Shown here: piece by piece, positions 1 to 64,000 of the stretch
How the letters are laid out: the number at the start of each line of letters is the position of its first letter
How positions within the stretch are numbered: the first letter of the stretch is position 1
NCBI GenBank assembly: GCA_963695145.1
Contig: CAVOGB010000009.1
Coordinates: 437,904-501,903 of the forward strand
Direction: 5' to 3'
DNA length: 64,000 nucleotides
Source: Ilumatobacteraceae bacterium
Lineage (GTDB): Bacteria > Actinomycetota > Acidimicrobiia > Acidimicrobiales > Ilumatobacteraceae
Program-made: the position numbers and the translations under genes
Notes under the pieces: generated by a model
Seen by the model: only the letters and a program-made list of their open reading frames with translations
Told to the model about the DNA's origin: nothing
Database searches by the model: none

Positions 1-1997
1 CCTACAAGACCTCCGGCATCTTCAACCTCGCCTTCGGCGCCCAGGCCTACGTCTCGGCGGTCGTCTTCTTCAAGACGCACACCGAGTGGGGCTGGCCGAT
101 CCTGCCGGCATTCCTGGTTTCGGTCGTCATCCTCGCGCCGGCCGTCGGCGTCCTGCTCGAATGGTTGGTGTTCCGCCACCTGAGAACCGCGCCGCCGGTC
201 GCCGGCCTCGTGGTGGCCATCGGGCTGACGATCGCCCTCCCGGCGATCGTCGACATCGTGATGAACTTCGAGCCCAAGACGGGCGCGGCCATCGAAGGGC
301 TCGCCCCGCGCGGCAACAACGTCTTCTACGACGTGTGGGACATCTACTCGTTCAGCCGCAACGAGCTCGTGGCGATGGTCGTCGCCCTCGCGGCCACGGT
401 CGGCCTGGCGCTGCTGTTCAAGTTCACCGTGATCGGTCTGCGGATGCGCGCCGTCGTCGAGAGCCCGCGGATGACCGAGCTCAACGGCATCAACGCCGAC
501 CGGGTCTCGACGGCGGCCTGGGCCCTGTCGTCGTTCTTCGCCGGTCTCGCCGGCGTCCTCATCGCCCCCCGCTTCACCTCGCTCGCCGCGGGCGAGTTCT
601 TCAACATCGTCGTCGTCGCCATCGCCGCCGCCGCCGTCGGGTATCTCGTCAGCCTGCCGCGGGCGTTCCTCGGCGGGCTCGGACTGGGCATCCTCATCGC
701 CCTGTTCAACACGTTCATCCCCAAGTGGAGCAACGACCTCACGTGGCTCCGCCCGATCCAGAGCAACCTCACGCCGGCGATCCCGTTCATCGTGCTGTTC
801 GGCATCCTCGTGTTCTCGCCGAAGGTGCGCCAGACCCAGCGGGCGAGTGATCCGCTCTCGGGCGTCGATCCACCCCCGTCCTCGCAGACCCATGTCGCCA
901 CCGACCCGAAGCGCGTCACGATCCAGCGCGTGCTCGGCACCGCGTTCATCGTGGCCTGCGGCGTCGTGCTGTTCACCAGGGGCGACACGGTGTGGATCTT
1001 CCTCGCCACGCAAGCCGTCGCGCTGGCGATCGTGTTCCTGTCGATCACCGTGATGACCGGCATCGGCGGCCACATCTCCCTGTGCCAGGGCGCCTTCGCC
1101 GCCATCGGCGCGTTCACCGTGTTCCAGCTCGCCGATCGCTTCGACACGCCCGTGCTCGTCGCCGCCCTCATCGGCGCGGTCATCGCGGCGGTCGTCGGCG
1201 CGCTCCTCTCGCTGCCGCTCCTGCGGCTCAACGGCATCTGGATCGCCATCGCCACCCTCGCCTTCGCGTTCTTCTTCAACGCGGTGATGGTCAAGTTCTC
1301 GTGGGTCGGCGGTTCGGCGAGCGGCGCCGCGGCGTCGCTGCCCGTCCCGCGTCCCGTGCTCGGCCCCTGGGATTTCGACAACGACAAGGTCTTCCTCGCC
1401 CTGGTGCTGATCGTCCTCGTGATCGCCACCGTGGCGGTCACGCTGTTCGGTCTGTCCACCACCGGACGCACGCTCAAGGCGGTCCGCGGCAGTGAAGTGG
1501 CCGCACAGTCGATCGGCATCTCCCCCGCCCGAGCGCGCATCATCGCCTTCTCCGTGTCGGCGTTCGTCGCCGCCATCGGCGGTGCGATGCTGGCGCTCCA
1601 ACAGAAGGCGGTGAACTACGACAACAACTTCTCCCCCTTCGGCGCGCTCTTCTGGCTCGTTCTCGTCGTCACGTTCGGCGCCCGCACGCCGGCGGGAGCG
1701 CTGTACGGCGCCGCCGCGTTCGGACTGATGAACAAGATCTTCCTCGAGGGCACGTTCCTCGGCTGGATCCTGCGCGATCCGGGCCGCATCCCCGGCTTCT
1801 TCCCGATCTCGCCGAAGTGGCGTTTCATCCTGTTCGGCCTCGGCACGATCCAGTACGCCAAGCATCCGGAGGGCGTCATCGAGATGACGAGGGCCAGATC
1901 CGCCGAGAGACGGGCGAAGAAGGCCGCCAAACGGGCCGCTGCCGCGGCCGCCGTGACGGCCGAGTCGACCTCCCAGATCGAGGAGCCGGTGTCGTGA
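1..1997 (+). CDS. Liv-type (HAAT family) ABC transporter permease, fused LivH+LivM-like; 5' end lies outside the window
   Basis: Frame 3 is open from the window edge (YKTSGIFNLAFGAQAY...) into ORF 165..1997. The product is more than 600 aa of repeated hydrophobic TM segments. Its TGA (1995-1997) overlaps the GTG of the next gene. Two ABC ATPases and a binding protein follow. Confidence 0.8.
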   Translation, partial: YKTSGIFNLAFGAQAYVSAVVFFKTHTEWGWPILPAFLVSVVILAPAVGVLLEWLVFRHLRTAPPVAGLVVAIGLTIALPAIVDIVMNFEPKTGAAIEGLAPRGNNVFYDVWDIYSFSRNELVAMVVALAATVGLALLFKFTVIGLRMRAVVESPRMTELNGINADRVSTAAWALSSFFAGLAGVLIAPRFTSLAAGEFFNIVVVAIAAAAVGYLVSLPRAFLGGLGLGILIALFNTFIPKWSNDLTWLRPIQSNLTPAIPFIVLFGILVFSPKVRQTQRASDPLSGVDPPPSSQTHVATDPKRVTIQRVLGTAFIVACGVVLFTRGDTVWIFLATQAVALAIVFLSITVMTGIGGHISLCQGAFAAIGAFTVFQLADRFDTPVLVAALIGAVIAAVVGALLSLPLLRLNGIWIAIATLAFAFFFNAVMVKFSWVGGSASGAAASLPVPRPVLGPWDFDNDKVFLALVLIVLVIATVAVTLFGLSTTGRTLKAVRGSEVAAQSIGISPARARIIAFSVSAFVAAIGGAMLALQQKAVNYDNNFSPFGALFWLVLVVTFGARTPAGALYGAAAFGLMNKIFLEGTFLGWILRDPGRIPGFFPISPKWRFILFGLGTIQYAKHPEGVIEMTRARSAERRAKKAAKRAAAAAAVTAESTSQIEEPVS

Positions 1998-2764
1998 CCG
2001 CCCTCCTGCGCACCCGCGGTGTCCGCAAGAACTTCGCCGGCATCGTCGCCCTCGACGACGTCGACATCGACGTCGAACCGGGCGAACGTGTCGGCCTGAT
2101 CGGACCCAACGGGGCCGGCAAGACGACGTTCTTCAATTGCATCCTCGGCGTGATCGGCATCGACGGCGGCCAAGTGGAATTCGACGGTGTCGACATCTCC
2201 GGCCGCCGCGTGCACGAGCGGGCCCGGCTCGGGATCGGCCGCACGTTCCAACGGATCGAACTCTTCCCCGATTCGACCGTGCGGGACCACCTCGTCATCG
2301 CCGACCGCGCCCGGCGCAGGGAACGCAAGTGGTTCAGCGACATCCGGCTGCTCGGCGCGCCGCGCGTCGACGAGTTGACACGCACCGACGAGATCCTCGA
2401 ACTCCTCGGCCTGCGCGACCTGGCCGACGAACCGATCGAACGCCTGAGCCTCGGACAGGGCCGCCTGGTCGAGGTCGGCCGGGCGTTGATGACCCAGCCG
2501 CGGCTGATGCTGCTCGACGAACCGTCGTCCGGGCTGGATCGCAGCGAGACGGCGGCGCTCGCCAAGACGCTGCGCGAGGTGCAGGAACACCGTGGGTTCG
2601 CCATCCTGCTCGTGGAGCACGACATCGAACTCGTCGCCTCGTTCACGCAGCGCAGCTACCTGCTCGACTTCGGGCGGATGCTCGTGTCCGGCACGACGGC
2701 CGAGGTGATGGCGAGCACCGAGATGCGCCACGCCTATCTCGGCGACCTGGAGGTGCCGACGTGA
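1994..2764 (+). CDS. ABC transporter ATP-binding protein (LivG-like)
   Basis: GTG at 1994 overlaps the upstream stop (GTGA). Walker A GPNGAGKTT, signature LSLGQGR and Walker B LMLLDEPSSGLD are present. Confidence 0.9.
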   Translation: MTALLRTRGVRKNFAGIVALDDVDIDVEPGERVGLIGPNGAGKTTFFNCILGVIGIDGGQVEFDGVDISGRRVHERARLGIGRTFQRIELFPDSTVRDHLVIADRARRRERKWFSDIRLLGAPRVDELTRTDEILELLGLRDLADEPIERLSLGQGRLVEVGRALMTQPRLMLLDEPSSGLDRSETAALAKTLREVQEHRGFAILLVEHDIELVASFTQRSYLLDFGRMLVSGTTAEVMASTEMRHAYLGDLEVPT

Positions 2765-3510
2765 GCGCCGCGCTCGAGTTCCGCAACGTCGATGCCGCGT
2801 ACGGCGCGTTCCGGGCACTGTTCGACGTCTCGATCACGATCGGTGCGAGCGAGGCGATCGCCCTGGTCGGACCGAACGGCGCCGGCAAGACGACGATCGC
2901 CCGCGTCGCCTCGGGGCTGATCGCCCCCTCGTCCGGTCAGATCTTCGTCGACGGCCAGGACGTCACCGGATCGCCGGCGTACGCCTTCGCCCGCGCCGGT
3001 GTCGCCCACGCCCCGGAGGGCCGATCCGTGTTCGGCACGCTCACCGTCGAGGAGAACCTCGTGCTGTCGATCAACCGGATCCGCGGGCGCAAGGGTGTGC
3101 GGGCCGGCCTCGACGCGGCGTACGACCTGTTCCCGCGTCTCGCCGAGCGCCGTGCCCAGACGGCGGGCACGCTGTCGGGCGGCGAACAGCGGATGCTGGC
3201 GATGGCCCGCGTGCTCGTCGACGCTCCCAAACTGCTCATCGCCGACGAACTCTCGCTCGGCCTCGCGCCGACGATCGTCGACCGCACGTACGAATCGCTC
3301 GCCGCCCTGCGCACCGCCGGCACCGCGCTGCTCGTGATCGAACAGCACGTGTCGCACGCCCTCGCCCTGTGCGATCGGGTCGTCGTGATGGAACACGGCA
3401 CGGCGGCCTGGTCCGGCCGAGCGGAGGACGCCAACGAACGGGTCCAGGCGTTCCTCTACGCCGGCGCCGACGGTGTCCCCCACGACGGCGACACCGCACC
3501 GCCGATCTGA
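2761..3510 (+). CDS. ABC transporter ATP-binding protein (LivF-like)
   Basis: GTG at 2761 overlaps the upstream stop (GTGA). Walker A GPNGAGKTT, signature LSGGEQRML and Walker B LLIADELSLGL are present. Confidence 0.9.
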   Translation: MSAALEFRNVDAAYGAFRALFDVSITIGASEAIALVGPNGAGKTTIARVASGLIAPSSGQIFVDGQDVTGSPAYAFARAGVAHAPEGRSVFGTLTVEENLVLSINRIRGRKGVRAGLDAAYDLFPRLAERRAQTAGTLSGGEQRMLAMARVLVDAPKLLIADELSLGLAPTIVDRTYESLAALRTAGTALLVIEQHVSHALALCDRVVVMEHGTAAWSGRAEDANERVQAFLYAGADGVPHDGDTAPPI

Positions 3511-3568
3511 TCGGCGATCCCACTGGGCGGTCTGCGTGACCGGTTTGTGACCGCACTTCTCCGTCCCG

Positions 3569-3583
3569 GAGAGTATGGTTCTC
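3569..3583. promoter_or_regulatory. Candidate operator dyad GAGAGTATGGTTCTC (site 1 of 9)
   Basis: The 15-bp imperfect palindrome lies in an AT-richer island about 50 nt upstream of the binding-protein ATG. It shares GARART-N3-RTTCTC with eight other promoter sites. Confidence 0.45.
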
Positions 3584-3632
3584 GTCACGTGGTCCGAAAC
3601 GGGGGACCACCTATCACTGAGGGGGATGGTTG

Positions 3633-5111
3633 ATGATCAACACTCGGAGGCGGCTGCCTGCATCGAGGTCGCGCCGCCTGGCCGTCGCGCTGACCGTCGG
3701 GGGTCTGTTGCTCGCGGCGTGCAGCAACTCGAGCGACGACTCGGCGACGACGGCGGCACCGGCCGGCACGGAAGCCGCCGACACGACACCGGCCGACACG
3801 ACCGCCGACACCACCGCCGAGACGACCGCCGACACCACGGCCGACACGACCGCGGACACCACGGCCGACACCACACCGGCCGACACCACACCGGACGTCG
3901 GCACGTTCGAGGCGATCACGGGCGTCCCGGGCGTCACCGACGACGCGATCAACTTCGCCGTGCTCGGCACCGGGCCGTCGAACCCGCTCGGCTACTGCCT
4001 GCTCGAGTGCTACCAGGGCGGCGTCCAGGCCTACTTCGACTACCAGAACAGCCTCGGCGGCGTGAACGGCCGCCAGTTGGCGATCAGCCGCGTCGACGAC
4101 GACGAGGTCGGCAACACCCAGGTCAAGTCGTTGGAACTGATCGGCGACGACACGATCTTCGGGATCTTCGGCGCACCGCTGCAATACGCCGGCTTCACCG
4201 ACATCGGCGCCGCGGGCGTGCCGCTGTACACGACGTTCCCCGCGGCCGGTGACGTGAACGGCTTCGAGAGCAGCTACATCCCGGTCGGGACCCAGTGCGT
4301 CGAGTGTGCCAGCCCGGCCAGCATCTGGGGTGCCAAGGTGGCCGGCGGGACGAAGGCCGCCTCGATCGGCTACGGCGTGTCGCAGGCGTCGAAGGACTGT
4401 GTCGATCGGGCCGAATCGGAGTTCGCCACGTGGGGCGCCGACGCCGGCGTCGAGTTCGTGTACAAGAACAACGACCTGCCCTTCGGTTTCCCCAACGGCC
4501 TCGGACCGGAGGTCACCGCCATGAAGGATGCCGGCGTCGACTACATCACCACCTGCATCGACCAGAACGGTGTGCTGACGCTCGAACAGGAACTCCAGCG
4601 CCAGGGGATGGACAACGTCATCGTCGCCCTGCCGCAGGGATACGGCGACACGGAGTACTTCTCCACGAACGCCGACCTGCTCGAAGGCGACATCATCTCG
4701 ATCCCCTACCGGCCGATGGAGGCCGATCCGGCCTACCCGGCGGTGAAGACGATGCTCGACGCGTTCGCCGCCAGCGGCGTGCAGATCAACGACTACGCCA
4801 TCCAGGGCTGGCTCGGGGCACAGCTGGCGGCGACCGGCATCCTGGCCGCGGGACCGCAGTTCGACCGGGCGAGCACCGTGGCCGCCACGAACGCCATCAC
4901 CGACTACGACGCCGGCGGCATGTTCCATCCGGTCGACTGGTCGACGGCGCACACCGCACCGTCGGAGGGCGACACCTACACGCAGTGCTTCTCGTACCTC
5001 AAGGTGCAGAGCGGCACGTTGGTGATGGCCTCCGATCCGGCCCTGCCGTTCGACTGCTTCGACTTCCCGTTCACCACGTGGACGGAACCGACCCCGACCA
5101 CGTTCGACTGA
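3633..5111 (+). CDS. ABC transporter substrate-binding lipoprotein (LivJ/Leu-Ile-Val-binding family-like)
   Basis: ATG 3633 follows the RBS GAGGGGGA. It has a signal peptide with lipobox LLLAAC, then a Thr/Ala/Asp repeat linker, then a periplasmic-binding-protein-like body. It is the last gene of the liv-type operon. Confidence 0.8.
   Translation: MINTRRRLPASRSRRLAVALTVGGLLLAACSNSSDDSATTAAPAGTEAADTTPADTTADTTAETTADTTADTTADTTADTTPADTTPDVGTFEAITGVPGVTDDAINFAVLGTGPSNPLGYCLLECYQGGVQAYFDYQNSLGGVNGRQLAISRVDDDEVGNTQVKSLELIGDDTIFGIFGAPLQYAGFTDIGAAGVPLYTTFPAAGDVNGFESSYIPVGTQCVECASPASIWGAKVAGGTKAASIGYGVSQASKDCVDRAESEFATWGADAGVEFVYKNNDLPFGFPNGLGPEVTAMKDAGVDYITTCIDQNGVLTLEQELQRQGMDNVIVALPQGYGDTEYFSTNADLLEGDIISIPYRPMEADPAYPAVKTMLDAFAASGVQINDYAIQGWLGAQLAATGILAAGPQFDRASTVAATNAITDYDAGGMFHPVDWSTAHTAPSEGDTYTQCFSYLKVQSGTLVMASDPALPFDCFDFPFTTWTEPTPTTFD
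3774..3896 (+). repeat. In-frame 12-nt (occasionally 15-nt) tandem repeat encoding (P)ADTT about 9 times
   Basis: gccgacacgacc-type units read directly; the protein reads AADTTPADTTADTTAETTADTTADTTADTTADTTPADTTPD immediately after the lipobox. Confidence 0.9.
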
Positions 5112-5130
5112 TCCACGCGGCGTTCTCCTG

Positions 5131-5160
5131 CCGGGCGGCACTCCTGGGAGTGCCGCCCGG
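5131..5160 (+). terminator. GC-rich hairpin after the binding-protein gene
   Basis: ccgggcggcactcc-tg-ggagtgccgcccgg has perfectly complementary 14-nt arms and starts 20 nt after the stop at 5111. No clear U tract follows. Confidence 0.5.
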
Positions 5161-5199
5161 TGCGCGTCACGGTCGATGTCCGGTTTGCTCGCGGGCCGC

Positions 5200-5214
5200 G
5201 GAAATGGTATTCTC
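5200..5214. promoter_or_regulatory. Candidate operator dyad GGAAATGGTATTCTC (site 2 of 9)
   Basis: It lies in the AT-richer stretch gaaatggtattctcctaaaacggaaacc, about 73 nt upstream of the Rieske oxygenase ATG. Confidence 0.45.
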
Positions 5215-5287
5215 CTAAAACGGAAACCTCACTCGTATCGGAACGCTGCCCGGCCACCCCGGGCGCCGCGTGACATCAGGAGCACAC

Positions 5288-6601
5288 ATGCCGAAATTCC
5301 CGAAGCCCGTCGAAGGTAGTTGGACCGAGCACTATCCGGGTCTCGGTACGGCTCCGGTGCCGTATGAGGATTCGTATGATCCTGGGTATTGGCAGCAGGA
5401 GATCGACACGATCTTCACGAAGGAATGGTTGAACGTGGGGCGTGTCGAGCAGCTCCCGCGGGTGGGGAGCTATTTCACCAAGGAGTTCGCTTGGGCGAAG
5501 CGCAGCATCATCATCGTCAAGGATCGTGATGGCACGGTGCGCGCGTTCCACAATGTGTGCCGGCATCGGGGCAACAAGTTGGTGTGGGACGACTATCCGC
5601 AGGAGGAGACGTCGGGGACGTGTCGCCAGTTCACGTGCAAGTACCACGCTTGGCGGTATGACCTGGACGGCAGTTTGAACTTTGTGCAGCAGGAGTCGGA
5701 GTTCTTCGATCTCGACAAGGAGAACCTGGGTCTGGTGCCGGTGGCGTGTGATGTGTGGGAAGGGTTCATCTTCGTCAATCTCGATGATGAGCCGGCCCAG
5801 ACGTTGACGGAGGCGTTGCATCCGTTCAGTGAGGGTCTGGCTGGTTACCCGTTCGGTGCGATGACCCAGGTGTACCGGGCGAAGTCGGAGGTGAAGGCGA
5901 ACTGGAAGTTGTTCATCGATGCCTTCATCGAGTTCTACCACGCCCCGATTTTGCACATGAAGCAGGCCACCGCGGAGGAGGCTCAGAAGCTGGCCGGGTA
6001 CGGGTTCGAGGCGTTGCATTACGACATCTTCAGCCCGCATTCGGTGGTGTCGTCGTGGGGTGGGATGGCTCCGCCGAAGGATCCGAGCATCGTCAAGCCG
6101 TCGGAGAACGCGATGCGCAGCGGCCTGTTCGGGCCGTGGGACAAGCCGGAGGTGATCAACAACAACGAGAACCTGCCGCCGCTGGTCAACCCGGCCCGCC
6201 ACAAGGCGTGGGGCACCGACACGTTCATGGTGTGGCCGAACATGATGATCCTGATCTGGGAGCCGGGTTGGTATCTCACGTACCATTACTGGCCGACCGG
6301 TCCGAGCGAGCACCTGTTCGAGACGGCGTTGTATTTCGTGCCACCGAAGAACGCCGGTGACCGCATCGCCCAGGAGATGGCGTTCTCGACGTTCAAGGAG
6401 TACGCCTTCCAGGACGCCAACACCCTCGAGGCCACCCAGTCGATGATCGAGACCGGCGTCGTCAAGACGTTCGTGCTCAACGACCAAGAAGTGCTGTGCC
6501 GCCACCACCACGCCGCGGTGCGCGCCCAGGTCGAAGCCGGCGGCCGCCCGGCCAGCTATCCGTGGATGCCGGCCGCCACGCCCGAACCGGCCGACGCCTG
6601 A
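5288..6601 (+). CDS. Rieske [2Fe-2S] ring-hydroxylating oxygenase, alpha (catalytic) subunit-like
   Basis: ATG 5288 follows the RBS AGGAG. The Rieske motif is CRHRG...(long spacer)...CKYHAWRY. The C-terminal catalytic domain is of typical length for the family (437 aa total). Confidence 0.85.
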   Translation: MPKFPKPVEGSWTEHYPGLGTAPVPYEDSYDPGYWQQEIDTIFTKEWLNVGRVEQLPRVGSYFTKEFAWAKRSIIIVKDRDGTVRAFHNVCRHRGNKLVWDDYPQEETSGTCRQFTCKYHAWRYDLDGSLNFVQQESEFFDLDKENLGLVPVACDVWEGFIFVNLDDEPAQTLTEALHPFSEGLAGYPFGAMTQVYRAKSEVKANWKLFIDAFIEFYHAPILHMKQATAEEAQKLAGYGFEALHYDIFSPHSVVSSWGGMAPPKDPSIVKPSENAMRSGLFGPWDKPEVINNNENLPPLVNPARHKAWGTDTFMVWPNMMILIWEPGWYLTYHYWPTGPSEHLFETALYFVPPKNAGDRIAQEMAFSTFKEYAFQDANTLEATQSMIETGVVKTFVLNDQEVLCRHHHAAVRAQVEAGGRPASYPWMPAATPEPADA

Positions 6602-6617
6602 AACGCAGGAGAACCCC

Positions 6618-7001
6618 ATGACCGACACCCTTTCCCCGACCGTCACCCCTGTCTTCGTCGCTACAACGCCGGCACCGAAGGAACTGCCCGCCCAGTTCGC
6701 CGACCTCGCACCGTTCACCGACTGGATCTTCGACACGTGGCGCCCGCGTTATGAGAAGCGGCTGGCGTCGACGATGGACGAGATGCAAGCGTTCTACGAC
6801 GCGATCCTGCCGCGCATGGCCGACATCATCGACTACGCCAACGGGTTCGACATCGACGACCTGCCCGACGACGTCCGCAACCTGCTGCTGTTGACGTTCG
6901 CCTTCTGCGAAGCGTCGTTCCCCGTCGAAGCCTGGCGTCAACCACGCGTGCCCGACAGCGGCGCCGCCGACATCACCATGGTCAGCGAACCACCCCTCTG
7001 A
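6618..7001 (+). CDS. Hypothetical protein, 127 aa, coupled to the Rieske oxygenase
   Basis: ATG 6618 follows the RBS AGGAG, 16 nt after the Rieske stop. Codon usage is coding-like. I recognise no family. Confidence 0.55.
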   Translation: MTDTLSPTVTPVFVATTPAPKELPAQFADLAPFTDWIFDTWRPRYEKRLASTMDEMQAFYDAILPRMADIIDYANGFDIDDLPDDVRNLLLLTFAFCEASFPVEAWRQPRVPDSGAADITMVSEPPL

Positions 7002-7031
7002 CCCGACGCGTCGGAACTTTCGATCGACTCG

Positions 7032-8174
7032 ATGGACATCGGCACGTTCCGCCAGGAACTGACCGCGTGGCTCGACGCCCACGCTGACGAGCTGGCACCA
7101 CCCTTCGCGGGCAACGGCACGCTCGACGAACAGATGGCCCAGTACCGCCTGGTGAAGGGCGCGCTCTGGGACGCCGACTTCGGACGCTACGGCTGGCCCG
7201 AACCGGTCGGCGGGCTCGGTGGCCCCACGATGTTCCGCGCCGTCGTCGGCGAGGAGATCGCCGGCCGGGAACTCGCCGACCCGAGCATCTGGACGATGAT
7301 CGAGGTGCTCGCCCCGACGATCAGCGCGTTCGGTTCGCCCGAACTCGTCGCCGACATGGTGCCGCGCTTCCTGCGCGGCGAGGAGCTGTGGTGCCAGGGC
7401 TTCTCCGAGCCGGGCGCCGGCAGCGACCTCGCCTCGCTCACGTGTCGGGCCGAGGCCGTCGACGGCGGATGGCGCATCAACGGCCAGAAGGTCTGGACGA
7501 GCTACGCCCAGTACGCACAGCGCTGCGTGCTGCTCGCCCGCACCGGCGAACCCGGCAGCGCCCACCGCGGCATCACCGCATTCTTCGTCGACATGGACTC
7601 GCCCGGCATCTCCCCGAGCCCGATCGAGGCCCAGCACGGCCGCCTCGAGTTCGCCGAGGTGTTCTACGACGACGTGTTCGTGCCCGACGAGCGCCGGCTC
7701 GGCGACGTCGGCCAGGGGTGGCAGGTGGCGATGGACGTGCTGCCGTACGAGCGCTCGACCACGTTCTGGCACCGCGGCGCCCACCTCCACCACCGCTGCG
7801 ACCAGCTGGTGGCGCGGGTGGCGGACGGAGACGTCGTGCCGGCGACGACGGCCAAGGCGCTCGGCGAAGCGTTCCAAGCGGTCATCGCGTTCCGCAGCCG
7901 GTCGCGTGACACCCAGTTCCGCCTCGCCGCCGGCGAACCGCTCGGTGCCGAGACGTCGATCGACAAGATCCTGATCGCCACCGCCGAGCAGACCCTGCTG
8001 GAAACGGCCCGCGACGTGCTCGGCGGAGTCATCGAGTTCGACGACGACACGTTCGCCGACCGCTGGCGCGAGGAGTACCTCTACTCCAAGGCGGCCACGA
8101 TCTACGGCGGCACGTCGGAGATCCAACGCAACATCGTCGCCCGTCGCCTGCTCGACCTCGGAGCCGAGTCGTGA
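7032..8174 (+). CDS. Acyl-CoA dehydrogenase, catalytic-type subunit of an alpha/beta pair
   Basis: ACAD N-terminal, middle and C-terminal domains are recognisable. WCQGFSEPGAGSDL and the catalytic-Glu motif IYGGTSEIQRNIV are present. Confidence 0.9.
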   Translation: MDIGTFRQELTAWLDAHADELAPPFAGNGTLDEQMAQYRLVKGALWDADFGRYGWPEPVGGLGGPTMFRAVVGEEIAGRELADPSIWTMIEVLAPTISAFGSPELVADMVPRFLRGEELWCQGFSEPGAGSDLASLTCRAEAVDGGWRINGQKVWTSYAQYAQRCVLLARTGEPGSAHRGITAFFVDMDSPGISPSPIEAQHGRLEFAEVFYDDVFVPDERRLGDVGQGWQVAMDVLPYERSTTFWHRGAHLHHRCDQLVARVADGDVVPATTAKALGEAFQAVIAFRSRSRDTQFRLAAGEPLGAETSIDKILIATAEQTLLETARDVLGGVIEFDDDTFADRWREEYLYSKAATIYGGTSEIQRNIVARRLLDLGAES

Positions 8175-9196
8175 CCGGGATCGACGACGCCGTCCGGGTC
8201 GACGCGGTTCACATCGACGAAGGCGACCTGGCGATGCTCGCCGACGGGTTCTCGTCGGCGATGCTCGCCGCGCCCGGTCCGGGCGAGGCCGACGCCGCGC
8301 TGTACGACCTCGGTTGGGGCGAACTGCTCGCGGCGGCGCCGACTCAGGGCGCGGCGATGGCGTTCACCGCGCTCGGCACGACCGGATCGTCGGCCGCCAT
8401 CGTCGACGACGTGCTCGCCCATGCCCTCGGGCTCGACGTCACGCCGACGACGTGCGTCGTGCTCCCCCGCCCGCACCGGTCGACACCGCCGGCCGGACGC
8501 GACGGCGATGTCATCCGCATCGACGGTCTCGTCTCGGCCCGCATCGACACCGCCGACACGGTCGTCGTCGCCATCGCTGCGGGGCCCGATCACCGCGTGG
8601 AACTCGTCGCCATCGATCCGGACCAGGTGCGAACCGCGCCGGTCGCCGGCCTCGACCCCGGCTCCCCGTACCGCCGACTCGTGATCGACCTGCCCGCCGA
8701 TGCGCTCGGTTCGCGCGGGGACGGGTCCGGAACGAACGGAGCGTGGGAGGCGGCGGTCGCCGCGGGGCGGGTGGCGCTCAGTCACCAGCTGATCGCCGGC
8801 GCACGGTGGATGCTCGACGCGGCGCGGACCCACGCCGTCGACCGCGAGCAGTTCGGTCGATCCGTGGCGTCGTTCCAGGCCGTCCGGCACAAGCTCGCCG
8901 AGTCGCTCGTGGCGATCGAAGGCGCGGCCTCGGTGGCGAACGCCTGCACCGACGACGTCGACCCGCTGCTCGCCGCCGTCGCCAAGTCGCTCGCCGGCAA
9001 GGCGGCGCGCACGACGGCAACGAACGCCCAGCAGGTGCTGGCCGGCATCGGCTTCACGACCGACCACGACTTCCACCGCTGGCTGAAGCGCACGCTCGTG
9101 GTCGACACGATCCTCGGCTCGTCGAGTTCGATCCCGACGGAGATCGGCACCGAGCTCCTCGCTCGCGGTACCGCGCCGCGGCTGCTCGAGTTGTAA
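8171..9196 (+). CDS. Acyl-CoA dehydrogenase family protein, non-catalytic-type partner subunit
   Basis: GTG 8171 overlaps the upstream stop (GTGA). The ACAD C-terminal fold is present (REQFGRSVASFQAVRHKLAE), but the catalytic position reads GIGFTTDHDFHRW with no Glu. Confidence 0.8.
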   Translation: MTGIDDAVRVDAVHIDEGDLAMLADGFSSAMLAAPGPGEADAALYDLGWGELLAAAPTQGAAMAFTALGTTGSSAAIVDDVLAHALGLDVTPTTCVVLPRPHRSTPPAGRDGDVIRIDGLVSARIDTADTVVVAIAAGPDHRVELVAIDPDQVRTAPVAGLDPGSPYRRLVIDLPADALGSRGDGSGTNGAWEAAVAAGRVALSHQLIAGARWMLDAARTHAVDREQFGRSVASFQAVRHKLAESLVAIEGAASVANACTDDVDPLLAAVAKSLAGKAARTTATNAQQVLAGIGFTTDHDFHRWLKRTLVVDTILGSSSSIPTEIGTELLARGTAPRLLEL

Positions 9197-9247
9197 CGCC
9201 GCACCACCGTCCACGACGATGTCGTGGCACACCGACCCGGGGGACCC

Positions 9248-10087
9248 ATGATCACGCTCGACCAGTTGCTCACCTGTCTGACGGACGTCGAACCCGTCGA
9301 CGATCCGACGCGCTGGCGGGCGGGCACGCTCGGCCTGGCCGGCGGTCACGTGTTCGGGGGTCAGATGATCGGCCAAGCGGCGGTCATCGCCGCCAGGATG
9401 TTGCCGGACATGGCGGTCAAGTCGGTCGACGTGGTGTTCCCCCGCGGTGCCCGCGACACCGGGTCACTCGACTACGACGTCACCACGCTGCACGCCGGAA
9501 CGGCGTACGCCACGCTGCGCATCGATTCGTCGCAGCCGGGTCGCGACGGCACCCCGGCCGTCGGGTTCGGATCCACCGTGATGTGCCACCGCCCGGCGTC
9601 CGGCGTCGAGCACGACCAGCCGATGCCGGAATCGGTCGGGCAGCCTGACGACGCCCGCCGGGTCGATCTCGGGCTGCTGCCCTGGGAGACCCGCATCGTC
9701 GGCGACACCGACCTCGACGATCGTCGGGCCCAGCCGAACCAGCTGTCACTGTGGTGGCGGGTCGGGGAACAGCTCGGTGACGATCCGGCGATCCACCAGT
9801 CGCTGCTCGCGTTCGGCAGTGAGCTGACCCTCATCGGTACGGCGCTGCTCCCGCACGACGAGTGGAGTCAACATGACGCCCACGTCGCGCTGCGGACCTC
9901 GGTCATCGGCCACCACGTGCTCTTCCACCGCCCGTTCCGGATCGACGACTGGCTGCTCGTCACCCAGTCGAGTCCGGTGGCCACCGGCGGATCGGCCTAC
10001 GGAACCGGCCACGTGTACAACCGCGAGGGCGCGCTCGTCGCCAGCTTCGCCCAACAGTCGATGATCCGGGTCGAGGAGGCTTCCTGA
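9248..10087 (+). CDS. Acyl-CoA thioesterase II (TesB-like, double hotdog)
   Basis: ATG 9248 follows GGGGGA (the alternative start is GTG 9224). HVFGGQMIGQAAVIA and a C-terminal ...GHVYNREGALVASFAQQSMIR match the TesB family pattern. Confidence 0.8.
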   Translation: MITLDQLLTCLTDVEPVDDPTRWRAGTLGLAGGHVFGGQMIGQAAVIAARMLPDMAVKSVDVVFPRGARDTGSLDYDVTTLHAGTAYATLRIDSSQPGRDGTPAVGFGSTVMCHRPASGVEHDQPMPESVGQPDDARRVDLGLLPWETRIVGDTDLDDRRAQPNQLSLWWRVGEQLGDDPAIHQSLLAFGSELTLIGTALLPHDEWSQHDAHVALRTSVIGHHVLFHRPFRIDDWLLVTQSSPVATGGSAYGTGHVYNREGALVASFAQQSMIRVEEAS

Positions 10088-11709
10088 TGGCACAGCACGC
10101 ATGGTCGGAACGGTCGGTGCCGGCGGAACTCGTCGCGCGGTACGAACACGACGGATGGTGGACGGACGACACGCTCGGCGCCAAGGTCGCCGAGTGGCTC
10201 GCCGCGACGCCGAACGCCACGGTCAACGTCCACTCCCGCACCAACGAGTGGCACGGCACGTACGCCGACGTCGACGACGAGGCCCGCCGACTCATCGCCC
10301 TGCTCCGCGCCGAGGGCATCGAGCCAGGTGCCGTCGTCGCCTTCCAGCTGCCGAACTGGCGCGAAGCCATCGTGTCGTTCGTCGCCCTGGCGATGGGTGG
10401 CTACGTGCTCGTGCCGATCGTGCACATCTACGGTCGCAAGGAGGTCGCCTTCATCCTCACCGAGTGCGGCGCCGACGCCTACATCGCGCCCGCCTCCTAT
10501 GGCCACGTCGACTACACCGCCATCGTCGACGAGGCAGCCCCCGACGGGCTGCGCGTGCACGTGATGGTCGGCGACGGTGCCGATCGGCCCGCCCCGGCCG
10601 GCATCCGTCGCATCGGGTGGGATGCGCTCGACCTGCTCGACCCGGTCGCCGACCTACCGACGCCGCGCGCCGACGAGGTGGCGGTGCTCGCCTACACCTC
10701 GGGCACCACCAGCGACCCGAAGGGCGTGATCCACGACCACCGGACCATGCTGAGCGAGCTGCGGCACATGAACGGATGGGTCGCCGGAAGGGCGACGCTG
10801 ATGGGCTCCCCCGTCACCCATGCCACCGGCATGCTCGGCGCCGTGCTCGGCCCGCTCGGACGCGGCGGCGACATGCACGTGATCGACCGGTGGGATCCCG
10901 GCCACGCGCTCGAGGTGATGGCCGCCTACGACATCAGCGGTGGCACCGGCGCCTCGATCTTCCTGGCCACGCTCCTCGACCACCCCGACTTCACGCCGGC
11001 GCACGCCGCCAACATGGAACGCATCGGCCTCGGCGGCGCACCGGTGCCCGTGGAACTCGGACGGCGGGCCGAACGGCTCGGCATCAGGATCATCCGCGCC
11101 TACGGCTCGACCGAGCATCCCTCCACCACCGGCAGCCAGTTCGACGACCCGGCCGATCAGCGCCACACGACCGACGGTCCCGCCCTGCCGGGCGTGGAGC
11201 TCCGCCTCGTCGACCCCGACGGCGCCGACGTCCCGGCGGGTGTCGCCGGCGAGATCCTGTCGCGGGGCCCGGAGCTGTGCCTCGGCTACACCAATCCGGC
11301 GCTCGACGACGCCTTCGACGACGACGGCTGGTACCACACCGGCGACATCGGCGTCGTCGACGAACACGGCTGCCTCACGATCACCGATCGCGTGAAGGAC
11401 ATCATCATCCGCGGCGGCGAGAACCTGTCGGCCGCCGAGATCGAGAACGCCATCGCCGTCGTTCCCGGCGTCGCCGAGGTCGCCGTCGTCGCCGCGCCCG
11501 ACGCCCGGCTCGGCGAGCACGCCTGCGCGGTGATCCGCATGGCGGCCGGCACCGACCCGATCGAACTCGCCGACCTCCTCCCCCACCTCGAGGCGGCCGG
11601 CCTGGCGCGCCAGAAGTGGCCAGAGGAACTGCGCGTCGTCACCGACTTCCCGCGCACCGCCTCCGGCAAGGTCCGCAAGGTCGACCTCCGCGCCGCCCTC
11701 CGCGAGTGA
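10087..11709 (+). CDS. AMP-dependent acyl-CoA synthetase/ligase
   Basis: The AMP-binding motifs LAYTSGTTSDPKGV and GWYHTGDIGVVDEHGCLTITDRVKDIIIRGGENL are present. The ATG shares 1 nt with the upstream TGA. Confidence 0.9.
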   Translation: MAQHAWSERSVPAELVARYEHDGWWTDDTLGAKVAEWLAATPNATVNVHSRTNEWHGTYADVDDEARRLIALLRAEGIEPGAVVAFQLPNWREAIVSFVALAMGGYVLVPIVHIYGRKEVAFILTECGADAYIAPASYGHVDYTAIVDEAAPDGLRVHVMVGDGADRPAPAGIRRIGWDALDLLDPVADLPTPRADEVAVLAYTSGTTSDPKGVIHDHRTMLSELRHMNGWVAGRATLMGSPVTHATGMLGAVLGPLGRGGDMHVIDRWDPGHALEVMAAYDISGGTGASIFLATLLDHPDFTPAHAANMERIGLGGAPVPVELGRRAERLGIRIIRAYGSTEHPSTTGSQFDDPADQRHTTDGPALPGVELRLVDPDGADVPAGVAGEILSRGPELCLGYTNPALDDAFDDDGWYHTGDIGVVDEHGCLTITDRVKDIIIRGGENLSAAEIENAIAVVPGVAEVAVVAAPDARLGEHACAVIRMAAGTDPIELADLLPHLEAAGLARQKWPEELRVVTDFPRTASGKVRKVDLRAALRE

Positions 11710-11716
11710 ACCTGGT

Positions 11717-12935
11717 TCAGGCGACGACGTTGCGGATCTTGAGGTCGATGATCTGCTCCATGTCGAGGCCGATCGACTCGAGGATCGCGTCGCCGTGCTC
11801 GTTGAACTCGGGGGCCCGGCGCGACGACGCCGGCTCGCCGTCGTACTGCATCGGCACGCTGACGAGCCGGAACGGGGTACCCCCTGCTGTCTCGTACTCC
11901 ACGAGATAACCGTTGGCCACGGTCTGCGGGTCGTCGGCGACCTCGAGGGTGTCCTGGGCGATCGCCCACTGACCGACGAACGACTCGAGCCGCGGGCGCC
12001 ACTCGGCGAGCGTTGCGCCCGCGAAGACCTCGTCGAGGATGGCGATCGCGTCGCGACTGTTCTCCATCAGCAGAGCGGCACTGGTGAACCGCGGATCGTC
12101 CTTGAGCTCCGGGCGCTCGATGATGTCGCACAGCGGTGGCCAGTACTGACCGGCCTGCAGGCAGGTGAAGGCGAGCGTGCGGCCGTCGCTCGTGCGGTAG
12201 TTGCGGGTGAGCGGGTTCGACGCCAACCGGTCGGCGGGCGGCGCGGTCCACGGGAAGTTCATCGACAGCGACAACGCCATCGCCCCGCCCATCGACCACA
12301 TGCCGGTGGCGAGCAGGGACACGTCGACGACGGTCGCATGGCCGGTCTTCTCGCGGTGGAACAGCGCACCCATGATCGCGCCGGCGATCGTGATGGCACC
12401 GATCGAGTCGCCGAATGCCGGTGCCGGCGGGTTGGTGACGTTGTCGTCCTCCGGGCGCTTCTGCCCGTAGGCGATCCCGGCCCGCGCCCAGTAGGCCGAA
12501 CGAGTCGTACGAGCCCTTGTCGGCATCGGGCCCGCGAGTGCCCTGGCCGGTTCCGCGCACGTAGATGATGTCCGGGTTGTGGGCACGGATGTCGTCGACC
12601 TCGATGCTCAGCTTGGTCGCCACGCGTGGCAGCTTGTTGGTGAGGAACACATCGCACGTGGCGGCGAGCTTGTAGAGCACCTCGAGGCCCTCGGGCTGCG
12701 CCAGGTCGAGGCCGAGGCTCTGCTTGCCGCGGTTGGAGTGTTCGAGGAGGCCGTGGACGTCGGCCGCCATCGTGGCGACGCCGGTGGACGCCAGCCCGCG
12801 CATCGCGTCGCCCCGACTGATGTGTTCGATCTTGATCACCTCGGCACCGAGATCGGCCAGCGCCGCCGATGCGGCCGGCACGAACGTGTGCTCCGCAACC
12901 TCGAGAATGCGCACGCCTTCCAGGATCTTCGTCAT
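11717..12935 (-). pseudogene. Family III (CaiB/BaiF-type) CoA-transferase, frame-broken by one extra base near 12498-12501
   Basis: The N-terminal part MTKILEGVRILEVAEHTFVPAASAALADLGAEVIKIE...KGSYDS is in the frame of ORF 11286..12935. The continuation SAYWARAGIAYGQ...FGDSIGA...EFNEHGD is in the frame of ORF 11717..12586. The junction reads gac tcg T tcg gcc tac tgg. Confidence 0.8.
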
Positions 12936-12952
12936 CAGTGATGTCCCTCCAC

Positions 12953-12964
12953 GGTCAATTGACC
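12953..12964. promoter_or_regulatory. Perfect 12-bp palindrome GGTCAATTGACC upstream of the CoA-transferase gene
   Basis: Read directly. It lies 18-29 nt upstream of ATG 12935 in a 68-nt intergenic gap that also holds gaattc and gacgtc. Confidence 0.35.
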
Positions 12965-13003
12965 ACTCGTTCAGAATTCGACGTCACGACGCTACCAGCG
13001 GCC

Positions 13004-14653
13004 CTATTGAGTGCCCTGATCCTCATCCGGCGGCCTGCGGGGTTGCAGGAGGTCGGCGAGCCCGGCGCGGTCGGCGTCGGTCAGCGGGCGCAGCGCCTCG
13101 CCCTTCGCCGGACGCCAGTGCACCGTGCCGGCGGTCCACGCCTCGCGGCGCAGACGCATCTTGTCGACCTTCATGCTGGCCAGCTTCGGCAGTTCGTCGG
13201 TCACCCGCACGAACGCCGGCCGCCACTTCGTGCCGAGGTCGGGCTGCTCGTCGAGGAACCGGTCGAACGCCCCGCCGTCGAACTCGGCGCCGGACACGAG
13301 TTCGACCGCCACCATCACCCGGTCGCCGACGGGATCGTCCGGCACGGCGTACACGGCGAGGCTGCGCACGTCGGGGAACCGGGCGACGATCGCCTCGACG
13401 GGAGCGGCGGCGAAGTTCTCACCGTCGACGCGCAGCCACTCGTTCGACCGGCCGGCGAAGTAGAGCCAGCCGTCGGCGTCGCGGTAGGCGAGGTCACCCG
13501 ACCAGTACCAGCCGTCGCGGAACCGGGCCTGGGTGGCCTCCTCGTTCCTGTAGTACCCCTCGAACCCACTCGTCGGTTCGGTCTCGACGATCTCACCGAT
13601 CGCCACCTCGAGGTTCGCCGGTCGGCCATCGGCGCCGAACTCGACGGGCGGACATTCCTGGCGACTCTCGGGATCGACGACCTTCACCGACGCATTGGCG
13701 GTACCGAGCGACCCGGCGGGCATCGTCGGGTCGCGGCGGATGATGATGATCCCCTCCGTCGAGCCGTAGCTGTCGCGGACGTTGCAGCCGAAGCGCCGCG
13801 AGAACTCGCGGATGTCGCGGTCGGACGCCTCGTTGCCGACCGCCAACCGCAGCGGGTTGTCGGCGTCGTCGGGCTGTTCGGGGGTGGCGACGATGTAGTT
13901 GAGGACCTTGCCGGTGTACGTCAGCATCGTCGCCCCCCACCGGCGGATGTCGACGAGCGTGCCCGACGCCGAGAAGCGCTCCCGTGTGGCGACCGGGATG
14001 CCGACCTGGATCGCCGCCGCCCAGCCGGTGAACAGCGAGCTGGAGTGGAAGAACGGCAGCGGCGTGTAGATCACGTCGCTCGGACCCAGCTCGGCGATGC
14101 CCGCCACGTGGGCACCGGTGCGGGCGTACCGGCCCTGCGTGCAGCGCACCGCCTTCGGCATCCCGGTGGATCCGGACGTGAAGATCAACAGCAGCAGATC
14201 GTCCGCCGTCACCTCGACGGCCGGCAGATCGGTCGACCGGTCGACGAGCAGCCCGTGGTAGGTCGCGCTCGCCACGTCGAGGATGCGGTCGTCGGCAACG
14301 CCGGTGTCGACGCCGTCGAGCAGCGGGCGCTGGTTCTCGTTCGTGACGATCACCTGGCAGTCGGTGTGGCGGACGAGCTGACCGAGCTGATCGCCCCGGT
14401 AGGTCGAGTTGATCCCCACCACCACGCGGCCCGACAGCGCCGCCGCGGCCAGCCAGAACAGGTACTCGGGCTCGTTGTCGAGCAGCACCCCGATGTGCGG
14501 CGGCTGCTGCGGGTCGAGGAGCTCGTCGAGCAGGGCCGCCCGGCGGCACGCCTCGGCGACGAGCTCGCGATACGTCCACGACCGGTCCTCGAAGAACAGC
14601 GCCGTCGTGTCGCGCGTGGCATGCCCGCGCAGGACCGCCGCGGCCGTGGTCAA
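13004..14653 (-). CDS. AMP-dependent acyl-CoA synthetase/ligase
   Basis: LIFTSGSTGMPKAV and GWYWSGDLAYRDADGWLYFAGRSNEWLRVDGENF are present. The only in-frame start near the conserved N-terminus is TTG 14653, which overlaps the upstream TGA (TTGA). Confidence 0.85.
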   Translation of the reverse strand: MTTAAAVLRGHATRDTTALFFEDRSWTYRELVAEACRRAALLDELLDPQQPPHIGVLLDNEPEYLFWLAAAALSGRVVVGINSTYRGDQLGQLVRHTDCQVIVTNENQRPLLDGVDTGVADDRILDVASATYHGLLVDRSTDLPAVEVTADDLLLLIFTSGSTGMPKAVRCTQGRYARTGAHVAGIAELGPSDVIYTPLPFFHSSSLFTGWAAAIQVGIPVATRERFSASGTLVDIRRWGATMLTYTGKVLNYIVATPEQPDDADNPLRLAVGNEASDRDIREFSRRFGCNVRDSYGSTEGIIIIRRDPTMPAGSLGTANASVKVVDPESRQECPPVEFGADGRPANLEVAIGEIVETEPTSGFEGYYRNEEATQARFRDGWYWSGDLAYRDADGWLYFAGRSNEWLRVDGENFAAAPVEAIVARFPDVRSLAVYAVPDDPVGDRVMVAVELVSGAEFDGGAFDRFLDEQPDLGTKWRPAFVRVTDELPKLASMKVDKMRLRREAWTAGTVHWRPAKGEALRPLTDADRAGLADLLQPRRPPDEDQGTQ

Positions 14654-15666
14654 CGTGATCCCCCGCTCCGTTCGTCCGGGGACGGGTCCGGACGAACGAC
14701 CAGGCCGGCGCGCGGCCAGACGGTCTCGACGAGGCGGCCCGATCGCGACAGCGTGATGACGGCGCGCCGGCCGTCGGCGCCGCCGAAGGCGAGGTTGGTC
14801 GTCACGTCGCCGGGAATCGGGTGCACGTCGATCTCCGATCCGTCGGGCGAGACGACCACCACGCCGTCGCCGATCGCGCCGATGGCGATGCGGCCGTCGG
14901 CCTCGACCGCCAGCGAGTCGAACGAGAACGGGGTGGCGGCGACGCACACGCCGCCGTGGCGGATCGCCAGCGACCCGCCGGACGGGCGGACCACACCGGG
15001 CGCGTCGAGGTCCCAGGCCCACAGGCGGCCGGTGTGCGTCTCGGCGACGTACACGCGGCGACCGTCGGGCGACAGGCCCACGCCGTTCGGGCCGAGCAGC
15101 GGGAAGGCGACCTCGCGCACCGGCGCGCCGTCGGGGGCGAGGTAGTACAGACCGCCGCGGTCGACACTCGCCCGCCGGCCCTTGCCGTGGTCGGTGAACC
15201 AGACACCGCCGACCTCGTCGACCACCAGATCGTTCGGCCCGCGGAGCGGGCGACCGTCGCAGGCGCGGTGCAGCACGGTCACCTCACCGGTGGTGACGTC
15301 GATCCGCTCGATCCAACCGCCTTCGAAGCCCGGCGGTTCGTTCGTGTGCGTCGGGCGGTCGATCGGGATGCGGAACCCGTTCACCTCGCTCCACAGGAAC
15401 CCGCCGTTGTTGGCGACCAGCACCGTCGTCGCCGTCTCCGCGGCCATGCCGTTCGGGCCACCGCCCGGTGTGGCCACGACGGTCGTCGCTCCATCGGCGA
15501 CGCGCAGCACGACACCACGATCGATGTCGACGACCAGCACCGACCCGTCGGCGTCGACCACCGGACCCTCGGGGAACCCGAGATCCTCGGCGAGCACCTC
15601 GAACTCGAGCGGCTCGTGGATGCGGACCACCCGTGTGCTGGTCTCCTGGGCCGGCACCGGCGTCAC
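14650..15666 (-). CDS. SMP-30/gluconolactonase/LRE-like beta-propeller protein
   Basis: Repeated propeller-type motifs are present: EGPVVDADGSVLVVD, PNDLVVDEVGGVWFTD and GPNGVGLSPDGRRVYVAET. GTG 15666 overlaps the upstream stop. Confidence 0.75.
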   Translation of the reverse strand: MTPVPAQETSTRVVRIHEPLEFEVLAEDLGFPEGPVVDADGSVLVVDIDRGVVLRVADGATTVVATPGGGPNGMAAETATTVLVANNGGFLWSEVNGFRIPIDRPTHTNEPPGFEGGWIERIDVTTGEVTVLHRACDGRPLRGPNDLVVDEVGGVWFTDHGKGRRASVDRGGLYYLAPDGAPVREVAFPLLGPNGVGLSPDGRRVYVAETHTGRLWAWDLDAPGVVRPSGGSLAIRHGGVCVAATPFSFDSLAVEADGRIAIGAIGDGVVVVSPDGSEIDVHPIPGDVTTNLAFGGADGRRAVITLSRSGRLVETVWPRAGLVVRPDPSPDERSGGSR

Positions 15667-16109
15667 ACGACCTCGATGCGCAGCCGCGTCAGGCGGCTGG
15701 ACGCGATCCGCCAGCGCCCGTCGTCGGCCTTCACATACGTGTCGTGATAGTGGCCGAAGCCGTGCACCGACGTGATCGGCGCGGATTCCGGGAACTGCAG
15801 ACGGTCCTCCATCGCCCAGATCGCGGACGCGGTGGTCGCCGACGTGACCTCGATCTCCGGCATGTGGCCGTGATGGACGGTCTGGACGTCGGCCAGCGTC
15901 GGGATCAACATGGCGAGGAACGCCTCGAGGCCCTCGAACACCCCGCCGCCGTCGCCGCTCACGTCGATCACGACGTCGGGCGTGAACAGCTCCCGGAACC
16001 CGTCCCAGTCCTTCGTGTCCATGAGGCGGAAGTAGCGCGCCTTGAGTTGCTTGATCGCTTCGAGATCGTCACTCGTCGCTGCGTCGGTGGCCGGCACTCG
16101 GTCGCTCAT
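15663..16109 (-). CDS. SnoaL-like / NTF2-fold protein
   Basis: 148 aa with IKQLKARYFRLMDTKDWDGFRELFTPD at the N-terminus, typical of NTF2-like (SnoaL/BaiE-like) proteins. Confidence 0.7.
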   Translation of the reverse strand: MSDRVPATDAATSDDLEAIKQLKARYFRLMDTKDWDGFRELFTPDVVIDVSGDGGGVFEGLEAFLAMLIPTLADVQTVHHGHMPEIEVTSATTASAIWAMEDRLQFPESAPITSVHGFGHYHDTYVKADDGRWRIASSRLTRLRIEVV

Positions 16110-16114
16110 GGCGC

Positions 16115-16966
16115 TCAGAACGCGATCTGATTCGTGGTGAGCGCTCCGACCACGCCGCCGTCGACGAGCAGGTCGGTGCCGGTGACGAACGCCGCTGACG
16201 GTCCGACGAGGAATTCGGTGGCGGCCGCGATGTCGTCGGCGGTGCCGAGGCGGCCGGTCCCCGAGCCGTCGACCATCGCCTGCATGAACGCGCCGGATCC
16301 GCCGGCGAGTTCCGCGAGCCCCATCGGCGTGGCGATCACGCCCGGGCTGATCGAGTTGAGGCGCGCACCCCGTTCGCCCCAGGCGACCGATTGCGCCCGG
16401 ACGCGCACGTGGTTCCCCCGCTTGGCGAACGTGTACGCCAGCCCCGGGTCGCCGCCGCGGATCGCCTCGGTCGCCGGGAGCGTCGCCAGTTCGTCGGCGG
16501 GCGCGGTGGCGAGCGCCACGAGCACGTCGGGTTCGATCGGCGGACCCATGTGGCCGGCCATCGAGGCGATGACGACACCGGCTCCGCCGCGCGCCATGAC
16601 CGGCGCGAACGCGTCGAGGACGTGCGCGGTGCCCACGAGGTCGACGGCGATGATGGCGTCGGTCGAGGCGTGCACCGGTGAGACGCCGGCGGTGTGGACC
16701 ATCGCGACCACCGGACCGAAGCCGGCGGCGACCCGGGCCAGTTCGGTGACGGAGTCACGGTCGGAGACGTCGACGAGTTGCGTGGTGACGACGTGACCGA
16801 TCCCGGTGAGTGCCGCCGACACGCCGCTGAGTGCACCCTCGTCGACGTCGGCCAGCACGAGGTGACGTCCGGGAGCGAGCCGGTGGGCGACCGCCCGGCC
16901 CATCCCGCCGGTGCCCGTGATCACCACCACGCCCGTCACCTGGCCGCGGCCGGTCAACTCACTCAT
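16115..16966 (-). CDS. SDR family oxidoreductase
   Basis: It has the Rossmann motif ITGTGGMGRAV and the catalytic YTFAKRG (YxxxK). Confidence 0.85.
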   Translation of the reverse strand: MSELTGRGQVTGVVVITGTGGMGRAVAHRLAPGRHLVLADVDEGALSGVSAALTGIGHVVTTQLVDVSDRDSVTELARVAAGFGPVVAMVHTAGVSPVHASTDAIIAVDLVGTAHVLDAFAPVMARGGAGVVIASMAGHMGPPIEPDVLVALATAPADELATLPATEAIRGGDPGLAYTFAKRGNHVRVRAQSVAWGERGARLNSISPGVIATPMGLAELAGGSGAFMQAMVDGSGTGRLGTADDIAAATEFLVGPSAAFVTGTDLLVDGGVVGALTTNQIAF

Positions 16967-17849
16967 GATCCCTCCTGTCGGGTCGGCGATCGAGTCCGAG
17001 CACCCGCCGCGCGTTGTCGCGGAGGAACGCCGGGAACACGTCGTCGTGGAACGGTACGTCGTCGAGCTCGGTCATGATCCGCTCCAGCGACAGTCCCATC
17101 GGGAAGTAGCCGCCGTACATGATCCGACCGGCACCACGGGTGTTGGCGAACTCGACGATCTGGCGCGGGTAGTAGCGGGGTGCGAACGCGGACGTCGAGT
17201 AGTGGAGGTTGGGCCACTTGAGCATCAGCTTCACGGCCAGGTCGACCCACGGTTCGGCGCCGTGGCGCATCACCAGCACCAGTTCCGGGAAGTCGTACAT
17301 CACCTGGTCGAGCAGCTCGACCTTCTGGCACAGCGAGGGCACGCGCGGGCCGGCGATGCCGACGGTCACGAACAGCGGCAACCCGAGCTCGACGCACTTC
17401 GCGTACAGCGGGTACATCCGCGGCGCGTCGATGGCGACCTGCGGCGACACCGCGTGGGGGAACACCGACACGGCGCGCACGTCCCACTCGGCGTGCGCGG
17501 CGACGAGATCGCGGATGTCGTCCATCCCCCGGTTCGGGTCGGACGTGTACGACGCCACGAACCGGTCGGGGTGGGCGCGCAGGGCGCGGGCGGCAGCCTC
17601 GGGCGCGGCCGTGAGGCTGACCAGCCCGACGTCGATGCCGAAACGATCCATCTCGGCGAGCGTGACCGCCACCGGATCGGCCTCGGCGGCGTGTTCGGGC
17701 ACGTCGTGGAACATGTACGACGCCGGCATCGTGAACGACTCCTGCGACTCGCGGTCGCGGAGCAACTGCCGACGCATCGTCTCGTAGAGCTGGTCGTGAT
17801 CGACCGGGAACCCGATCATCGTGTCGACGATGCCGACCGCGGGCCTCAT
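16959..17849 (-). CDS. Amidohydrolase_2 family metal-dependent hydrolase (TIM barrel)
   Basis: 296 aa with overall similarity to ACMSD/LigW-type amidohydrolase_2 proteins (VDTMIGFP..., ...HGAEPW..., YFPMG...). It overlaps the next gene by 8 nt. Confidence 0.7.
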   Translation of the reverse strand: MRPAVGIVDTMIGFPVDHDQLYETMRRQLLRDRESQESFTMPASYMFHDVPEHAAEADPVAVTLAEMDRFGIDVGLVSLTAAPEAAARALRAHPDRFVASYTSDPNRGMDDIRDLVAAHAEWDVRAVSVFPHAVSPQVAIDAPRMYPLYAKCVELGLPLFVTVGIAGPRVPSLCQKVELLDQVMYDFPELVLVMRHGAEPWVDLAVKLMLKWPNLHYSTSAFAPRYYPRQIVEFANTRGAGRIMYGGYFPMGLSLERIMTELDDVPFHDDVFPAFLRDNARRVLGLDRRPDRRDHE

Positions 17850-17868
17850 GCCGTCACCCTAGCCAACG

Positions 17869-17887
17869 TGTCATACTGATCTTGACA
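17869..17887. promoter_or_regulatory. Inverted repeat TGTCA-N9-TGACA in the divergent TetR/amidohydrolase promoter region
   Basis: Read directly (tgtcatactgatcttgaca). It contains a perfect TTGACA hexamer at 17882-17887 and lies between divergent starts 17849 (-) and 17919 (+). Confidence 0.4.
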
Positions 17888-17918
17888 TCGAAGTCGATAA
17901 CGACTGCAGAGGTATTCC

Positions 17919-18563
17919 ATGCCCCGTGCGAGCCAGATCACCGAGCACCGACCCGACGCGCCGCGGTCCCGCAAGGGTGTGGCGACCCGCGCCCGTCTCG
18001 TCGAGGCCGCCAAGGACGAGTTCGAGCGGACCGGGTTCCTCGAGGCCCGCATCTCCGACATCGCCGAGCGCGCCGGCCTGTCGCACGGCAGCTTCTACCA
18101 CTACTTCGATTCCAAGGAACAGATCTTCCGCGAGGTCGCCGAAGCCCAGGAAGCGTTGCTCACCGCTCCCGACGACGGCGATCCGGCGACCGGGACCACC
18201 GAGTTCGAGCGCATCCTGCGCGCCAACCGCCGCTACCTCGACCGCTACCGGGCGAACGGGCGGATCATGGGCGTGATCGAGGAGGTGTCGCGCTACGACA
18301 GCCTCGTCAACGACGCCCGCATGCGCCGGCAGAAACACTTCGCCGAGCGGGCCGAAGCATCCGTGCGGCGGCTGCAGGAGGCGGGCGTCGCCCATCCCGA
18401 CATCGACCCGGAGATCGCCGCCGTCGCCCTCGGCGCGATGATCGCCCGGTTCGCGGAACTGTGGCTCGTGGAGCACTGGGGCGACTACGACTTCGACCAC
18501 GCCGCCGAGCAGGTCACCAGGCTCTGGGCAAATGCGATCGGCCTGCGCGAGGCCGCCGTCTGA
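17919..18563 (+). CDS. TetR family transcriptional regulator
   Basis: It has an N-terminal HTH (ATRARLVEAAKDEFERTGFLEARISDIAERAGLSHGSFYHYF) and a helical C-terminal ligand domain. Confidence 0.9.
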   Translation: MPRASQITEHRPDAPRSRKGVATRARLVEAAKDEFERTGFLEARISDIAERAGLSHGSFYHYFDSKEQIFREVAEAQEALLTAPDDGDPATGTTEFERILRANRRYLDRYRANGRIMGVIEEVSRYDSLVNDARMRRQKHFAERAEASVRRLQEAGVAHPDIDPEIAAVALGAMIARFAELWLVEHWGDYDFDHAAEQVTRLWANAIGLREAAV

Positions 18564-18626
18564 CCGCGGCGATGTCGTTGTCCCGCACGGGCGCCGGTAC
18601 ATCGACATCGCACGGTGGAATCAACG

Positions 18627-19817
18627 TCAGGGCAGCGAGATCCGCAGCAGGTCGAGCGCGTTCTGGCGGGTGATCTGTCGCGCCGTGTCGGCTGGCAGGC
18701 CGCCCAACGACTCCTCCACGAAGTCGGCGGGTTGACGCGTGCCCTCGGCGTGGGGCCAGTCCGAGCCGAGGAGCAGCCGGTCGGCGCGCACGTCGTCGAG
18801 CAGGCCGGCGACGTCGTCCTCCCAGAACGGCGTGATCCACACGTGCTCACCGAACTGTTCGCGGGGGTGCTCGGCGAAGAAGCCGGGGTTCCGGTTGGCG
18901 GCGTCATCGAGGCGGTGGAGCATGTCGGGGACCCACGACGCACCGTTCTCGACGCTGGCGAAGCGCAGGCCGGGGAACCGGTCGAACACCTTGTGGCACA
19001 GCGCGGCGGCGTAGAAGTCGCTGACGCCACGGCCCTTGGTGATGATGCCGCGCAGCGGCGATCGGAACAACGAGCTCTCGCCGCCGCCCGGTTCCCACAT
19101 CTGCACGAGGGGTTCGTAGGCGTCGATCCCGGCGTGCGTGGCGACCACGATCCCGGCGTCGGCGGCCAGCCCCCAGATCTCGTCGTAGGCCGGATCGAAC
19201 GGCGAGCGACGCCCGCCCGGAACGGCGACCGGGGCCGGGCGCACGTTGACCGCCACCGCCCCGGCGTCGATCACCCGGCGCAACTCGGCGGCCGCGGCGA
19301 CCGGCTCGACGAGCGCGAGGTACGGCACGGCGAAGATCCGGCCCTCGTAGCGATAGCCCCAGTCGTCCTCGAGCCACCGGTTGAACGCCTCGAACGACTT
19401 GGCACACGCCTGCGGATCGTGCTCCAACGCGTCCTCGATGCCCACGCCGAGGGTCGGGAACAGCAGGGTCCCGTCGACGCCCTGGTCGTCCATCACCTGC
19501 AAGCGGACGTCCCGCTCGCGGTACTCCGGTCGGATCGGTTCGAGTTCGCCGAACGCTTCGACGATCCCCTGCCGGCTCGGGTTGCCGCGATACCAGTCGA
19601 ACAACGCACCCGGCTTCGCCACCGGATCGAAGACCGGGTTGGCGATGTAGCTGTTCAGGGTTCCACCCACGAGCAGCCGCCGCCGGCCGTCGATGTCGGC
19701 CCACCGCACACCGCGATTGCGCAGCGCGCGGTCGGCGTGACGGGTGAACGCGTCGACCGCCTCGTAGTAGTGGTTGTCGAAGTCGAAGATCCCGACCGCA
19801 GCCGATGCTTCGCTCAT
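18627..19817 (-). CDS. Amidohydrolase_2 family protein
   Basis: 396 aa with an N-terminal FDFDNHYYE and ...LLGSDWPHAEG... typical of this family. Confidence 0.7.
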   Translation of the reverse strand: MSEASAAVGIFDFDNHYYEAVDAFTRHADRALRNRGVRWADIDGRRRLLVGGTLNSYIANPVFDPVAKPGALFDWYRGNPSRQGIVEAFGELEPIRPEYRERDVRLQVMDDQGVDGTLLFPTLGVGIEDALEHDPQACAKSFEAFNRWLEDDWGYRYEGRIFAVPYLALVEPVAAAAELRRVIDAGAVAVNVRPAPVAVPGGRRSPFDPAYDEIWGLAADAGIVVATHAGIDAYEPLVQMWEPGGGESSLFRSPLRGIITKGRGVSDFYAAALCHKVFDRFPGLRFASVENGASWVPDMLHRLDDAANRNPGFFAEHPREQFGEHVWITPFWEDDVAGLLDDVRADRLLLGSDWPHAEGTRQPADFVEESLGGLPADTARQITRQNALDLLRISLP

Positions 19818-19877
19818 GACGCCGCTCGTCGTCCCATCGTCCCCAGCTTCTCGGTCAGGCCGACCAGCCTACCAATT

Positions 19878-19889
19878 GTCGATATCGAC
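19878..19889. promoter_or_regulatory. Perfect 12-bp palindrome GTCGATATCGAC upstream of amidohydrolase gene 18627..19817
   Basis: Read directly; about 60 nt upstream of ATG 19817, in the gap after the stop of 19913..20581. Confidence 0.3.
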
Positions 19890-19912
19890 GTCGGCGTCAG
19901 AATGCTCTGCGT

Positions 19913-20581
19913 TCAGGCGACGATGACGGTGATCGTCTCCTGGTCGGTGGCGCCGATCTGGTCGGTGACCTGCAGCGTGAACGCGTACGTCCCGGCAATC
20001 GACGGGGTGCCGATGATGTTGCCGGCGGTGGTGCCCTGGAAGTTCGGCCCGGTCATGCCCGTGGGCAGCACGCCGGCGACGACGCTCCAGCGCACCGGTG
20101 TCGGGGTGGCGCCACTGTTCGTCGTGGTGTCGCACCCGCTGGTCGTGAAGAACACGACGCCGGCGACGCCGCGGGGAAGGGTCGTCGGAGCCTGCGGTGC
20201 GATCACGCACGTTCCGGTCGGCGGCGCCGGGGTGGGCGGCGGCGGTGCCACGCTCGGCGTGCAGCCGGAGAGGGTCACCGTCGCCGTCGGCGTCTGGCCG
20301 TCCCGGATCGTCACCTTGCAGTCCGGGGCGGTGAACCCCGACCTCTGGATCTTGAACCGTCCGTCGGTGCCGCTGCGGGCACTGGCCGCGCTCGTCGTCG
20401 ATTCGACGATCGTCAGGACGCCGGGCGCACCGCGGCCCTCGACGCGGAGCTGTCCGCCGCTCAGCTCGGCTCTCGTTGCGGTGACGGCACCGACCTGGCC
20501 GGGCGGTAACGCGACCGTGAACGCGGTGGCGGCCAGTACGCCGGCCAACACCGCGGTGCGGGTCAGACGAGCTCGGATCAT
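19913..20581 (-). CDS. Secreted hypothetical protein (signal peptide, Pro-rich linker, Ig-like beta-rich C-terminal domain?)
   Basis: MIRARLTRTAVLAGVLAATAFTVA is a signal-like N-terminus. There are four Cys residues and a PPPPTPAPPTG linker. The C-terminus ...GTPSIAGTYAFTLQVTDQIGATDQETITVIV resembles bacterial Ig-like repeats. Confidence 0.6.
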   Translation of the reverse strand: MIRARLTRTAVLAGVLAATAFTVALPPGQVGAVTATRAELSGGQLRVEGRGAPGVLTIVESTTSAASARSGTDGRFKIQRSGFTAPDCKVTIRDGQTPTATVTLSGCTPSVAPPPPTPAPPTGTCVIAPQAPTTLPRGVAGVVFFTTSGCDTTTNSGATPTPVRWSVVAGVLPTGMTGPNFQGTTAGNIIGTPSIAGTYAFTLQVTDQIGATDQETITVIVA

Positions 20582-20762
20582 GACGGCTCCCTTCGACGGT
20601 GGTCACGTCCAGCTTGGAACCGGCACGGGCCAGGTCACCATTGGCCGTTGGTCGTAGCACCGAAGGGCCGACGAACCGAGCCGACCCGAATCGGGTTTCC
20701 GGCGCCCTGCTAGAACAACAGCAGATCACCACCGACCCGATGGTCCAGGACAGGAGGAACCC

Positions 20763-21599
20763 GTGACCGACGTCGAGCGCAGCCAGATCCGCGATGGCGA
20801 GTACGTCATCAGCGACGAGGACCGCCGTCGGTTCGCCGAGCAGGGCTTCGTCCACCTGTCCGGACTCCTCACCGAGGACGAGGTCGACGAGATCGCCGTC
20901 GACTACGACCGTTTCCTGCGCCGCGAGATCGAGGTGCCGGGCAAGGACTTCTGCGACATGGCGGGCGACTACGGCCGCGACCCGGCCGACTACTCGATCG
21001 TCAACGTGATGTTGCCCCGCCGCTACTACCCGGCCTGGGTCGACAACATCGCCGAGCAGCGCAGCGCGTCCGTCGCCCGCCAGCTGTGCGGCGACGGCAT
21101 GGAACTCGACTACGACCAGCTCCTCGCCAAGCAGCCGTTCAAGGACGACGCGGTGTTCGCGTGGCACCAGGACATGGCCTACTGGCCCGACACGCCCGAC
21201 ACCCGCACCGCCACCATCTGGCTGGCGATCGACGACTCGACGATCGAGAACGGCTGCATGCGTTTCGTCCCCTCCACGATCCACGAACCGGCGCTGCGAC
21301 CGCACGCACCGATGTACGGCGACCGCGGCACCTCCCACGCACTGGGAACGGACCTCCGCGACGGCGACGACGTGGTCACGGTGCCGATCAGGAAAGGCGA
21401 CTGCACCGTGCACAACGAGCGGGTGATGCACGGCTCGGGCGGCAACCACACGGCCGGTTTCCGCCGCGCCTACATCCTCGCCTACCGCAGCACCGACACG
21501 ATCGCCACCGAGCGGGAGCTCGGCTTCACCCACAGCCACAACGATCAACTCGACGTGCTCGACGAGGTCGGCGTCGACGGCCAGACCCGCGCGGACTGA
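20763..21599 (+). CDS. Phytanoyl-CoA dioxygenase (PhyH) family Fe(II)/2-oxoglutarate oxygenase
   Basis: GTG 20763 follows the RBS AGGAGGA. The HxD motif in FAWHQDMAYWP and a distal His in VHNERVMHGSG are present. Confidence 0.8.
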   Translation: MTDVERSQIRDGEYVISDEDRRRFAEQGFVHLSGLLTEDEVDEIAVDYDRFLRREIEVPGKDFCDMAGDYGRDPADYSIVNVMLPRRYYPAWVDNIAEQRSASVARQLCGDGMELDYDQLLAKQPFKDDAVFAWHQDMAYWPDTPDTRTATIWLAIDDSTIENGCMRFVPSTIHEPALRPHAPMYGDRGTSHALGTDLRDGDDVVTVPIRKGDCTVHNERVMHGSGGNHTAGFRRAYILAYRSTDTIATERELGFTHSHNDQLDVLDEVGVDGQTRAD

Positions 21600-21601
21600 C
21601 G

Positions 21602-22288
21602 TCAGTCCGCAGTGGGCAGCTCGGCACTGACGTTCGCGACGCGCTCGTCGAAGCTCAGCATCCCGCCGATGGCCATGCTCTCGGCGAGCGGATCCTCGTA
21701 GCTCCAGGCGATGTCGGCGAACGTCGTGCCGGCGACCACGGCGCTCCACCAGCTGGCGTGGCCCTTGTACGAGCACCAGCTCGACGACGGACTCGGCGTC
21801 AGCAGGTCCATGCGCACGTCCGCCTTGGCGACGTACAACCGCGGCGCCAGCGCCGTCTCGAACACGACGAGGGTGCGCGACGTGTCCACCAGGACGAGCC
21901 CGCCGGCCTCGACTCGAAGTCGGCGCGACCCCGGCATGCAGTCGACGCGATGGTACGGATTCTTCGGATAGCGCTGGTGGGTGAGGTGGACGTCCTCCTC
22001 GAACCAGGCGTCGACGCGGTCCCACGGCACCGCGACGTGACCGGGCACCATCGGCTCGGGGTCGGCCAGTTCGGCCGGCACGTCGTCGATCGGGAACGCG
22101 TACGACGTCGGCAGTCCGGGCCGGTGCACCAACTGGGCCCGCTCGGTGTCGATCACCGTGCGCTCGCCGATGCGGGCCCGGAGACGACGCGGGTACGGCT
22201 CGACGTAGACGGCTCCCGGCGCCATGGTGGGAACGAAGCGACCGGCCGGCTCCGGGCTGAGCGGGCCATGACCGGTGGTGAGGCTCAC
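21602..22288 (-). CDS. DUF427 domain protein (two DUF427-like halves)
   Basis: ...YVEPYPRRLRARIGERTVIDT... and ...RRLRVEAGGLVLVDT...CSYKGHASWWS... are typical DUF427 patterns. GTG 22288 overlaps the upstream stop (GTGA); the alternative start is ATG 22225. Confidence 0.65.
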   Translation of the reverse strand: MSLTTGHGPLSPEPAGRFVPTMAPGAVYVEPYPRRLRARIGERTVIDTERAQLVHRPGLPTSYAFPIDDVPAELADPEPMVPGHVAVPWDRVDAWFEEDVHLTHQRYPKNPYHRVDCMPGSRRLRVEAGGLVLVDTSRTLVVFETALAPRLYVAKADVRMDLLTPSPSSSWCSYKGHASWWSAVVAGTTFADIAWSYEDPLAESMAIGGMLSFDERVANVSAELPTAD

Positions 22289-23151
22289 AGCGAACTCCGG
22301 TAGTCGCCGGTGGTGGAACCACCGAACGCCCGCACCATCGCGTCGACGGTGAACGACGCCAGCAGATCGCCGTCGCGGGCGTGGACCCGACATTCGGAGT
22401 GGGTCATGCCGCCGGCCGCCGAGGTCGAGAGATGGTGGTAGAGCATCCACTCGTCGGCGCGTACGTCGCGATGGAAGCTGATGCTGATGGCGTTGATGCC
22501 CGTCGACAGCGTCACGTGGGCCTGCTGCTCACCGACACCGTCGTGGGCGCGCAGCGCCGCACCGATCGAGAGGTGCCCGGTGAACTGCGCCAGGAGCCCG
22601 GCGTGGATGGCCGGATCATCCGCGACGCGGGCAAAGCGCACCCAGGCGTCGAGCACGGGCGGGCCCACCGGGGCGTGTGGGTCGCCGGTGTACGCCGCGT
22701 CGACGATGCGCACGTCACGACCGGTGACGCCCATGTCGTGGGCAGGAGTGTCGTCCGGCGGCGTCACGTCGGGCGCAGACACGGCGTGACGGATCACGTC
22801 GGCGGCGACGCTGTCGAGCAGGAGGACGCCCGTGGCACACGTCCGGTCGTCCTGCTCGACGCGCGCGGTGATCGTGGAGAACGTCCGACCGTGCGAGAGC
22901 ACGTCGAGCACGAACACGAGCGGCGCCCGCACGTCGGCGGCACGGATCATCACCATCGACGCCGACACGGCGCGGCGGCCGGCCGTTTCGCGCATCGCGG
23001 CCACGATCATCTGCCCGAGGATCTGGCTGGCCTCGACGACCGGGCGCCGCCAGTCGGCGTGGGGCACGCTGACATACCGCGCGGCGCCGGCTGGGCGCAC
23101 GTCGATCATGTCGACGAGGTCGGCGGCGTCGCCCCAGTTCGGGAACCGCAC
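22285..23151 (-). CDS. Acyl-CoA thioesterase II-like (TesB family) protein
   Basis: DLVDMIDVRPAG...VVEASQILGQMIVAAM... and the C-terminal half ...MTHSECRVHARDGDLLASFTVDAMVR match TesB. The start is uncertain (GTG 23151, ATG 23109 or ATG 23220); see the DUF427 ORF immediately upstream. Confidence 0.7.
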   Translation of the reverse strand: MRFPNWGDAADLVDMIDVRPAGAARYVSVPHADWRRPVVEASQILGQMIVAAMRETAGRRAVSASMVMIRAADVRAPLVFVLDVLSHGRTFSTITARVEQDDRTCATGVLLLDSVAADVIRHAVSAPDVTPPDDTPAHDMGVTGRDVRIVDAAYTGDPHAPVGPPVLDAWVRFARVADDPAIHAGLLAQFTGHLSIGAALRAHDGVGEQQAHVTLSTGINAISISFHRDVRADEWMLYHHLSTSAAGGMTHSECRVHARDGDLLASFTVDAMVRAFGGSTTGDYRSSL

Positions 23152-23416
23152 GAGCGGGCCGCCCCGGATCGGTGCCGTTGACGAGGCCGAGACGGACGCA
23201 CTCCGGGTCGAAGGCGACATGGCCGTCGAGTTCCCCGGCGCCCCACGTCAGCACGTCGCCCGCATCGTCGAGCCGGTCGACGCGCACGTCGGCCACCGGG
23301 AACCACAGGATCGGCGCTCGGTCGGCCCCGTCGTCCCGGATCGCCGAGGTCGAATCGGCAACCACTTCGTCGCCCTGCCATGCCCGGGCCCGATACGCGC
23401 ACGGCACCAACGACAT
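23152..23416 (-). CDS. DUF427-like ORF with no in-frame stop before the TesB gene; possibly the N-terminal domain of a DUF427-TesB fusion broken by a 1-nt indel
   Basis: ATG 23416 follows the RBS GGGAGGA. MSLVPCAYRARAWQGDEVVADSTSAIRDDGADRAPILWFPVADVRVDRL...GHVAFDPECVRLGLV is DUF427-like. This frame then runs open to 22715 over the TesB gene. Removing one G from the run at 23162-23165 would join it to ...GGPLVRFPNWGDAADLVDMIDV. Confidence 0.4.
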
Positions 23417-23472
23417 CGTCCGATCCTCCCACGCTTCCATTCGGTCACTCACGCCCGGTCAATTCTCACCGG

Positions 23473-24555
23473 TCACTCCCGCCCGGCGAGTTCGAGGGAG
23501 TCGAGGTCGCGGATCGCGGCGCACGATCGGCGGGCCATGGCGAGGAACATCTCGTCGGCAGCCACGGAACGGTCCCCGGTGGCGAACGCACATCCCATCG
23601 TCGTGATCATCGGACCCTGCAGCTGGCCGAGCCGGTAGTCGTCGAAGCACCGGCCGGCGTCGTAGCCCGACACGCCGCGGGCACACAGCGCCTCGTGGTA
23701 GTCGGTGACGAGGCCACGCTCGGCCGCCCTGCGGTCGTCGACCGAGAGGCTCGTGCCGAGGAAGTAGGCCAGGTCGCGCATCGGGGGTCCGACGGCCAGC
23801 GTCTGCCAGTCGACGGCGACGACGTCGGCGCCGGCCGGGTCGAACAGCAGATTGTCGAGGCGATAATCGCCGTGCAGCACGCTGAACGGGAAGGGGCGGG
23901 CCTGGTGCCAACGCGTCATCACGGCCGCCGCGGTGCGCAGGGTGTCCACATCGGTCCCGTCGAGTTCCGCCGCGAATCGGGCGACGAACGTCTCCGTGGC
24001 CGCCGCCACCATCGATCCGACGTACTCCGCCCCGGCCGCGGTCGGACGCGTCAGGAACGACAGGTCGAACACCGATTCGTCGTTCCAGCGGCCGGCGTGG
24101 AGAGCGGCCAGGTTCGACACGGCGAGGCGCGCCTGTCCGATCGTGCACCCCGCGGCCTGGACACCCGGCCGGCGCGGGGCGAGATCGTCGAGCAGCAGGG
24201 TGAACGCCAGCGAGTCGGCGGTGATCGCGCCGTACCAGCACCGCGGCGTGGCCACTTCGACCGTCGAGGCGATGTCGCGGTAGAACCCGACCTCGCTCCG
24301 ATAGCCGTTGCGCACGCGCCGGCGGGCGCTCGCGTCGCCGGCGCCGACCTTGGCGACGAGCGTCAGCGGCCCGTCGGTGCTGTCGATCGCGAGCCGGTAG
24401 GCGGCACCGGTCTGTCCCGTGCCGATCCGCTCGGCGGCGACCGCTGTCACCTGCCGCCCGAGGGCCTGCGACAGCCAGGTGGCGGTCATCTCCTCGGGTC
24501 CGTCGACGACCGGAGCCCACGCGCCGTCGGATCCTGGCCGCGACGCGCCGGTCAC
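23473..24555 (-). CDS. Phosphotransferase (APH/choline-kinase-like) family protein
   Basis: It has the Brenner-type motif VLHGDYRLDNLLF and the downstream VAVDWQ...MRDLAYF. GTG 24555 overlaps the upstream stop. Confidence 0.8.
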   Translation of the reverse strand: MTGASRPGSDGAWAPVVDGPEEMTATWLSQALGRQVTAVAAERIGTGQTGAAYRLAIDSTDGPLTLVAKVGAGDASARRRVRNGYRSEVGFYRDIASTVEVATPRCWYGAITADSLAFTLLLDDLAPRRPGVQAAGCTIGQARLAVSNLAALHAGRWNDESVFDLSFLTRPTAAGAEYVGSMVAAATETFVARFAAELDGTDVDTLRTAAAVMTRWHQARPFPFSVLHGDYRLDNLLFDPAGADVVAVDWQTLAVGPPMRDLAYFLGTSLSVDDRRAAERGLVTDYHEALCARGVSGYDAGRCFDDYRLGQLQGPMITTMGCAFATGDRSVAADEMFLAMARRSCAAIRDLDSLELAGRE

Positions 24556-25403
24556 GCGCGCAACGAGGCGACGACGACGGCGCCGAGTTCGCCGGTCTCG
24601 TCGACGAGTTCGATCCGGGCGACATCGCCCTCGACGGTCGCCTGGGCGAACGCCGACGTGCGCCGGAAGCCGCGCAGGTAGCGGATCCCCAGCGAGGCGA
24701 TCTCACGGTCCGGCTGGGCGTCGAGCACGGCTTCCTCGGCGCAGAGCGCCAGCAGACCTCCCTGCAGGGCGCCGGTCGCATTGATGTTGTCGAGCCGGTA
24801 CGGCAGTTCGGCCCGCCCACCACCGAGGCGACGCACGCCGGCGCGCTCGGCGAACGGAGCGGTCAATCGACCGCGCTCCGCGTCGGTGGAGACCAGCCCG
24901 AAACCGTTCGGCACGACGTGGTCGGGATTGGGCGACGCCATGAACCCGGCGTGCCCGAAACCGACGCGGACGCCGTCCGCCGAGGTGATGTCGAATCCCA
25001 TGACCACGATGCGCCGGCCGGCGCGCACCACGTTCGAGCGACAGCGGATCCCGTCGCCCGCCTCGAACCCGGCACCGGACGGCGACCGGACGAGGTGGAG
25101 ATCGAGATCGAGCGTGACGCAGATCGACGGGGCGAACTTGCTGTTGGCGAACTTGCCGGCGACGATGTCGGCGTACGTCGCCAGCACCGAGGGGCGCAGC
25201 ACATCGGTGCCCGGTACGAACATCTCCGGGACGATCTCGCCGATGCCGACGAGACCGTCAGTGACACTGTCGAGACCGGAACCATCGGGCCCGGCACCGT
25301 CCAGATGCGTGAGCAGGGCCAGGTCGCGGATCGACCCGCCGTGCTCGCTGAGATACGTGCTCACATCGGGCACCGTCTGGTCGACGGCCCGTTCGGTGGC
25401 CAC
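24552..25403 (-). CDS. Hotdog-fold (PaaI-like thioesterase) protein, apparently two hotdog halves
   Basis: 283 aa with two segments of hotdog-like pattern (...VRAGRRIVVMGFDITSADGVRVGFGHAGF... and ...ATGALQGGLLALCAEEA...ATVEGDVARIELVDETGELGAVVVASL). Confidence 0.5.
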   Translation of the reverse strand: MATERAVDQTVPDVSTYLSEHGGSIRDLALLTHLDGAGPDGSGLDSVTDGLVGIGEIVPEMFVPGTDVLRPSVLATYADIVAGKFANSKFAPSICVTLDLDLHLVRSPSGAGFEAGDGIRCRSNVVRAGRRIVVMGFDITSADGVRVGFGHAGFMASPNPDHVVPNGFGLVSTDAERGRLTAPFAERAGVRRLGGGRAELPYRLDNINATGALQGGLLALCAEEAVLDAQPDREIASLGIRYLRGFRRTSAFAQATVEGDVARIELVDETGELGAVVVASLRA

Positions 25404-25423
25404 CTGGTACAGGGCGAACGCGC

Positions 25424-26890
<1,467 letters not shown>

Positions 26891-27004
26891 AGCTGTTCGT
26901 CCCTCTCTCGAAAACCCTCGAAACGTGTCGAAACCGGTCGCCCGAGTGGACACGGCGCCGATGTCGGCGTCGCACCCATCTTCGCGTAGGTTTCCCGTCG
27001 TTGT

Positions 27005-27019
27005 GAAATTATCATTCTC
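27005..27019. promoter_or_regulatory. Candidate operator dyad GAAATTATCATTCTC (site 3 of 9)
   Basis: It lies in the divergent ALDH (26890, -) / ACAD (27091, +) promoter region, inside the AT-rich stretch ttgtgaaattatcattctcatc. Confidence 0.45.
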
Positions 27020-27090
27020 ATCGGGGTGCAACGAGATTTCCACTCGCTCGACCCCCACGCGACCCGCACAGCGAGACGGATGGAGCCCGC

Positions 27091-28212
27091 ATGGATTTCG
27101 AACTCGATGACGACCAGCGCCAGCTGCAGGACACCGTGCGCGGCATCGTCGACAAGGAGTGCTCGCCGTCGTTCGTCCGGGCGGTGATCGACGACGGCAT
27201 CGACCCCGCCGGATGGTGGGCCACGATGGTCGAGCTCGACTGGCCCGCCCTGACGATCGCCGAAGAACACGGCGGTCTCGGGATGGGGTGGGTCGAGCTG
27301 GCGATCCTGCTCGAGGAACTCGGCCGGGCGACCGACCCGTCGCCGTTCGTCGGCACGACCACCCAGTTCGCACCCGCGATCACGCACTGCGGCGACGCCG
27401 CCCAACAGGCGCGGTGGCTCGGTGGCGTCGCCGCCGGAACGATCACCGGGGCGCTGGCACTCGGCGCCGACACCGTCACCGCCACGCCGACCCAGGCCGG
27501 ATGGCGGCTCGACGGGACGGTGCGCCACGTCGTGGACGGCGATCGCGCCGACGAGATCGCGGTCGTCGCCACCGTCAGGAATGAGCGCGGCGACGGCGCG
27601 CCGGCCGTGTTCGTCGTCGAGCGCGCCGCCGCCGGGCTGGCCGCCGAACGGACGCCGGCGTTCGACCTGCTCGTGCACATCGCCGACGTCACGCTCGCCG
27701 GGGTCGAGGTCGCCGCCGACCGGCGGCTCGACGGTGACGACGTCACGGTCGGCATCGAACGCGCCATCGCCGAGGCCACGCTCGGCTGGGCGATCCCGAC
27801 CGTCGGTGCGTCGCAGCGGATCCTCGACATGACCGTCGACTACGTCAAGGAACGGCACCAGTTCGGGGTGCCGATCGGATCGTTCCAAGCGGTCAAGCAC
27901 AAGGCGGTCGACATGTACGTCGCCATCGAACGGGCGCGGGCGGTGTGCCAGTACGCGGCGCTCGTCCTGGCCGAGAACGATCCGGACCACAACGATCCGA
28001 GCTGGCGCACCGCCGTGTCGATGGCCAAGGCCGCCGCCGGTGACTGCCAGAAGGTCGCCATCGCCAACGGCATCCAGCTGTTCGGCGGGATCGGTTTCAC
28101 CTGGGAGAACGATCTCCAGATCAGCGTGCGGCGGGCCAAGCTCGGCGAGGTGATGTTCGGCAGTGCCGCCGAACATCGTCGCCACATCGCCAAGGAGGCG
28201 TTGGCGTCATGA
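27091..28212 (+). CDS. Acyl-CoA dehydrogenase family protein, partner subunit of an alpha/beta pair
   Basis: ACAD fold (RHQFGVPIGSFQAVKHKAVD). The C-terminal motif reads GGIGFTWENDLQISVRR rather than GGTxEIxRN. Confidence 0.85.
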   Translation: MDFELDDDQRQLQDTVRGIVDKECSPSFVRAVIDDGIDPAGWWATMVELDWPALTIAEEHGGLGMGWVELAILLEELGRATDPSPFVGTTTQFAPAITHCGDAAQQARWLGGVAAGTITGALALGADTVTATPTQAGWRLDGTVRHVVDGDRADEIAVVATVRNERGDGAPAVFVVERAAAGLAAERTPAFDLLVHIADVTLAGVEVAADRRLDGDDVTVGIERAIAEATLGWAIPTVGASQRILDMTVDYVKERHQFGVPIGSFQAVKHKAVDMYVAIERARAVCQYAALVLAENDPDHNDPSWRTAVSMAKAAAGDCQKVAIANGIQLFGGIGFTWENDLQISVRRAKLGEVMFGSAAEHRRHIAKEALAS

Positions 28213-29405
28213 ATCTCACCTTCCCACCCGAGGTCGAGGCCGTGCGCGCCGAGTTCGCCGCCTGGCTCGACGAGAACCTCCCGCCGGCGGAGACGACGTT
28301 CCCACGGGCGAAGTCGTCGGCCGACGTGCCGCCCTGGGCGCGCGCGTTCCAGGCGGCGATGTTCGACGCCGGATGGTTGCTGCCCGGCCAGCCCCCCGAG
28401 TTCGGAGGACGCAACGCTGCGCTGCTCGAGCAGTTCGTGATCGAGGACGAACTGGTGCGCCGCCGCATCTACCACAGCTTCAACCCGCAGGGCGTCAGCA
28501 TCATCGCCGCCTCGATCCTCATGTTCGGCACGGCCGAGCAGAAGCAGCGCTGGGCGGTGCCCCTGCTGCGCGCCGAGATCACCGCCGCGCTCGGCATGAG
28601 CGAGCCGAACGCGGGCAGCGACCTCGCCGGGCTGCGCACCCGCGCCGTGATCGACGGCGACGAGTTCGTCGTCAACGGTCAGAAGGTGTGGACGTCGGGT
28701 GCCCACGACGCCGACATCATCTTCACCTTCGTCCGCACCGACCCCGACGCACCGAAGCACAAGGGCCTGAGCGCGGTCATCATCCCCACCGACACCGCCG
28801 GCGTCACGCGGCGCCCGTTCGGTTCGATCACGAGCCACGACGACCTCGACTTCAACGAAGTCTTCTTCGACGACGCCCGCGTGCCCGTCGCCAACCTCGT
28901 CGGCGAACTCGACCAGGGGTGGCGGGTCGCCACGGGTGCGCTCGGCGAGGAGCGGGCGATGCTCTGGCTGAGCCAGTACGAACGCCTCGAGGACGCCGCG
29001 GTCAACTTCGCCGACCACGTCCGTGGCACCGCCCTTGCCGACGACCCGCTCACGCAGGACTGGTACGGGAAACTGCTGATCGACGCCATGGCGCTGCGTC
29101 TGCTCGGGTACCGCACCGTCGCCGAGTCGGCCCGGGGCAAGCAGACGGCCCTGCAGTCGATCCTCAAACTGCTGGGATCGGAGGCCGCCCAGGCCGCCGC
29201 GCTGAACTCCCTGGAGACGCTCGGGCCCGATCTCGTGCTCGACCGCGACCGCCCGAGCACGCCGCACAACCCGTGGCACCTCGACGTCTACACCGAGTCG
29301 TGGTTCAACCGGTACGTGCGCTCGTTCGCCATGACGATCGCCGGCGGAACGTCGGAGATCCAACGCAACATCATCGGCGAGCACGTGCTCGGCCTGCCGC
29401 GATGA
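28209..29405 (+). CDS. Acyl-CoA dehydrogenase, catalytic-type subunit
   Basis: ATG 28209 overlaps the upstream stop (ATGA). MSEPNAGSDLAGL and IAGGTSEIQRNIIGEHVLGLP are present. Confidence 0.9.
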   Translation: MNLTFPPEVEAVRAEFAAWLDENLPPAETTFPRAKSSADVPPWARAFQAAMFDAGWLLPGQPPEFGGRNAALLEQFVIEDELVRRRIYHSFNPQGVSIIAASILMFGTAEQKQRWAVPLLRAEITAALGMSEPNAGSDLAGLRTRAVIDGDEFVVNGQKVWTSGAHDADIIFTFVRTDPDAPKHKGLSAVIIPTDTAGVTRRPFGSITSHDDLDFNEVFFDDARVPVANLVGELDQGWRVATGALGEERAMLWLSQYERLEDAAVNFADHVRGTALADDPLTQDWYGKLLIDAMALRLLGYRTVAESARGKQTALQSILKLLGSEAAQAAALNSLETLGPDLVLDRDRPSTPHNPWHLDVYTESWFNRYVRSFAMTIAGGTSEIQRNIIGEHVLGLPR

Positions 29406-30920
29406 GCGAGGCGACGGCGAGCCCGGCCGCCGCACCCGACAGCTACCCGTCCCGGGTGCGGGCCTTCGCCGCACGCGACCCCGAGGCGGTGGTCGTCCGC
29501 CATGTGGCCCCCGACGGTGTCGAGACGTCGCTGACGTGGCGCGCGCTCGACCGCCGATCGGACGCGTTGGCGCGCGCCCTGCGCGACCGTGGCGCCGGGT
29601 TCGGCGACCGGGTCGGCATCGCCATGCCGAACTCGCTGCACCTCGTGCTGGCGTCGGTCGCCGCCTGGAAGCTCGGTGCGATCCCGGTGCCCGTGCGCTG
29701 GGACCTGCCCGACTGGGAGCGCGCCCGCCTGCGCGAGACCGTCGCCGCCGCCGTCTACCTCGACGAATCGGACATCGCGTCGATCGACCGGTGGATCGAC
29801 GAGCGGATGGCGCGCCGATCCCGCCGACGATCTCTCCGCCGACTTGGCCGCCGACCTGGCCGACGTCGTGTCGCCGTCGTTGATGGGGATCTGCAGCAGC
29901 GGGTCGACCGGGCTGCCGAAGGTCATCGTGATCAACCGGCCGGCGGTGTACCACGACGTGTTCAGCACGCCGATGATCGCCATGTGGGGCCCGGTCCCGA
30001 CGCCGCAGACGATCCTCGTCGTGGCGCCGATGTACCACTCGACGGGTTTCACGACGCTGAACAACATGCTCGGCGGCGACCACCTGGTGATCATGCAGAA
30101 GTTCGATGCGGCGCAGATCGTCGACGTCATCGAACGCCATCGCGTCTCGACGTTCACGGCGACACCGACGATGTTGAAGCGCATCTCCGACCTGCCCGAC
30201 ATCGACGAGCGCGATCTGTCGAGCATCGAATGGATCCTGCAGGGTGCGGCGTCGATGCCGCCGAGCCTCGTCGAGCGGTGGATCGAGTTGATCGGTGCCG
30301 AACGGATCGTCATGGCCTACGGCATGACCGAGGCGCTCGGGATCACCGCGCTGCGCGGCGACGAGTGGCTCGAACACCGTGGCAGCGTCGGGCTGCCGTT
30401 GCGTGGCACCGAGGTCAGCATCCTCGGACCCGACGGCACTCCGCTGCCGACCGGTGAGGTCGGCGACATCTACATGCAGGCGCCGGCCTACGGCGGCTCG
30501 ACGTACCTCGGTGCCGGGGCGCTCGACGTGACCGACGCCGGTCTCGCCACCGTGGGCGACATGGGCCACGTCGACGACGACGGGTACCTCTACCTCGCCG
30601 ACCGGCGCGTCGACCTGATCCTGAGCGGCGGGGCCAACGTGTTCCCGGCCGAGGTCGAAGCGGCGCTCATCGATCATCCCGCCGTCGCCGACGTCGTGGT
30701 GATCGGGCTGCGCGATCCGGAGTGGGGTCAGCGGGTCCACGCCATCATCGAGGTCAAGGGCGGGGTCGCTCCGCCGTCCGCGGACGACGTGATCGCGTTC
30801 GCCAAATCGCGCCTCGCCGCCTACAAGGTGCCGAAGACCGTCGAGATCGTCGACGCCATTCCCCGCAGTGCGGCGACGAAGGTCAACCGCGGCGCGCTCG
30901 TCGCCGAACGCGATTCGTGA
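29402..30920 (+). pseudogene. AMP-dependent acyl-CoA synthetase/ligase, frame-broken near 29810-29814
   Basis: The N-terminal 135 aa (MSEATASP...LDESDIASIDRWIDERMA) are in the frame of ORF 28163..30457. The remainder (ADPADDLSADL...ICSSGSTGLPKVIV...GDMGHVDDDGYLYLADRRVDLILSGGANVF...) is in the frame of ORF 29589..30920. The junction reads atg gcg C gcc gat. Confidence 0.8.
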
Positions 30921-31756
30921 ACGTCGAAGCACTGTTCGTCCCCGACGGCGACCACACGTTCGTGCCCACCGTGGGCGCGGTGGGGCCGTGGAACCGCGAG
31001 GTGCTGCACGGTGCGGCGGTCGCCGCGCTCTTCGCCGGCCGACTCACGCCGACGGACCGGGTGCTCGGGCGGCTCACCGTCGAGTTGCTGGCGCCGGTGC
31101 CGTGCGCACCGCTGCGCCTCGACGTCAGCAGCTCCGAAGGCGGCCGCCGCGTGCAACGGCAGCGGGCCACGCTGACCGCCGGGGGACGTGTCGTCGCGGC
31201 GGCCCAGTCGGTGACCGTCCAGCGGGCCGACCTCGACCTGCCGGCTGCAGCCACGGCGAACCCCGATCCGTTCGCCTCGGTTCCGGCCCCGACGCTGACC
31301 GATGCCGATCCGGCGCTCGCCGAGGTGATCGGTTGGGAGAACTTCCACAGCACCGCCGTCGCGACGAGACACCTGCGGGTGGATGGAGCGCCCGGCGCCT
31401 CCCACCAGTGGATCGCCCTGACCGTGCCCGTCGTCGCCGGCACCGAGATCCAGGGCACCGAGATCGCCATCGCCGCCGCCGACTTCGCGTCGGAGGCCGT
31501 GCACCACCGGTTGCCGTTCACGGAGTGGTCGTTCATGAACGCCGACCTCACCGTGCACCTGACACGAGCGCCGGTCGGCGGCTGGGTCGGGATCGGCACG
31601 GCGGCCGTCGTCGACGCGGCGGGCGGCGGGATCGCGTCCACCGAGTTGTTCGATGCCTCGGGCCGGGTCGGCCAGTCGGCGTCGACACTGGTCGTCGAGC
31701 GCCGTGTGGGCCCGCAGGGTGCCGGGCAACGAGGCGCGGGGCGAGCGGGCGGCTAG
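30917..31756 (+). CDS. Thioesterase-like superfamily protein (acyl-CoA thioesterase-like, double hotdog)
   Basis: GTG 30917 overlaps the upstream stop (GTGA). ...GPWNREVLHGAAVAALFAG... and the second half ...ADLTVHLTRAPVGGWVGI...ELFDASGRVGQSASTLVV follow the family pattern. Confidence 0.6.
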   Translation: MNVEALFVPDGDHTFVPTVGAVGPWNREVLHGAAVAALFAGRLTPTDRVLGRLTVELLAPVPCAPLRLDVSSSEGGRRVQRQRATLTAGGRVVAAAQSVTVQRADLDLPAAATANPDPFASVPAPTLTDADPALAEVIGWENFHSTAVATRHLRVDGAPGASHQWIALTVPVVAGTEIQGTEIAIAAADFASEAVHHRLPFTEWSFMNADLTVHLTRAPVGGWVGIGTAAVVDAAGGGIASTELFDASGRVGQSASTLVVERRVGPQGAGQRGAGRAGG

Positions 31757-31807
31757 TCTGCTGACACGATTGCTGGGCGACTGCTCAGCAAATTCTCGAA
31801 CCGACAC

Positions 31808-31833
31808 ACCACCGACCGGCACCACCGACCGGC
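31808..31833 (+). repeat. Exact 13-nt tandem duplication (accaccgaccggc, 2 copies) in the P450 leader
   Basis: Read directly; it ends 20 nt upstream of ATG 31853. Confidence 0.9.
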
Positions 31834-31852
31834 ACATCATCAAGGGGGCGCC

Positions 31853-33154
31853 ATGAGCGACTGGACGACGATCGACTACTTCACCGACCCATCGCTGGTC
31901 GAGGACCCGTATCCGTATCTCGACGCGCTCCGCTCGGAGTGTCCGGTCCTGCACCTCCCGCACCTCGGCGTCGTGGCGGTCACGGGATACGACGAGGCCT
32001 CGGAGATCTACCGCGACCCGGACACGTTCTCGTCGTGCAACTCGGTGATCGGCCCCTACGCCACGTTCCCGGTGCCACTCGAGGGCGACGACATCAGCGA
32101 CATCGTCGCCGAGTACCGCACCACGTTGCCGATGCACGAGCACATGGTGACGATGGACCCGCCCGAGCACACCCGCGAGCGCTCGCTCATCATGCGGTTG
32201 CTCACGCCGCGGCGGCTGCAGGACAACGAGGCGTTCATGTGGGGCCTCGCCGACCGACAGCTCGACGAGTTCGTCGCCGACGGCCGCTGCGAGTTCATCA
32301 GCGCCTACGCCCAGCCGTTCGCCATGCTCGCCGTGGCCGACGTGCTCGGTGTGCCCGAGGAGGACCACGAGCGGTTCCGCCGGGGCTTCGGGCTCACCGG
32401 CACCGTCGGCGAGGTGGGTGCCGGTGCCGACGGCAGCCCCGGCGAGAACCCGCTGTCGTGGCTCGACGACACGTTCGCCGCGTACATCGAGGACCGCCGC
32501 GCCGCGCCGCGCGAGGACGTCCTCACGCGGTTGGCGGTGGCGAACTATCCGGACGACACCGTCCCGGAGGTCACCTCGGTCGTGCGCACCGCCACGTTCC
32601 TGTTCGCCGCCGGTCAGGAGACGACGGCCCGCCTGCTCGCCGGCGCGCTGATGTACCTCGCCGAGCATCCCGACGTCCAGGACGAGCTGCGCGCCGACCG
32701 GGACAAGATCCCGGCGTTCCTCGAGGAGATGCTGCGCATGGAGAGCCCGGTCAAGACCGACTTCCGGCTCACCCGGCGCTCGACCACGGTCGGCGGGGTC
32801 GACATCGCCGCCGGCACGCCCGTGATGTTGCTCAACGGTGCCGCCAACCGCGACCCCCGGCGCTTCGAGTGCCCCGCCGAGTTCCGCCTCGACCGGGAGA
32901 ACGTGCAGGGTCACATCGCCTTCGGACGAGGCGCCCACTCCTGCCCCGGCGGCCCGCTCGCCCGTGTCGAGGGGCGCGTCAGCCTGGAGCGGATCCTCGA
33001 CCGGATGCACGACATCCGGTTGTCCGAGGAGCACCACGGTCCCGCCGGCGAGCGCCGCTTCGAGTACGAGCCGACATGGATCCTGCGCGGGCTCACGTCC
33101 GTCCATCTCGAGTTCGACCCCGTCGAGGCCCCCACGACCGAGACCGGGCGATGA
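31853..33154 (+). CDS. Cytochrome P450
   Basis: It has the heme-Cys loop FGRGAHSCPGGPLA, the I-helix AAGQETTA and the ExxR motif EEMLRMESP. Confidence 0.95.
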   Translation: MSDWTTIDYFTDPSLVEDPYPYLDALRSECPVLHLPHLGVVAVTGYDEASEIYRDPDTFSSCNSVIGPYATFPVPLEGDDISDIVAEYRTTLPMHEHMVTMDPPEHTRERSLIMRLLTPRRLQDNEAFMWGLADRQLDEFVADGRCEFISAYAQPFAMLAVADVLGVPEEDHERFRRGFGLTGTVGEVGAGADGSPGENPLSWLDDTFAAYIEDRRAAPREDVLTRLAVANYPDDTVPEVTSVVRTATFLFAAGQETTARLLAGALMYLAEHPDVQDELRADRDKIPAFLEEMLRMESPVKTDFRLTRRSTTVGGVDIAAGTPVMLLNGAANRDPRRFECPAEFRLDRENVQGHIAFGRGAHSCPGGPLARVEGRVSLERILDRMHDIRLSEEHHGPAGERRFEYEPTWILRGLTSVHLEFDPVEAPTTETGR

Positions 33155-33891
33155 GCCGCGTCGCCGTCGTCACCGGAGGTGCGTCCGGCATCGGGCTCGG
33201 TGTCGCCAAGCGGTTCGCCGCCGACGGCCATCGGGTGGCGATCTTCGACCGCAACGGTGCCGCCGCGAGCGCGGCGGCCGACGAGATCACGGCCGCCGGC
33301 GGCACGGCGATCGCCGCCGACGTCGACGTCGCCGACTGGGGCTCGGTCGATGCCGGGTTCGAGCGGGTCCGCGCCGCACTCGGTCCGGTCGAGATCCTGG
33401 TGACGAGCGCCGGGGTCGAGTCGTTCGACGCCTTGGCCGACATCACGCCGGAGATCTGGAACCGGATCATCTCGGTCAACCTGACCGGGACGTTCACCTG
33501 CGTGCAGAACGCCGTGCCCGACATGGTCGCCGCGCGCTGGGGGCGCATCGTGACGATCTCGTCGTCGAGCGCGCAGTCCGGGGCACCGAGCATGACGCAC
33601 TACGCGGCGTCGAAGGGCGGCGTGATCGGCCTGACGAAGGCCCTCGCCGTGGAGTTCGCCCGCAGCGGCATCACCGTCAACACGATCCCGCCGAGCCTCG
33701 TCGACACGCCGATGGCGCGGCACGCGCCGCCCGAGCACTTCCCCGGCGTCGACGTCGTCGGCCCGATGGTCCCGCTCGGCCGGGCCGGCACGCCCGACGA
33801 CATCGCCGGCGCGTGTGCGTTCCTCTGCTCCGACGACGGCTCCTACATCACCGGCCAGGTCATCGGCGTCAACGGCGGCATGTACATCTGA
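33151..33891 (+). CDS. SDR family oxidoreductase (FabG-like)
   Basis: ATG 33151 overlaps the P450 stop (ATGA). VTGGASGIGLG and YAASKGGV are present. Confidence 0.9.
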   Translation: MSRVAVVTGGASGIGLGVAKRFAADGHRVAIFDRNGAAASAAADEITAAGGTAIAADVDVADWGSVDAGFERVRAALGPVEILVTSAGVESFDALADITPEIWNRIISVNLTGTFTCVQNAVPDMVAARWGRIVTISSSSAQSGAPSMTHYAASKGGVIGLTKALAVEFARSGITVNTIPPSLVDTPMARHAPPEHFPGVDVVGPMVPLGRAGTPDDIAGACAFLCSDDGSYITGQVIGVNGGMYI

Positions 33892-33897
33892 CCCGCG

Positions 33898-33920
33898 CCA
33901 CCCGGCGGCGCGCCGGGTGG
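33898..33920. terminator. Perfect 10-bp GC hairpin between convergent genes
   Basis: ccacccggcg-gcg-cgccgggtgg lies between stop 33891 (+) and stop 33921 (-) and abuts the minus-strand stop codon. Confidence 0.5.
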
Positions 33921-34898
33921 TCAGACGGCGGCGAAGGCGGGGAGCACTTCGTGTTCGTAGAGGTGCAGGCTCTGCCAGGCGAGTTCGGGCGGGATGCCGC
34001 CGCACATCGGGTGGAAGATCTGGAACGGGAACGGCGCCGCCTTCATCTCGATGATGAACTCGTCGGGCGTGACGATCCGGTGCGTGCCGCGCGAGCGCAG
34101 TTCGTCGATGTCGGTGGCGACGTGGAACGGGGCGTGCGCGTTCGATTCCTGCTGCCACGCGCCGTACGCGTTCGTGTCGTGGAGGAAGTACGGGCCGAGT
34201 TGCTCCCAGCCGCGGTCGACGTCATCCCACAGGGCCACGACGTAGTTCTCCCCGACGATCGATTCGCCGGGGTCCGCGCCGCCGAGCTGCTGCACCTCGT
34301 CGCGATAGAACTCCCACACTTCGGCCGACACCGGGATGAATCCAGCACCGAGCCGCGCCGCCCGCCGGGCCGCGACCTCGCTGCTGCCGCCGAGCATCAG
34401 CCCGGGACCGCCCGCACGATCGGGTGCCGGTGTCACTCGGATGGTGCGTCCGCGATACTCGAACGGCTCGCCGGTGAAGGCGGCCTGCAGCGTCTGCAGC
34501 GTCTCGTGCAGGCGCGCCGCCCGCTCCGACGACGGCACGCCGTACATCTCGAACTCGCTCGGCACGTACCCCGAACCGAGCACGAGGTCGACCCGGCCGC
34601 GGCTGATGTTGTCGAGCACGACGAGATCCTCGGCGAGCCGGATGGGGTCGTAGAACGACGTGATCAGGGCGGCCACCATGAAGCGCACCGTCGTCGTGCG
34701 GGCGGCCATGGCCGACAGCATCACGAGCGGGCTCGGCAGGTAGCCGTCGTCGGAGCCGTGGTGCTCGGACACGGCGACGGTCATGGCGCCGAGGCGATCC
34801 GCCCAGTCGACCATCTCGAGCGCCGCCGCGTACCGGTCGGCGGTCGACACGCCGCCGAGGTCGGGATTGCGGAAATCGAAGCGCAGACCGAAGAACAT
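33921..34898 (-). CDS. LLM-class (luciferase-like) flavin/F420-dependent oxidoreductase
   Basis: ATG 34898 (MFFGLRFDFRNPDLGG...AVSEHHGSDDGYLPSP...) matches the luciferase-like monooxygenase family pattern. Confidence 0.75.
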   Translation of the reverse strand: MFFGLRFDFRNPDLGGVSTADRYAAALEMVDWADRLGAMTVAVSEHHGSDDGYLPSPLVMLSAMAARTTTVRFMVAALITSFYDPIRLAEDLVVLDNISRGRVDLVLGSGYVPSEFEMYGVPSSERAARLHETLQTLQAAFTGEPFEYRGRTIRVTPAPDRAGGPGLMLGGSSEVAARRAARLGAGFIPVSAEVWEFYRDEVQQLGGADPGESIVGENYVVALWDDVDRGWEQLGPYFLHDTNAYGAWQQESNAHAPFHVATDIDELRSRGTHRIVTPDEFIIEMKAAPFPFQIFHPMCGGIPPELAWQSLHLYEHEVLPAFAAV

Positions 34899-34929
34899 GG
34901 GCGAACAGTACCGTCCGACCGAGCGGGAC

Positions 34930-34944
34930 GGAAATGTGGTTCTC
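34930..34944. promoter_or_regulatory. Candidate operator dyad GGAAATGTGGTTCTC (site 4 of 9)
   Basis: It lies in the divergent promoter region between LLM (34898, -) and SDR (35018, +). Confidence 0.45.
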
Positions 34945-35017
34945 GTCATCCGCGTATGGCAATCTTGGTCGTGTCCGACGTCGACTGTCGCCGGGCGTGA
35001 CGAGGAGGACGAGGGGA

Positions 35018-35839
35018 ATGCAGGACAAGGCACGCAAGAGGGTCGTCGTCGTCGGCGCATCGACCGGTCTCGGACGATGCATCGGTATCGGCCTGGCACA
35101 GCGTGGCGAGCAGGTCACGCTGCTGGCCCGTCGCCTCGAGAAGATCCAGGAGGCGGCGCAGGAGGCCGGCAACGATGCGATCGCCATCCAGTGCGATGTG
35201 ATCGACCAGGCCGCGGCGAAGACCGCGCTCGACGAGGCGGCGGCGGCGATGGGAGGCATCGACACGGTGATCTACGCCGCCGCGGTCGGCCCGATCGTGC
35301 GCGTCTCGGACGCGACGCCCGAGCAGTGGATCTCGACGTTCTCCACCAACGTCGTCGGCGCCAGCAACGTCAGCCAGGCGGCGCTCCCCCACCTCAAGGA
35401 GTCGGCCGGCAACGTCATCTACCTGTCGACCACCGGCGCGTCGTACACCGCGCCGTGGGGCGGGCTGAGCGTCTACCAGGTGACCAAGGTGGCGCTGAAC
35501 CGGCTCGCCGATCACTGGCGGATCGAGCAGCCCGGCATCAACTTCACCGTGGTGACGATCGGTGAGTGCGGTGGCGGCGAAGGCGACTCGCAGTCGCACT
35601 TCAACGTCGACTGGGACCGGGAGCTGATGGGCGCGTTCGCCGGCGACTGGTTCGCCCGCAACCTGCTGAGCGGATCGTTCATCGACGTCGAACACCTCAT
35701 CGACCAGCTCCACTCGCTCGTCACCGCCGGCCAGTCGATCCAGGTGCCGTCGATGGTGATCATCCCCCGGCCGCCGATCCCCGGCGCCGGCACCGTCGCC
35801 CCGACCGACTTCAGCGAGATGGAGAAGCAACTCGGCTGA
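35018..35839 (+). CDS. SDR family oxidoreductase
   Basis: ATG 35018 follows GAGGAG..GAGGGG. VVGASTGLGRCIG and YQVTKVALN are present. Confidence 0.85.
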   Translation: MQDKARKRVVVVGASTGLGRCIGIGLAQRGEQVTLLARRLEKIQEAAQEAGNDAIAIQCDVIDQAAAKTALDEAAAAMGGIDTVIYAAAVGPIVRVSDATPEQWISTFSTNVVGASNVSQAALPHLKESAGNVIYLSTTGASYTAPWGGLSVYQVTKVALNRLADHWRIEQPGINFTVVTIGECGGGEGDSQSHFNVDWDRELMGAFAGDWFARNLLSGSFIDVEHLIDQLHSLVTAGQSIQVPSMVIIPRPPIPGAGTVAPTDFSEMEKQLG

Positions 35840-35849
35840 CCCGCCGTTC

Positions 35850-35864
35850 TCGGACCGGGTCCGA
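35850..35864. terminator. Short palindrome TCGGACC-G-GGTCCGA between convergent genes
   Basis: Read directly, between stop 35839 (+) and stop 35882 (-). It is a weak hairpin. Confidence 0.3.
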
Positions 35865-35881
35865 AAAGGCAGGGTCGTCGG

Positions 35882-37517
35882 TCAGGCGTCGGCGCGTTGG
35901 AGGATGACGGCACTCGAGGGGGTGCCGCCGCCGGTGGCGACGACGGCGGTCTTCGCGTCGGCAATCTGGCGGTCGCCGGCGTCGCCGCGCAGCTGGGTGA
36001 CCGCCTCGTAGAAGAACCCCATCCCGTGGGTGCGCCCCTCCGACAGCTGGCCGCCGTGCGGGTTGAGCGGCAGTGCACCGTCGCGGGCGATCGTGCGACC
36101 ACCGTCGATCCAGTCCTTCGCCTCGCCGAAGCCGCAGAAGCCGAGGGCCTCGATCCACGTGATGCAGTTGAACGTGAACCCGTCGTACAGCAGGGCGACG
36201 TCGATGTCGTCGGGCGTCAGTGACGTGCGCGTCCAGAGATGCGTCGACGGCCCGATCACCTGCGGTTCGTGGGTGACCGTGTCCTGGTCCCACGACAGGC
36301 GCTCGGTGATCTGCGTGCCCGCCGCCTCGATGCGGATCGCCGGGTGTGGCAGGTCACCGGCGACCTCGGCCGCACTCACGATCACGGCGATCGCGCCGTC
36401 GCACGGTACGTCACAGTCGTAGAGGCCGAACGGCGTGGTGACCATGCGTGCCGCGTAGTAGTCGTCGAGCGTGAACGGTTCGCGGTAGATGGCGTTCGGG
36501 TTGAGCCCGGCGTTGCGGCGGGCGTTGACGGCGACGTGGCCGAAGAGATCGCGCGTCGCTCCGTACCGGTGGAGGTACTGCGTGGCATTCATGCCGATCC
36601 AGTTGGCGGCACTCACCGCGCCGTACGGCATCCGCCACTGCTGATCACCACCGACGCGCCCGCCCATCCCGGACAGCTGGAGCTGTCCTGCGGTCGTCTG
36701 CCACACCGTGCGGAAGCAGAGCACGTGGCGGCACAGGCCGTTGGCCACGGCCATCATCGCGTTGAGGATCGAACCGCCCGGGCCCGGCACCTCGGGGCCG
36801 CCGCAGATCCACGTCGGTCGCAACCGCAGAGCCTCCTCGACCGCCGTGATGCCACCTTCGCTGAAGCCGATCTCGTAGCCCATCCCACCGGGATAGGTGG
36901 CGATGCCGTCGATGTCGTCCGGCGTCAGCCCGGCGTCGGCGATCGCCGCGAGGCTGGCATCGACGGCGAGCGACAGCGGGTTGCGCATCAACCGGCGGCC
37001 GAGTTCCGACCGGCCGATCCCGGAGATGACCGACTTGTGCTCGTAGCGGTCGTCGGTGAGCGGGAGCCGCACCGTCGGCCGTGTCGGTTCGACGACCCGG
37101 TCGACCGGATCGGTTTCGCCGGTCAGTTCGAACAGCGGGATCCACACGTCCTCGACGTGCTCGAACAGCACGCGCACCTCGGCGCCGAGCTGCACCTCGC
37201 CGGGCTCGCAGTTGACGATGTTCGTCGTGAGATGGATCGACGGGTCGTCGGCGAGCGCGACGTTGGCGATCACGTACGGCGGGGCGAAGTCGGGCAACCA
37301 CTGCTGATGGTTGACCGTCAGCCCGATCACGGTGGCGAGCCCCGACATCACCCGCGGCGACGACGAGGAACAGCGACACGACGGGCAGATCGGCGACGGG
37401 GGGTGGACGAGCGCGTCGCACTCGTCGCAGCCCTGGATGCGCAGGCGGCCGTCCTCACCCGAGGTCCAGAACCAGCCGTCCCACGGCAGCAGCCTGGGCA
37501 GCGGGCGGGTCGGTCAT
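35882..37517 (-). CDS. Fused DUF35 (Zn-ribbon + OB fold) / SCP-x-type thiolase-like protein; start region frame-broken near 37502-37508
   Basis: The frame is open from 37513 (PTRPLPRLLPWDGWFWTSGEDGRLRIQGCDECDALVHPPSPICPSC...) into ORF 35882..37351. The thiolase-like body reads ...NGLCRHVLCFR...GGQLSEGRTHGMG.... The only plausible ATG (37517, 6 nt after the upstream stop) is one base out of frame; dropping one C from ccgCCCgctg restores MTDPPLPRLLPW. Confidence 0.75.
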
Positions 37518-37523
37518 CGCGCT

Positions 37524-38360
37524 TCAGTACCGGCCGGTGAGGAAGTCGGCGGTGCCCTTCGCCGCGGGGTACGAGTTCGTGATCCCGCTGCTGAAGTAGC
37601 CCTGGTCGCTCGTCAGCGTGATGCCGGTGATCGCCTTGGCGGCGTCGCTGCAGAGGAACACGAGCGGGTACGCCTGGTCTTCGGGCGTCGAGGCCTCGAC
37701 CCCGGTGTCCTCGCGGTAGTCGGAACCGAACCCGAGCCACATCTCCTTGTTGGCCTGGGCGAGCGGCGTGTCGGTCGGCCCGGGCATGATGGCGTTGATC
37801 CGGATGCCCTTGGCGAGCAGCGGGTACGCCATCTTGGCGACGTACAGGCACACGGCGAGCTTGCTCTGGAAGTAGTCGGCCTTGCCGTTGTCGAGCGCCC
37901 ACTGCGACGCCTCGTCCATGTCCTCGATGGCGAGGTACTCGCCGAGGACCTCCTGGTTGTCGTCGCGGGCCCACCCCGCGCCGGCGGCCGACGAGATGAA
38001 GCCGATCGCGCTCCCCCGCCCGAGCATGCCGGCGTCGAGCATCCGATCGATCATGTGGCGGTGCCCGAGGAAGTTGATCTTCTCGATGCCCGGCGTGCCG
38101 TCGGCGACGCCGGCGCACGACAACAGCGCATCGACACGACCACCGCACTCCTCGACGGCGGCATCGATCGACGCCTTGTCGGCCAGGTTGACCGTGATCG
38201 AACCGGCGATGCCTTCGATGTCCATCGGCGCGAAGTCCATCGCCACCACCTCGGCGCCGGCATCGACGAGCAGACGCGCCGCCGCGTTGCCCATGCCGGT
38301 GGCGGCGCCGACGACCACGACGCGCTTGCCGTCGTAGCGGAACAGATCGAACAGGGACAT
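37524..38360 (-). CDS. SDR family oxidoreductase
   Basis: VVGAATGMGNAAA and YFQSKLAV are present; 278 aa. Confidence 0.85.
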   Translation of the reverse strand: MSLFDLFRYDGKRVVVVGAATGMGNAAARLLVDAGAEVVAMDFAPMDIEGIAGSITVNLADKASIDAAVEECGGRVDALLSCAGVADGTPGIEKINFLGHRHMIDRMLDAGMLGRGSAIGFISSAAGAGWARDDNQEVLGEYLAIEDMDEASQWALDNGKADYFQSKLAVCLYVAKMAYPLLAKGIRINAIMPGPTDTPLAQANKEMWLGFGSDYREDTGVEASTPEDQAYPLVFLCSDAAKAITGITLTSDQGYFSSGITNSYPAAKGTADFLTGRY

Positions 38361-38435
38361 GGTGGAACTCCTCGGAGAGAAACGGGTGAACGGGAACGGA
38401 TGTATGGCGCGGACGCCGGGGCCGACGTGCGACCG

Positions 38436-39644
38436 TCAGTCCAGGACGACGGTCAACTTGTCCCAGCCGCGGACGGTGGACGTGTGGGAACGCTCCGAGC
38501 GGTCGTAGTCGACCGACCAGTCGGGGAAGCGCTTGAGGAACTCGTCGAGAGCGACGCGACCCTCGAGGCGGGCGAGTGCGGCACCGAGGCAGAAGTGCAG
38601 GCCGTAGCCGAACGACAGGTGGTGGTCCATCTTGCGCCGGATGTCGAACTCCTCCGACGTCGGACCCCACTTGCGCTCATCGTGGTTCGCCGAGCCGTTG
38701 ACGAGCACGATGGCGCTGCCCTGCGGCACGGTCTGCCCGTGCATCTCGACATCCTCGGCGACGTAGCGGGCCTGGATCGGCGACGGTGCCTCGAAGCGCA
38801 GCGACTCCTCGATCGCGTTCGGGATCAGGTCGGGATTGTCCCGCAGCTCGTGACGCTGATCGGGCAGCGCGGCGAGCGTCCGTACGGTGTGGCCGATCAA
38901 CTTGGTGGTGGTCTCGTTGCCCGCACCGGACAGCAGGTTGACGTAGCCGAGCACCTCTTCGCGGGTCAGGCGGCGGGTCACGCCGGTGTGGTCCTCGAAC
39001 TCGGCCCGCACGAGTTGGGTCATCACGTCGTCGGAGGGATTTTCCAGACGCCAGTCGAGATACTCGCCGAAGCTTCCTTCCGTCGCCGAGAAGCTGAACT
39101 CGTCGAATCGTGCACCGAAGTCGTCGGCCGAGTCGAGGTGCAGACCCTGGTCGGAATGGTCGCGAATCGCCTGCTGGTCGGCTTCGGGGATGCCCAGCAG
39201 CATGCCGATCACCCGCATGGGCATCTTCGCCGCCAGCACCTCGATGATGTCGAACTCGGTGGCACCTTCGAGCGCATCGAGTTCGATCTGACAGTAGCGA
39301 CGAACCTCGGGCTCGATGGCGTTCATCTTGCGCGGCGTGAACACGCGCGACATCAGCCCGCGGTATGCGGTGTGGCTCGGCGGGTCGTCGAAGATGACCA
39401 TCCCGGGCGGCATCTCGATGTTGGCCTTGATCAGCTCGAGGATCGTGCCGTGGCTGGAGATCAGCCGGCCGTGATCCTTCAGCGCCGCCTCGACGTCGTC
39501 CCAACGCGTGACCGCCCAGAAGTCGTGCTTGTCGTTGTAGTACAGCGGCTGCTCGTCGCGCATCCGCTTCCAGACGGGATACGGATCGGCATCGATCTCG
39601 AAGTCGTACGGGTCGTAGTAGAGGTCGGCAGTCGCCGTGGACAT
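38436..39644 (-). CDS. Cytochrome P450
   Basis: It has the heme-Cys loop FGYGLHFCLGAALA, the I-helix SGAGNETTT and the ExxR motif EESLRFEAP. Confidence 0.95.
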   Translation of the reverse strand: MSTATADLYYDPYDFEIDADPYPVWKRMRDEQPLYYNDKHDFWAVTRWDDVEAALKDHGRLISSHGTILELIKANIEMPPGMVIFDDPPSHTAYRGLMSRVFTPRKMNAIEPEVRRYCQIELDALEGATEFDIIEVLAAKMPMRVIGMLLGIPEADQQAIRDHSDQGLHLDSADDFGARFDEFSFSATEGSFGEYLDWRLENPSDDVMTQLVRAEFEDHTGVTRRLTREEVLGYVNLLSGAGNETTTKLIGHTVRTLAALPDQRHELRDNPDLIPNAIEESLRFEAPSPIQARYVAEDVEMHGQTVPQGSAIVLVNGSANHDERKWGPTSEEFDIRRKMDHHLSFGYGLHFCLGAALARLEGRVALDEFLKRFPDWSVDYDRSERSHTSTVRGWDKLTVVLD

Positions 39645-39645
39645 G

Positions 39646-39843
39646 TCAGGAATCCTCCTCGATCGAGATGGCTTGGCGCGGGCACTGGCGGACGGCTTCC
39701 TCGACCCGGGTGCGCAGGGATTCGTCGGGGTGCTCCTGGAGCACGATCAGTTCGTCGTCGTCCGTGAGCTCGAACACCTCCGGGGCGACACCCATGCACA
39801 ACGCATTGGCCTCGCATCTGTTCAGGTCGACGACGACGCGCAT
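39646..39843 (-). CDS. Small ferredoxin (3Fe-4S/4Fe-4S type), P450 redox partner
   Basis: 65 aa, MRVVVDLNRCEANALCMGVAPEVF...VRQCPRQAISI. Its stop lies 1 nt before the P450 ATG. Confidence 0.85.
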   Translation of the reverse strand: MRVVVDLNRCEANALCMGVAPEVFELTDDDELIVLQEHPDESLRTRVEEAVRQCPRQAISIEEDS

Positions 39844-39933
39844 GAATTCCCCTCTGAGACTCGGATTCTGGTCGCGATCGGCAGCGCCGTTCGGTCCCCT
39901 TCGGTCAAGGAGGATATCATGCTTGCGTCAAGT

Positions 39934-39948
39934 GAGAAGAACGTTTCC
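39934..39948. promoter_or_regulatory. Candidate operator dyad GAGAAGAACGTTTCC (site 5 of 9)
   Basis: It lies in the divergent region between ferredoxin-P450 (39843, -) and the SnoaL-SDR-TetR operon (39987, +). Confidence 0.4.
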
Positions 39949-39986
39949 ACCCGGGCGCGACCGTGCGCACGCAGATCGAGGGACCG

Positions 39987-40421
39987 ATGGACCAGGCGCA
40001 GATGAGCGACACGATCGAGATCGAGCAGTTGCTCGCCAAGTACGCCGCGGGGATGACCCGGGACGACGTCGAGTCGGTGATGGAGGTGTTCACGACCGAC
40101 GGCTGGTACGCCGCGTTCGGCGAGAAGTACTCGCTCGTGGACTTCCCGCGCCTCGTCGCCGCGGCCCCCAAGGGCCTGTTCATGACCGGCACGCCGGCGC
40201 TCGAGTTCGACGGCGACGAGGCGTCGGGCATCCAGCCGATGTGCTTCGTCGGCCAGAGCGACCATCACCTGCGCATCGGGTACTGGACCGACACGTTCCG
40301 CCGCACCGAGGCCGGCTGGCGCCTTGCCACCCGCTCGGTCACGTTCCTGCGCAAGAGCGGGGCCCGCGACTCGGGGCGGGAGCACGATCCCACTCGTCCG
40401 GCTCCGAGCACCGCGTCGTGA
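39987..40421 (+). CDS. SnoaL-like / NTF2-fold protein
   Basis: ATG 39987 follows [36 protein letters not shown] is typical of the NTF2-like fold. Confidence 0.7.
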
Positions 40422-41185
40422 CGTCGATCAGTGAACTCCACGACCTGACCGGTCGGGTGGCGCTGGTCACGGGAGGCTCGCGCGGGATCGGCCGGGCGAT
40501 CGTCGAGGCCCTCGCCGAGGCCGGCGCCGATGTCGTGGTCGCATCGCGCAAACTCGACGTGTGCCAGAGCGTCGCCGCGGAGATCACCGCGGCGACCGGC
40601 CGCCGCGCCGAGGCGATCGCGTTCCACGCCGGCCACTGGGACGACTGTGACGCGTTGCTCGCCACGACGCTCGAGCGGTTCGGGCGTCTCGACGTGCTCG
40701 TGAACAACGCCGGCATGTCGCCGCTGTACGAGACGCTCGACTCGATCTCCGAGGATCTCTACGACAAGACCATGGCGGTGAACCTCAAGGGTCCGTTCCG
40801 GCTCGCCGTCGCGGCGGGCACGCACATGATCGACCACGACGGCGGCTCGATCGTCAACATCGGCACGGCCGGCTCCCTCGTCGCCAGCACCCGCGAACTC
40901 CCCTACACGTGCGCCAAGGCAGGGCTCAACGCGATGACCGTGGGCCTCGCCGAGGCGTTCGCGCCGAAGGTGCGTGTCAACGCCATCCTGCCCGGACCGT
41001 TCCGGACGTACGGCAGCGCCGGATGGGCACCGCCCGAAGGCGAGGACGTGCCGTTCGTGCCGTTGCGCCGCCTGGGTGATCCGGCCGAGATCGCGCCACT
41101 GGCGGTGCACCTCGCCAGTGCGGCGTCGAGCTTCACCACCGGTTCGATCATCCGCGTCGACGGCGGCATCACCCGCAAGGTGTGA
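40418..41185 (+). CDS. SDR family oxidoreductase
   Basis: GTG 40418 overlaps the upstream stop (GTGA). [12 protein letters not shown] and YTCAKAGLN are present. Confidence 0.9.
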
Positions 41186-41189
41186 GCCG

Positions 41190-41837
41190 GTGACCCGCGG
41201 GCATGCCAACCTGACTGCCGTGGAACCGGACGACGCACGTCCCGATCGCGACGCCAAGCACGCCGACGAGCGCGAGCGGCTCTACCGCGCCGGCTGGGTC
41301 GTGCTGCGCCGCAACGGGTACGCCAACGCCGGCATCACCGAGATCCTGGGCGAGGCCGGGCTCGGCACACGGGCGTTCTACCGGCACTTCGACTCCAAGG
41401 ACGACCTCCTGGTGGCGATGTTCACCGACAACGCCGCGGCGACCGCACGGCGCCTCGCGGACGAGGTCGACCTCGCCGGATCGCCGCTGGCCCGTTTGCG
41501 GGCCTGGATCGACGAGATCCTCGCCCTCGCCGACGACCCCCGCCACGGTGAGGCGGCGCGGATGTTCATCTCCCCCACGATGCCCGGGGTGTTCGACGCC
41601 GCCGGCGACCAGGCGATCGCGGAACTGCGGGCGCCATTGCGCGCCGCGCTCGCCGCCGGCGCCGAGGCCGGCGACTTCCCCGACTGCGATCCCGATGCCG
41701 ACGCCGCCACGATCCACGCCATCGTCTGGCGGCTGTTCATCGATGCGATCAACGGCCGGGCGACGATGGGTCGCGACGATGCGCGTGCCCACGTCGAGCG
41801 CTTCGCCCTGCGTGCCCTCGGCGCCCGGCCCGACTGA
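41190..41837 (+). CDS. TetR family transcriptional regulator
   Basis: GTG 41190 lies 4 nt after the SDR stop. The HTH reads RERLYRAGWVVLRRNGYANAGITEILGEAGLGTRAFYRHF. Confidence 0.85.
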   Translation: MTRGHANLTAVEPDDARPDRDAKHADERERLYRAGWVVLRRNGYANAGITEILGEAGLGTRAFYRHFDSKDDLLVAMFTDNAAATARRLADEVDLAGSPLARLRAWIDEILALADDPRHGEAARMFISPTMPGVFDAAGDQAIAELRAPLRAALAAGAEAGDFPDCDPDADAATIHAIVWRLFIDAINGRATMGRDDARAHVERFALRALGARPD

Positions 41838-41894
41838 TCCGCGCGTACCCCTGGCTCGCTTCCGCCCACTTCGTCCAACGTCAGAAAGTTCCGC

Positions 41895-42620
41895 ATGCAC
41901 ACATATGTCCTCATCCACGGCGGCGGCCACGGCGGCTGGTGCTACGCCAAGGTCACCGCGCGCCTGCAGGCCCTGGGACACCGCGTGCACGCACCGAGCC
42001 TGCCCGGCCTCGGCGAACACGCCCACGTCGTGTCGCCGGCGATCGACCTCGACGCCCACATCGACGACGTCGTGAACCTCCTCTTCTACGAGGACCTCCA
42101 CGACGTGATCATCGTCGGCCACAGTTACGGCGGCATGGTGATCACCGGGGTCGCCGACCGCGCCGCGGACCGCGTGGGCAAGGTCGTGTATCTCGACGCC
42201 GCCAACCCGGTGAACGGGCAGTCGCTCGTCGACGTCGCCGGGCCGCACATGCTCATGGCCCGCGAGATGGGCGAGGTGCGCGACGGCATCGAACTCGTGC
42301 TCCTCCCCGGCGACGGTGCCGCCGGGTTCTACGGCGTCGAGGACCCCGACGACATCGCCTGGACCGACGCCCGCCTCACCCCGCATCCGTGGGCCTGTTT
42401 CGAGCAGAAGCTCGTGTTGACCAACGAGTCGGCGACCGCCGCCATCCCGCGATTCCACATCGTCTGCGAGTCGACGATCCCGACGCGCGACCCGGCGATG
42501 ATCGCCGACGCCCGGGCCGAGGGCCGGCTGTGGTCGATCGACACGGGCCACGACCTGATGATCACCGAGCCCGACTTCGTGACGAACGCGCTCCTCGAGA
42601 TCGCCGAACACGTCCGATGA
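41895..42620 (+). CDS. Alpha/beta hydrolase (esterase, methylesterase-like)
   Basis: YVLIHGGGHGGW is near the N-terminus, the nucleophile elbow is VGHSYGG, and a C-terminal DTGHDLM is present. Confidence 0.8.
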   Translation: MHTYVLIHGGGHGGWCYAKVTARLQALGHRVHAPSLPGLGEHAHVVSPAIDLDAHIDDVVNLLFYEDLHDVIIVGHSYGGMVITGVADRAADRVGKVVYLDAANPVNGQSLVDVAGPHMLMAREMGEVRDGIELVLLPGDGAAGFYGVEDPDDIAWTDARLTPHPWACFEQKLVLTNESATAAIPRFHIVCESTIPTRDPAMIADARAEGRLWSIDTGHDLMITEPDFVTNALLEIAEHVR

Positions 42621-43003
42621 GCGACGACTCGGCGCTCGAGGCGGCGAAGGCGATGCGTCGCCGGATCCTCGGCGACGCGTACGTCGATGCGCAGACCGCC
42701 GCGCCCGACGAGACCACGCGGCAGTTCCAGGACCACATCACCGCGACCGCGTGGGGCGCATGGGCGCGCGAAGGCCCGTTGTCGACGCGTGATCGGAGCC
42801 TGCTCGTGCTGGCGATGACCGCTGCTCTCGGGCGCATGGACGAGTTCCGCCTGCACGCCGGAGCGCGGGCGCGCGCCGGCGTGACCGACGACGAGGTCGA
42901 CGAACTGCTGTTCATGGTGGCGGCCTACTGCGGCGCCCCTGCCGGGGTGTCGGCGAAGCGGGCCATCGGCGAGGTGCGAGCGGCCGAGGACGCAACGCGA
43001 TGA
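42617..43003 (+). CDS. Carboxymuconolactone decarboxylase (CMD/AhpD-like) family protein
   Basis: ATG 42617 overlaps the upstream stop (ATGA). 128 aa with ...TRDRSLLVLAMTAALGRMDEFRLHA...ELLFMVAAYCGAPAG. Confidence 0.75.
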   Translation: MSDDSALEAAKAMRRRILGDAYVDAQTAAPDETTRQFQDHITATAWGAWAREGPLSTRDRSLLVLAMTAALGRMDEFRLHAGARARAGVTDDEVDELLFMVAAYCGAPAGVSAKRAIGEVRAAEDATR

Positions 43004-43060
43004 GCACCGCGGTCGGCTTCGTCCGTTCACCGTCGACTGCGTCCAGAAAAACTGGGGGTT

Positions 43061-43075
43061 GAAAAAAGCGTTTTC
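43061..43075. promoter_or_regulatory. Candidate operator dyad GAAAAAAGCGTTTTC (site 6 of 9, most degenerate)
   Basis: It lies in an AT-rich island about 67 nt upstream of the ACAD ATG 43142 and is followed by CACTCgattaGAGTG. Confidence 0.35.
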
Positions 43076-43141
43076 ACTCGATTAGAGTGGGACCTCGTCG
43101 GACGCCGACAGCGGCGCCGCCGAGCAGCAGAGGGGTTGCGC

Positions 43142-44451
43142 ATGGCCTGGGATTTCAGTACCGATCCGGAATTCGAAGCACAGTTGGAGTGGATCCGCGA
43201 GTTCCGCAACGAGCAGATCGCACCGCTCGACCTGCTCTACCCGAAGCTCCCGTACTACCCCCTCGAGGGCGACCTCGGCGTCTACGTCCGCTCGCTGCGC
43301 GAGCAGGTCAAAGCGCGCGGCCTGTGGGCCGCCCACCTCGGCCCGGAGCTCGGCGGGCAGGGCTTCGGTCAGCTCAAGCTGGCGCTGATCAACGAGATCC
43401 TCGGCGGCTCGAACTGGGCGCCGAACGTGTTCGGCACGGCGGCCCCCGACACCGGCAACGCCGAGATCATCGCCCACTACGGCACCGACGAGCAGAAGGA
43501 GATGTACCTCCAACCGCTCCTGAACGGTGAGTGCTTCTCGTGCTTCTCGATGACCGAACCGCACGCCGGTTCCGACCCGAAGATGTTCACCACCGAGGCC
43601 GTCAAGGACGGCGACGAGTGGGTCATCACCGGCAGCAAGTACTACTCCTCGAACGCCCGCACGTCGAAGTTCGTGATCGTCATGGCCTGGACGAACAAGG
43701 ACACCAGCGCCTACCAGGGCATGTCGATGTTCCTCGTCCCGTCCGACACGCCCGGCATCGAGATCGAACGCCACATCGGGATGTTCTCCGAGCACGAGGA
43801 CGAGGGCATGCACGCCCTCATCAACTACAACGGCGTGCGCGTCCCGGCGGAGAACCTGCTCGGCGGCGAGGGCCAGGGCTTCCACGTCGCCCAGACCCGC
43901 CTCGGCGGCGGCCGTGTCCACCACGCGATGCGCTCGGTCGGCGTGATGCGTCGCGCCCTCGACATGATGTGCGAGCGGGCGCTGTCGCGCGAGACACAGG
44001 GCTCGTTGCTCGCCGACAAGCAGATGGTGCAGTCCGACATCGCCGAGTCGTACGCGCAGCTCGAGATGTTCCGCCTGCTCGTCCTCCAGACCGCCTGGAA
44101 GATCGACCAGCACCACGACTACAAGCTGCTGCGCAAGGACATCGCGGCGATCAAGTTCATGATGCCCTCGGTGCTGAAGGACATCGTGTGGCGCTCGATG
44201 CACCTGCACGGGGCGCTCGGCGTGTCGAACGAGATGCCGTTCTCCGAGATGTGGCAGTGGGCGCCGTCGATGTCGATCGTCGACGGCCCGACCGAGGTCC
44301 ACAAGATCACCGTCGCCCAACAGGTGCTCAAGGGATACAAGCCGTCGCCGGGACTCTGGCCGACCGAGTTCCTCCCGCCACGCCGCGAGTGGGCCCGCAA
44401 GGTGCTCGACGAACGCATCGCCGCACTGAAGACCGGGAGCGCGCGTCATGA
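43142..44451 (+). CDS. Acyl-CoA dehydrogenase; no in-frame stop as given (frame problem near 44430-44447)
   Basis: ATG 43142 follows GAGGGG. FSMTEPHAGSDP and ...SIVDGPTEVHKITVAQQVL are present. The reading frame runs on to 45565 as non-protein-like Arg/Gly text. One extra G in the run at 44435-44437 would give ...KTGERAS-TGA at 44449-44451, overlapping the next ATG. Confidence 0.8.
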
Positions 44452-45551
44452 GCGACGACACCACATCCGACGACAAGGCCGCGGCGAAGGCGGCGGCCAA
44501 AGCGGCCCAGAAGATCGACGAGCTGGCCAACCCGGCCAAGCTCGGCGCCTGGATGGACGCCCAGGGTCTGCCCGGCGAGGGCGAGCCCGAGGTGACGTTC
44601 GTGTCGGGCGGGGCGGCGAACGAGATCTTCGGCGTCGAGCGAGGCGGCCAGAAGATGGTGCTGCGCCGGCCGCCGCGCGTCGTGCCCCCCGGCCGCAACG
44701 AGACGATGGTGCGCGAGCACCGCATCCTCTCCGCGCTCAACGACACCGACGTGCCCCACCCGACGGCGATCGCGCTCTGCGAGGACGAGTCGGTGCTCGG
44801 CGCGGCGTTCTACCTCATGGACTTCGTCGACGGCTGGAGCGTCATGGCCGATCCCGGCCACTGGCCCGCACCGTTCGACAAGGACCTCGCCGCACGGCCC
44901 GGTCTCGCCTACGAACTCGTCGACGGCGCGGCGAAGATGGCCAACGTCGACTGGAAGGGCGTCGGCCTCGAGGGCCTCGGCAGGCCGGAGGGGTTCCACT
45001 CCCGGCAGGTCGACCGCTGGCTGTCGCAGTGGGAGAAGTACAAGGTCCGCGACCTGCCCGGCATCGACGACGCCGTCGAGTTCCTCCGCGGCTACGAGGT
45101 CAAGTCGTGGGAGCCGGGCCTCATGCACGGCGACTACCAGTTCGCCAACGTGATGTTCCGCCACGGCGCACCCGCCGAGCTGGCGGCGATCGTCGACTTC
45201 GAGATGGGCACGATCGGCGACCCGATGCTGGATCTCGCCTGGGTCCTGATGCCGTGGGCGAACGCCGACGAGGACCGCTCGGGCAAGGGCTACATCGACT
45301 ACGAGGGCCTCCCCGACCGGGAGGACCTGCTCGAGTACTACGCCACCCACACCGGACGCGACGTGTCGGAGATCGACTACTACCTCGTGCTCGGCAACTT
45401 CAAGATGGCGATCGTGCTCGAGGGCGGCTACGCCCGCATGATCAGCGGCGCGAGCGACAACCCGAACGCCGCGTCGTTCGGCGACTACGTGATGCAGTCG
45501 GCCACCAAGGCCGGCAACATCGCCCGCTCCACCCCCCTCCGCAACCACTGA
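44448..45551 (+). CDS. Phosphotransferase (APH-like) family protein, ACAD-associated
   Basis: LMHGDYQFANVMF (HxDxxxxN) and IVDFEMGTIGDPMLDLA are present. An N-terminal KAAAKAAAKAAQK low-complexity tract is also seen. Confidence 0.85.
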   Translation: MSDDTTSDDKAAAKAAAKAAQKIDELANPAKLGAWMDAQGLPGEGEPEVTFVSGGAANEIFGVERGGQKMVLRRPPRVVPPGRNETMVREHRILSALNDTDVPHPTAIALCEDESVLGAAFYLMDFVDGWSVMADPGHWPAPFDKDLAARPGLAYELVDGAAKMANVDWKGVGLEGLGRPEGFHSRQVDRWLSQWEKYKVRDLPGIDDAVEFLRGYEVKSWEPGLMHGDYQFANVMFRHGAPAELAAIVDFEMGTIGDPMLDLAWVLMPWANADEDRSGKGYIDYEGLPDREDLLEYYATHTGRDVSEIDYYLVLGNFKMAIVLEGGYARMISGASDNPNAASFGDYVMQSATKAGNIARSTPLRNH

Positions 45552-45558
45552 CCGCCTT

Positions 45559-45674
45559 GCGATGAGCGAGATCCCCGTATCCGGGGGTTTCGCTCATCGC
45601 TGCGGTCGGCCGGGCGGCAGCGATGAGCGGCGTCCCCGTATCCGGGGGTTTCGCTCATCGCTGCGGTCGGCCGG
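45559..45674. repeat. REP-like family 1: two tandem 61-nt units, each a 42-nt hairpin plus tail tgcggtcggccgg
   Basis: The copies are 45559-45600 gcgatgagcgagatccccgtatccgggggtttcgctcatcgc and 45620-45661 gcgatgagcggcgtccccgtatccgggggtttcgctcatcgc. Each has about 18-nt arms and the loop gtatcc. They lie between convergent genes. Confidence 0.9.
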
Positions 45675-46251
45675 AGGCGGTCAGGAGATCGCGCCACGGG
45701 TCGTCGGTGTCACCGAGACCGTTCCACTCCGTCGTCCACATCGGCCAGGGACGAGTGTGCTCACGGAGCCGCCGAGCGATCGCCGGCGCGGGCTCGAACG
45801 GCACGGCGAGCCCGACGCTCACGTCGTGGGCGTGCAGTGCCAGCTCCAAGGCCGCGCGCGGCAGGAAGTCGCCGGGCGCACCCAGTTGCGGCGGGCGGCG
45901 GAAGATCACGGCCCGCACGTCGTCAGGGGTGTCGCGCACGACGGCGACCAACAGACGCGTCGCGATCGCCAGCGACTCGACCAGACGCTCCGGAGTGGCC
46001 TCCTCCCCCATCGTGAGGTCACCGCCGGCGTGCGGGTAGCGATCCGTCCGACGCGAGGCCAGGAAGAAGGCGGGCGCATACACGCAGTCGACGGCATGGT
46101 CCGCCGTGGCGAGGCACGACCACTCGAGCGTGCCAGCGGGTGCCGACCAGTCACCGTCGGCGGCCGCGGTCCACGTGGTCGCGACGAGTGCGCTCAGCTC
46201 CTCGAGATCGCCGGCCGTGAACCGCTCAGCGCCAGCAGGAAGGACGGTCAC
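45655..46251 (-). CDS. DinB/mycothiol-dependent maleylpyruvate-isomerase-N-terminal-like protein (actinobacterial TIGR03083-like)
   Basis: GTG 46251 overlaps the upstream stop (GTGA). ...ELSALVATTWTAAADGDWSAPAGTLEWSCLATADHAVD... is present. The last codons GRPQR-stop are encoded by the REP unit. Confidence 0.5.
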   Translation of the reverse strand: MTVLPAGAERFTAGDLEELSALVATTWTAAADGDWSAPAGTLEWSCLATADHAVDCVYAPAFFLASRRTDRYPHAGGDLTMGEEATPERLVESLAIATRLLVAVVRDTPDDVRAVIFRRPPQLGAPGDFLPRAALELALHAHDVSVGLAVPFEPAPAIARRLREHTRPWPMWTTEWNGLGDTDDPWRDLLTASGRPQR

Positions 46252-46658
46252 GGGCGGCGGTCGGAGCCCTCGGGCCACCCGCCGTACGGGACGGTGATGA
46301 TCTCGAGGAAGTGGCCGCTCGGGTCGCACCAGTACACCCCGCGACCGCCGTCGTGGTGGTTGATCTCGTTGACCCGGCCGAAGTGCGGTTCGGGATAGTG
46401 CTCGATCCCGTGCTCGAGGATGCGCCCGTAGATCGCATCGAAGTCGTCCTCGGTCACGAGGAACGCATAGTGCTGGGGATGGATCTCCTCGTCGTCCCCC
46501 GCCTGGGCGAAGTCGAACGTCGCACCGTGTTCGACCGGCACGGCCAGGAACGGCCCGAACGGTTTCGGCGCCGGCAGACCCATCATCTGGCTGAAGAACG
46601 TGGCGGACTCGTCCACGTCGCGGGAGTGGACGATCGTGTGGTTGAAAGCGACCGGCAT
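46248..46658 (-). CDS. VOC (glyoxalase/bleomycin-resistance/dioxygenase) family protein
   Basis: ATG 46658; MPVAFNHTIVHSRDVDESATFFSQMMGL...HYAFLV...GVYWCDPSGHFLEI. Confidence 0.8.
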   Translation of the reverse strand: MPVAFNHTIVHSRDVDESATFFSQMMGLPAPKPFGPFLAVPVEHGATFDFAQAGDDEEIHPQHYAFLVTEDDFDAIYGRILEHGIEHYPEPHFGRVNEINHHDGGRGVYWCDPSGHFLEIITVPYGGWPEGSDRRP

Positions 46659-46677
46659 GACCCCAGTCTGCTCGCGC

Positions 46678-47124
46678 TCAGGCCTTGCCGGCACGCAGGT
46701 CGGTGACGGACTTCTCGATGCGCCGCACCCGGGTGTCGGCCGCCTTCGCGCCCTCGACGGCGAGGACGATCCGACGACGGCGGCTGTACGAGATCGAGTC
46801 CCAGAACGACTGGGCGGCGGGGTCGGCGGCGATCGCCGCGGCGAGATCGTCGGGCACGTCGAGCACGCGCTCGGCGGTGTCGAGTTCGATGTCGACCTCG
46901 ACCGTGTCACCGGCCGCGACACCCGCCGCCGCTCGGTGCTCGGCGCTGAGCGGCACGAGGAAACGACCGCCCATCACGGCGACGGTGCTGCGGTACGAGT
47001 GTCCGCCGACGGTGACGGTGACGGCCGGCCGCTTGCCCGAGCCCAGCGCCTCCACGACCTCGTCCGGCACTTCGAAGCCCGTGGCCGTCTTTCCGCCCAA
47101 CTCGATGGTCGTCTCGAAACGCAT
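46678..47124 (-). CDS. DUF1905 / YdeI-like domain protein
   Basis: MRFETTIELGGKTATGFEVPDEVVEALGSGKRPAVTVTVGGHSYRSTVAVMGGRFLVPL is the classic DUF1905 pattern. The C-terminus is YdeI-like. Confidence 0.7.
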   Translation of the reverse strand: MRFETTIELGGKTATGFEVPDEVVEALGSGKRPAVTVTVGGHSYRSTVAVMGGRFLVPLSAEHRAAAGVAAGDTVEVDIELDTAERVLDVPDDLAAAIAADPAAQSFWDSISYSRRRRIVLAVEGAKAADTRVRRIEKSVTDLRAGKA

Positions 47125-47192
47125 GCCGACAACATTCGCGCAGCGGCGAATGCGCCCGCGTCGACGGCGACCGGTTTCCTACGCTCTCGATC

Positions 47193-47651
47193 GTGGAGGT
47201 TCGCTTCAGGAAGGACGCCAAGGGCCGAACGTGCAGTTGGCACGCACTGCGTCCGCCGCACACGCACGTGCCGGGCCCCACGATGGCGGCGGGCGGTGAC
47301 ATCCCGCACGACCTCGTCACGTTCGTGGTCGAGGAGGCGCTCGGCCTCGAGCACGGCTTCTGGGGGTGCGTCGCCGACGGGGCGACGTTCAAGACCCTCG
47401 GCCGCAAGCGCACGCCGCAGGGCAAGACCGTGATCGCCCGCCACGTCGGCGACCTCGACGACGCCGAACGGCGCGTCAACGAGGTCTACTTCGCGTGGCG
47501 GCGCGGTGAGCGGATCCCAGCAAACGCGGAGGTCGATGCCGCGCTCGACGAGACGCTGGCACAGTGGCGAGCGCTCCCGGTCGAGGGAGAACTGGTCCGG
47601 GTGTGGTCGGTGCCCGAGCGTCGCCATCGTCGTCGGCGGAGCAGGGATTGA
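47193..47651 (+). CDS. Hypothetical protein (152 aa)
   Basis: It has a GTG start, coding-like codon bias, and a stop that overlaps the TTG of the GH63 gene (TTGA). I recognise no family. Confidence 0.5.
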
Positions 47652-50395
47652 CGGCCTCGGGTACGTTGGCGGCGGTGGACGACGGCGGCACAGGGGCGGA
47701 ACAGGCCAGGGTCGCCGGATTCGGCCAGTTGGCCGACGGCCTGTTGGAGGCCGGCGACTGGTACCGGTGGGGCCCCTACCTGAGCGAGCGCCAGTGGGGA
47801 ACGGTGCGCGAGGACTACAGCGCCGACGGCGAGGCGTGGACCTACTTCCCCCACGACCACGCCCGCTCACGCGCCTACCGCTGGGGCGAGGACGGCATGG
47901 CCGGGTTCTCCGACGTCGAGCAGCGGCTCTGTCTGGGCCTCGCGCTTGTGGAACGGCAACGACGCGATCCTCAAGGAGCGGATGTTCGGCCTCACCGGCG
48001 CCCAGGGCAACCACGGCGAGGACCCCAAGGACTACTGGTGGTACCTCGACTCCCTGCCGAGCCACGCCTGGAACCGCTGGCGGTACCACTATCCGCAGAG
48101 CGCCTTCCCGTACCAGCAGCTCGTCGAGGAGAACGGCCGGCGCGGCAAGCACGACCCGGAGTTCGAACTCCTCGACACCGACGCCTTCGACGACGATCGC
48201 TACTGGGTGGTCGAGGTCGACTACGTCAAGGCCGACGTCGACGACATCGTGATGGTCGTACGGGCGACCAACGCCGGCCCCGAGGCGGCGACCCTCCATG
48301 TGCTCCCGACGGCCTGGTTCCGCAACACCTGGAGTTGGGAGATCGACGCGGTCGAGCCGACACTCCGCCGGAACGACGACGGCGTCGTGGCGATCGACCA
48401 TCCCGTCGTCGGGCCGATGGAGCTCATCGCCTTCCCGGGCCCGGACGGCGCCGATCCGGTCGCCCTGTTCTGCGACAACGAGACCAACGACCGCCGCGTG
48501 TTCGGCTCGGATTCCGGCACGGCCTATCCGAAGGACGGCATCAACGACCATGTCGTCGACGGTGCGGCGACGGTCAACCCCGACCACACCGGCACGAAGG
48601 TCTCGCTGTGGTACCGGCTCGACGTGGCGGCCGGCGCGACGGCCGAGGTGCGCCTCCGGCTGCGACCGGCCGGTGCGCCCGACATCGACATCGATGCGAC
48701 GATCGCACTGCGCCATCGCGAGGCCGACGAGTTCTACGCCGCGCTCACGCCGCCCGAACGATCCGCCGACGAAGCGCTCGTCATGCGCCAGGCGTTCGCC
48801 GGCATGCTCTGGGGCAAGCAGCTCTACGCGTACGACGTGGAGCGATGGCTCGCCGGCGACCCGGCGCAACCGCCGCCGCCGGCGTCACGACGCACCGGTC
48901 GGAACGCCCGCTGGACGCACTTCGAGGCGTTCGACATCATGTCGATGCCCGACCCGTGGGAATACCCCTGGTTCGCGGCATGGGACCTCGGCTTCCACTG
49001 CGTCACGTTCGCCCACCTCGATCCGCAGTTCGCCAAGTATCAGCTGCTGCTGCTCTGCCGCGAGTGGTTCCAGCACCCGAACGGCGCGTTGCCCGCCTAC
49101 GAATGGGACTTCGGCGACGTCAACCCGCCCGTCCAGGCGTGGGCGGCGCTGGAGGTGTTCGCCATCGACGGCGCCCGCGACGTCGACTTCCTGGAGCGCG
49201 TGTTCGACAAGCTCCTCGTGAACTTCACGTGGTGGGTCAACCTCGAAGACGCCGATGGCTCCAACCTGTTCGAAGGCGGGTTCCTCGGCCTCGACAACAT
49301 CGGCCCGATCGACCGCTCCCACCTGCCCGTCGGCGGCCGGCTCGAACAGTCCGACGCCACCGGCTGGATGGCGTTCTACTCGCTCACCATGGCGGCCATC
49401 GCCTCGATCCTCAATCGGTCGGGCACACGATCGGCCGACGACCTCGTCCTCAAGTTCCTCGAACACTTCGCCGCCATCGGCCGAGCGTTGGAGGCTTCGG
49501 GCGTCTGGGACGAAGACGACGGGTTCTTCTACGACCAGCTCATCGCGCCCGACGGCACGATCTCACCGGTCAAGGTCCGTTCGATGGTCGGCGTCATCCC
49601 GCTGCTCGCCGCCGTCACCATCGACGTCGAGCTCATCGACCGCGCCAGGGTGCTGGGCAAGGGTGTCGCCCGGTTGCTCGAAGGGTTCGGAGGCGTCGAC
49701 GGGCTCACCGCGCGCGGCCTCTTGCGCCGCGAGGCCGGCAGGACGCGAGTGCTGTTCGGCGTCACCGGCGCGGACCGGTTGGAACGGGTGCTGGCACGAC
49801 TGTTCGACCCCGCGGAGTTCCTCTCGCCGTACGGCCTACGGGCGCTGTCGGCGTGGCACCGCGACCACCCGTACCATCTCGATGTCGACGGCATCAATGC
49901 GACGATCGACTACGAGCCCGCCGAGTCGACCACCTCGATGTTCGGCGGCAACTCGAACTGGCGTGGCCCGATCTGGATGCCGCTCAACTACCTCGTGATC
50001 GGTGCGCTCGAACGCTACGGACAGTTCTACGGCGACGAACTGCAGATCGAATACCCGACCGGCAGCGGCGTGCGGATGGACCTCAACCAGATCGCCGCCG
50101 ACCTCCGTCAGCGTCTCACGGGCCTGTTCACCATCGGGCCCGACGGTCGGCGGCCGTGCTTCGGGCAGGTCGACCGGCTGCAGCACGACCCCCGTTGGTC
50201 CGACAACATCACGTTCAACGAGTACTTCCACGGCGACGACGGCGCGGGCCTCGGAGCGACGCATCAGACCGGCTGGACCGGCCTCGTGGCCGACCTGATC
50301 CGCGGCCGTCCCGGCAACGGCGTCTACGCCAGCTGTCAGATCGGCCAGATTCTGGGGCGCGCGCCGACATCATCGAGAAGCAGGAGCAGACATGA
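47648..50395 (+). pseudogene. GH63-like glycoside hydrolase (MGH1/mannosylglycerate- or glucosylglycerate-hydrolase-like), with two opposite frame breaks (about 47945-47948 and about 50354-50360)
   Basis: The N-terminus [50 protein letters not shown]...RLCLGLAL is in frame a. The body [34 protein letters not shown]...[13 protein letters not shown] is in frame b (ORF 47946..50528). Frame a ends ...[16 protein letters not shown], overlapping the zwf ATG. Confidence 0.75.
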
Positions 50396-51798
50396 GCGGC
50401 GACACGTGCGACACGCTGGTGATCTTCGGGATCACCGGCGACCTGGCGAGGGTCATGACCTTCCGGTCGCTCTATCGCCTCGAGGCTCGAGGGCTGATCG
50501 ACTGCCCGATCGTCGGCGTCGCCGGTGACGACTGGACGCTCGATCGGCTCGTCGACCGGGCGCGCACGTCGATCGAGGCGACCGGTGAAACCATCGACGA
50601 CGCGGTGTTCGACCGGTTCGTCGCGCGGCTGTCGTACGTGCGAGGCGACTTCGCCGACGACGCCACCTACACCCGGGTCGCCGATGCGATCCAGGGCGCC
50701 CAACGGCCCGTGTTCTACCTCGAGATCCCGCCGTTCCTGTTCGCCACCGTGGTGAAGGGGCTGCACGACGCCGACCTCACCAAGGCGGCCCGCATCGTGG
50801 TGGAAAAGCCGTTCGGTCACGATCTCGACTCGGCCAAGGCGCTCGCCGCCGAGCTGCACGAGTACGTCGACGAATCGCAGATCCTGCGCATCGACCACTA
50901 CCTCGGCAAGATGGGCCTCTCCGAGATTCTCTTCCTGCGCTTCGCCAACGTGATGCTGGAACCGGTGTGGAACCGCAACTACGTCGACTCGGTGCAGATC
51001 ACGATGGCGGAGGACTTCGGCGTCGACGACCGGGGCCACTTCTACGATCCGGTCGGCGCGCTGCGCGACGTCGTGGTCAACCACCTGATGCAGGTCGTCG
51101 CCGCCGCGGCGATGGAGCCTCCCGCCGGCGGGCGCTCCGAGGATCTGAAGAATTCGCTGGTGACCGCGTTCCGGGCGGTCAGCATTGCCGACCCGGCGCA
51201 CTACGTGCGCGGCCAGTACGACGGGTACCTCGACATCGACGGTGTCGCGGCCGACTCGACGACCGAGACGTTCGCCGCGCTCCGCCTCGAGATCGACAAC
51301 TGGCGCTGGTCGGGCGTGCCGTTCTTCATCCGCGCCGGCAAGCGGCTTCCCGTCACGCAGACCGAACTGCGCATCGTGTTCAAACATCCGCCGCGGCTCG
51401 GTTTCGCCATGCTCGACCGCGACAAGTCCGAACCCGACCAGTTCGTGGTGAAGCTCGACCCGTCGACCGGGGTGCGCATCGAGATGCAGGCCCACCGGGC
51501 GCACTCGACGGGTCCGGGACCGATCACGCTCGACATGGAGTTCGCCGACGAGGGTGGCGAGGGCCCCACGCCGTACGAGGTCCTGCTGCACGCGGCGATG
51601 GTCGGCGACACCACCCGCTTCACCCGCCAGGACGGGGTGGAGGAGACTTGGCGGATCATGCAACCGCTCGTCGATTCGCCGCCACCCGTCCACCCGTATG
51701 CACCCGGCTCCTGGGGTCCGGCGGCAGCCGACGACCTGCTCGCCGGCCACCGCCCGTGGCACGATCCGTGGATGGGCGAAGCCCGCCACACCGACTGA
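50392..51798 (+). CDS. zwf: Glucose-6-phosphate 1-dehydrogenase
   Basis: [16 protein letters not shown] and RIDHYLGK are present; 468 aa. Confidence 0.9.
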
Positions 51799-51799
51799 C

Positions 51800-52673
51800 G
51801 TGCGCGTTCCCGACGACTTCCTCGACAGCGTGCGAACCCATGGGTTCGCGATCATGCCGGGCTTCCTCAGCGCCGACGAGGTCGCTAGCCGCCCGCGACG
51901 CATTGTTCGAGGTCTACCCACGGCCCGAGCAGTACTTCGCCGATCCGGACTCGTACCGCCACCTCGTGGCCAGCCAGTTCTCCGGCCTGACGGTCGCACC
52001 GTTCAAGTCGCAAACACTGAACCGGCTCGCGGTCCACCCCGATCTCGTCGACGCGGCCGAACGGTTCTGCGGAACCGCCGATCTCCAGGTGTACAAGATC
52101 GAGCTCTGGGCCAAGTACAGCGGCACCGTCGACTACGACCAGCCGCACCACCGCGACTACGGCAACCACAACATGGTCGTGCCCCGCGCGGACGGCCGCT
52201 GGCCGCAGCTCACCTCGTTCATCCTGCTGTCGGACGTCACGGAGGCCGATGGCCCCACTCGGGTCGTTCCCCGCGCGGTCGGCGATCGCGAGCCGATGAC
52301 GCCGGCGATGGTCGAACCCGGACGATTCGCCGATGACGAGGTCCCTGTCGTCGGCCCCGCGGGCACGCTGTTCAGCTACACGACCGACGTGTTCCACCGG
52401 GGCTCGGCGATGACCGGTCACGAGCGCAGCCGGTTCGCCCTGCTGTCCGATTTCTCCGCACGTGGGCTTCCGTGGATGGGCAAGATGGCGTGGCCGAACT
52501 CCGGCAACCAGCGGGCATGGGTCGAGATGATCACGCACGCATCGGTGCGCGAACGCGACCTGTTCGGGTTCCCGCCGGCCGGGCACGAGTACTGGAACGA
52601 CCAGACGCTGCACGACGTGGCGCGCCGCTACCCCGGCATCGACATGGAGCCGTACCGCCGCCCTACGGGTTGA
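51800..52673 (+). pseudogene. Phytanoyl-CoA dioxygenase (PhyH) family protein, frame-broken near 51884-51889
   Basis: The N-terminus VRVPDDFLDSVRTHGFAIMPGFLSADEV (GTG 51800) is in the frame of ORF 51554..52336. The remainder AARDALFEVYPRPEQYF...QPHHRDYGNH...TDVFHRGSAM is in the frame of ORF 50967..52673. The junction reads gag gtc gct(a)gcc gcc. Confidence 0.75.
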
Positions 52674-52709
52674 TGGCCAGGAAGACGAAGACGGCGGCGA
52701 TCACCAGGG

Positions 52710-53474
52710 TCAGCGCGGCGCGAAGCGCTGGCCGGCGTCGAGCCGGATGGTGCCGCCGTTCAGCATCGGGTTGTCGATGATCGCCGCGGCGAGCTTGGCG
52801 TACTCGTCGGGGCTGCCCATGCGCTTCGGGAAGGCGGCATCGGCGACGAGCTTGGCCTTCATCTCGTCCGGCGCCGCCTTGACGAGGCCCGTGTCGAACA
52901 GGCTCGGCGCGATCGCGTTGACGCGGATGCCGAACGAGCCGAGGTCGCGGGCCATCGTCAGCGACATGCCGGCGACGCCCGCCTTCGACGCGGTGTAGGC
53001 GATCTGGCCGATCTGGCCCTCGAACGCGGCGATCGACGCGGTGTTGATGATCACGCCGCGCTCGTCGTCGGCGTTGGGCTCGTTCTTCGCCATCGCCTCG
53101 GCCTGCAGACGGTTGAGGTTGAACGTGGCGACCAGGTTGAGGTCGACGACCTGGCGGAACGATTCGAGGTCGTGGGCGACGCCCTGCTTGTCGAGCGTCT
53201 TCTTGCCGATGCCGCCACCGGCGACGTTGACGCCGACGTCGAGTCCGCCCAGGGCCTCGATCGCCGCGGCGACGGTCTGCTCGGTGCCCTCGAAGTCGGT
53301 GATGTCGCACTCGAAGAAGTAGCCACCGATCGCCTCGGCGACCGCGGCACCCTCGGTGCCGGGACGGTCGAGGATGGCCACCTTCGCACCCGCCGCGGCG
53401 ACCCGCTCGGCCGTGGCGCGAGCCATGCCCGATGCCCCTCCGACCACCATCACCCGTGCGCCGTTGATCTCCAT
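52710..53474 (-). CDS. SDR, 3-hydroxyacyl-CoA dehydrogenase type-2-like
   Basis: ATG 53474 follows GGAGGA. VVGGASGMARA and YTASKAGVAGM are present, and the tail is ...LNGGTIRLDAGQRFAPR. Confidence 0.85.
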   Translation of the reverse strand: MEINGARVMVVGGASGMARATAERVAAAGAKVAILDRPGTEGAAVAEAIGGYFFECDITDFEGTEQTVAAAIEALGGLDVGVNVAGGGIGKKTLDKQGVAHDLESFRQVVDLNLVATFNLNRLQAEAMAKNEPNADDERGVIINTASIAAFEGQIGQIAYTASKAGVAGMSLTMARDLGSFGIRVNAIAPSLFDTGLVKAAPDEMKAKLVADAAFPKRMGSPDEYAKLAAAIIDNPMLNGGTIRLDAGQRFAPR

Positions 53475-53611
53475 GATTCCTCCTCTGGTGGCGGCTGCGC
53501 CGCGCATTGCTGGCGGCTCGGCCGCGGTCGTTCCCCGGGCGGACTGCGCCGGCGTCGGACGTCGACCGTACTGCGCCGCTCGCCGAAGTGACAAGACGGG
53601 TCTTCCCCTGC

Positions 53612-53626
53612 GAGAATGACACTCTC
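53612..53626. promoter_or_regulatory. Candidate operator dyad GAGAATGACACTCTC (site 7 of 9)
   Basis: It lies in the divergent region between SDR (53474, -) and thiolase (53684, +). Confidence 0.45.
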
Positions 53627-53683
53627 ACGTTCGTCAACGAACCCGGCCCACACACCCATCCCGAACCTCGAGGGGAACCACAC

Positions 53684-54922
53684 ATGTCCGACGCCCTGAT
53701 CATCGACGCCTGCCGCACGCCACGCGGTATCGGCAAGCCCGGCAAGGGCTCGCTCGCCCACCTCCATCCGCAGCGCCTCGCGTCGTCGGTCCTCGCCGCG
53801 ATCGCCGAACGCAACGACCTCGACACGTCGAAGGTCGACGACATCATCTGGGGCACGAGCAACCAGTCGGGCACGCAGGCCGGCGACCTCGGCCGCATGG
53901 GCGCGCTCGACGCCGGCTACGACGTCAGGGCGAGCGGCGTCACCCTCGACCGCTTCTGCGGCAGCGGCATCACGTCGTCCAACCTCGCCGCCGGCATGAT
54001 CGGCGCCGGGCTCGAGGACATCGTCATCGCCGGCGGCACCGACATGATGTCGACCTATGCGGCGAACCGCGTGCCGGGCCTGCCGCCGTTCATGGACGCC
54101 GGCAACACCCACCTCCGCTCGATCCACCCGCAGCCGCACCAGGGCATCTGCGGCGACGCGATCGCCACACTCGAAGGCATCCCGCGCGACGCGCTCGACG
54201 ACCTCGCCTTCGAGTCGCAACAGCGCGCCGCCAAGGCGATCGCCGAGGGCCGCTTCGAGCGCAGCCTCATCACGGTCCACAACGACGACGGCACCGTCGC
54301 CCTCGACCACGACGAGTACCCGCGGCCGCAGACCACGCGCGAGGGCTTGTCCGGTCTGGCACCGGCCTTTGCCGGCCTCTACGACGTGCCCCTCGACGAG
54401 GCCGGCACGTCGTTCAAGTCGCTGATCACCCAGGTGTATCCGGACCTCGAGGTGGAGCACGTCCACCACGCCGGCAACAGCTCGGGTGTCGTCGACGGTG
54501 CGGCGGCGATCCTGTGGGCCAGCCCCGAGGCCGCCAAGGCCAACGGCTGGACGCCACGGGCGCGGCTCGTCGCCATGGCGAACGTCGGCGACTCGCCGAC
54601 GCTCATGCTCAACGCTCCGGTCCCCGCGGCCCGCAAGGTGCTCGACAAGGCCGGCCTGACGATCGACGACATCGACGTGTTCGAGGTCAACGAAGCCTTC
54701 GCCGTCGTCGTCGAGAAGTTCATCCGCGACCTCGGCGTCGACCGCGACAAGATCAACGTCAACGGCGGCGCCATCGCCCTCGGCCACCCGATCGGCGCCA
54801 CCGGCGCCATCCTGATCGGCACCGCCCTCGACGAGCTCGAGCGCACCGACGGCCGTTACGGCCTGATCACCATGTGCGCCGCCGGCGGCATGGCACCGGC
54901 CATCATCATCGAACGGATCTGA
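53684..54922 (+). CDS. Acetyl-CoA C-acyltransferase (thiolase)
   Basis: ATG 53684 follows GAGGGGA. The active-site Cys is in LDRFCGSG, with NVNGGAIALGHPIGATG and MCAAGGMA also present. Confidence 0.9.
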   Translation: MSDALIIDACRTPRGIGKPGKGSLAHLHPQRLASSVLAAIAERNDLDTSKVDDIIWGTSNQSGTQAGDLGRMGALDAGYDVRASGVTLDRFCGSGITSSNLAAGMIGAGLEDIVIAGGTDMMSTYAANRVPGLPPFMDAGNTHLRSIHPQPHQGICGDAIATLEGIPRDALDDLAFESQQRAAKAIAEGRFERSLITVHNDDGTVALDHDEYPRPQTTREGLSGLAPAFAGLYDVPLDEAGTSFKSLITQVYPDLEVEHVHHAGNSSGVVDGAAAILWASPEAAKANGWTPRARLVAMANVGDSPTLMLNAPVPAARKVLDKAGLTIDDIDVFEVNEAFAVVVEKFIRDLGVDRDKINVNGGAIALGHPIGATGAILIGTALDELERTDGRYGLITMCAAGGMAPAIIIERI

Positions 54923-54923
54923 C

Positions 54924-55736
54924 ATGAGCGACGTGCTGTACGAGGTGGTCGACGACAACGTCGGCGTGGTCACCCTGAACCGACCGGACAAGGCGAACTC
55001 GCAGACCCCGGCGATGCTCGACGAGCTCAACGACGTGATGATGGCGGCCGCCGCCGACCGCGAGATCCGGGTGATCGTGTTGCAGGCCAACGGGAAGCAC
55101 TTCTCGGCCGGTCACGACATCTCCGGCGAGGGCCGGCGCGAAGAGGACGCCATCGACCTCAAGGTCGAAGGGCTCGCCGGCATCTACGAGTGGGAGACGA
55201 AGCGGTACATCGGCTACTCCCGGGCGTGGCGTGACATCCGCAAGCCGACGATCGCCGCCGTGCAGGGGCAGTGCATCGCCGGTGGGCTGCTGCTGTGCTG
55301 GCCGATGGACATCATCATCGCCGCCGACAACGCCAAGTTCTCCGACCCGGTCGTGCGCATGGGCATCGGCGGCGTCGAGTACCACGGCCACACCTGGGAA
55401 CTCGGCCCGCGCAAGGCGAAGGAATGGCTCTTCACCGCCTCGCAGTTCACCGCCGAGGAGGCCGAGAGGTACGGCATGGTCAACCACGTCGTGCCGCTCG
55501 ACGACCTCCGCGAGTTCACGATGACGATGGCGGGTCGCATCGCGGCGATGAACCCGTTCGCGCTGGCGCAGGCCAAGCGCGCCGTCAACCAGACCCAGGA
55601 CGTGCAGGGCTTCTACGCCGCGATCCAGTCGGTGTTCGACATCCACTCGACCGGCCACGGCCACGCCCTGTCGGTCAACGGCTATCCGATCCTGGTCGAC
55701 CTCGACCAGATGAAGCAATCGATGAAGGAGGGCTGA
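54924..55736 (+). CDS. Enoyl-CoA hydratase/isomerase (crotonase) family protein
   Basis: VVTLNRPDKANSQT, GKHFSAGHDI and VQGQCIAGGLLL are present. Confidence 0.9.
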   Translation: MSDVLYEVVDDNVGVVTLNRPDKANSQTPAMLDELNDVMMAAAADREIRVIVLQANGKHFSAGHDISGEGRREEDAIDLKVEGLAGIYEWETKRYIGYSRAWRDIRKPTIAAVQGQCIAGGLLLCWPMDIIIAADNAKFSDPVVRMGIGGVEYHGHTWELGPRKAKEWLFTASQFTAEEAERYGMVNHVVPLDDLREFTMTMAGRIAAMNPFALAQAKRAVNQTQDVQGFYAAIQSVFDIHSTGHGHALSVNGYPILVDLDQMKQSMKEG

Positions 55737-56191
55737 TGGCCGCGACCGCCCCGCTCACTGCCAGCCCGATCGCGGAGGGCCTGTTCACCTGGCCGTCGGA
55801 GACACCGGCACTGCTCGGTACGAGGTGCGGCTCGTGCGGCGAGGTGACGTTCCCGAGCCACTACGGCTGCCCGCGGTGCGCCTCCGAGGACATGACCACG
55901 ATCGAACTCGGCCGCACCGGCACCGTGTGGACGTGGACCACCCAGAACTTCCGCCCGCCGCCGCCGTACGCCGGCCCGGAGGAGTTCGTGCCGTACCACG
56001 TCGGCTACGTCGAGCTGCCCGGTGAGGTGATCGTCGAGTCGTACCTCACCGGGTACGGCGACGGCCACCCGCACATCGGTGACGCCGTCGAGCTGACCAT
56101 CATCCCGTTCAGCACGAACGAGGCGGGCGACGTCGTCACCTACGCGTTCGGCCCTGTCGCGGGCGACACCGCGGTCGGAGCCGGATCATGA
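55736..56191 (+). CDS. DUF35 OB-fold/Zn-ribbon protein (thiolase partner)
   Basis: The ATG shares 1 nt with the upstream TGA. The Zn ribbon is CGSCGEVTFPSHYGCPRC, followed by an OB fold ...PYHVGYVELPGEVIVESYL. Confidence 0.85.
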   Translation: MAATAPLTASPIAEGLFTWPSETPALLGTRCGSCGEVTFPSHYGCPRCASEDMTTIELGRTGTVWTWTTQNFRPPPPYAGPEEFVPYHVGYVELPGEVIVESYLTGYGDGHPHIGDAVELTIIPFSTNEAGDVVTYAFGPVAGDTAVGAGS

Positions 56192-57336
56192 CCGCCGACG
56201 TCGCCATCATCGGAGTCGGGCTGCACCCGTTCGGGCGCTTCCCCGGCAAGTCCGCCATCGAGATGGGCGCCGCCGCCGCGCGCCTCGCCATGAAGGATGC
56301 CGGGGTCGAATGGCGCGACGTGCAGTTCGCGTTCGGCGGCAGCTACGAGGTCGACAACCCCGACTCGATCGTCAACCAGTTCGGGATGACGGGCATCCCG
56401 TTCTTCAACATGTACAACGGCTGCGCCACCGCGGCGAGCGTGCTCACGCAGGCGACGAACACGATCCGCCTCGGCGAGTACGACATCGGCATGGCGATCG
56501 GCATGGACAAGCACGTGCCCGGCGCGTTCAACGCCGACCCGACGCTGTACAGCCTGCCGACCTGGTACGGCGAGGCCGGCATGTTCCTCACGCCGAAGTA
56601 CTTCGCCGAGAAGATCCAGCGGTACATGTACGACTTCGACATCACCCCGACCACGCTCGCCCGCGTGGCGGCGAAGAACTTCGGCAACGGCGCGCTCAAC
56701 GAGAACGCGTTCCGTCGCACGCCGATGTCGGTCGAGGCGATCCTCGAGTCGCGCATCGTCAACGACCCGCTCACCCAGTACATGTTCTGCGCGCCGGACG
56801 AAGGCGCCGCGGCCATCGTGCTGTGCCGCGCCGATCGGGCCCACGAGTTCACCGACACGCCGATCTACCTGCACGCCTCCGAGGTGCGCACCCGGCGGAT
56901 CGGTGCGTTCGAGGTCCACAGCCCGTCGATCCCGCTCGAGCGGGTCCCGGGGCCGACGGTCGACGTGTCGAAGGCGGCGTACGAGAAGGCCGGCATCGGC
57001 CCGGAGGACGTCGACGTCATCCAGCTGCAGGACACCGACGCCGGCGCGGAGGTGTACCACATGGCCGAGAACGGCTTCTGTGCCGATGGCGATCAGGAGC
57101 GGCTGCTCGCCGACGGGGCCACCAACATCGACGGCCCGCTGCCGATCAACACCGACGGTGGCCTGATCGCCAACGGCGAACCGATCGGTGCGTCGGGCCT
57201 GCGCCAGATCCACGAACTCGTCAAGCAGCTGCGCGGCCAGGCCGGCGACCGCCAGGTCCCCGGCAACCCGAAGGTCGGCTACGCCCAGCTCTACGGCGCC
57301 CCCGGCACCGCCGGCGTCAGCATCATCTCCCGCTGA
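56188..57336 (+). CDS. SCP-x-type thiolase-like (lipid-transfer-protein-like) enzyme
   Basis: ATG 56188 overlaps the upstream stop (ATGA). VAIIGVGLHPFGR, NMYNGCATAAS and NTDGGLIANGEPIGASG are present. Confidence 0.85.
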   Translation: MTADVAIIGVGLHPFGRFPGKSAIEMGAAAARLAMKDAGVEWRDVQFAFGGSYEVDNPDSIVNQFGMTGIPFFNMYNGCATAASVLTQATNTIRLGEYDIGMAIGMDKHVPGAFNADPTLYSLPTWYGEAGMFLTPKYFAEKIQRYMYDFDITPTTLARVAAKNFGNGALNENAFRRTPMSVEAILESRIVNDPLTQYMFCAPDEGAAAIVLCRADRAHEFTDTPIYLHASEVRTRRIGAFEVHSPSIPLERVPGPTVDVSKAAYEKAGIGPEDVDVIQLQDTDAGAEVYHMAENGFCADGDQERLLADGATNIDGPLPINTDGGLIANGEPIGASGLRQIHELVKQLRGQAGDRQVPGNPKVGYAQLYGAPGTAGVSIISR

Positions 57337-57350
57337 CGCACGTCATCCCA

Positions 57351-57392
57351 GCGATGAGCGAAACCACCGGATACGGAGGTTTCGCTCATCGC
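57351..57392. repeat. REP-like family 1, third copy, inverted orientation
   Basis: gcgatgagcgaaaccaccggatacggaggtttcgctcatcgc; the loop ggatac is the reverse complement of the gtatcc loop at 45.6 kb. It lies between convergent stops 57336 (+) and 57392 (-), and its last base belongs to the TAG stop. Confidence 0.9.
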
Positions 57393-58678
57393 TACTTGGC
57401 GGGCGGGCCTTTGGGGACGTCGCGGAACGGGGTGTTGCGGTCGTACGAGAGTTCACGGGGCATGCCGAGGACGCGTTCGGCGATGACGTTGCGGGCCATC
57501 TCCGTCGTGCCGCCGCCGAGTGTCGACACCTGCCGCAGCAGGTAGTCGTTGCCGATCTCGGCCGCTGCGCCGTCGGTGTCGTCCCAGGCGGTCGCGCTCG
57601 AGCCGGCGAGCTCGAAGGCGATCGACGTCAGGCGCGTCGTCGACACGCCGGAGTACAGCCGGCCGACCGACGCCGCCTGGTCCGACATCTTGCCGGTCGA
57701 GATGCCCTCGGCGATCCGGTGTTGGATCACCTCGCCGACGAGTTCCAGCATGTACGCCTCGCCGAGCAGGTCACGGCTCACCGGGTCGTCGAGGCGACCG
57801 CTGTCGCGGGCGATGTCGACGTTGTGCAGGCTGCGTCGCGAGCTGCCGGCGTTGCCGGTCGCGGAGGTGACGTACGGGGAGTTGTGCAGCATCCGCTCGT
57901 GGAACATCCAGCGGGTGCCGATCGTCCAACCCTCGTTGACGTCGCCGATCCGGGCGGAGTCGGGCACGCGCACGTCGGTGATGAACTCCTGGCAGAAGTC
58001 CTTGAACCCGTTGAGCATCTCGATGCGGTGGATCTCGATGCCGGGCTGGTGCAGCGGGAAGATGAACACCGACAGCCCGCGGTGCTTCGGCACGTCCCAG
58101 TTCGTCCGGGCGAGGCACAGGCCCCAGTCGGAGAACCAGGCGCCGGTCGTCCAGACCTTCGAGCCGTTGAGGATCCACTCGTCGCCGTCGCGCACGGCGG
58201 TCATCAGCGCGCCCGCCACGTCGGAACCACCACTCGGTTCGGACAGCAACTGCATCCACAACTCCTCGCCCTTGATGATCGCCGGGAGGTGGCGGAGCTT
58301 CTGCTCGTGCGTGCCGAACTCGAGCAGCACGGCGGCGCACGGCGAGAACGTCGGCGCCTGGAGACGGAAGGGATAGGCGAACCCCGACAGCTCCTCGCGC
58401 AACGCCATCTGGTGCGCCGGAGTGAGCCCGAGGCCGCCGTACTCGCGGGGGAAGCAGACACCGGCCAGGCCGGCGTCGTAGAACTTCCGTTGCAGCTGGC
58501 GAGCTTCCTCGACCTCGGCCAGTTCCTCCTCGTCGGTGAACCGTGGCCGCAGGTACCCGACCTGATCGGACGGCGTGCTCGCCGGCAGGGTGCTGCGGAT
58601 CCAGGCCCGAGCGCGGGCCCGGAACTCGTCGACGGACTCCGGCTCGGCCGCCACGATCTCGTCGCGCAGATCGGTCAT
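57392..58678 (-). CDS. Acyl-CoA dehydrogenase, catalytic-type subunit
   Basis: ATG 58678 overlaps the upstream stop (ATGA). LSEPSGGSDVAG and LGGGTTEMARNVIAERVLGMP are present. Confidence 0.9.
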   Translation of the reverse strand: MTDLRDEIVAAEPESVDEFRARARAWIRSTLPASTPSDQVGYLRPRFTDEEELAEVEEARQLQRKFYDAGLAGVCFPREYGGLGLTPAHQMALREELSGFAYPFRLQAPTFSPCAAVLLEFGTHEQKLRHLPAIIKGEELWMQLLSEPSGGSDVAGALMTAVRDGDEWILNGSKVWTTGAWFSDWGLCLARTNWDVPKHRGLSVFIFPLHQPGIEIHRIEMLNGFKDFCQEFITDVRVPDSARIGDVNEGWTIGTRWMFHERMLHNSPYVTSATGNAGSSRRSLHNVDIARDSGRLDDPVSRDLLGEAYMLELVGEVIQHRIAEGISTGKMSDQAASVGRLYSGVSTTRLTSIAFELAGSSATAWDDTDGAAAEIGNDYLLRQVSTLGGGTTEMARNVIAERVLGMPRELSYDRNTPFRDVPKGPPAK

Positions 58679-59847
58679 GACGCCACCTCCATGGTCTCGA
58701 CGTTGGCCGTTCGCTCCTCGGCGTGACGCTGGATCAGGTCGGCGAGCCGCCGGCGGTGATCGGCCGGGCCGGCGAACGCCGCTCGGTTGACGACGATGCG
58801 CCGCAGGTACAGGTGCAGGTCGTGTTCGAACGTGACACCGATGCCACCGTGGATCTGGACGCAGTCGTGGGCCAGGTCGGGGCCGTACTGACCGATGTAG
58901 GCGGCCGCGGCAACGACGAGGTCGGCCGCCTGCGGATCGTCGGTGGCCACCGCGACCGCGGCCGCGTCGGCGATCGCGTGGCTCGCGTCGAGCCACGACT
59001 GCATGTCGGCGAAACGATGCTTCAGCGCCTGATACGACGCCAGCGGACGACCGAAGGCGTACCGGTCGAAGGCCCACTCGACGGTCATGTCGAACGCCGC
59101 CTGCATCGCACCGACCGATTCGGCCGCGGCGATCGTCAGGCCGAGCAGCGTCGCCCACTCGACCTCGTCGCCCGCGCCACCGGCCTCGCCGACGAGGGCG
59201 GTGAGCGGGAGCCGGACGTCGTCGAAGTCGACGGCACCGAAGCGCCGCGTGAGATCGGTCGACTTCAGCGAGCGGATCGACACACCCGGCGTGTCGCGCG
59301 GCACGAGCACGTTCGTGAGGCCGTCGCCGGTGCGTCCGGTGACGAGGAGCAGGTCGGCGGTCGGGGCGGCGTCGACCGGCCGCTTGGTGCCGTTGAGGAC
59401 GACCTCGTCGCCGTCGATGCGCACGTCGAGCACCCACCCGCCGAGATGGTCGTGCGGCGGCGGCTCCGCCAGGCACCACGCCGCGGTCGACGTGCCGGCG
59501 ACGAGCGCCTCCACCGCCTCGTCATGGCCCTCACCGCCGTGATGGCTGAGCAGCGCGGCGACCACGTTCGTCGGCATCAACGGGCCGGGCGCGGCGTGAC
59601 GGCCGAACTCGTGGGCGATCAGCGTGAGGTCGACCAGCCCGTGCTCGCCCACCGCTCCTCCCCCGTGTTGCTCGTCGACGAGCAGGCTCGTCCAACCGAG
59701 CTCGGCGCCGCGCTGCCAGTACTTCGCCGGCTCGCCGCTCGGCTCGTCGCGCAGGTCGCGCAACACGTCGACCGGGACGAGTTCGTCGAGGAACGTCGCC
59801 GTCGTCTCGCGGAAGAGCGATTGGTCGGGGGTCGGGTTGAGCAGCAC
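58675..59847 (-). CDS. Acyl-CoA dehydrogenase family protein, partner subunit
   Basis: GTG 59847 follows the RBS AAGGAG. RYAFGRPLASYQALKHRFAD is present, and the C-terminal motif reads IHGGIGVTFEHDLHLYLRR. Confidence 0.85.
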   Translation of the reverse strand: MLLNPTPDQSLFRETTATFLDELVPVDVLRDLRDEPSGEPAKYWQRGAELGWTSLLVDEQHGGGAVGEHGLVDLTLIAHEFGRHAAPGPLMPTNVVAALLSHHGGEGHDEAVEALVAGTSTAAWCLAEPPPHDHLGGWVLDVRIDGDEVVLNGTKRPVDAAPTADLLLVTGRTGDGLTNVLVPRDTPGVSIRSLKSTDLTRRFGAVDFDDVRLPLTALVGEAGGAGDEVEWATLLGLTIAAAESVGAMQAAFDMTVEWAFDRYAFGRPLASYQALKHRFADMQSWLDASHAIADAAAVAVATDDPQAADLVVAAAAYIGQYGPDLAHDCVQIHGGIGVTFEHDLHLYLRRIVVNRAAFAGPADHRRRLADLIQRHAEERTANVETMEVAS

Positions 59848-60020
59848 GTCACTCCTTGCCGACGCCGACGTGCGGTGGCACGTTCTCAGCACCGGAGAAC
59901 CCCATTATCGCACCTCTCGCCGCAATGCACAAAGTGCTCGGCGCCACCGAGCAGCGACCCTCGAGCGTCAGCAGCGCTGGTCCACGTGTCGTTCGCCGAC
60001 CGAGACGTAGAGTCTCGGTG

Positions 60021-60431
60021 ATGGCCGGTGGTTTGAACTACAAGGGCCTCAACGCCAAGAAGGCGTCGGCCGTCGGCGTGGCACTCATCACGCTGCTGCA
60101 GAACGACGACGTCCGCAAAGCCCTGGGTGGTGCCGGCGCCGGTCTCACCGCCTGGTCCAAACGAACCCGGGCGCGCTTCGACGCGCCGCTGACCGACCGG
60201 TACGGCCAGGGCGCTCTGCTGCACCGCATCGACGCCCTCGCGACGGTGATCCCCGAGTTCGCGACGCTCGATGCCGAATTTGCGGCGGAGCTGCGCACGG
60301 CCGAGGTGGAGCTTCGGCGGGCCGCGTTCGTAGCCGGCCAGATGCCGGTTTCGAAGCGTGTCCCGGCTCAACGCTCGATTGCGCGGCGACTCGACAAGCT
60401 CGAACGCGCCCTCATCGACGCGGTCCTGTGA
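60021..60431 (+). CDS. Hypothetical protein (136 aa, helical/charged)
   Basis: ATG 60021 (MAGGLNYKGLNAKKASAVGVALITLL...). I recognise no family. It is flanked on both sides by family-2 repeat arms. Confidence 0.5.
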   Translation: MAGGLNYKGLNAKKASAVGVALITLLQNDDVRKALGGAGAGLTAWSKRTRARFDAPLTDRYGQGALLHRIDALATVIPEFATLDAEFAAELRTAEVELRRAAFVAGQMPVSKRVPAQRSIARRLDKLERALIDAVL

Positions 60432-60441
60432 CGCGCGGGCC

Positions 60442-60520
60442 AGATCCGACCGAGATCGTGCTCGCCGCCGATCACGGTCGAATCCGGGTCGGAAACCGGA
60501 CCGAATCCGACCGAGATCGC
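60442..60520. repeat. REP-like family 2, locus A: isolated arm plus a 51-nt hairpin
   Basis: The isolated arm agatccgaccgagatcg (60442-60458) is followed by gatcacggtcgaatccgggtcggaaaccggaccgaatccgaccgagatcgc (60470-60520). It lies between convergent stops 60431 (+) and 60556 (-). Confidence 0.85.
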
Positions 60521-60555
60521 CTGGGCGCCCGCGACCACTCGGCCGCATTCACGGG

Positions 60556-61558
60556 TCAGGCGGCGCGCTCGGCAGCCGTTGCGATCCGGTCACCGACGTC
60601 GGTGGTCGAGCCGACGCCGGCGTGCTCGCAGGCGGCGCGCATCCGTTCGGCGATGTCCTGCTCGCCGAGGAAGTCCATCATCATCGCCGCGGACAGCACC
60701 GCGGCGGTCGGGTTGGCCTTGTTCTGACCGGTGATGTCGGGCGCCGATCCGTGGACCGGCTCGAACATCGACGGCCCGGTGCGGGCCGGGTTGAGGTTGG
60801 CGCTGGCGGCGAGTCCGATGCCGCCCGACACCGCGCCGCCGAGGTCGGTGAGGATGTCGCCGAACAGGTTGTCGGTGACCACGACGTCGTAGCGGTGCGG
60901 GTCCTGCACGAAGTAGATGCAGGCCGCGTCGGCGTGCTGGTACGCCGTGGCGACGTCGGGATAGTCGGCAGCCACGAGGTTGAACGTCCGCTCCCACAGG
61001 TCGCCGGCGTACACGAGGATGTTCGTCTTGTGCACCATCGTGACGTGCCTGCGGTCGCCGCGGCGGCGGGCGAGTTCGAACGCGTAGCGGATCGCCCGCT
61101 CGACGCCCATCCGGGTGTTCACCGAGCCCTGTGTCGCCACTTCGTCGAGCGTCCCCTTGCGGAGGAATCCGCCGTCGCCGATGTACGGACCCTCGGTGTT
61201 CTCCCGGATCACGACGAAGTCGTGCGGCTCGGTGTGCCCCGGCGCGGTCCCCTGGAACGGCCGCTCGTTGATGTACAGGTCGAAGGCGATCCGCATCCCG
61301 ACGATCAGCCCGCGTTCGAGGATGCCCGGGCGTGACGTCGGGCCGGCCGGCCGCACCGAAGAGGATGGCGTCGAAGCCGCGCAGCTGCTCGATCGTCGCC
61401 TCGCTGAGCACCTCGCCGTCGCGCAGGTAACGCCCGCCGCCGAGGTCGAAATCGGTCGTGTCGATGTCGGCGCCGGCGGCGCGCAGCACCTTGAGGGCCT
61501 CGGCGGTGACCTCCGGGCCGATGCCGTCGCCACCGATCACCGCGATGCGATGGGTCAT
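60556..61558 (-). pseudogene. leuB: 3-isopropylmalate dehydrogenase-like (isocitrate/isopropylmalate dehydrogenase family), frame-broken near 61324-61330
   Basis: The N-terminus MTHRIAVIGGDGIGPEVTAEALKVL...AILFGAAGRPDVTPG is in the frame of ORF 60590..61558. The remainder ILERGLIVGMRIAFDLYINERP...NLFGDILTDLGGAVSGGIGLAAS...MFEPVHGSAPDI is in the frame of ORF 60556..61533. The junction is ccc ggG c atc. Confidence 0.8.
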
Positions 61559-62798
61559 GCCGTCGTCCTCCCGTCGTGGCGGCCGCGGCGGCCACTTCGG
61601 CCCGCACCTCGTCGCCGTGTTCGTCGAGCAGCGGCGCCCGCCGGTTGACGCCCGCCTTCGTGCGCGTGAACTTGATCGGCGTGTTGGCGTAGACCGTCGG
61701 CCGTTCGCTCCCCGGCGTCTGGAACGCCACGAGCATCTCCCGCGCCGGCAGGTGGGGATCGTCGAACAGCATCTCGTTGTTGTTCACCGGTCCGACGGGC
61801 ACCCGGCCGCCGAGCGCTTCGAGCACCTGCGGCCGTGGTCCGCTCGGCGAGCCATCCCTCGATGATCTCGAGCACCATCGCCCGGTTCTTGTTGCGGGCC
61901 CGGTTGTCGCAGGTGCGCTCGTCGTCGATCAGGTCGGGCCGCTCCATCACCTCGCACAGGATCGGCCAGTGATTGGTCGGCGCGGCGAGGGCGACGGCCC
62001 CGTCGGCGGTGGCGAACAACCCGAACGGCAGGTGGATCGGATGCTCGTTGCCGTGGGGAACGTCGTGGCGACCCCAGTGGCTCCAGCGGTACACGGTCTC
62101 CTCGCACAGCGCGACGAGGGCGTCGTACATCGCCACGTCGACGAACTGCCCGCGCCCGGACCTGCCGCGCTTCGTGGACGGCCGACACGATCCCGAGGGC
62201 GAGCAGCGTGGCGGGATAGATGTCGCCGACGCTCGGGCCGATGCGCGTGCCGAACGTGCCCGGCGCGCCCGTGGTCGGCGGTGAGCCCGCTCATCGCCTG
62301 GGCGACCACGTCGAAGGCCGGCCAGTCGGCGTAGGGGCTCTCACCGGTGCGCGGGTCGCCGAAGCCGCGGACGGCGCCGTACACGAGCCGCGGGTTGATC
62401 TCCGCCAGCGCCTCGTAGCCGAGGCCGAGCTTGTCGAGCACGCCGACGCGGAAGTTCTCGACGATCACGTCGGCGTCGCGGACGAGGTCGCGCAGCGTGT
62501 CGCGGTCGGCCTCGGTCTGCAGATCGAGCACGATGCTGCGCTTCGAGCGGTTGACGCTGGCGAAGTACCCGCCGTAGTGATGTTCGGTGTCGCCCTTCGT
62601 GAACGGCCCGCCGTAGCGGGTGAAGTCGCCCTTCGGCGGCTCGACCTTGATCACGTCGGCACCCAGGTCGGCGAGCAGCATCGTGCAGAACGGGCCGGCC
62701 AGGGCGGCGGTGAGATCGACGATGCGGATGTCGGTGAGGGGACCGCCGCGCTCAGGCAGGGGCAGCACCGCTCGTTCGTGTCCGAGTGTGTGGTCCAT
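61555..62798 (-). pseudogene. Family III (CaiB/BaiF-type) CoA-transferase with at least three successive +1 frame breaks (about 62278-62282, 62163-62167, 61829-61833) and an unresolved 3' end
   Basis: ATG 62798. Conserved segments sit in four consecutive frames: IRIVDLTAALAGPFCTMLLADLGADVIKVEPP...AQAMSGLTA | TTGAPGTFGTRIGPSVGDIYPATLLALGIVSAVHEAR | RSGRGQFVDVAMYDALVAL...IIEGWLAERTTA | QVLEALGGRVPVGPVNNNEMLFDDPHL...LLDEHGDEV. Confidence 0.8.
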
Positions 62799-62870
62799 CT
62801 CGTCGTCCCTCGTCCGGTTGCGTCCCGACAGGCCGCACGGCGGCAAACGGAACTTGGACTCTCAGTCTAG

Positions 62871-62885
62871 GAGAGTAGAGTTCTC
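62871..62885. promoter_or_regulatory. Candidate operator dyad GAGAGTAGAGTTCTC (site 8 of 9)
   Basis: It ends 3 nt before ATG 62888, in the divergent region with the CoA-transferase gene (62798, -). The adjacent ctctcagtctaggagag is a second inverted repeat. Confidence 0.45.
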
Positions 62886-62887
62886 AC

Positions 62888-63839
62888 ATGCGCATCGGCT
62901 TGATGGTCGGCCCCGAACGGAACCGCTACGCCACCAAGGTGCAGCGCATGATCGACGACGCCGTGTGGGCGGAGACGAACGGGTTGAGCACCGTCTGGAT
63001 CCCCCAGGTGCCCGACGAGTTCGACGCCATGACCGCCGCGGCCCTGATCGCGCAGGCGACGTCGCGCATCGAGATCGGCACCGCCGTCGTGCCGCTGCAG
63101 TCGCGCCATCCGGTGGCGCTGATCCAGCAGTCGCTGTCGACCCAGTTGGTCGCCCAGGGTCGGTTCACGCTCGGCCTCGGCCCGTCGCACCATTGGATCA
63201 TCCAGGACATGCTCGGGCTCCCCTACGAACGTCCCGCGGCGCTGACCGCCGACTATCTCGACACGCTCGACGCGGCGATGGCCGGACCCGGCCCGGTCGA
63301 CGTGGAGAACGACAGCTTCACGATCCACAACCCGATGCACGTCACCGACGAGCCGCGCATGCAGGTGCTCCTCGCGGCACTCGGCCCGGTGATGCTCCAG
63401 TTGGCCGGGTCGCGCACCGACGGCACGATCCTCTGGCTCGCCGACGAAAAGGCCATCGAGTCGCACATCGCGCCACGCCTGCACGCCGCGGCCGCCGAAG
63501 GCCGGCCGACCGGCGCCGCGCATCGTCGCCGGCGTGCCGATCTGTCTGTGCCGGCCGGGCGAGGTCGACGCCGCCAAGGCCCGCGCCGACCGGGTGCTCA
63601 GTGAAGCGACCGTGTCGCCGAACTACCAGCGGCTCCTCGACCAGGGAAACGCCACCGGGGTGTCCGACATCCTCGCGGCGGGCGACGAGGACATGATCCG
63701 CGAGCGGCTCGCCTCGTTCGCCGCCGCCGGGGTGACCGACATCTCGGTGCGCGTCCTGCCGATCGGTGAGGGCCGCGAGCAACTCCTCGAGTCGAGCCGC
63801 CGCACCCGCGAGTTCGTCGCCGACCTCGCCTCCCGCTGA
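62888..63839 (+). pseudogene. LLM-class (F420/flavin-dependent, luciferase-like) oxidoreductase, frame-broken near 63500-63518
   Basis: MRIGLMVGPERN...LSTVWIPQVPDEFDAMT...HIAPRLHAAAAEGRP is in ORF 62888..63604. The continuation APRIVAGVPICLCRPGEVDAAKARADRVL...VRVLPIGEG... is in the frame of ORF 63534..63839. Confidence 0.75.
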
Positions 63840-63846
63840 CCTTCTG

Positions 63847-63920
63847 CGATCTCGGTCGGATTCGGGCCGGAAACCGGACCAGATCCGACCGAGATCGGTG
63901 ATGGAGCGGATCTCGGTCGG
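63847..63920. repeat. REP-like family 2, locus B: 51-nt hairpin plus an isolated arm (mirror image of locus A)
   Basis: cgatctcggtcggattcgggccggaaaccggaccagatccgaccgagatcg (63847-63897; 14-15 bp perfect outer stem) is followed by ggatctcggtcgg (63908-63920). It starts 8 nt after stop 63839. Confidence 0.85.
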
Positions 63921-63965
63921 AATTGGGGCGACGCACCGCGACTTGCAATCGGGCGGGGGGTTTGA

Positions 63966-63980
63966 GAGAATGATGTTCTC
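63966..63980. promoter_or_regulatory. Candidate operator dyad GAGAATGATGTTCTC (site 9 of 9)
   Basis: It lies in the AT-richer stretch tttgagagaatgatgttctcatctgaggga at the right window edge, presumably upstream of a gene that starts outside the window. Confidence 0.4.
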
Positions 63981-64000
63981 ATCTGAGGGAGATGACGTTA

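Follow-up and report, generated by a model that had tools for sequence, protein, structure and literature searches.

We observe that a 15-bp palindromic dyad recurs in ten intergenic regions of a 64-kb stretch of Ilumatobacteraceae DNA (the window), and we think it probable that this dyad is the operator of a homodimeric TetR repressor coordinating a conserved catabolic regulon, with TetR_C as its main regulator and TetR_B as the regulator of a second circuit that varies at one operator position. As judged from sequence, the main regulator is most likely a distinct TetR subfamily, TetR_C, whose genes are accompanied by the dyad in several actinobacterial lineages. Searching the literature for the 15-bp motif, we found no description of it, and the one apparent match consisted of primer sequences only.

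The dyad and its sites in the window

The consensus GAGAAY-N3-RTTCTC is a 15-bp palindrome derived from 89 distinct external sites and the 10 window sites (Table 1), which have on average 5.0 of 7 position pairs complementary. Within the window, the strict form GARART-N3-RTTCTC has 4 matches versus 0.08 expected, and the symmetric form GARAAY-N3-RTTYTC with at most one mismatch has 9 versus 0.38 expected, all nine of them intergenic. An earlier note on this DNA had described nine such 15-mers, all of which are present, and had proposed scanning with a weight matrix built from them; run on the 64-kb window, this matrix places ten separate intergenic sites (17.7 bits or more; leave-one-out scores, 12.7 to 20.6 bits) above all coding matches (best, 15.4 bits), adding a tenth site at 59895-59909. 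A symmetrised matrix made from the sites of other genomes, not fully independent because the window matrix had served as seed for the external ones, recovers exactly the 10 window sites at 12 bits or more and none in coding sequence; all 10 are intergenic although intergenic DNA makes up 6.3% of the window (binomial P of about 1e-12), and shuffled intergenic DNA yields a mean of 0.05 matches. The intergenic islands are AT-richer than their surroundings, as the note had it, only slightly so (GC content, 0.49 to 0.69 versus 0.69), and composition therefore does not account for the motif; a composition artefact is ruled out by this GC content near the window mean together with the shuffles.

Two of the sites listed earlier are weaker variants, 39934 (GGAAAC..CTTCTC, minus strand) and 43061 (TTTTC arms), the two poorest fits to the common motif (leave-one-out, 13.5 and 12.7). 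Divergent regions hold six of the ten sites, including the five of nine counted earlier, and the gap between operator and nearest start codon measures 2 to about 90 nt, not the 3 to about 140 nt given before. One operator type is indeed common to the gene for the Liv-type importer binding protein and to the Rieske oxygenase, ACAD, thiolase and P450 operons. The regulon does not run continuously through the window: the blocks at 12.9-26.9 kb and 45.5-52.7 kb are without any site. Secondary matches no more than 45 nt away accompany only 2 of the 10 sites versus about 0.9 expected, and we do not claim tandem or paired operators as a general feature.

Table 1. Putative operator sites in the window, with adjoining operons and the regulator gene encoded there
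Feature	Coordinates	Strand	Context
Operator GAGAGTATGGTTCTC	3569..3583		46 nt before substrate-binding-protein gene 3630-5111; centre TATGGT fits a -10 box
Operator GGAAATGGTATTCTC	5200..5214		Before operon 5270-11709 (Rieske oxygenase, unknown, ACAD, ACAD, thioesterase, AMP-ligase)
Operator GAAATTATCATTCTC	27005..27019		Divergent region between ALDH operon (minus, 23473-26890) and plus-strand operon 27091-33891
Operon	27091-33891	+	ACAD-ACAD-AMP-ligase-thioesterase-(P450-SDR)
Operator GGAAATGTGGTTCTC	34930..34944		Between luciferase-like monooxygenase 33921-34898 (minus) and SDR 35018-35839 (plus)
Weak hybrid operator GGAAACGTTCTTCTC	39934..39948	-	Between ferredoxin-P450-SDR-thiolase-like 35882-39843 (minus) and SnoaL-SDR-TetR_B-hydrolase-CMD 39987-43003 (plus)
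TetR_B	41190..41837	+	Pfam TetR_N; candidate binder of GAAAA/TTTTC-type sites (43061, perhaps 39934)
Variant operator GAAAAAAGCGTTTTC	43061..43075		66 nt before the pair ACAD (43142-~44447) and APH-kinase (44448-45551)
Operator GAGAATGACACTCTC	53612..53626		Between SDR 52710-53594 (minus) and plus-strand operon 53684-57336
Operon	53684-57336	+	Thiolase-ECH-ChsH2-OB-thiolase-like
Tenth operator GATAATGGGGTTCTC	59895..59909	-	Before ACAD-ACAD operon (minus, 57392-59892); divergent from ORF 60018-60431
CoA-transferase/isopropylmalate-dehydrogenase-like genes	60556-62846	-	Divergent from the 62871 site
Operator GAGAGTAGAGTTCTC	62871..62885		2 nt before ATG of luciferase-like monooxygenase 62888-63604 (continuing to about 63839)
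Best, nearly perfect palindrome GAGAATGATGTTCTC	63966..63980		By synteny before an Amidohydro_2 gene past the window edge

Conservation of the sites in other genomes

With respect to the orthologous promoters of relatives, a comparison that the earlier note had suggested, 9 of the 10 sites are kept in related Ilumatobacteraceae contigs. In L122, L123 and L124 the 3569 site is kept upstream of the substrate-binding-protein gene and the 5200 site, identical or nearly so, before the Rieske gene, while L119 has the 34930 site in identical form, the 27005 site as GAAATTAACATTCTC and also the 39934 site, which recurs in L039, L040 and L043. The 43061 site is kept in L042 and L043, and the 59895 site in L035 and L036 as GATAATCAGGTTCTC. 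Upstream of the monooxygenase gene at 62888 the operator forms a conserved island in an alignment of the window with L001, L036, L004, L005, L006 and L003, and 63966 has equivalents at L036:15338 and, 84 nt ahead of an amidohydrolase gene (6885-8111), at L001:6786. For the remaining site, 53612, the counterparts seen come from Streptomyces and Mycobacterium: one occupies the SDR/thiolase junction of Streptomyces L009, and others adjoin the SDR homologue of Streptomyces L010 and that of Mycobacterium L021. The motif, with perfect palindromes such as GAGAATAGTATTCTC, also precedes homologous ligase, ACAD, SDR, thiolase and amidohydrolase operons in loci of Streptomyces, Streptosporangiaceae, Mycobacterium and Acidimicrobiaceae.

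Candidate regulators

TetR_C orthologues have a site flanking their own gene in all 13 loci considered (seven lineages, one Mycobacterium included), a flanking site being one that lies upstream at a distance of no more than about 180 nt, or no more than about 65 nt from the stop codon; the 14 other TetR clusters in these loci almost never have one. These loci contain 2 to 9 sites per 20 kb. In L035-L038, the closest relatives, only a degenerate site (6 bits) lies upstream of TetR_C, and the strong site overlaps the TetR_C stop codon. The TetR_C gene is not encoded within the 64-kb window, and exact look-ups of the window proteins returned no match; L035 and L036, which are 94.5% identical to it over 58.5-63.9 kb, carry TetR_C downstream, and by their example the source genome probably has the gene about 4.6 kb past the right window edge. 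The DNA-binding domain is nearly invariant across classes (DNA-reading helix ...SKQSLRSFYQYF...), and the AlphaFold model shows a normal TetR fold (pLDDT, 84). A fold search with this model placed acyl-CoA-binding FadR structures among the best matches (TM [target], 0.68 to 0.74), returned generic TetR matches only and identified no effector.

The TetR encoded at 41190-41837, TetR_B, belongs to a family linked to a related dyad. Of 26 informative metagenome loci, 20 have GAAAAY-N3-RTTTTC where the operon of the family member begins, and this variant differs from the common motif at symmetric positions 3/13, with A/T instead of G/C: position 3 is A in 79% of TetR_B-family sites versus G in 78% of the sites in TetR_C loci. 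An unbiased listing of perfect 6+3+6 dyads in the TetR_B loci yielded nothing, GC-rich chance palindromes being dominant. In the window, 43061 is the sole site that scores B-type (log2 ratio, -4.0), and in L042 and L043 the TetR_B stop codon is followed directly by a 43061-type site and then by the ACAD orthologue. TetR_B probably controls 43061 with its ACAD-kinase pair and may also act on its own operon by way of 39934, where the log ratio of C-type to B-type is about 0. The flavours overlap in a GGAAA/GAAAT left arm at 5200, 27005, 34930 and 39934, so that these four sites are not confidently assignable to either, and the TetR_B and TetR_C circuits may overlap as well.

The earlier note had put forward this TetR as a candidate autoregulated repressor of the set. 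That 39934 precedes the SnoaL-SDR-TetR operon, and is conserved there, stands; the role as repressor of the whole set is not supported in that form, the family being tied to A/T at 3/13 and the consistently self-linked regulator being TetR_C, off the window. A single TetR_B repressor acting on all ten sites, with the G/A difference at position 3 as tolerated variation, is an unlikely account. It would fit the position of 39934, the near-identical dyads at the operon starts of TetR_B homologues, the unusual recognition-helix Arg common to TetR_B and TetR_C (TRAFY versus LRSFY) and a B-type matrix that gives at least 12.8 bits at all ten window sites. However, the two sites that flank TetR_B are the weakest fits of all, distant TetR_B homologue loci have one site each, like those of local regulators and in contrast to the load of the TetR_C loci, and it is TetR_C that the motif-rich Mycobacterium, Acidimicrobiaceae and Ilumatobacteraceae loci contain; a closer TetR_B relative was not found in the motif-rich loci, only TetRs at 32 to 37% identity without a strong site nearby.

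The second TetR that had been named as a possible binder, TetR_A (17919-18563), is rejected as the regulator: its own promoter lacks the site and carries an unrelated dyad, TGTCA-N9-TGACA, and no TetR_A orthologue was found beside sites elsewhere. With TetR_C off the window, TetR_B linked to the variant and TetR_A associated with another dyad, there are probably two overlapping regulons whose main regulator lies outside the window.

It is considerably less likely still that a regulator of another family binds the dyad, be it the AraC-type protein adjoining TetR_C in relatives or an unseen factor, and that the link to TetR genes merely reflects neighbourhood. An AraC gene does flank TetR_C in L001 and L035-L038, L124 has one too, and the Streptomyces loci have the motif with no TetR_C gene within 10 kb. 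Yet AraC proteins typically recognize direct repeats, and a perfect 6+3+6 palindrome has the tetO-like geometry suited to a TetR dimer. Furthermore, TetR_C has an adjacent site in Mycobacterium L021, Acidimicrobiaceae L015-17 and L029, L021 showed no detectable homologue of the AraC protein of L001, and two separate TetR families each have the dyad at their own genes.

Promoter geometry, proposed mechanism and known systems

The operator of the luciferase-like monooxygenase gene 62888 has at its centre TAGAGT, which reads in sequence as a TANNNT -10 box 7 nt before a leaderless ATG, and in the seven-genome alignment the centre stays TANNNT (TAGAGT, TAGGGT, TAAAGT, TATAGT, TACGAT). A -10 box at the centre of this operator would imply repression by promoter occlusion, which the sequence supports for a subset of sites only, because no more than 4 of the 10 sites in the window, and 26 of the 89 outside it, have a TANNNT centre; at 3569 and 27005 it is plausible that the operator overlaps the promoter core. 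The least probable reading is that the dyad serves chiefly as part of the promoter, an extended -10 recognized by a housekeeping or alternative sigma factor, and not as a repressor site: TANNNT does occupy positions 6-11 in several sites, falls exactly at -12..-7 of the leaderless ATG, and the site faces the downstream gene in the three non-divergent regions, but conservation is two-fold symmetric (arms GAGAA/TTCTC), TANNNT is missing from about 70% of sites, the distance to the start codon is variable, the L109 dyad lies downstream of a separate TTGACA/-10-like pair, and a sigma-70 promoter scan of 62.7-64 kb called no promoter.

Under the favoured reading as a TetR operator, a TetR homodimer would occupy the 15-bp dyad on or beside the -10/transcription-start region and block RNA polymerase until freed by an effector; like other TetR regulators of lipid catabolism, it would probably respond to an acyl-CoA intermediate. 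The ten promoter regions of the window would place roughly 14 transcription units under the dyad, comprising functions for uptake and oxidation (the Liv-type ABC importer substrate-binding protein, a Rieske oxygenase, two P450s, a ferredoxin and luciferase-like monooxygenases) and for CoA-dependent steps (many acyl-CoA dehydrogenases, CoA ligases, CoA transferases, thioesterases, an enoyl-CoA hydratase, thiolases and SDRs), in what would be a lipid/terpenoid breakdown programme.

Ilumatobacteraceae and other Acidimicrobiia abound in soil and water, most of them uncultured, and to our knowledge their gene regulation is essentially unmapped. The operator offers a sequence-only handle that groups the importer, oxygenase, P450, ACAD and thiolase genes into one catabolic programme, which is also present in Streptomyces and Mycobacterium, nominates TetR_C as a specific candidate regulator family, and could be used to predict regulons and pathway boundaries in metagenome-assembled genomes. 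TetR_B and TetR_C would make a clean case for specificity differing at one operator position, and the system reveals no new kind of mechanism. A broader interpretation, which we hold tentatively and consider somewhat doubtful, is that TetR_C is an undescribed KstR-like master repressor of an uncharacterised lipid/terpenoid pathway, that pathway, regulator and 15-bp operator have been together since before the split of Acidimicrobiia and Actinomycetes, and that TetR_B, by reading an operator that has A/T in place of G/C at one symmetric position (3/13), creates a natural circuit of two repressors whose cross-talk on hybrid sites is graded.

KstR (Rv3574) of mycobacteria is a TetR-family repressor with a short palindromic operator in many, often divergent, lipid-catabolic promoters (Kendall et al. 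2007, PMC1995591). The likeness extends to its targets (fadE, fadD, echA, thiolase-like ltp, P450 and Rieske oxygenase genes), to the recurrence of a short palindrome in many, often divergent, promoters, to arms that resemble AGAAC/GTTCT and to the retention of regulator and motif across genera. However, TnnAACnnGTTnnA, to which KstR binds, spans 14 bp around a 2-bp centre, whereas the dyad here spans 15 bp around a 3-bp centre and ends in G/C. The earlier note was right to keep the two apart: the only window match to TnnAACnnGTTnnA, at 49260 inside a GH63-like coding region, is consistent with chance (at least one match in 9 of 100 shuffles), and the KstR model NCBIfam NF033703 gives 21.6 bits for TetR_C, 21.3 for TetR_B and 23.8 for the Mycobacterium TetR_C versus a cut-off of 280, TetR_A not being listed. 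The KstR2 operator AnCAAGnnCTTGnT has no match in the window. In PDB sequence searches KstR matches were marginal, and KstR2 matched only the helix-turn-helix of TetR_A (E of about 1e-4). Identity with KstR or KstR2 is ruled out by the motif searches, the NCBIfam scores and the PDB sequence searches, and among the genes of the window we saw none for KstD or the Hsa steroid-ring functions.

TetR-type FadR proteins (Bacillus subtilis, Thermus thermophilus, Sulfolobus) and KstR2 repress beta-oxidation-type genes and let go of their operators upon binding acyl-CoA. The FadR structures matched by the TetR_C model resemble it at the level of the generic TetR fold (15 to 20% identity), and the NCBIfam FadR model NF053878 gives 28 to 30 bits versus a cut-off of 200, below equivalog-level similarity. 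The TetR-tetO system shares with the dyad an odd-length palindrome with a central base pair (here 15 bp), sized for one TetR homodimer, an operator overlapping the promoter (predicted here for a subset of sites) and a regulator gene adjoining the operator. In contrast to TetR, which controls one divergent gene pair, the operator here stands over at least 10 promoters in 64 kb, and its motif is conserved from Acidimicrobiia to Streptomyces and Mycobacterium.

Occurrence of the dyad in the window

All nine 15-mers listed in an earlier note are present at their coordinates in the window (G+C = 69.4%), in which gene calling with a window-trained codon-usage model, annotated with Pfam, gives about 62 genes and leaves an intergenic remainder of 4,041 nt (6.3%). 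The strict pattern of that note, GARART-N3-RTTCTC, shows 4 matches against 0.08 expected (26 against 10.4 with two mismatches), and the symmetric consensus GARAAY-N3-RTTYTC, allowing no more than a single mismatch, shows 9 against 0.38 expected, all nine being intergenic. With a matrix built from the nine sites (leave-one-out scores of 12.7 to 20.6), we observe ten distinct intergenic positions at 17.7 bits or more, the top coding match reaching 15.4 bits. The tenth site, absent from the original list, lies at 59895-59909 on the minus strand (GATAATGGGGTTCTC), upstream of an ACAD pair (57392-59892), and is kept as GATAATCAGGTTCTC in L035 and L036, two ENA contigs whose DNA is 94.5% identical to 58.5-63.9 kb of the window.

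A symmetrised matrix for which every input site came from other genomes (threshold of at least 12 bits) recovers exactly the same ten sites and none in coding DNA (binomial P ~ 1e-12), with dinucleotide-shuffled intergenic DNA giving a mean of 0.05 matches. Composition was rejected as the source of the motif, since intergenic G+C is mostly 0.60 to 0.70, near the window mean. The observation of a recurrent dyad is confirmed and strengthened. Its proposed extent, an operator spanning the whole window, holds for ten promoter regions but not literally, since the blocks 12.9-26.9 kb (including the TetR gene TetR_A) and 45.5-52.7 kb (glyoxalase, DUF1905, GH63-like, G6PD) are without a site.

Conservation and gene content

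Species-representative genomes were scanned with the luciferase-like monooxygenase (LLM, 62888-63604) as query, which assigns the window to the Ilumatobacteraceae (Acidimicrobiia), the best matches being MAGs, 80 to 89% identical. The dyad adjoins LLM homologues in Acidimicrobiaceae, Streptomyces, Actinocorallia, Streptosporangiaceae and Mycobacterium, and at these loci it stands immediately before homologous AMP-ligase/ACAD/ECH, amidohydrolase and SDR/thiolase units. It is often a perfect palindrome (e.g., GAGAATAGTATTCTC, GAGAATAGGATTCTC, GAGAATATCATTCTC), and the consensus of 46 distinct external 15-mers is GAGAAT-RNN-ATTCTC. This conservation across actinobacterial classes makes the dyad system notable. 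Related Ilumatobacteraceae or Acidimicrobiia contigs retain 9/10 window sites in orthologous promoters; site 53612 falls outside the coverage of every Ilumatobacteraceae locus fetched, and its support is confined to Streptomyces and Mycobacterium loci: a counterpart occurs at the SDR/thiolase junction in L009 (Streptomyces), and others adjoin the SDR homologue in L010 (Streptomyces) and L021 (Mycobacterium).

Sites of the dyad in the window, named by start coordinate, with associated genes (positions from gene calls and Pfam; operon extents inferred), loci of other genomes keeping the site, and assignment by scoring with both external matrices (C-type, GAGAAY-N3-RTTCTC; B-type, GAAAAY-N3-RTTTTC, with A/T at positions 3/13)
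Site	Associated genes	Kept in	Two-matrix score
3569	substrate-binding protein	L122, L123, L124	clearly C-type
5200	Rieske oxygenase through AMP-ligase	L122, L123, L124	near neutral
27005	ALDH operon; ACAD-to-P450 operon	L119	leans C-type
34930	LLM; SDR	L119	near neutral
39934	ferredoxin-P450-SDR-thiolase-like; SnoaL-SDR-TetR_B-hydrolase-CMD	L119, L039, L040, L043	near neutral
43061	ACAD; APH-type kinase	L042, L043	B-type (log2 ratio -4.0), the only GAAAA/TTTTC-type operator in the window
53612	SDR; thiolase-ECH-ChsH2-like-thiolase-like		clearly C-type
59895	ACAD-ACAD	L035/L036	leans C-type
62871	CoA-transferase/Iso_dh-like; LLM	L035/L036, L001	clearly C-type
63966	amidohydrolase beyond the window edge	L035/L036, L001	leans C-type

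The importer permease and ATPase genes lie upstream of the substrate-binding protein gene, without a site directly before them in the window; in L123 a site stands at the head of the complete importer operon. Taken together, the genes suggest that a branched or alicyclic lipid is degraded by a CoA-dependent route; no steroid-ring genes (KstD, Hsa) were seen in the window. An acyl-CoA is proposed as effector, purely by analogy with KstR, KstR2 and FadR.

At 43142-45551 an acyl-CoA dehydrogenase is followed at once by an APH-type kinase, a domain pair that, we presume, recalls eukaryotic ACAD10/ACAD11. The catabolic cluster is broken up at 45562-52673 by an island of glyoxalase, DUF1905/OmdA, GH63-like glycoside hydrolase, glucose-6-phosphate dehydrogenase (G6PD) and PhyH-family genes, itself without an operator site. 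The GH63-like (47946-50528) and G6PD (50392-51798) ORFs are called with a 137-nt overlap, so one of the two starts is probably wrong.

Several genes appear to be broken by single-base frame changes (11717-12935, 29406-30920, 44330-44451, 61555-62846 and 63534-63839): the ACAD frame is off by one base from an ATGA stop/start junction (44448-44451), the LLM switches to a different frame past about 63600, and both CoA-transferases and one AMP-ligase give only partial Pfam profile matches. L035, a close relative, is fragmented in a similar way when compared with L036. This suggests indel errors of long-read assembly rather than pseudogenes.

Position of the operator relative to promoters

In an alignment of the region 5' of the LLM gene from seven genomes, the 15-mer is constant 2 to 4 nt before the ATG while the flanks diverge. 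This leaves no space for a ribosome-binding site, and the LLM mRNA is therefore presumably leaderless. At the LLM gene (62888), operator positions 6-11 correspond to -12 to -7 from the ATG and read TAGAGT, with TAGGGT, TAAAGT, TATAGT and TACGAT in relatives, all matching TANNNT, the actinobacterial -10 consensus. A dimer on this operator would exclude RNA polymerase, and an operator doubling as a leaderless -10 box would, as read from these alignments, be a notable feature. Sites 3569 (TATGGT) and 27005 (TATCAT) share the TANNNT centre, which occurs in only 4/10 window sites and 26/89 external sites; in L109, a distant locus, a separate TTGACA/-10-like pair is followed closely by the dyad. Sequence thus supports an operator at or adjoining the core promoter for a subset of sites, and the same may hold for the rest.

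Additional repeats accompany some sites. At 3569 and 62871 the GAGAG arm is preceded, at a spacing of exactly 7 nt, by an additional TTCTC/CTCTC half-site (3557-3561 and 62859-62863, respectively), forming an everted repeat TTCTC-N7-GAGAG seen at none of the other window sites; upstream of TetR_C (a third TetR, found in relatives) in L036 the same arrangement reads TTCTC-N7-GAGAA (9921-9940), and in L003 a complete second site is present 22 bp upstream. A 14-bp palindrome (GTTCGTCAACGAAC, 53629-53642) starts 2 nt after operator 53612 and may be the site of a second factor in the SDR/thiolase divergent promoter. In the LLM promoter of Acidimicrobiaceae L015, L016, L017 and L029 (~9895-9935), the GAGAA..TTTCC site is preceded at a distance of about 40 nt by a second conserved palindrome, TTGACAGTGCAAAATCCTGTCAA, to which another regulator may bind.

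Candidate regulators

The dyad system belongs to a well-known kind of system. The reading of the dyad as the TetR operator of one catabolic programme distinct from that of KstR stands, but the TetR_B named as its candidate autoregulated repressor is probably not the main regulator. The KstR operator is TnnAACnnGTTnnA (PMC1995591); its pattern has one chance match in the window, inside a coding region, and the KstR2 motif has none. The TetRs score 21 to 24 bits on the KstR NCBIfam model against a cut-off of 280, and reach none of the NCBIfam equivalog models, KstR included, with PDB sequence searches giving family-level TetR matches only. A literature search of incomplete coverage found no description of the motif, so that "undescribed" is provisional.

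The best candidate for a multi-operon regulator would be TetR_C. Past the equivalent of site 63966, L001 carries an amidohydrolase, two unknowns, an ACAD, an AMP-ligase and TetR_C between two sites. No counterpart was found in the window; from synteny with L036, where the genes run amidohydrolase, ECH, ACAD, ACAD, TetR_C and TetR_C lies ~4.6 kb past the equivalent of 63966, it is expected ~4.6 kb beyond the right edge. Orthologues occur in 13 fetched loci of seven lineages (one a Mycobacterium), and in 13/13 a site is found either no more than ~180 nt before the gene or within ~65 nt of its stop codon, such a site being almost never present for 14 other TetR clusters of the same loci. A weak point of this candidate is that in L035-L038 the copy directly upstream is degenerate (6 bits), the strong site overlapping the stop codon. 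The helix-turn-helix (FTVQEVVDRSKQSLRSFYQYFDGKHELLLALFE) is near-invariant from Acidimicrobiia to Mycobacterium, matching the invariance of the operator. The AlphaFold model (pLDDT 84) has the usual TetR fold, with EthR2/Rv0078 and acyl-CoA-binding FadRs as best, generically similar, fold matches.

The window itself encodes two TetRs, TetR_A (17919-18563) and TetR_B (41190-41837). TetR_A was rejected as reader of the dyad: its own 69-nt promoter region, divergent from an amidohydrolase operon, contains no site of the present type and has a different dyad, the inverted repeat TGTCA-N9-TGACA (TGTCATACTGATCTTGACA, 17869-17887), which is probably its own operator.

Relatives of TetR_B were gathered by a metagenome scan. 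Close ones retain a 39934-type site ahead of the operon, and in L042 and L043 what separates the TetR_B stop codon from the ACAD 43142 orthologue is a 43061-type site. A further 75 more distant homologues (28 to 54% identity) lie in DUF1214-sulfotransferase-TetR-SDR operons, with a dyad of the form GAAAAY-N3-RTTTTC in 20 of the 26 loci with enough upstream sequence (background, 0.76 matches per 10 kb), either at the start of the operon (~2.4 kb upstream) or just ahead of TetR. At position 3, A predominates in TetR_B-family sites (79%) and G in TetR_C-locus sites (78%); the two proteins are not close relatives and have an unusual recognition-helix Arg in common. From these sequence preferences, we infer two related operators and two TetRs between which the sites would be divided, a possible two-repressor arrangement, also of note, in which TetR_B would be the more local regulator, controlling 43061 and perhaps the operon to which it belongs.

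The operon of L109 (7465-10591) comprises a DUF1214 protein, a sulfotransferase-family protein, a TetR (the distant TetR_B homologue) and an SDR, and we observe the same operon in about 20 other metagenome loci (L052, L064, L069, L070, L074, L077, L080, L082, L083, L087, L090, L091, L095, L097, L100, L103, L108), starting with the B-type dyad ~2.4 kb upstream of TetR.
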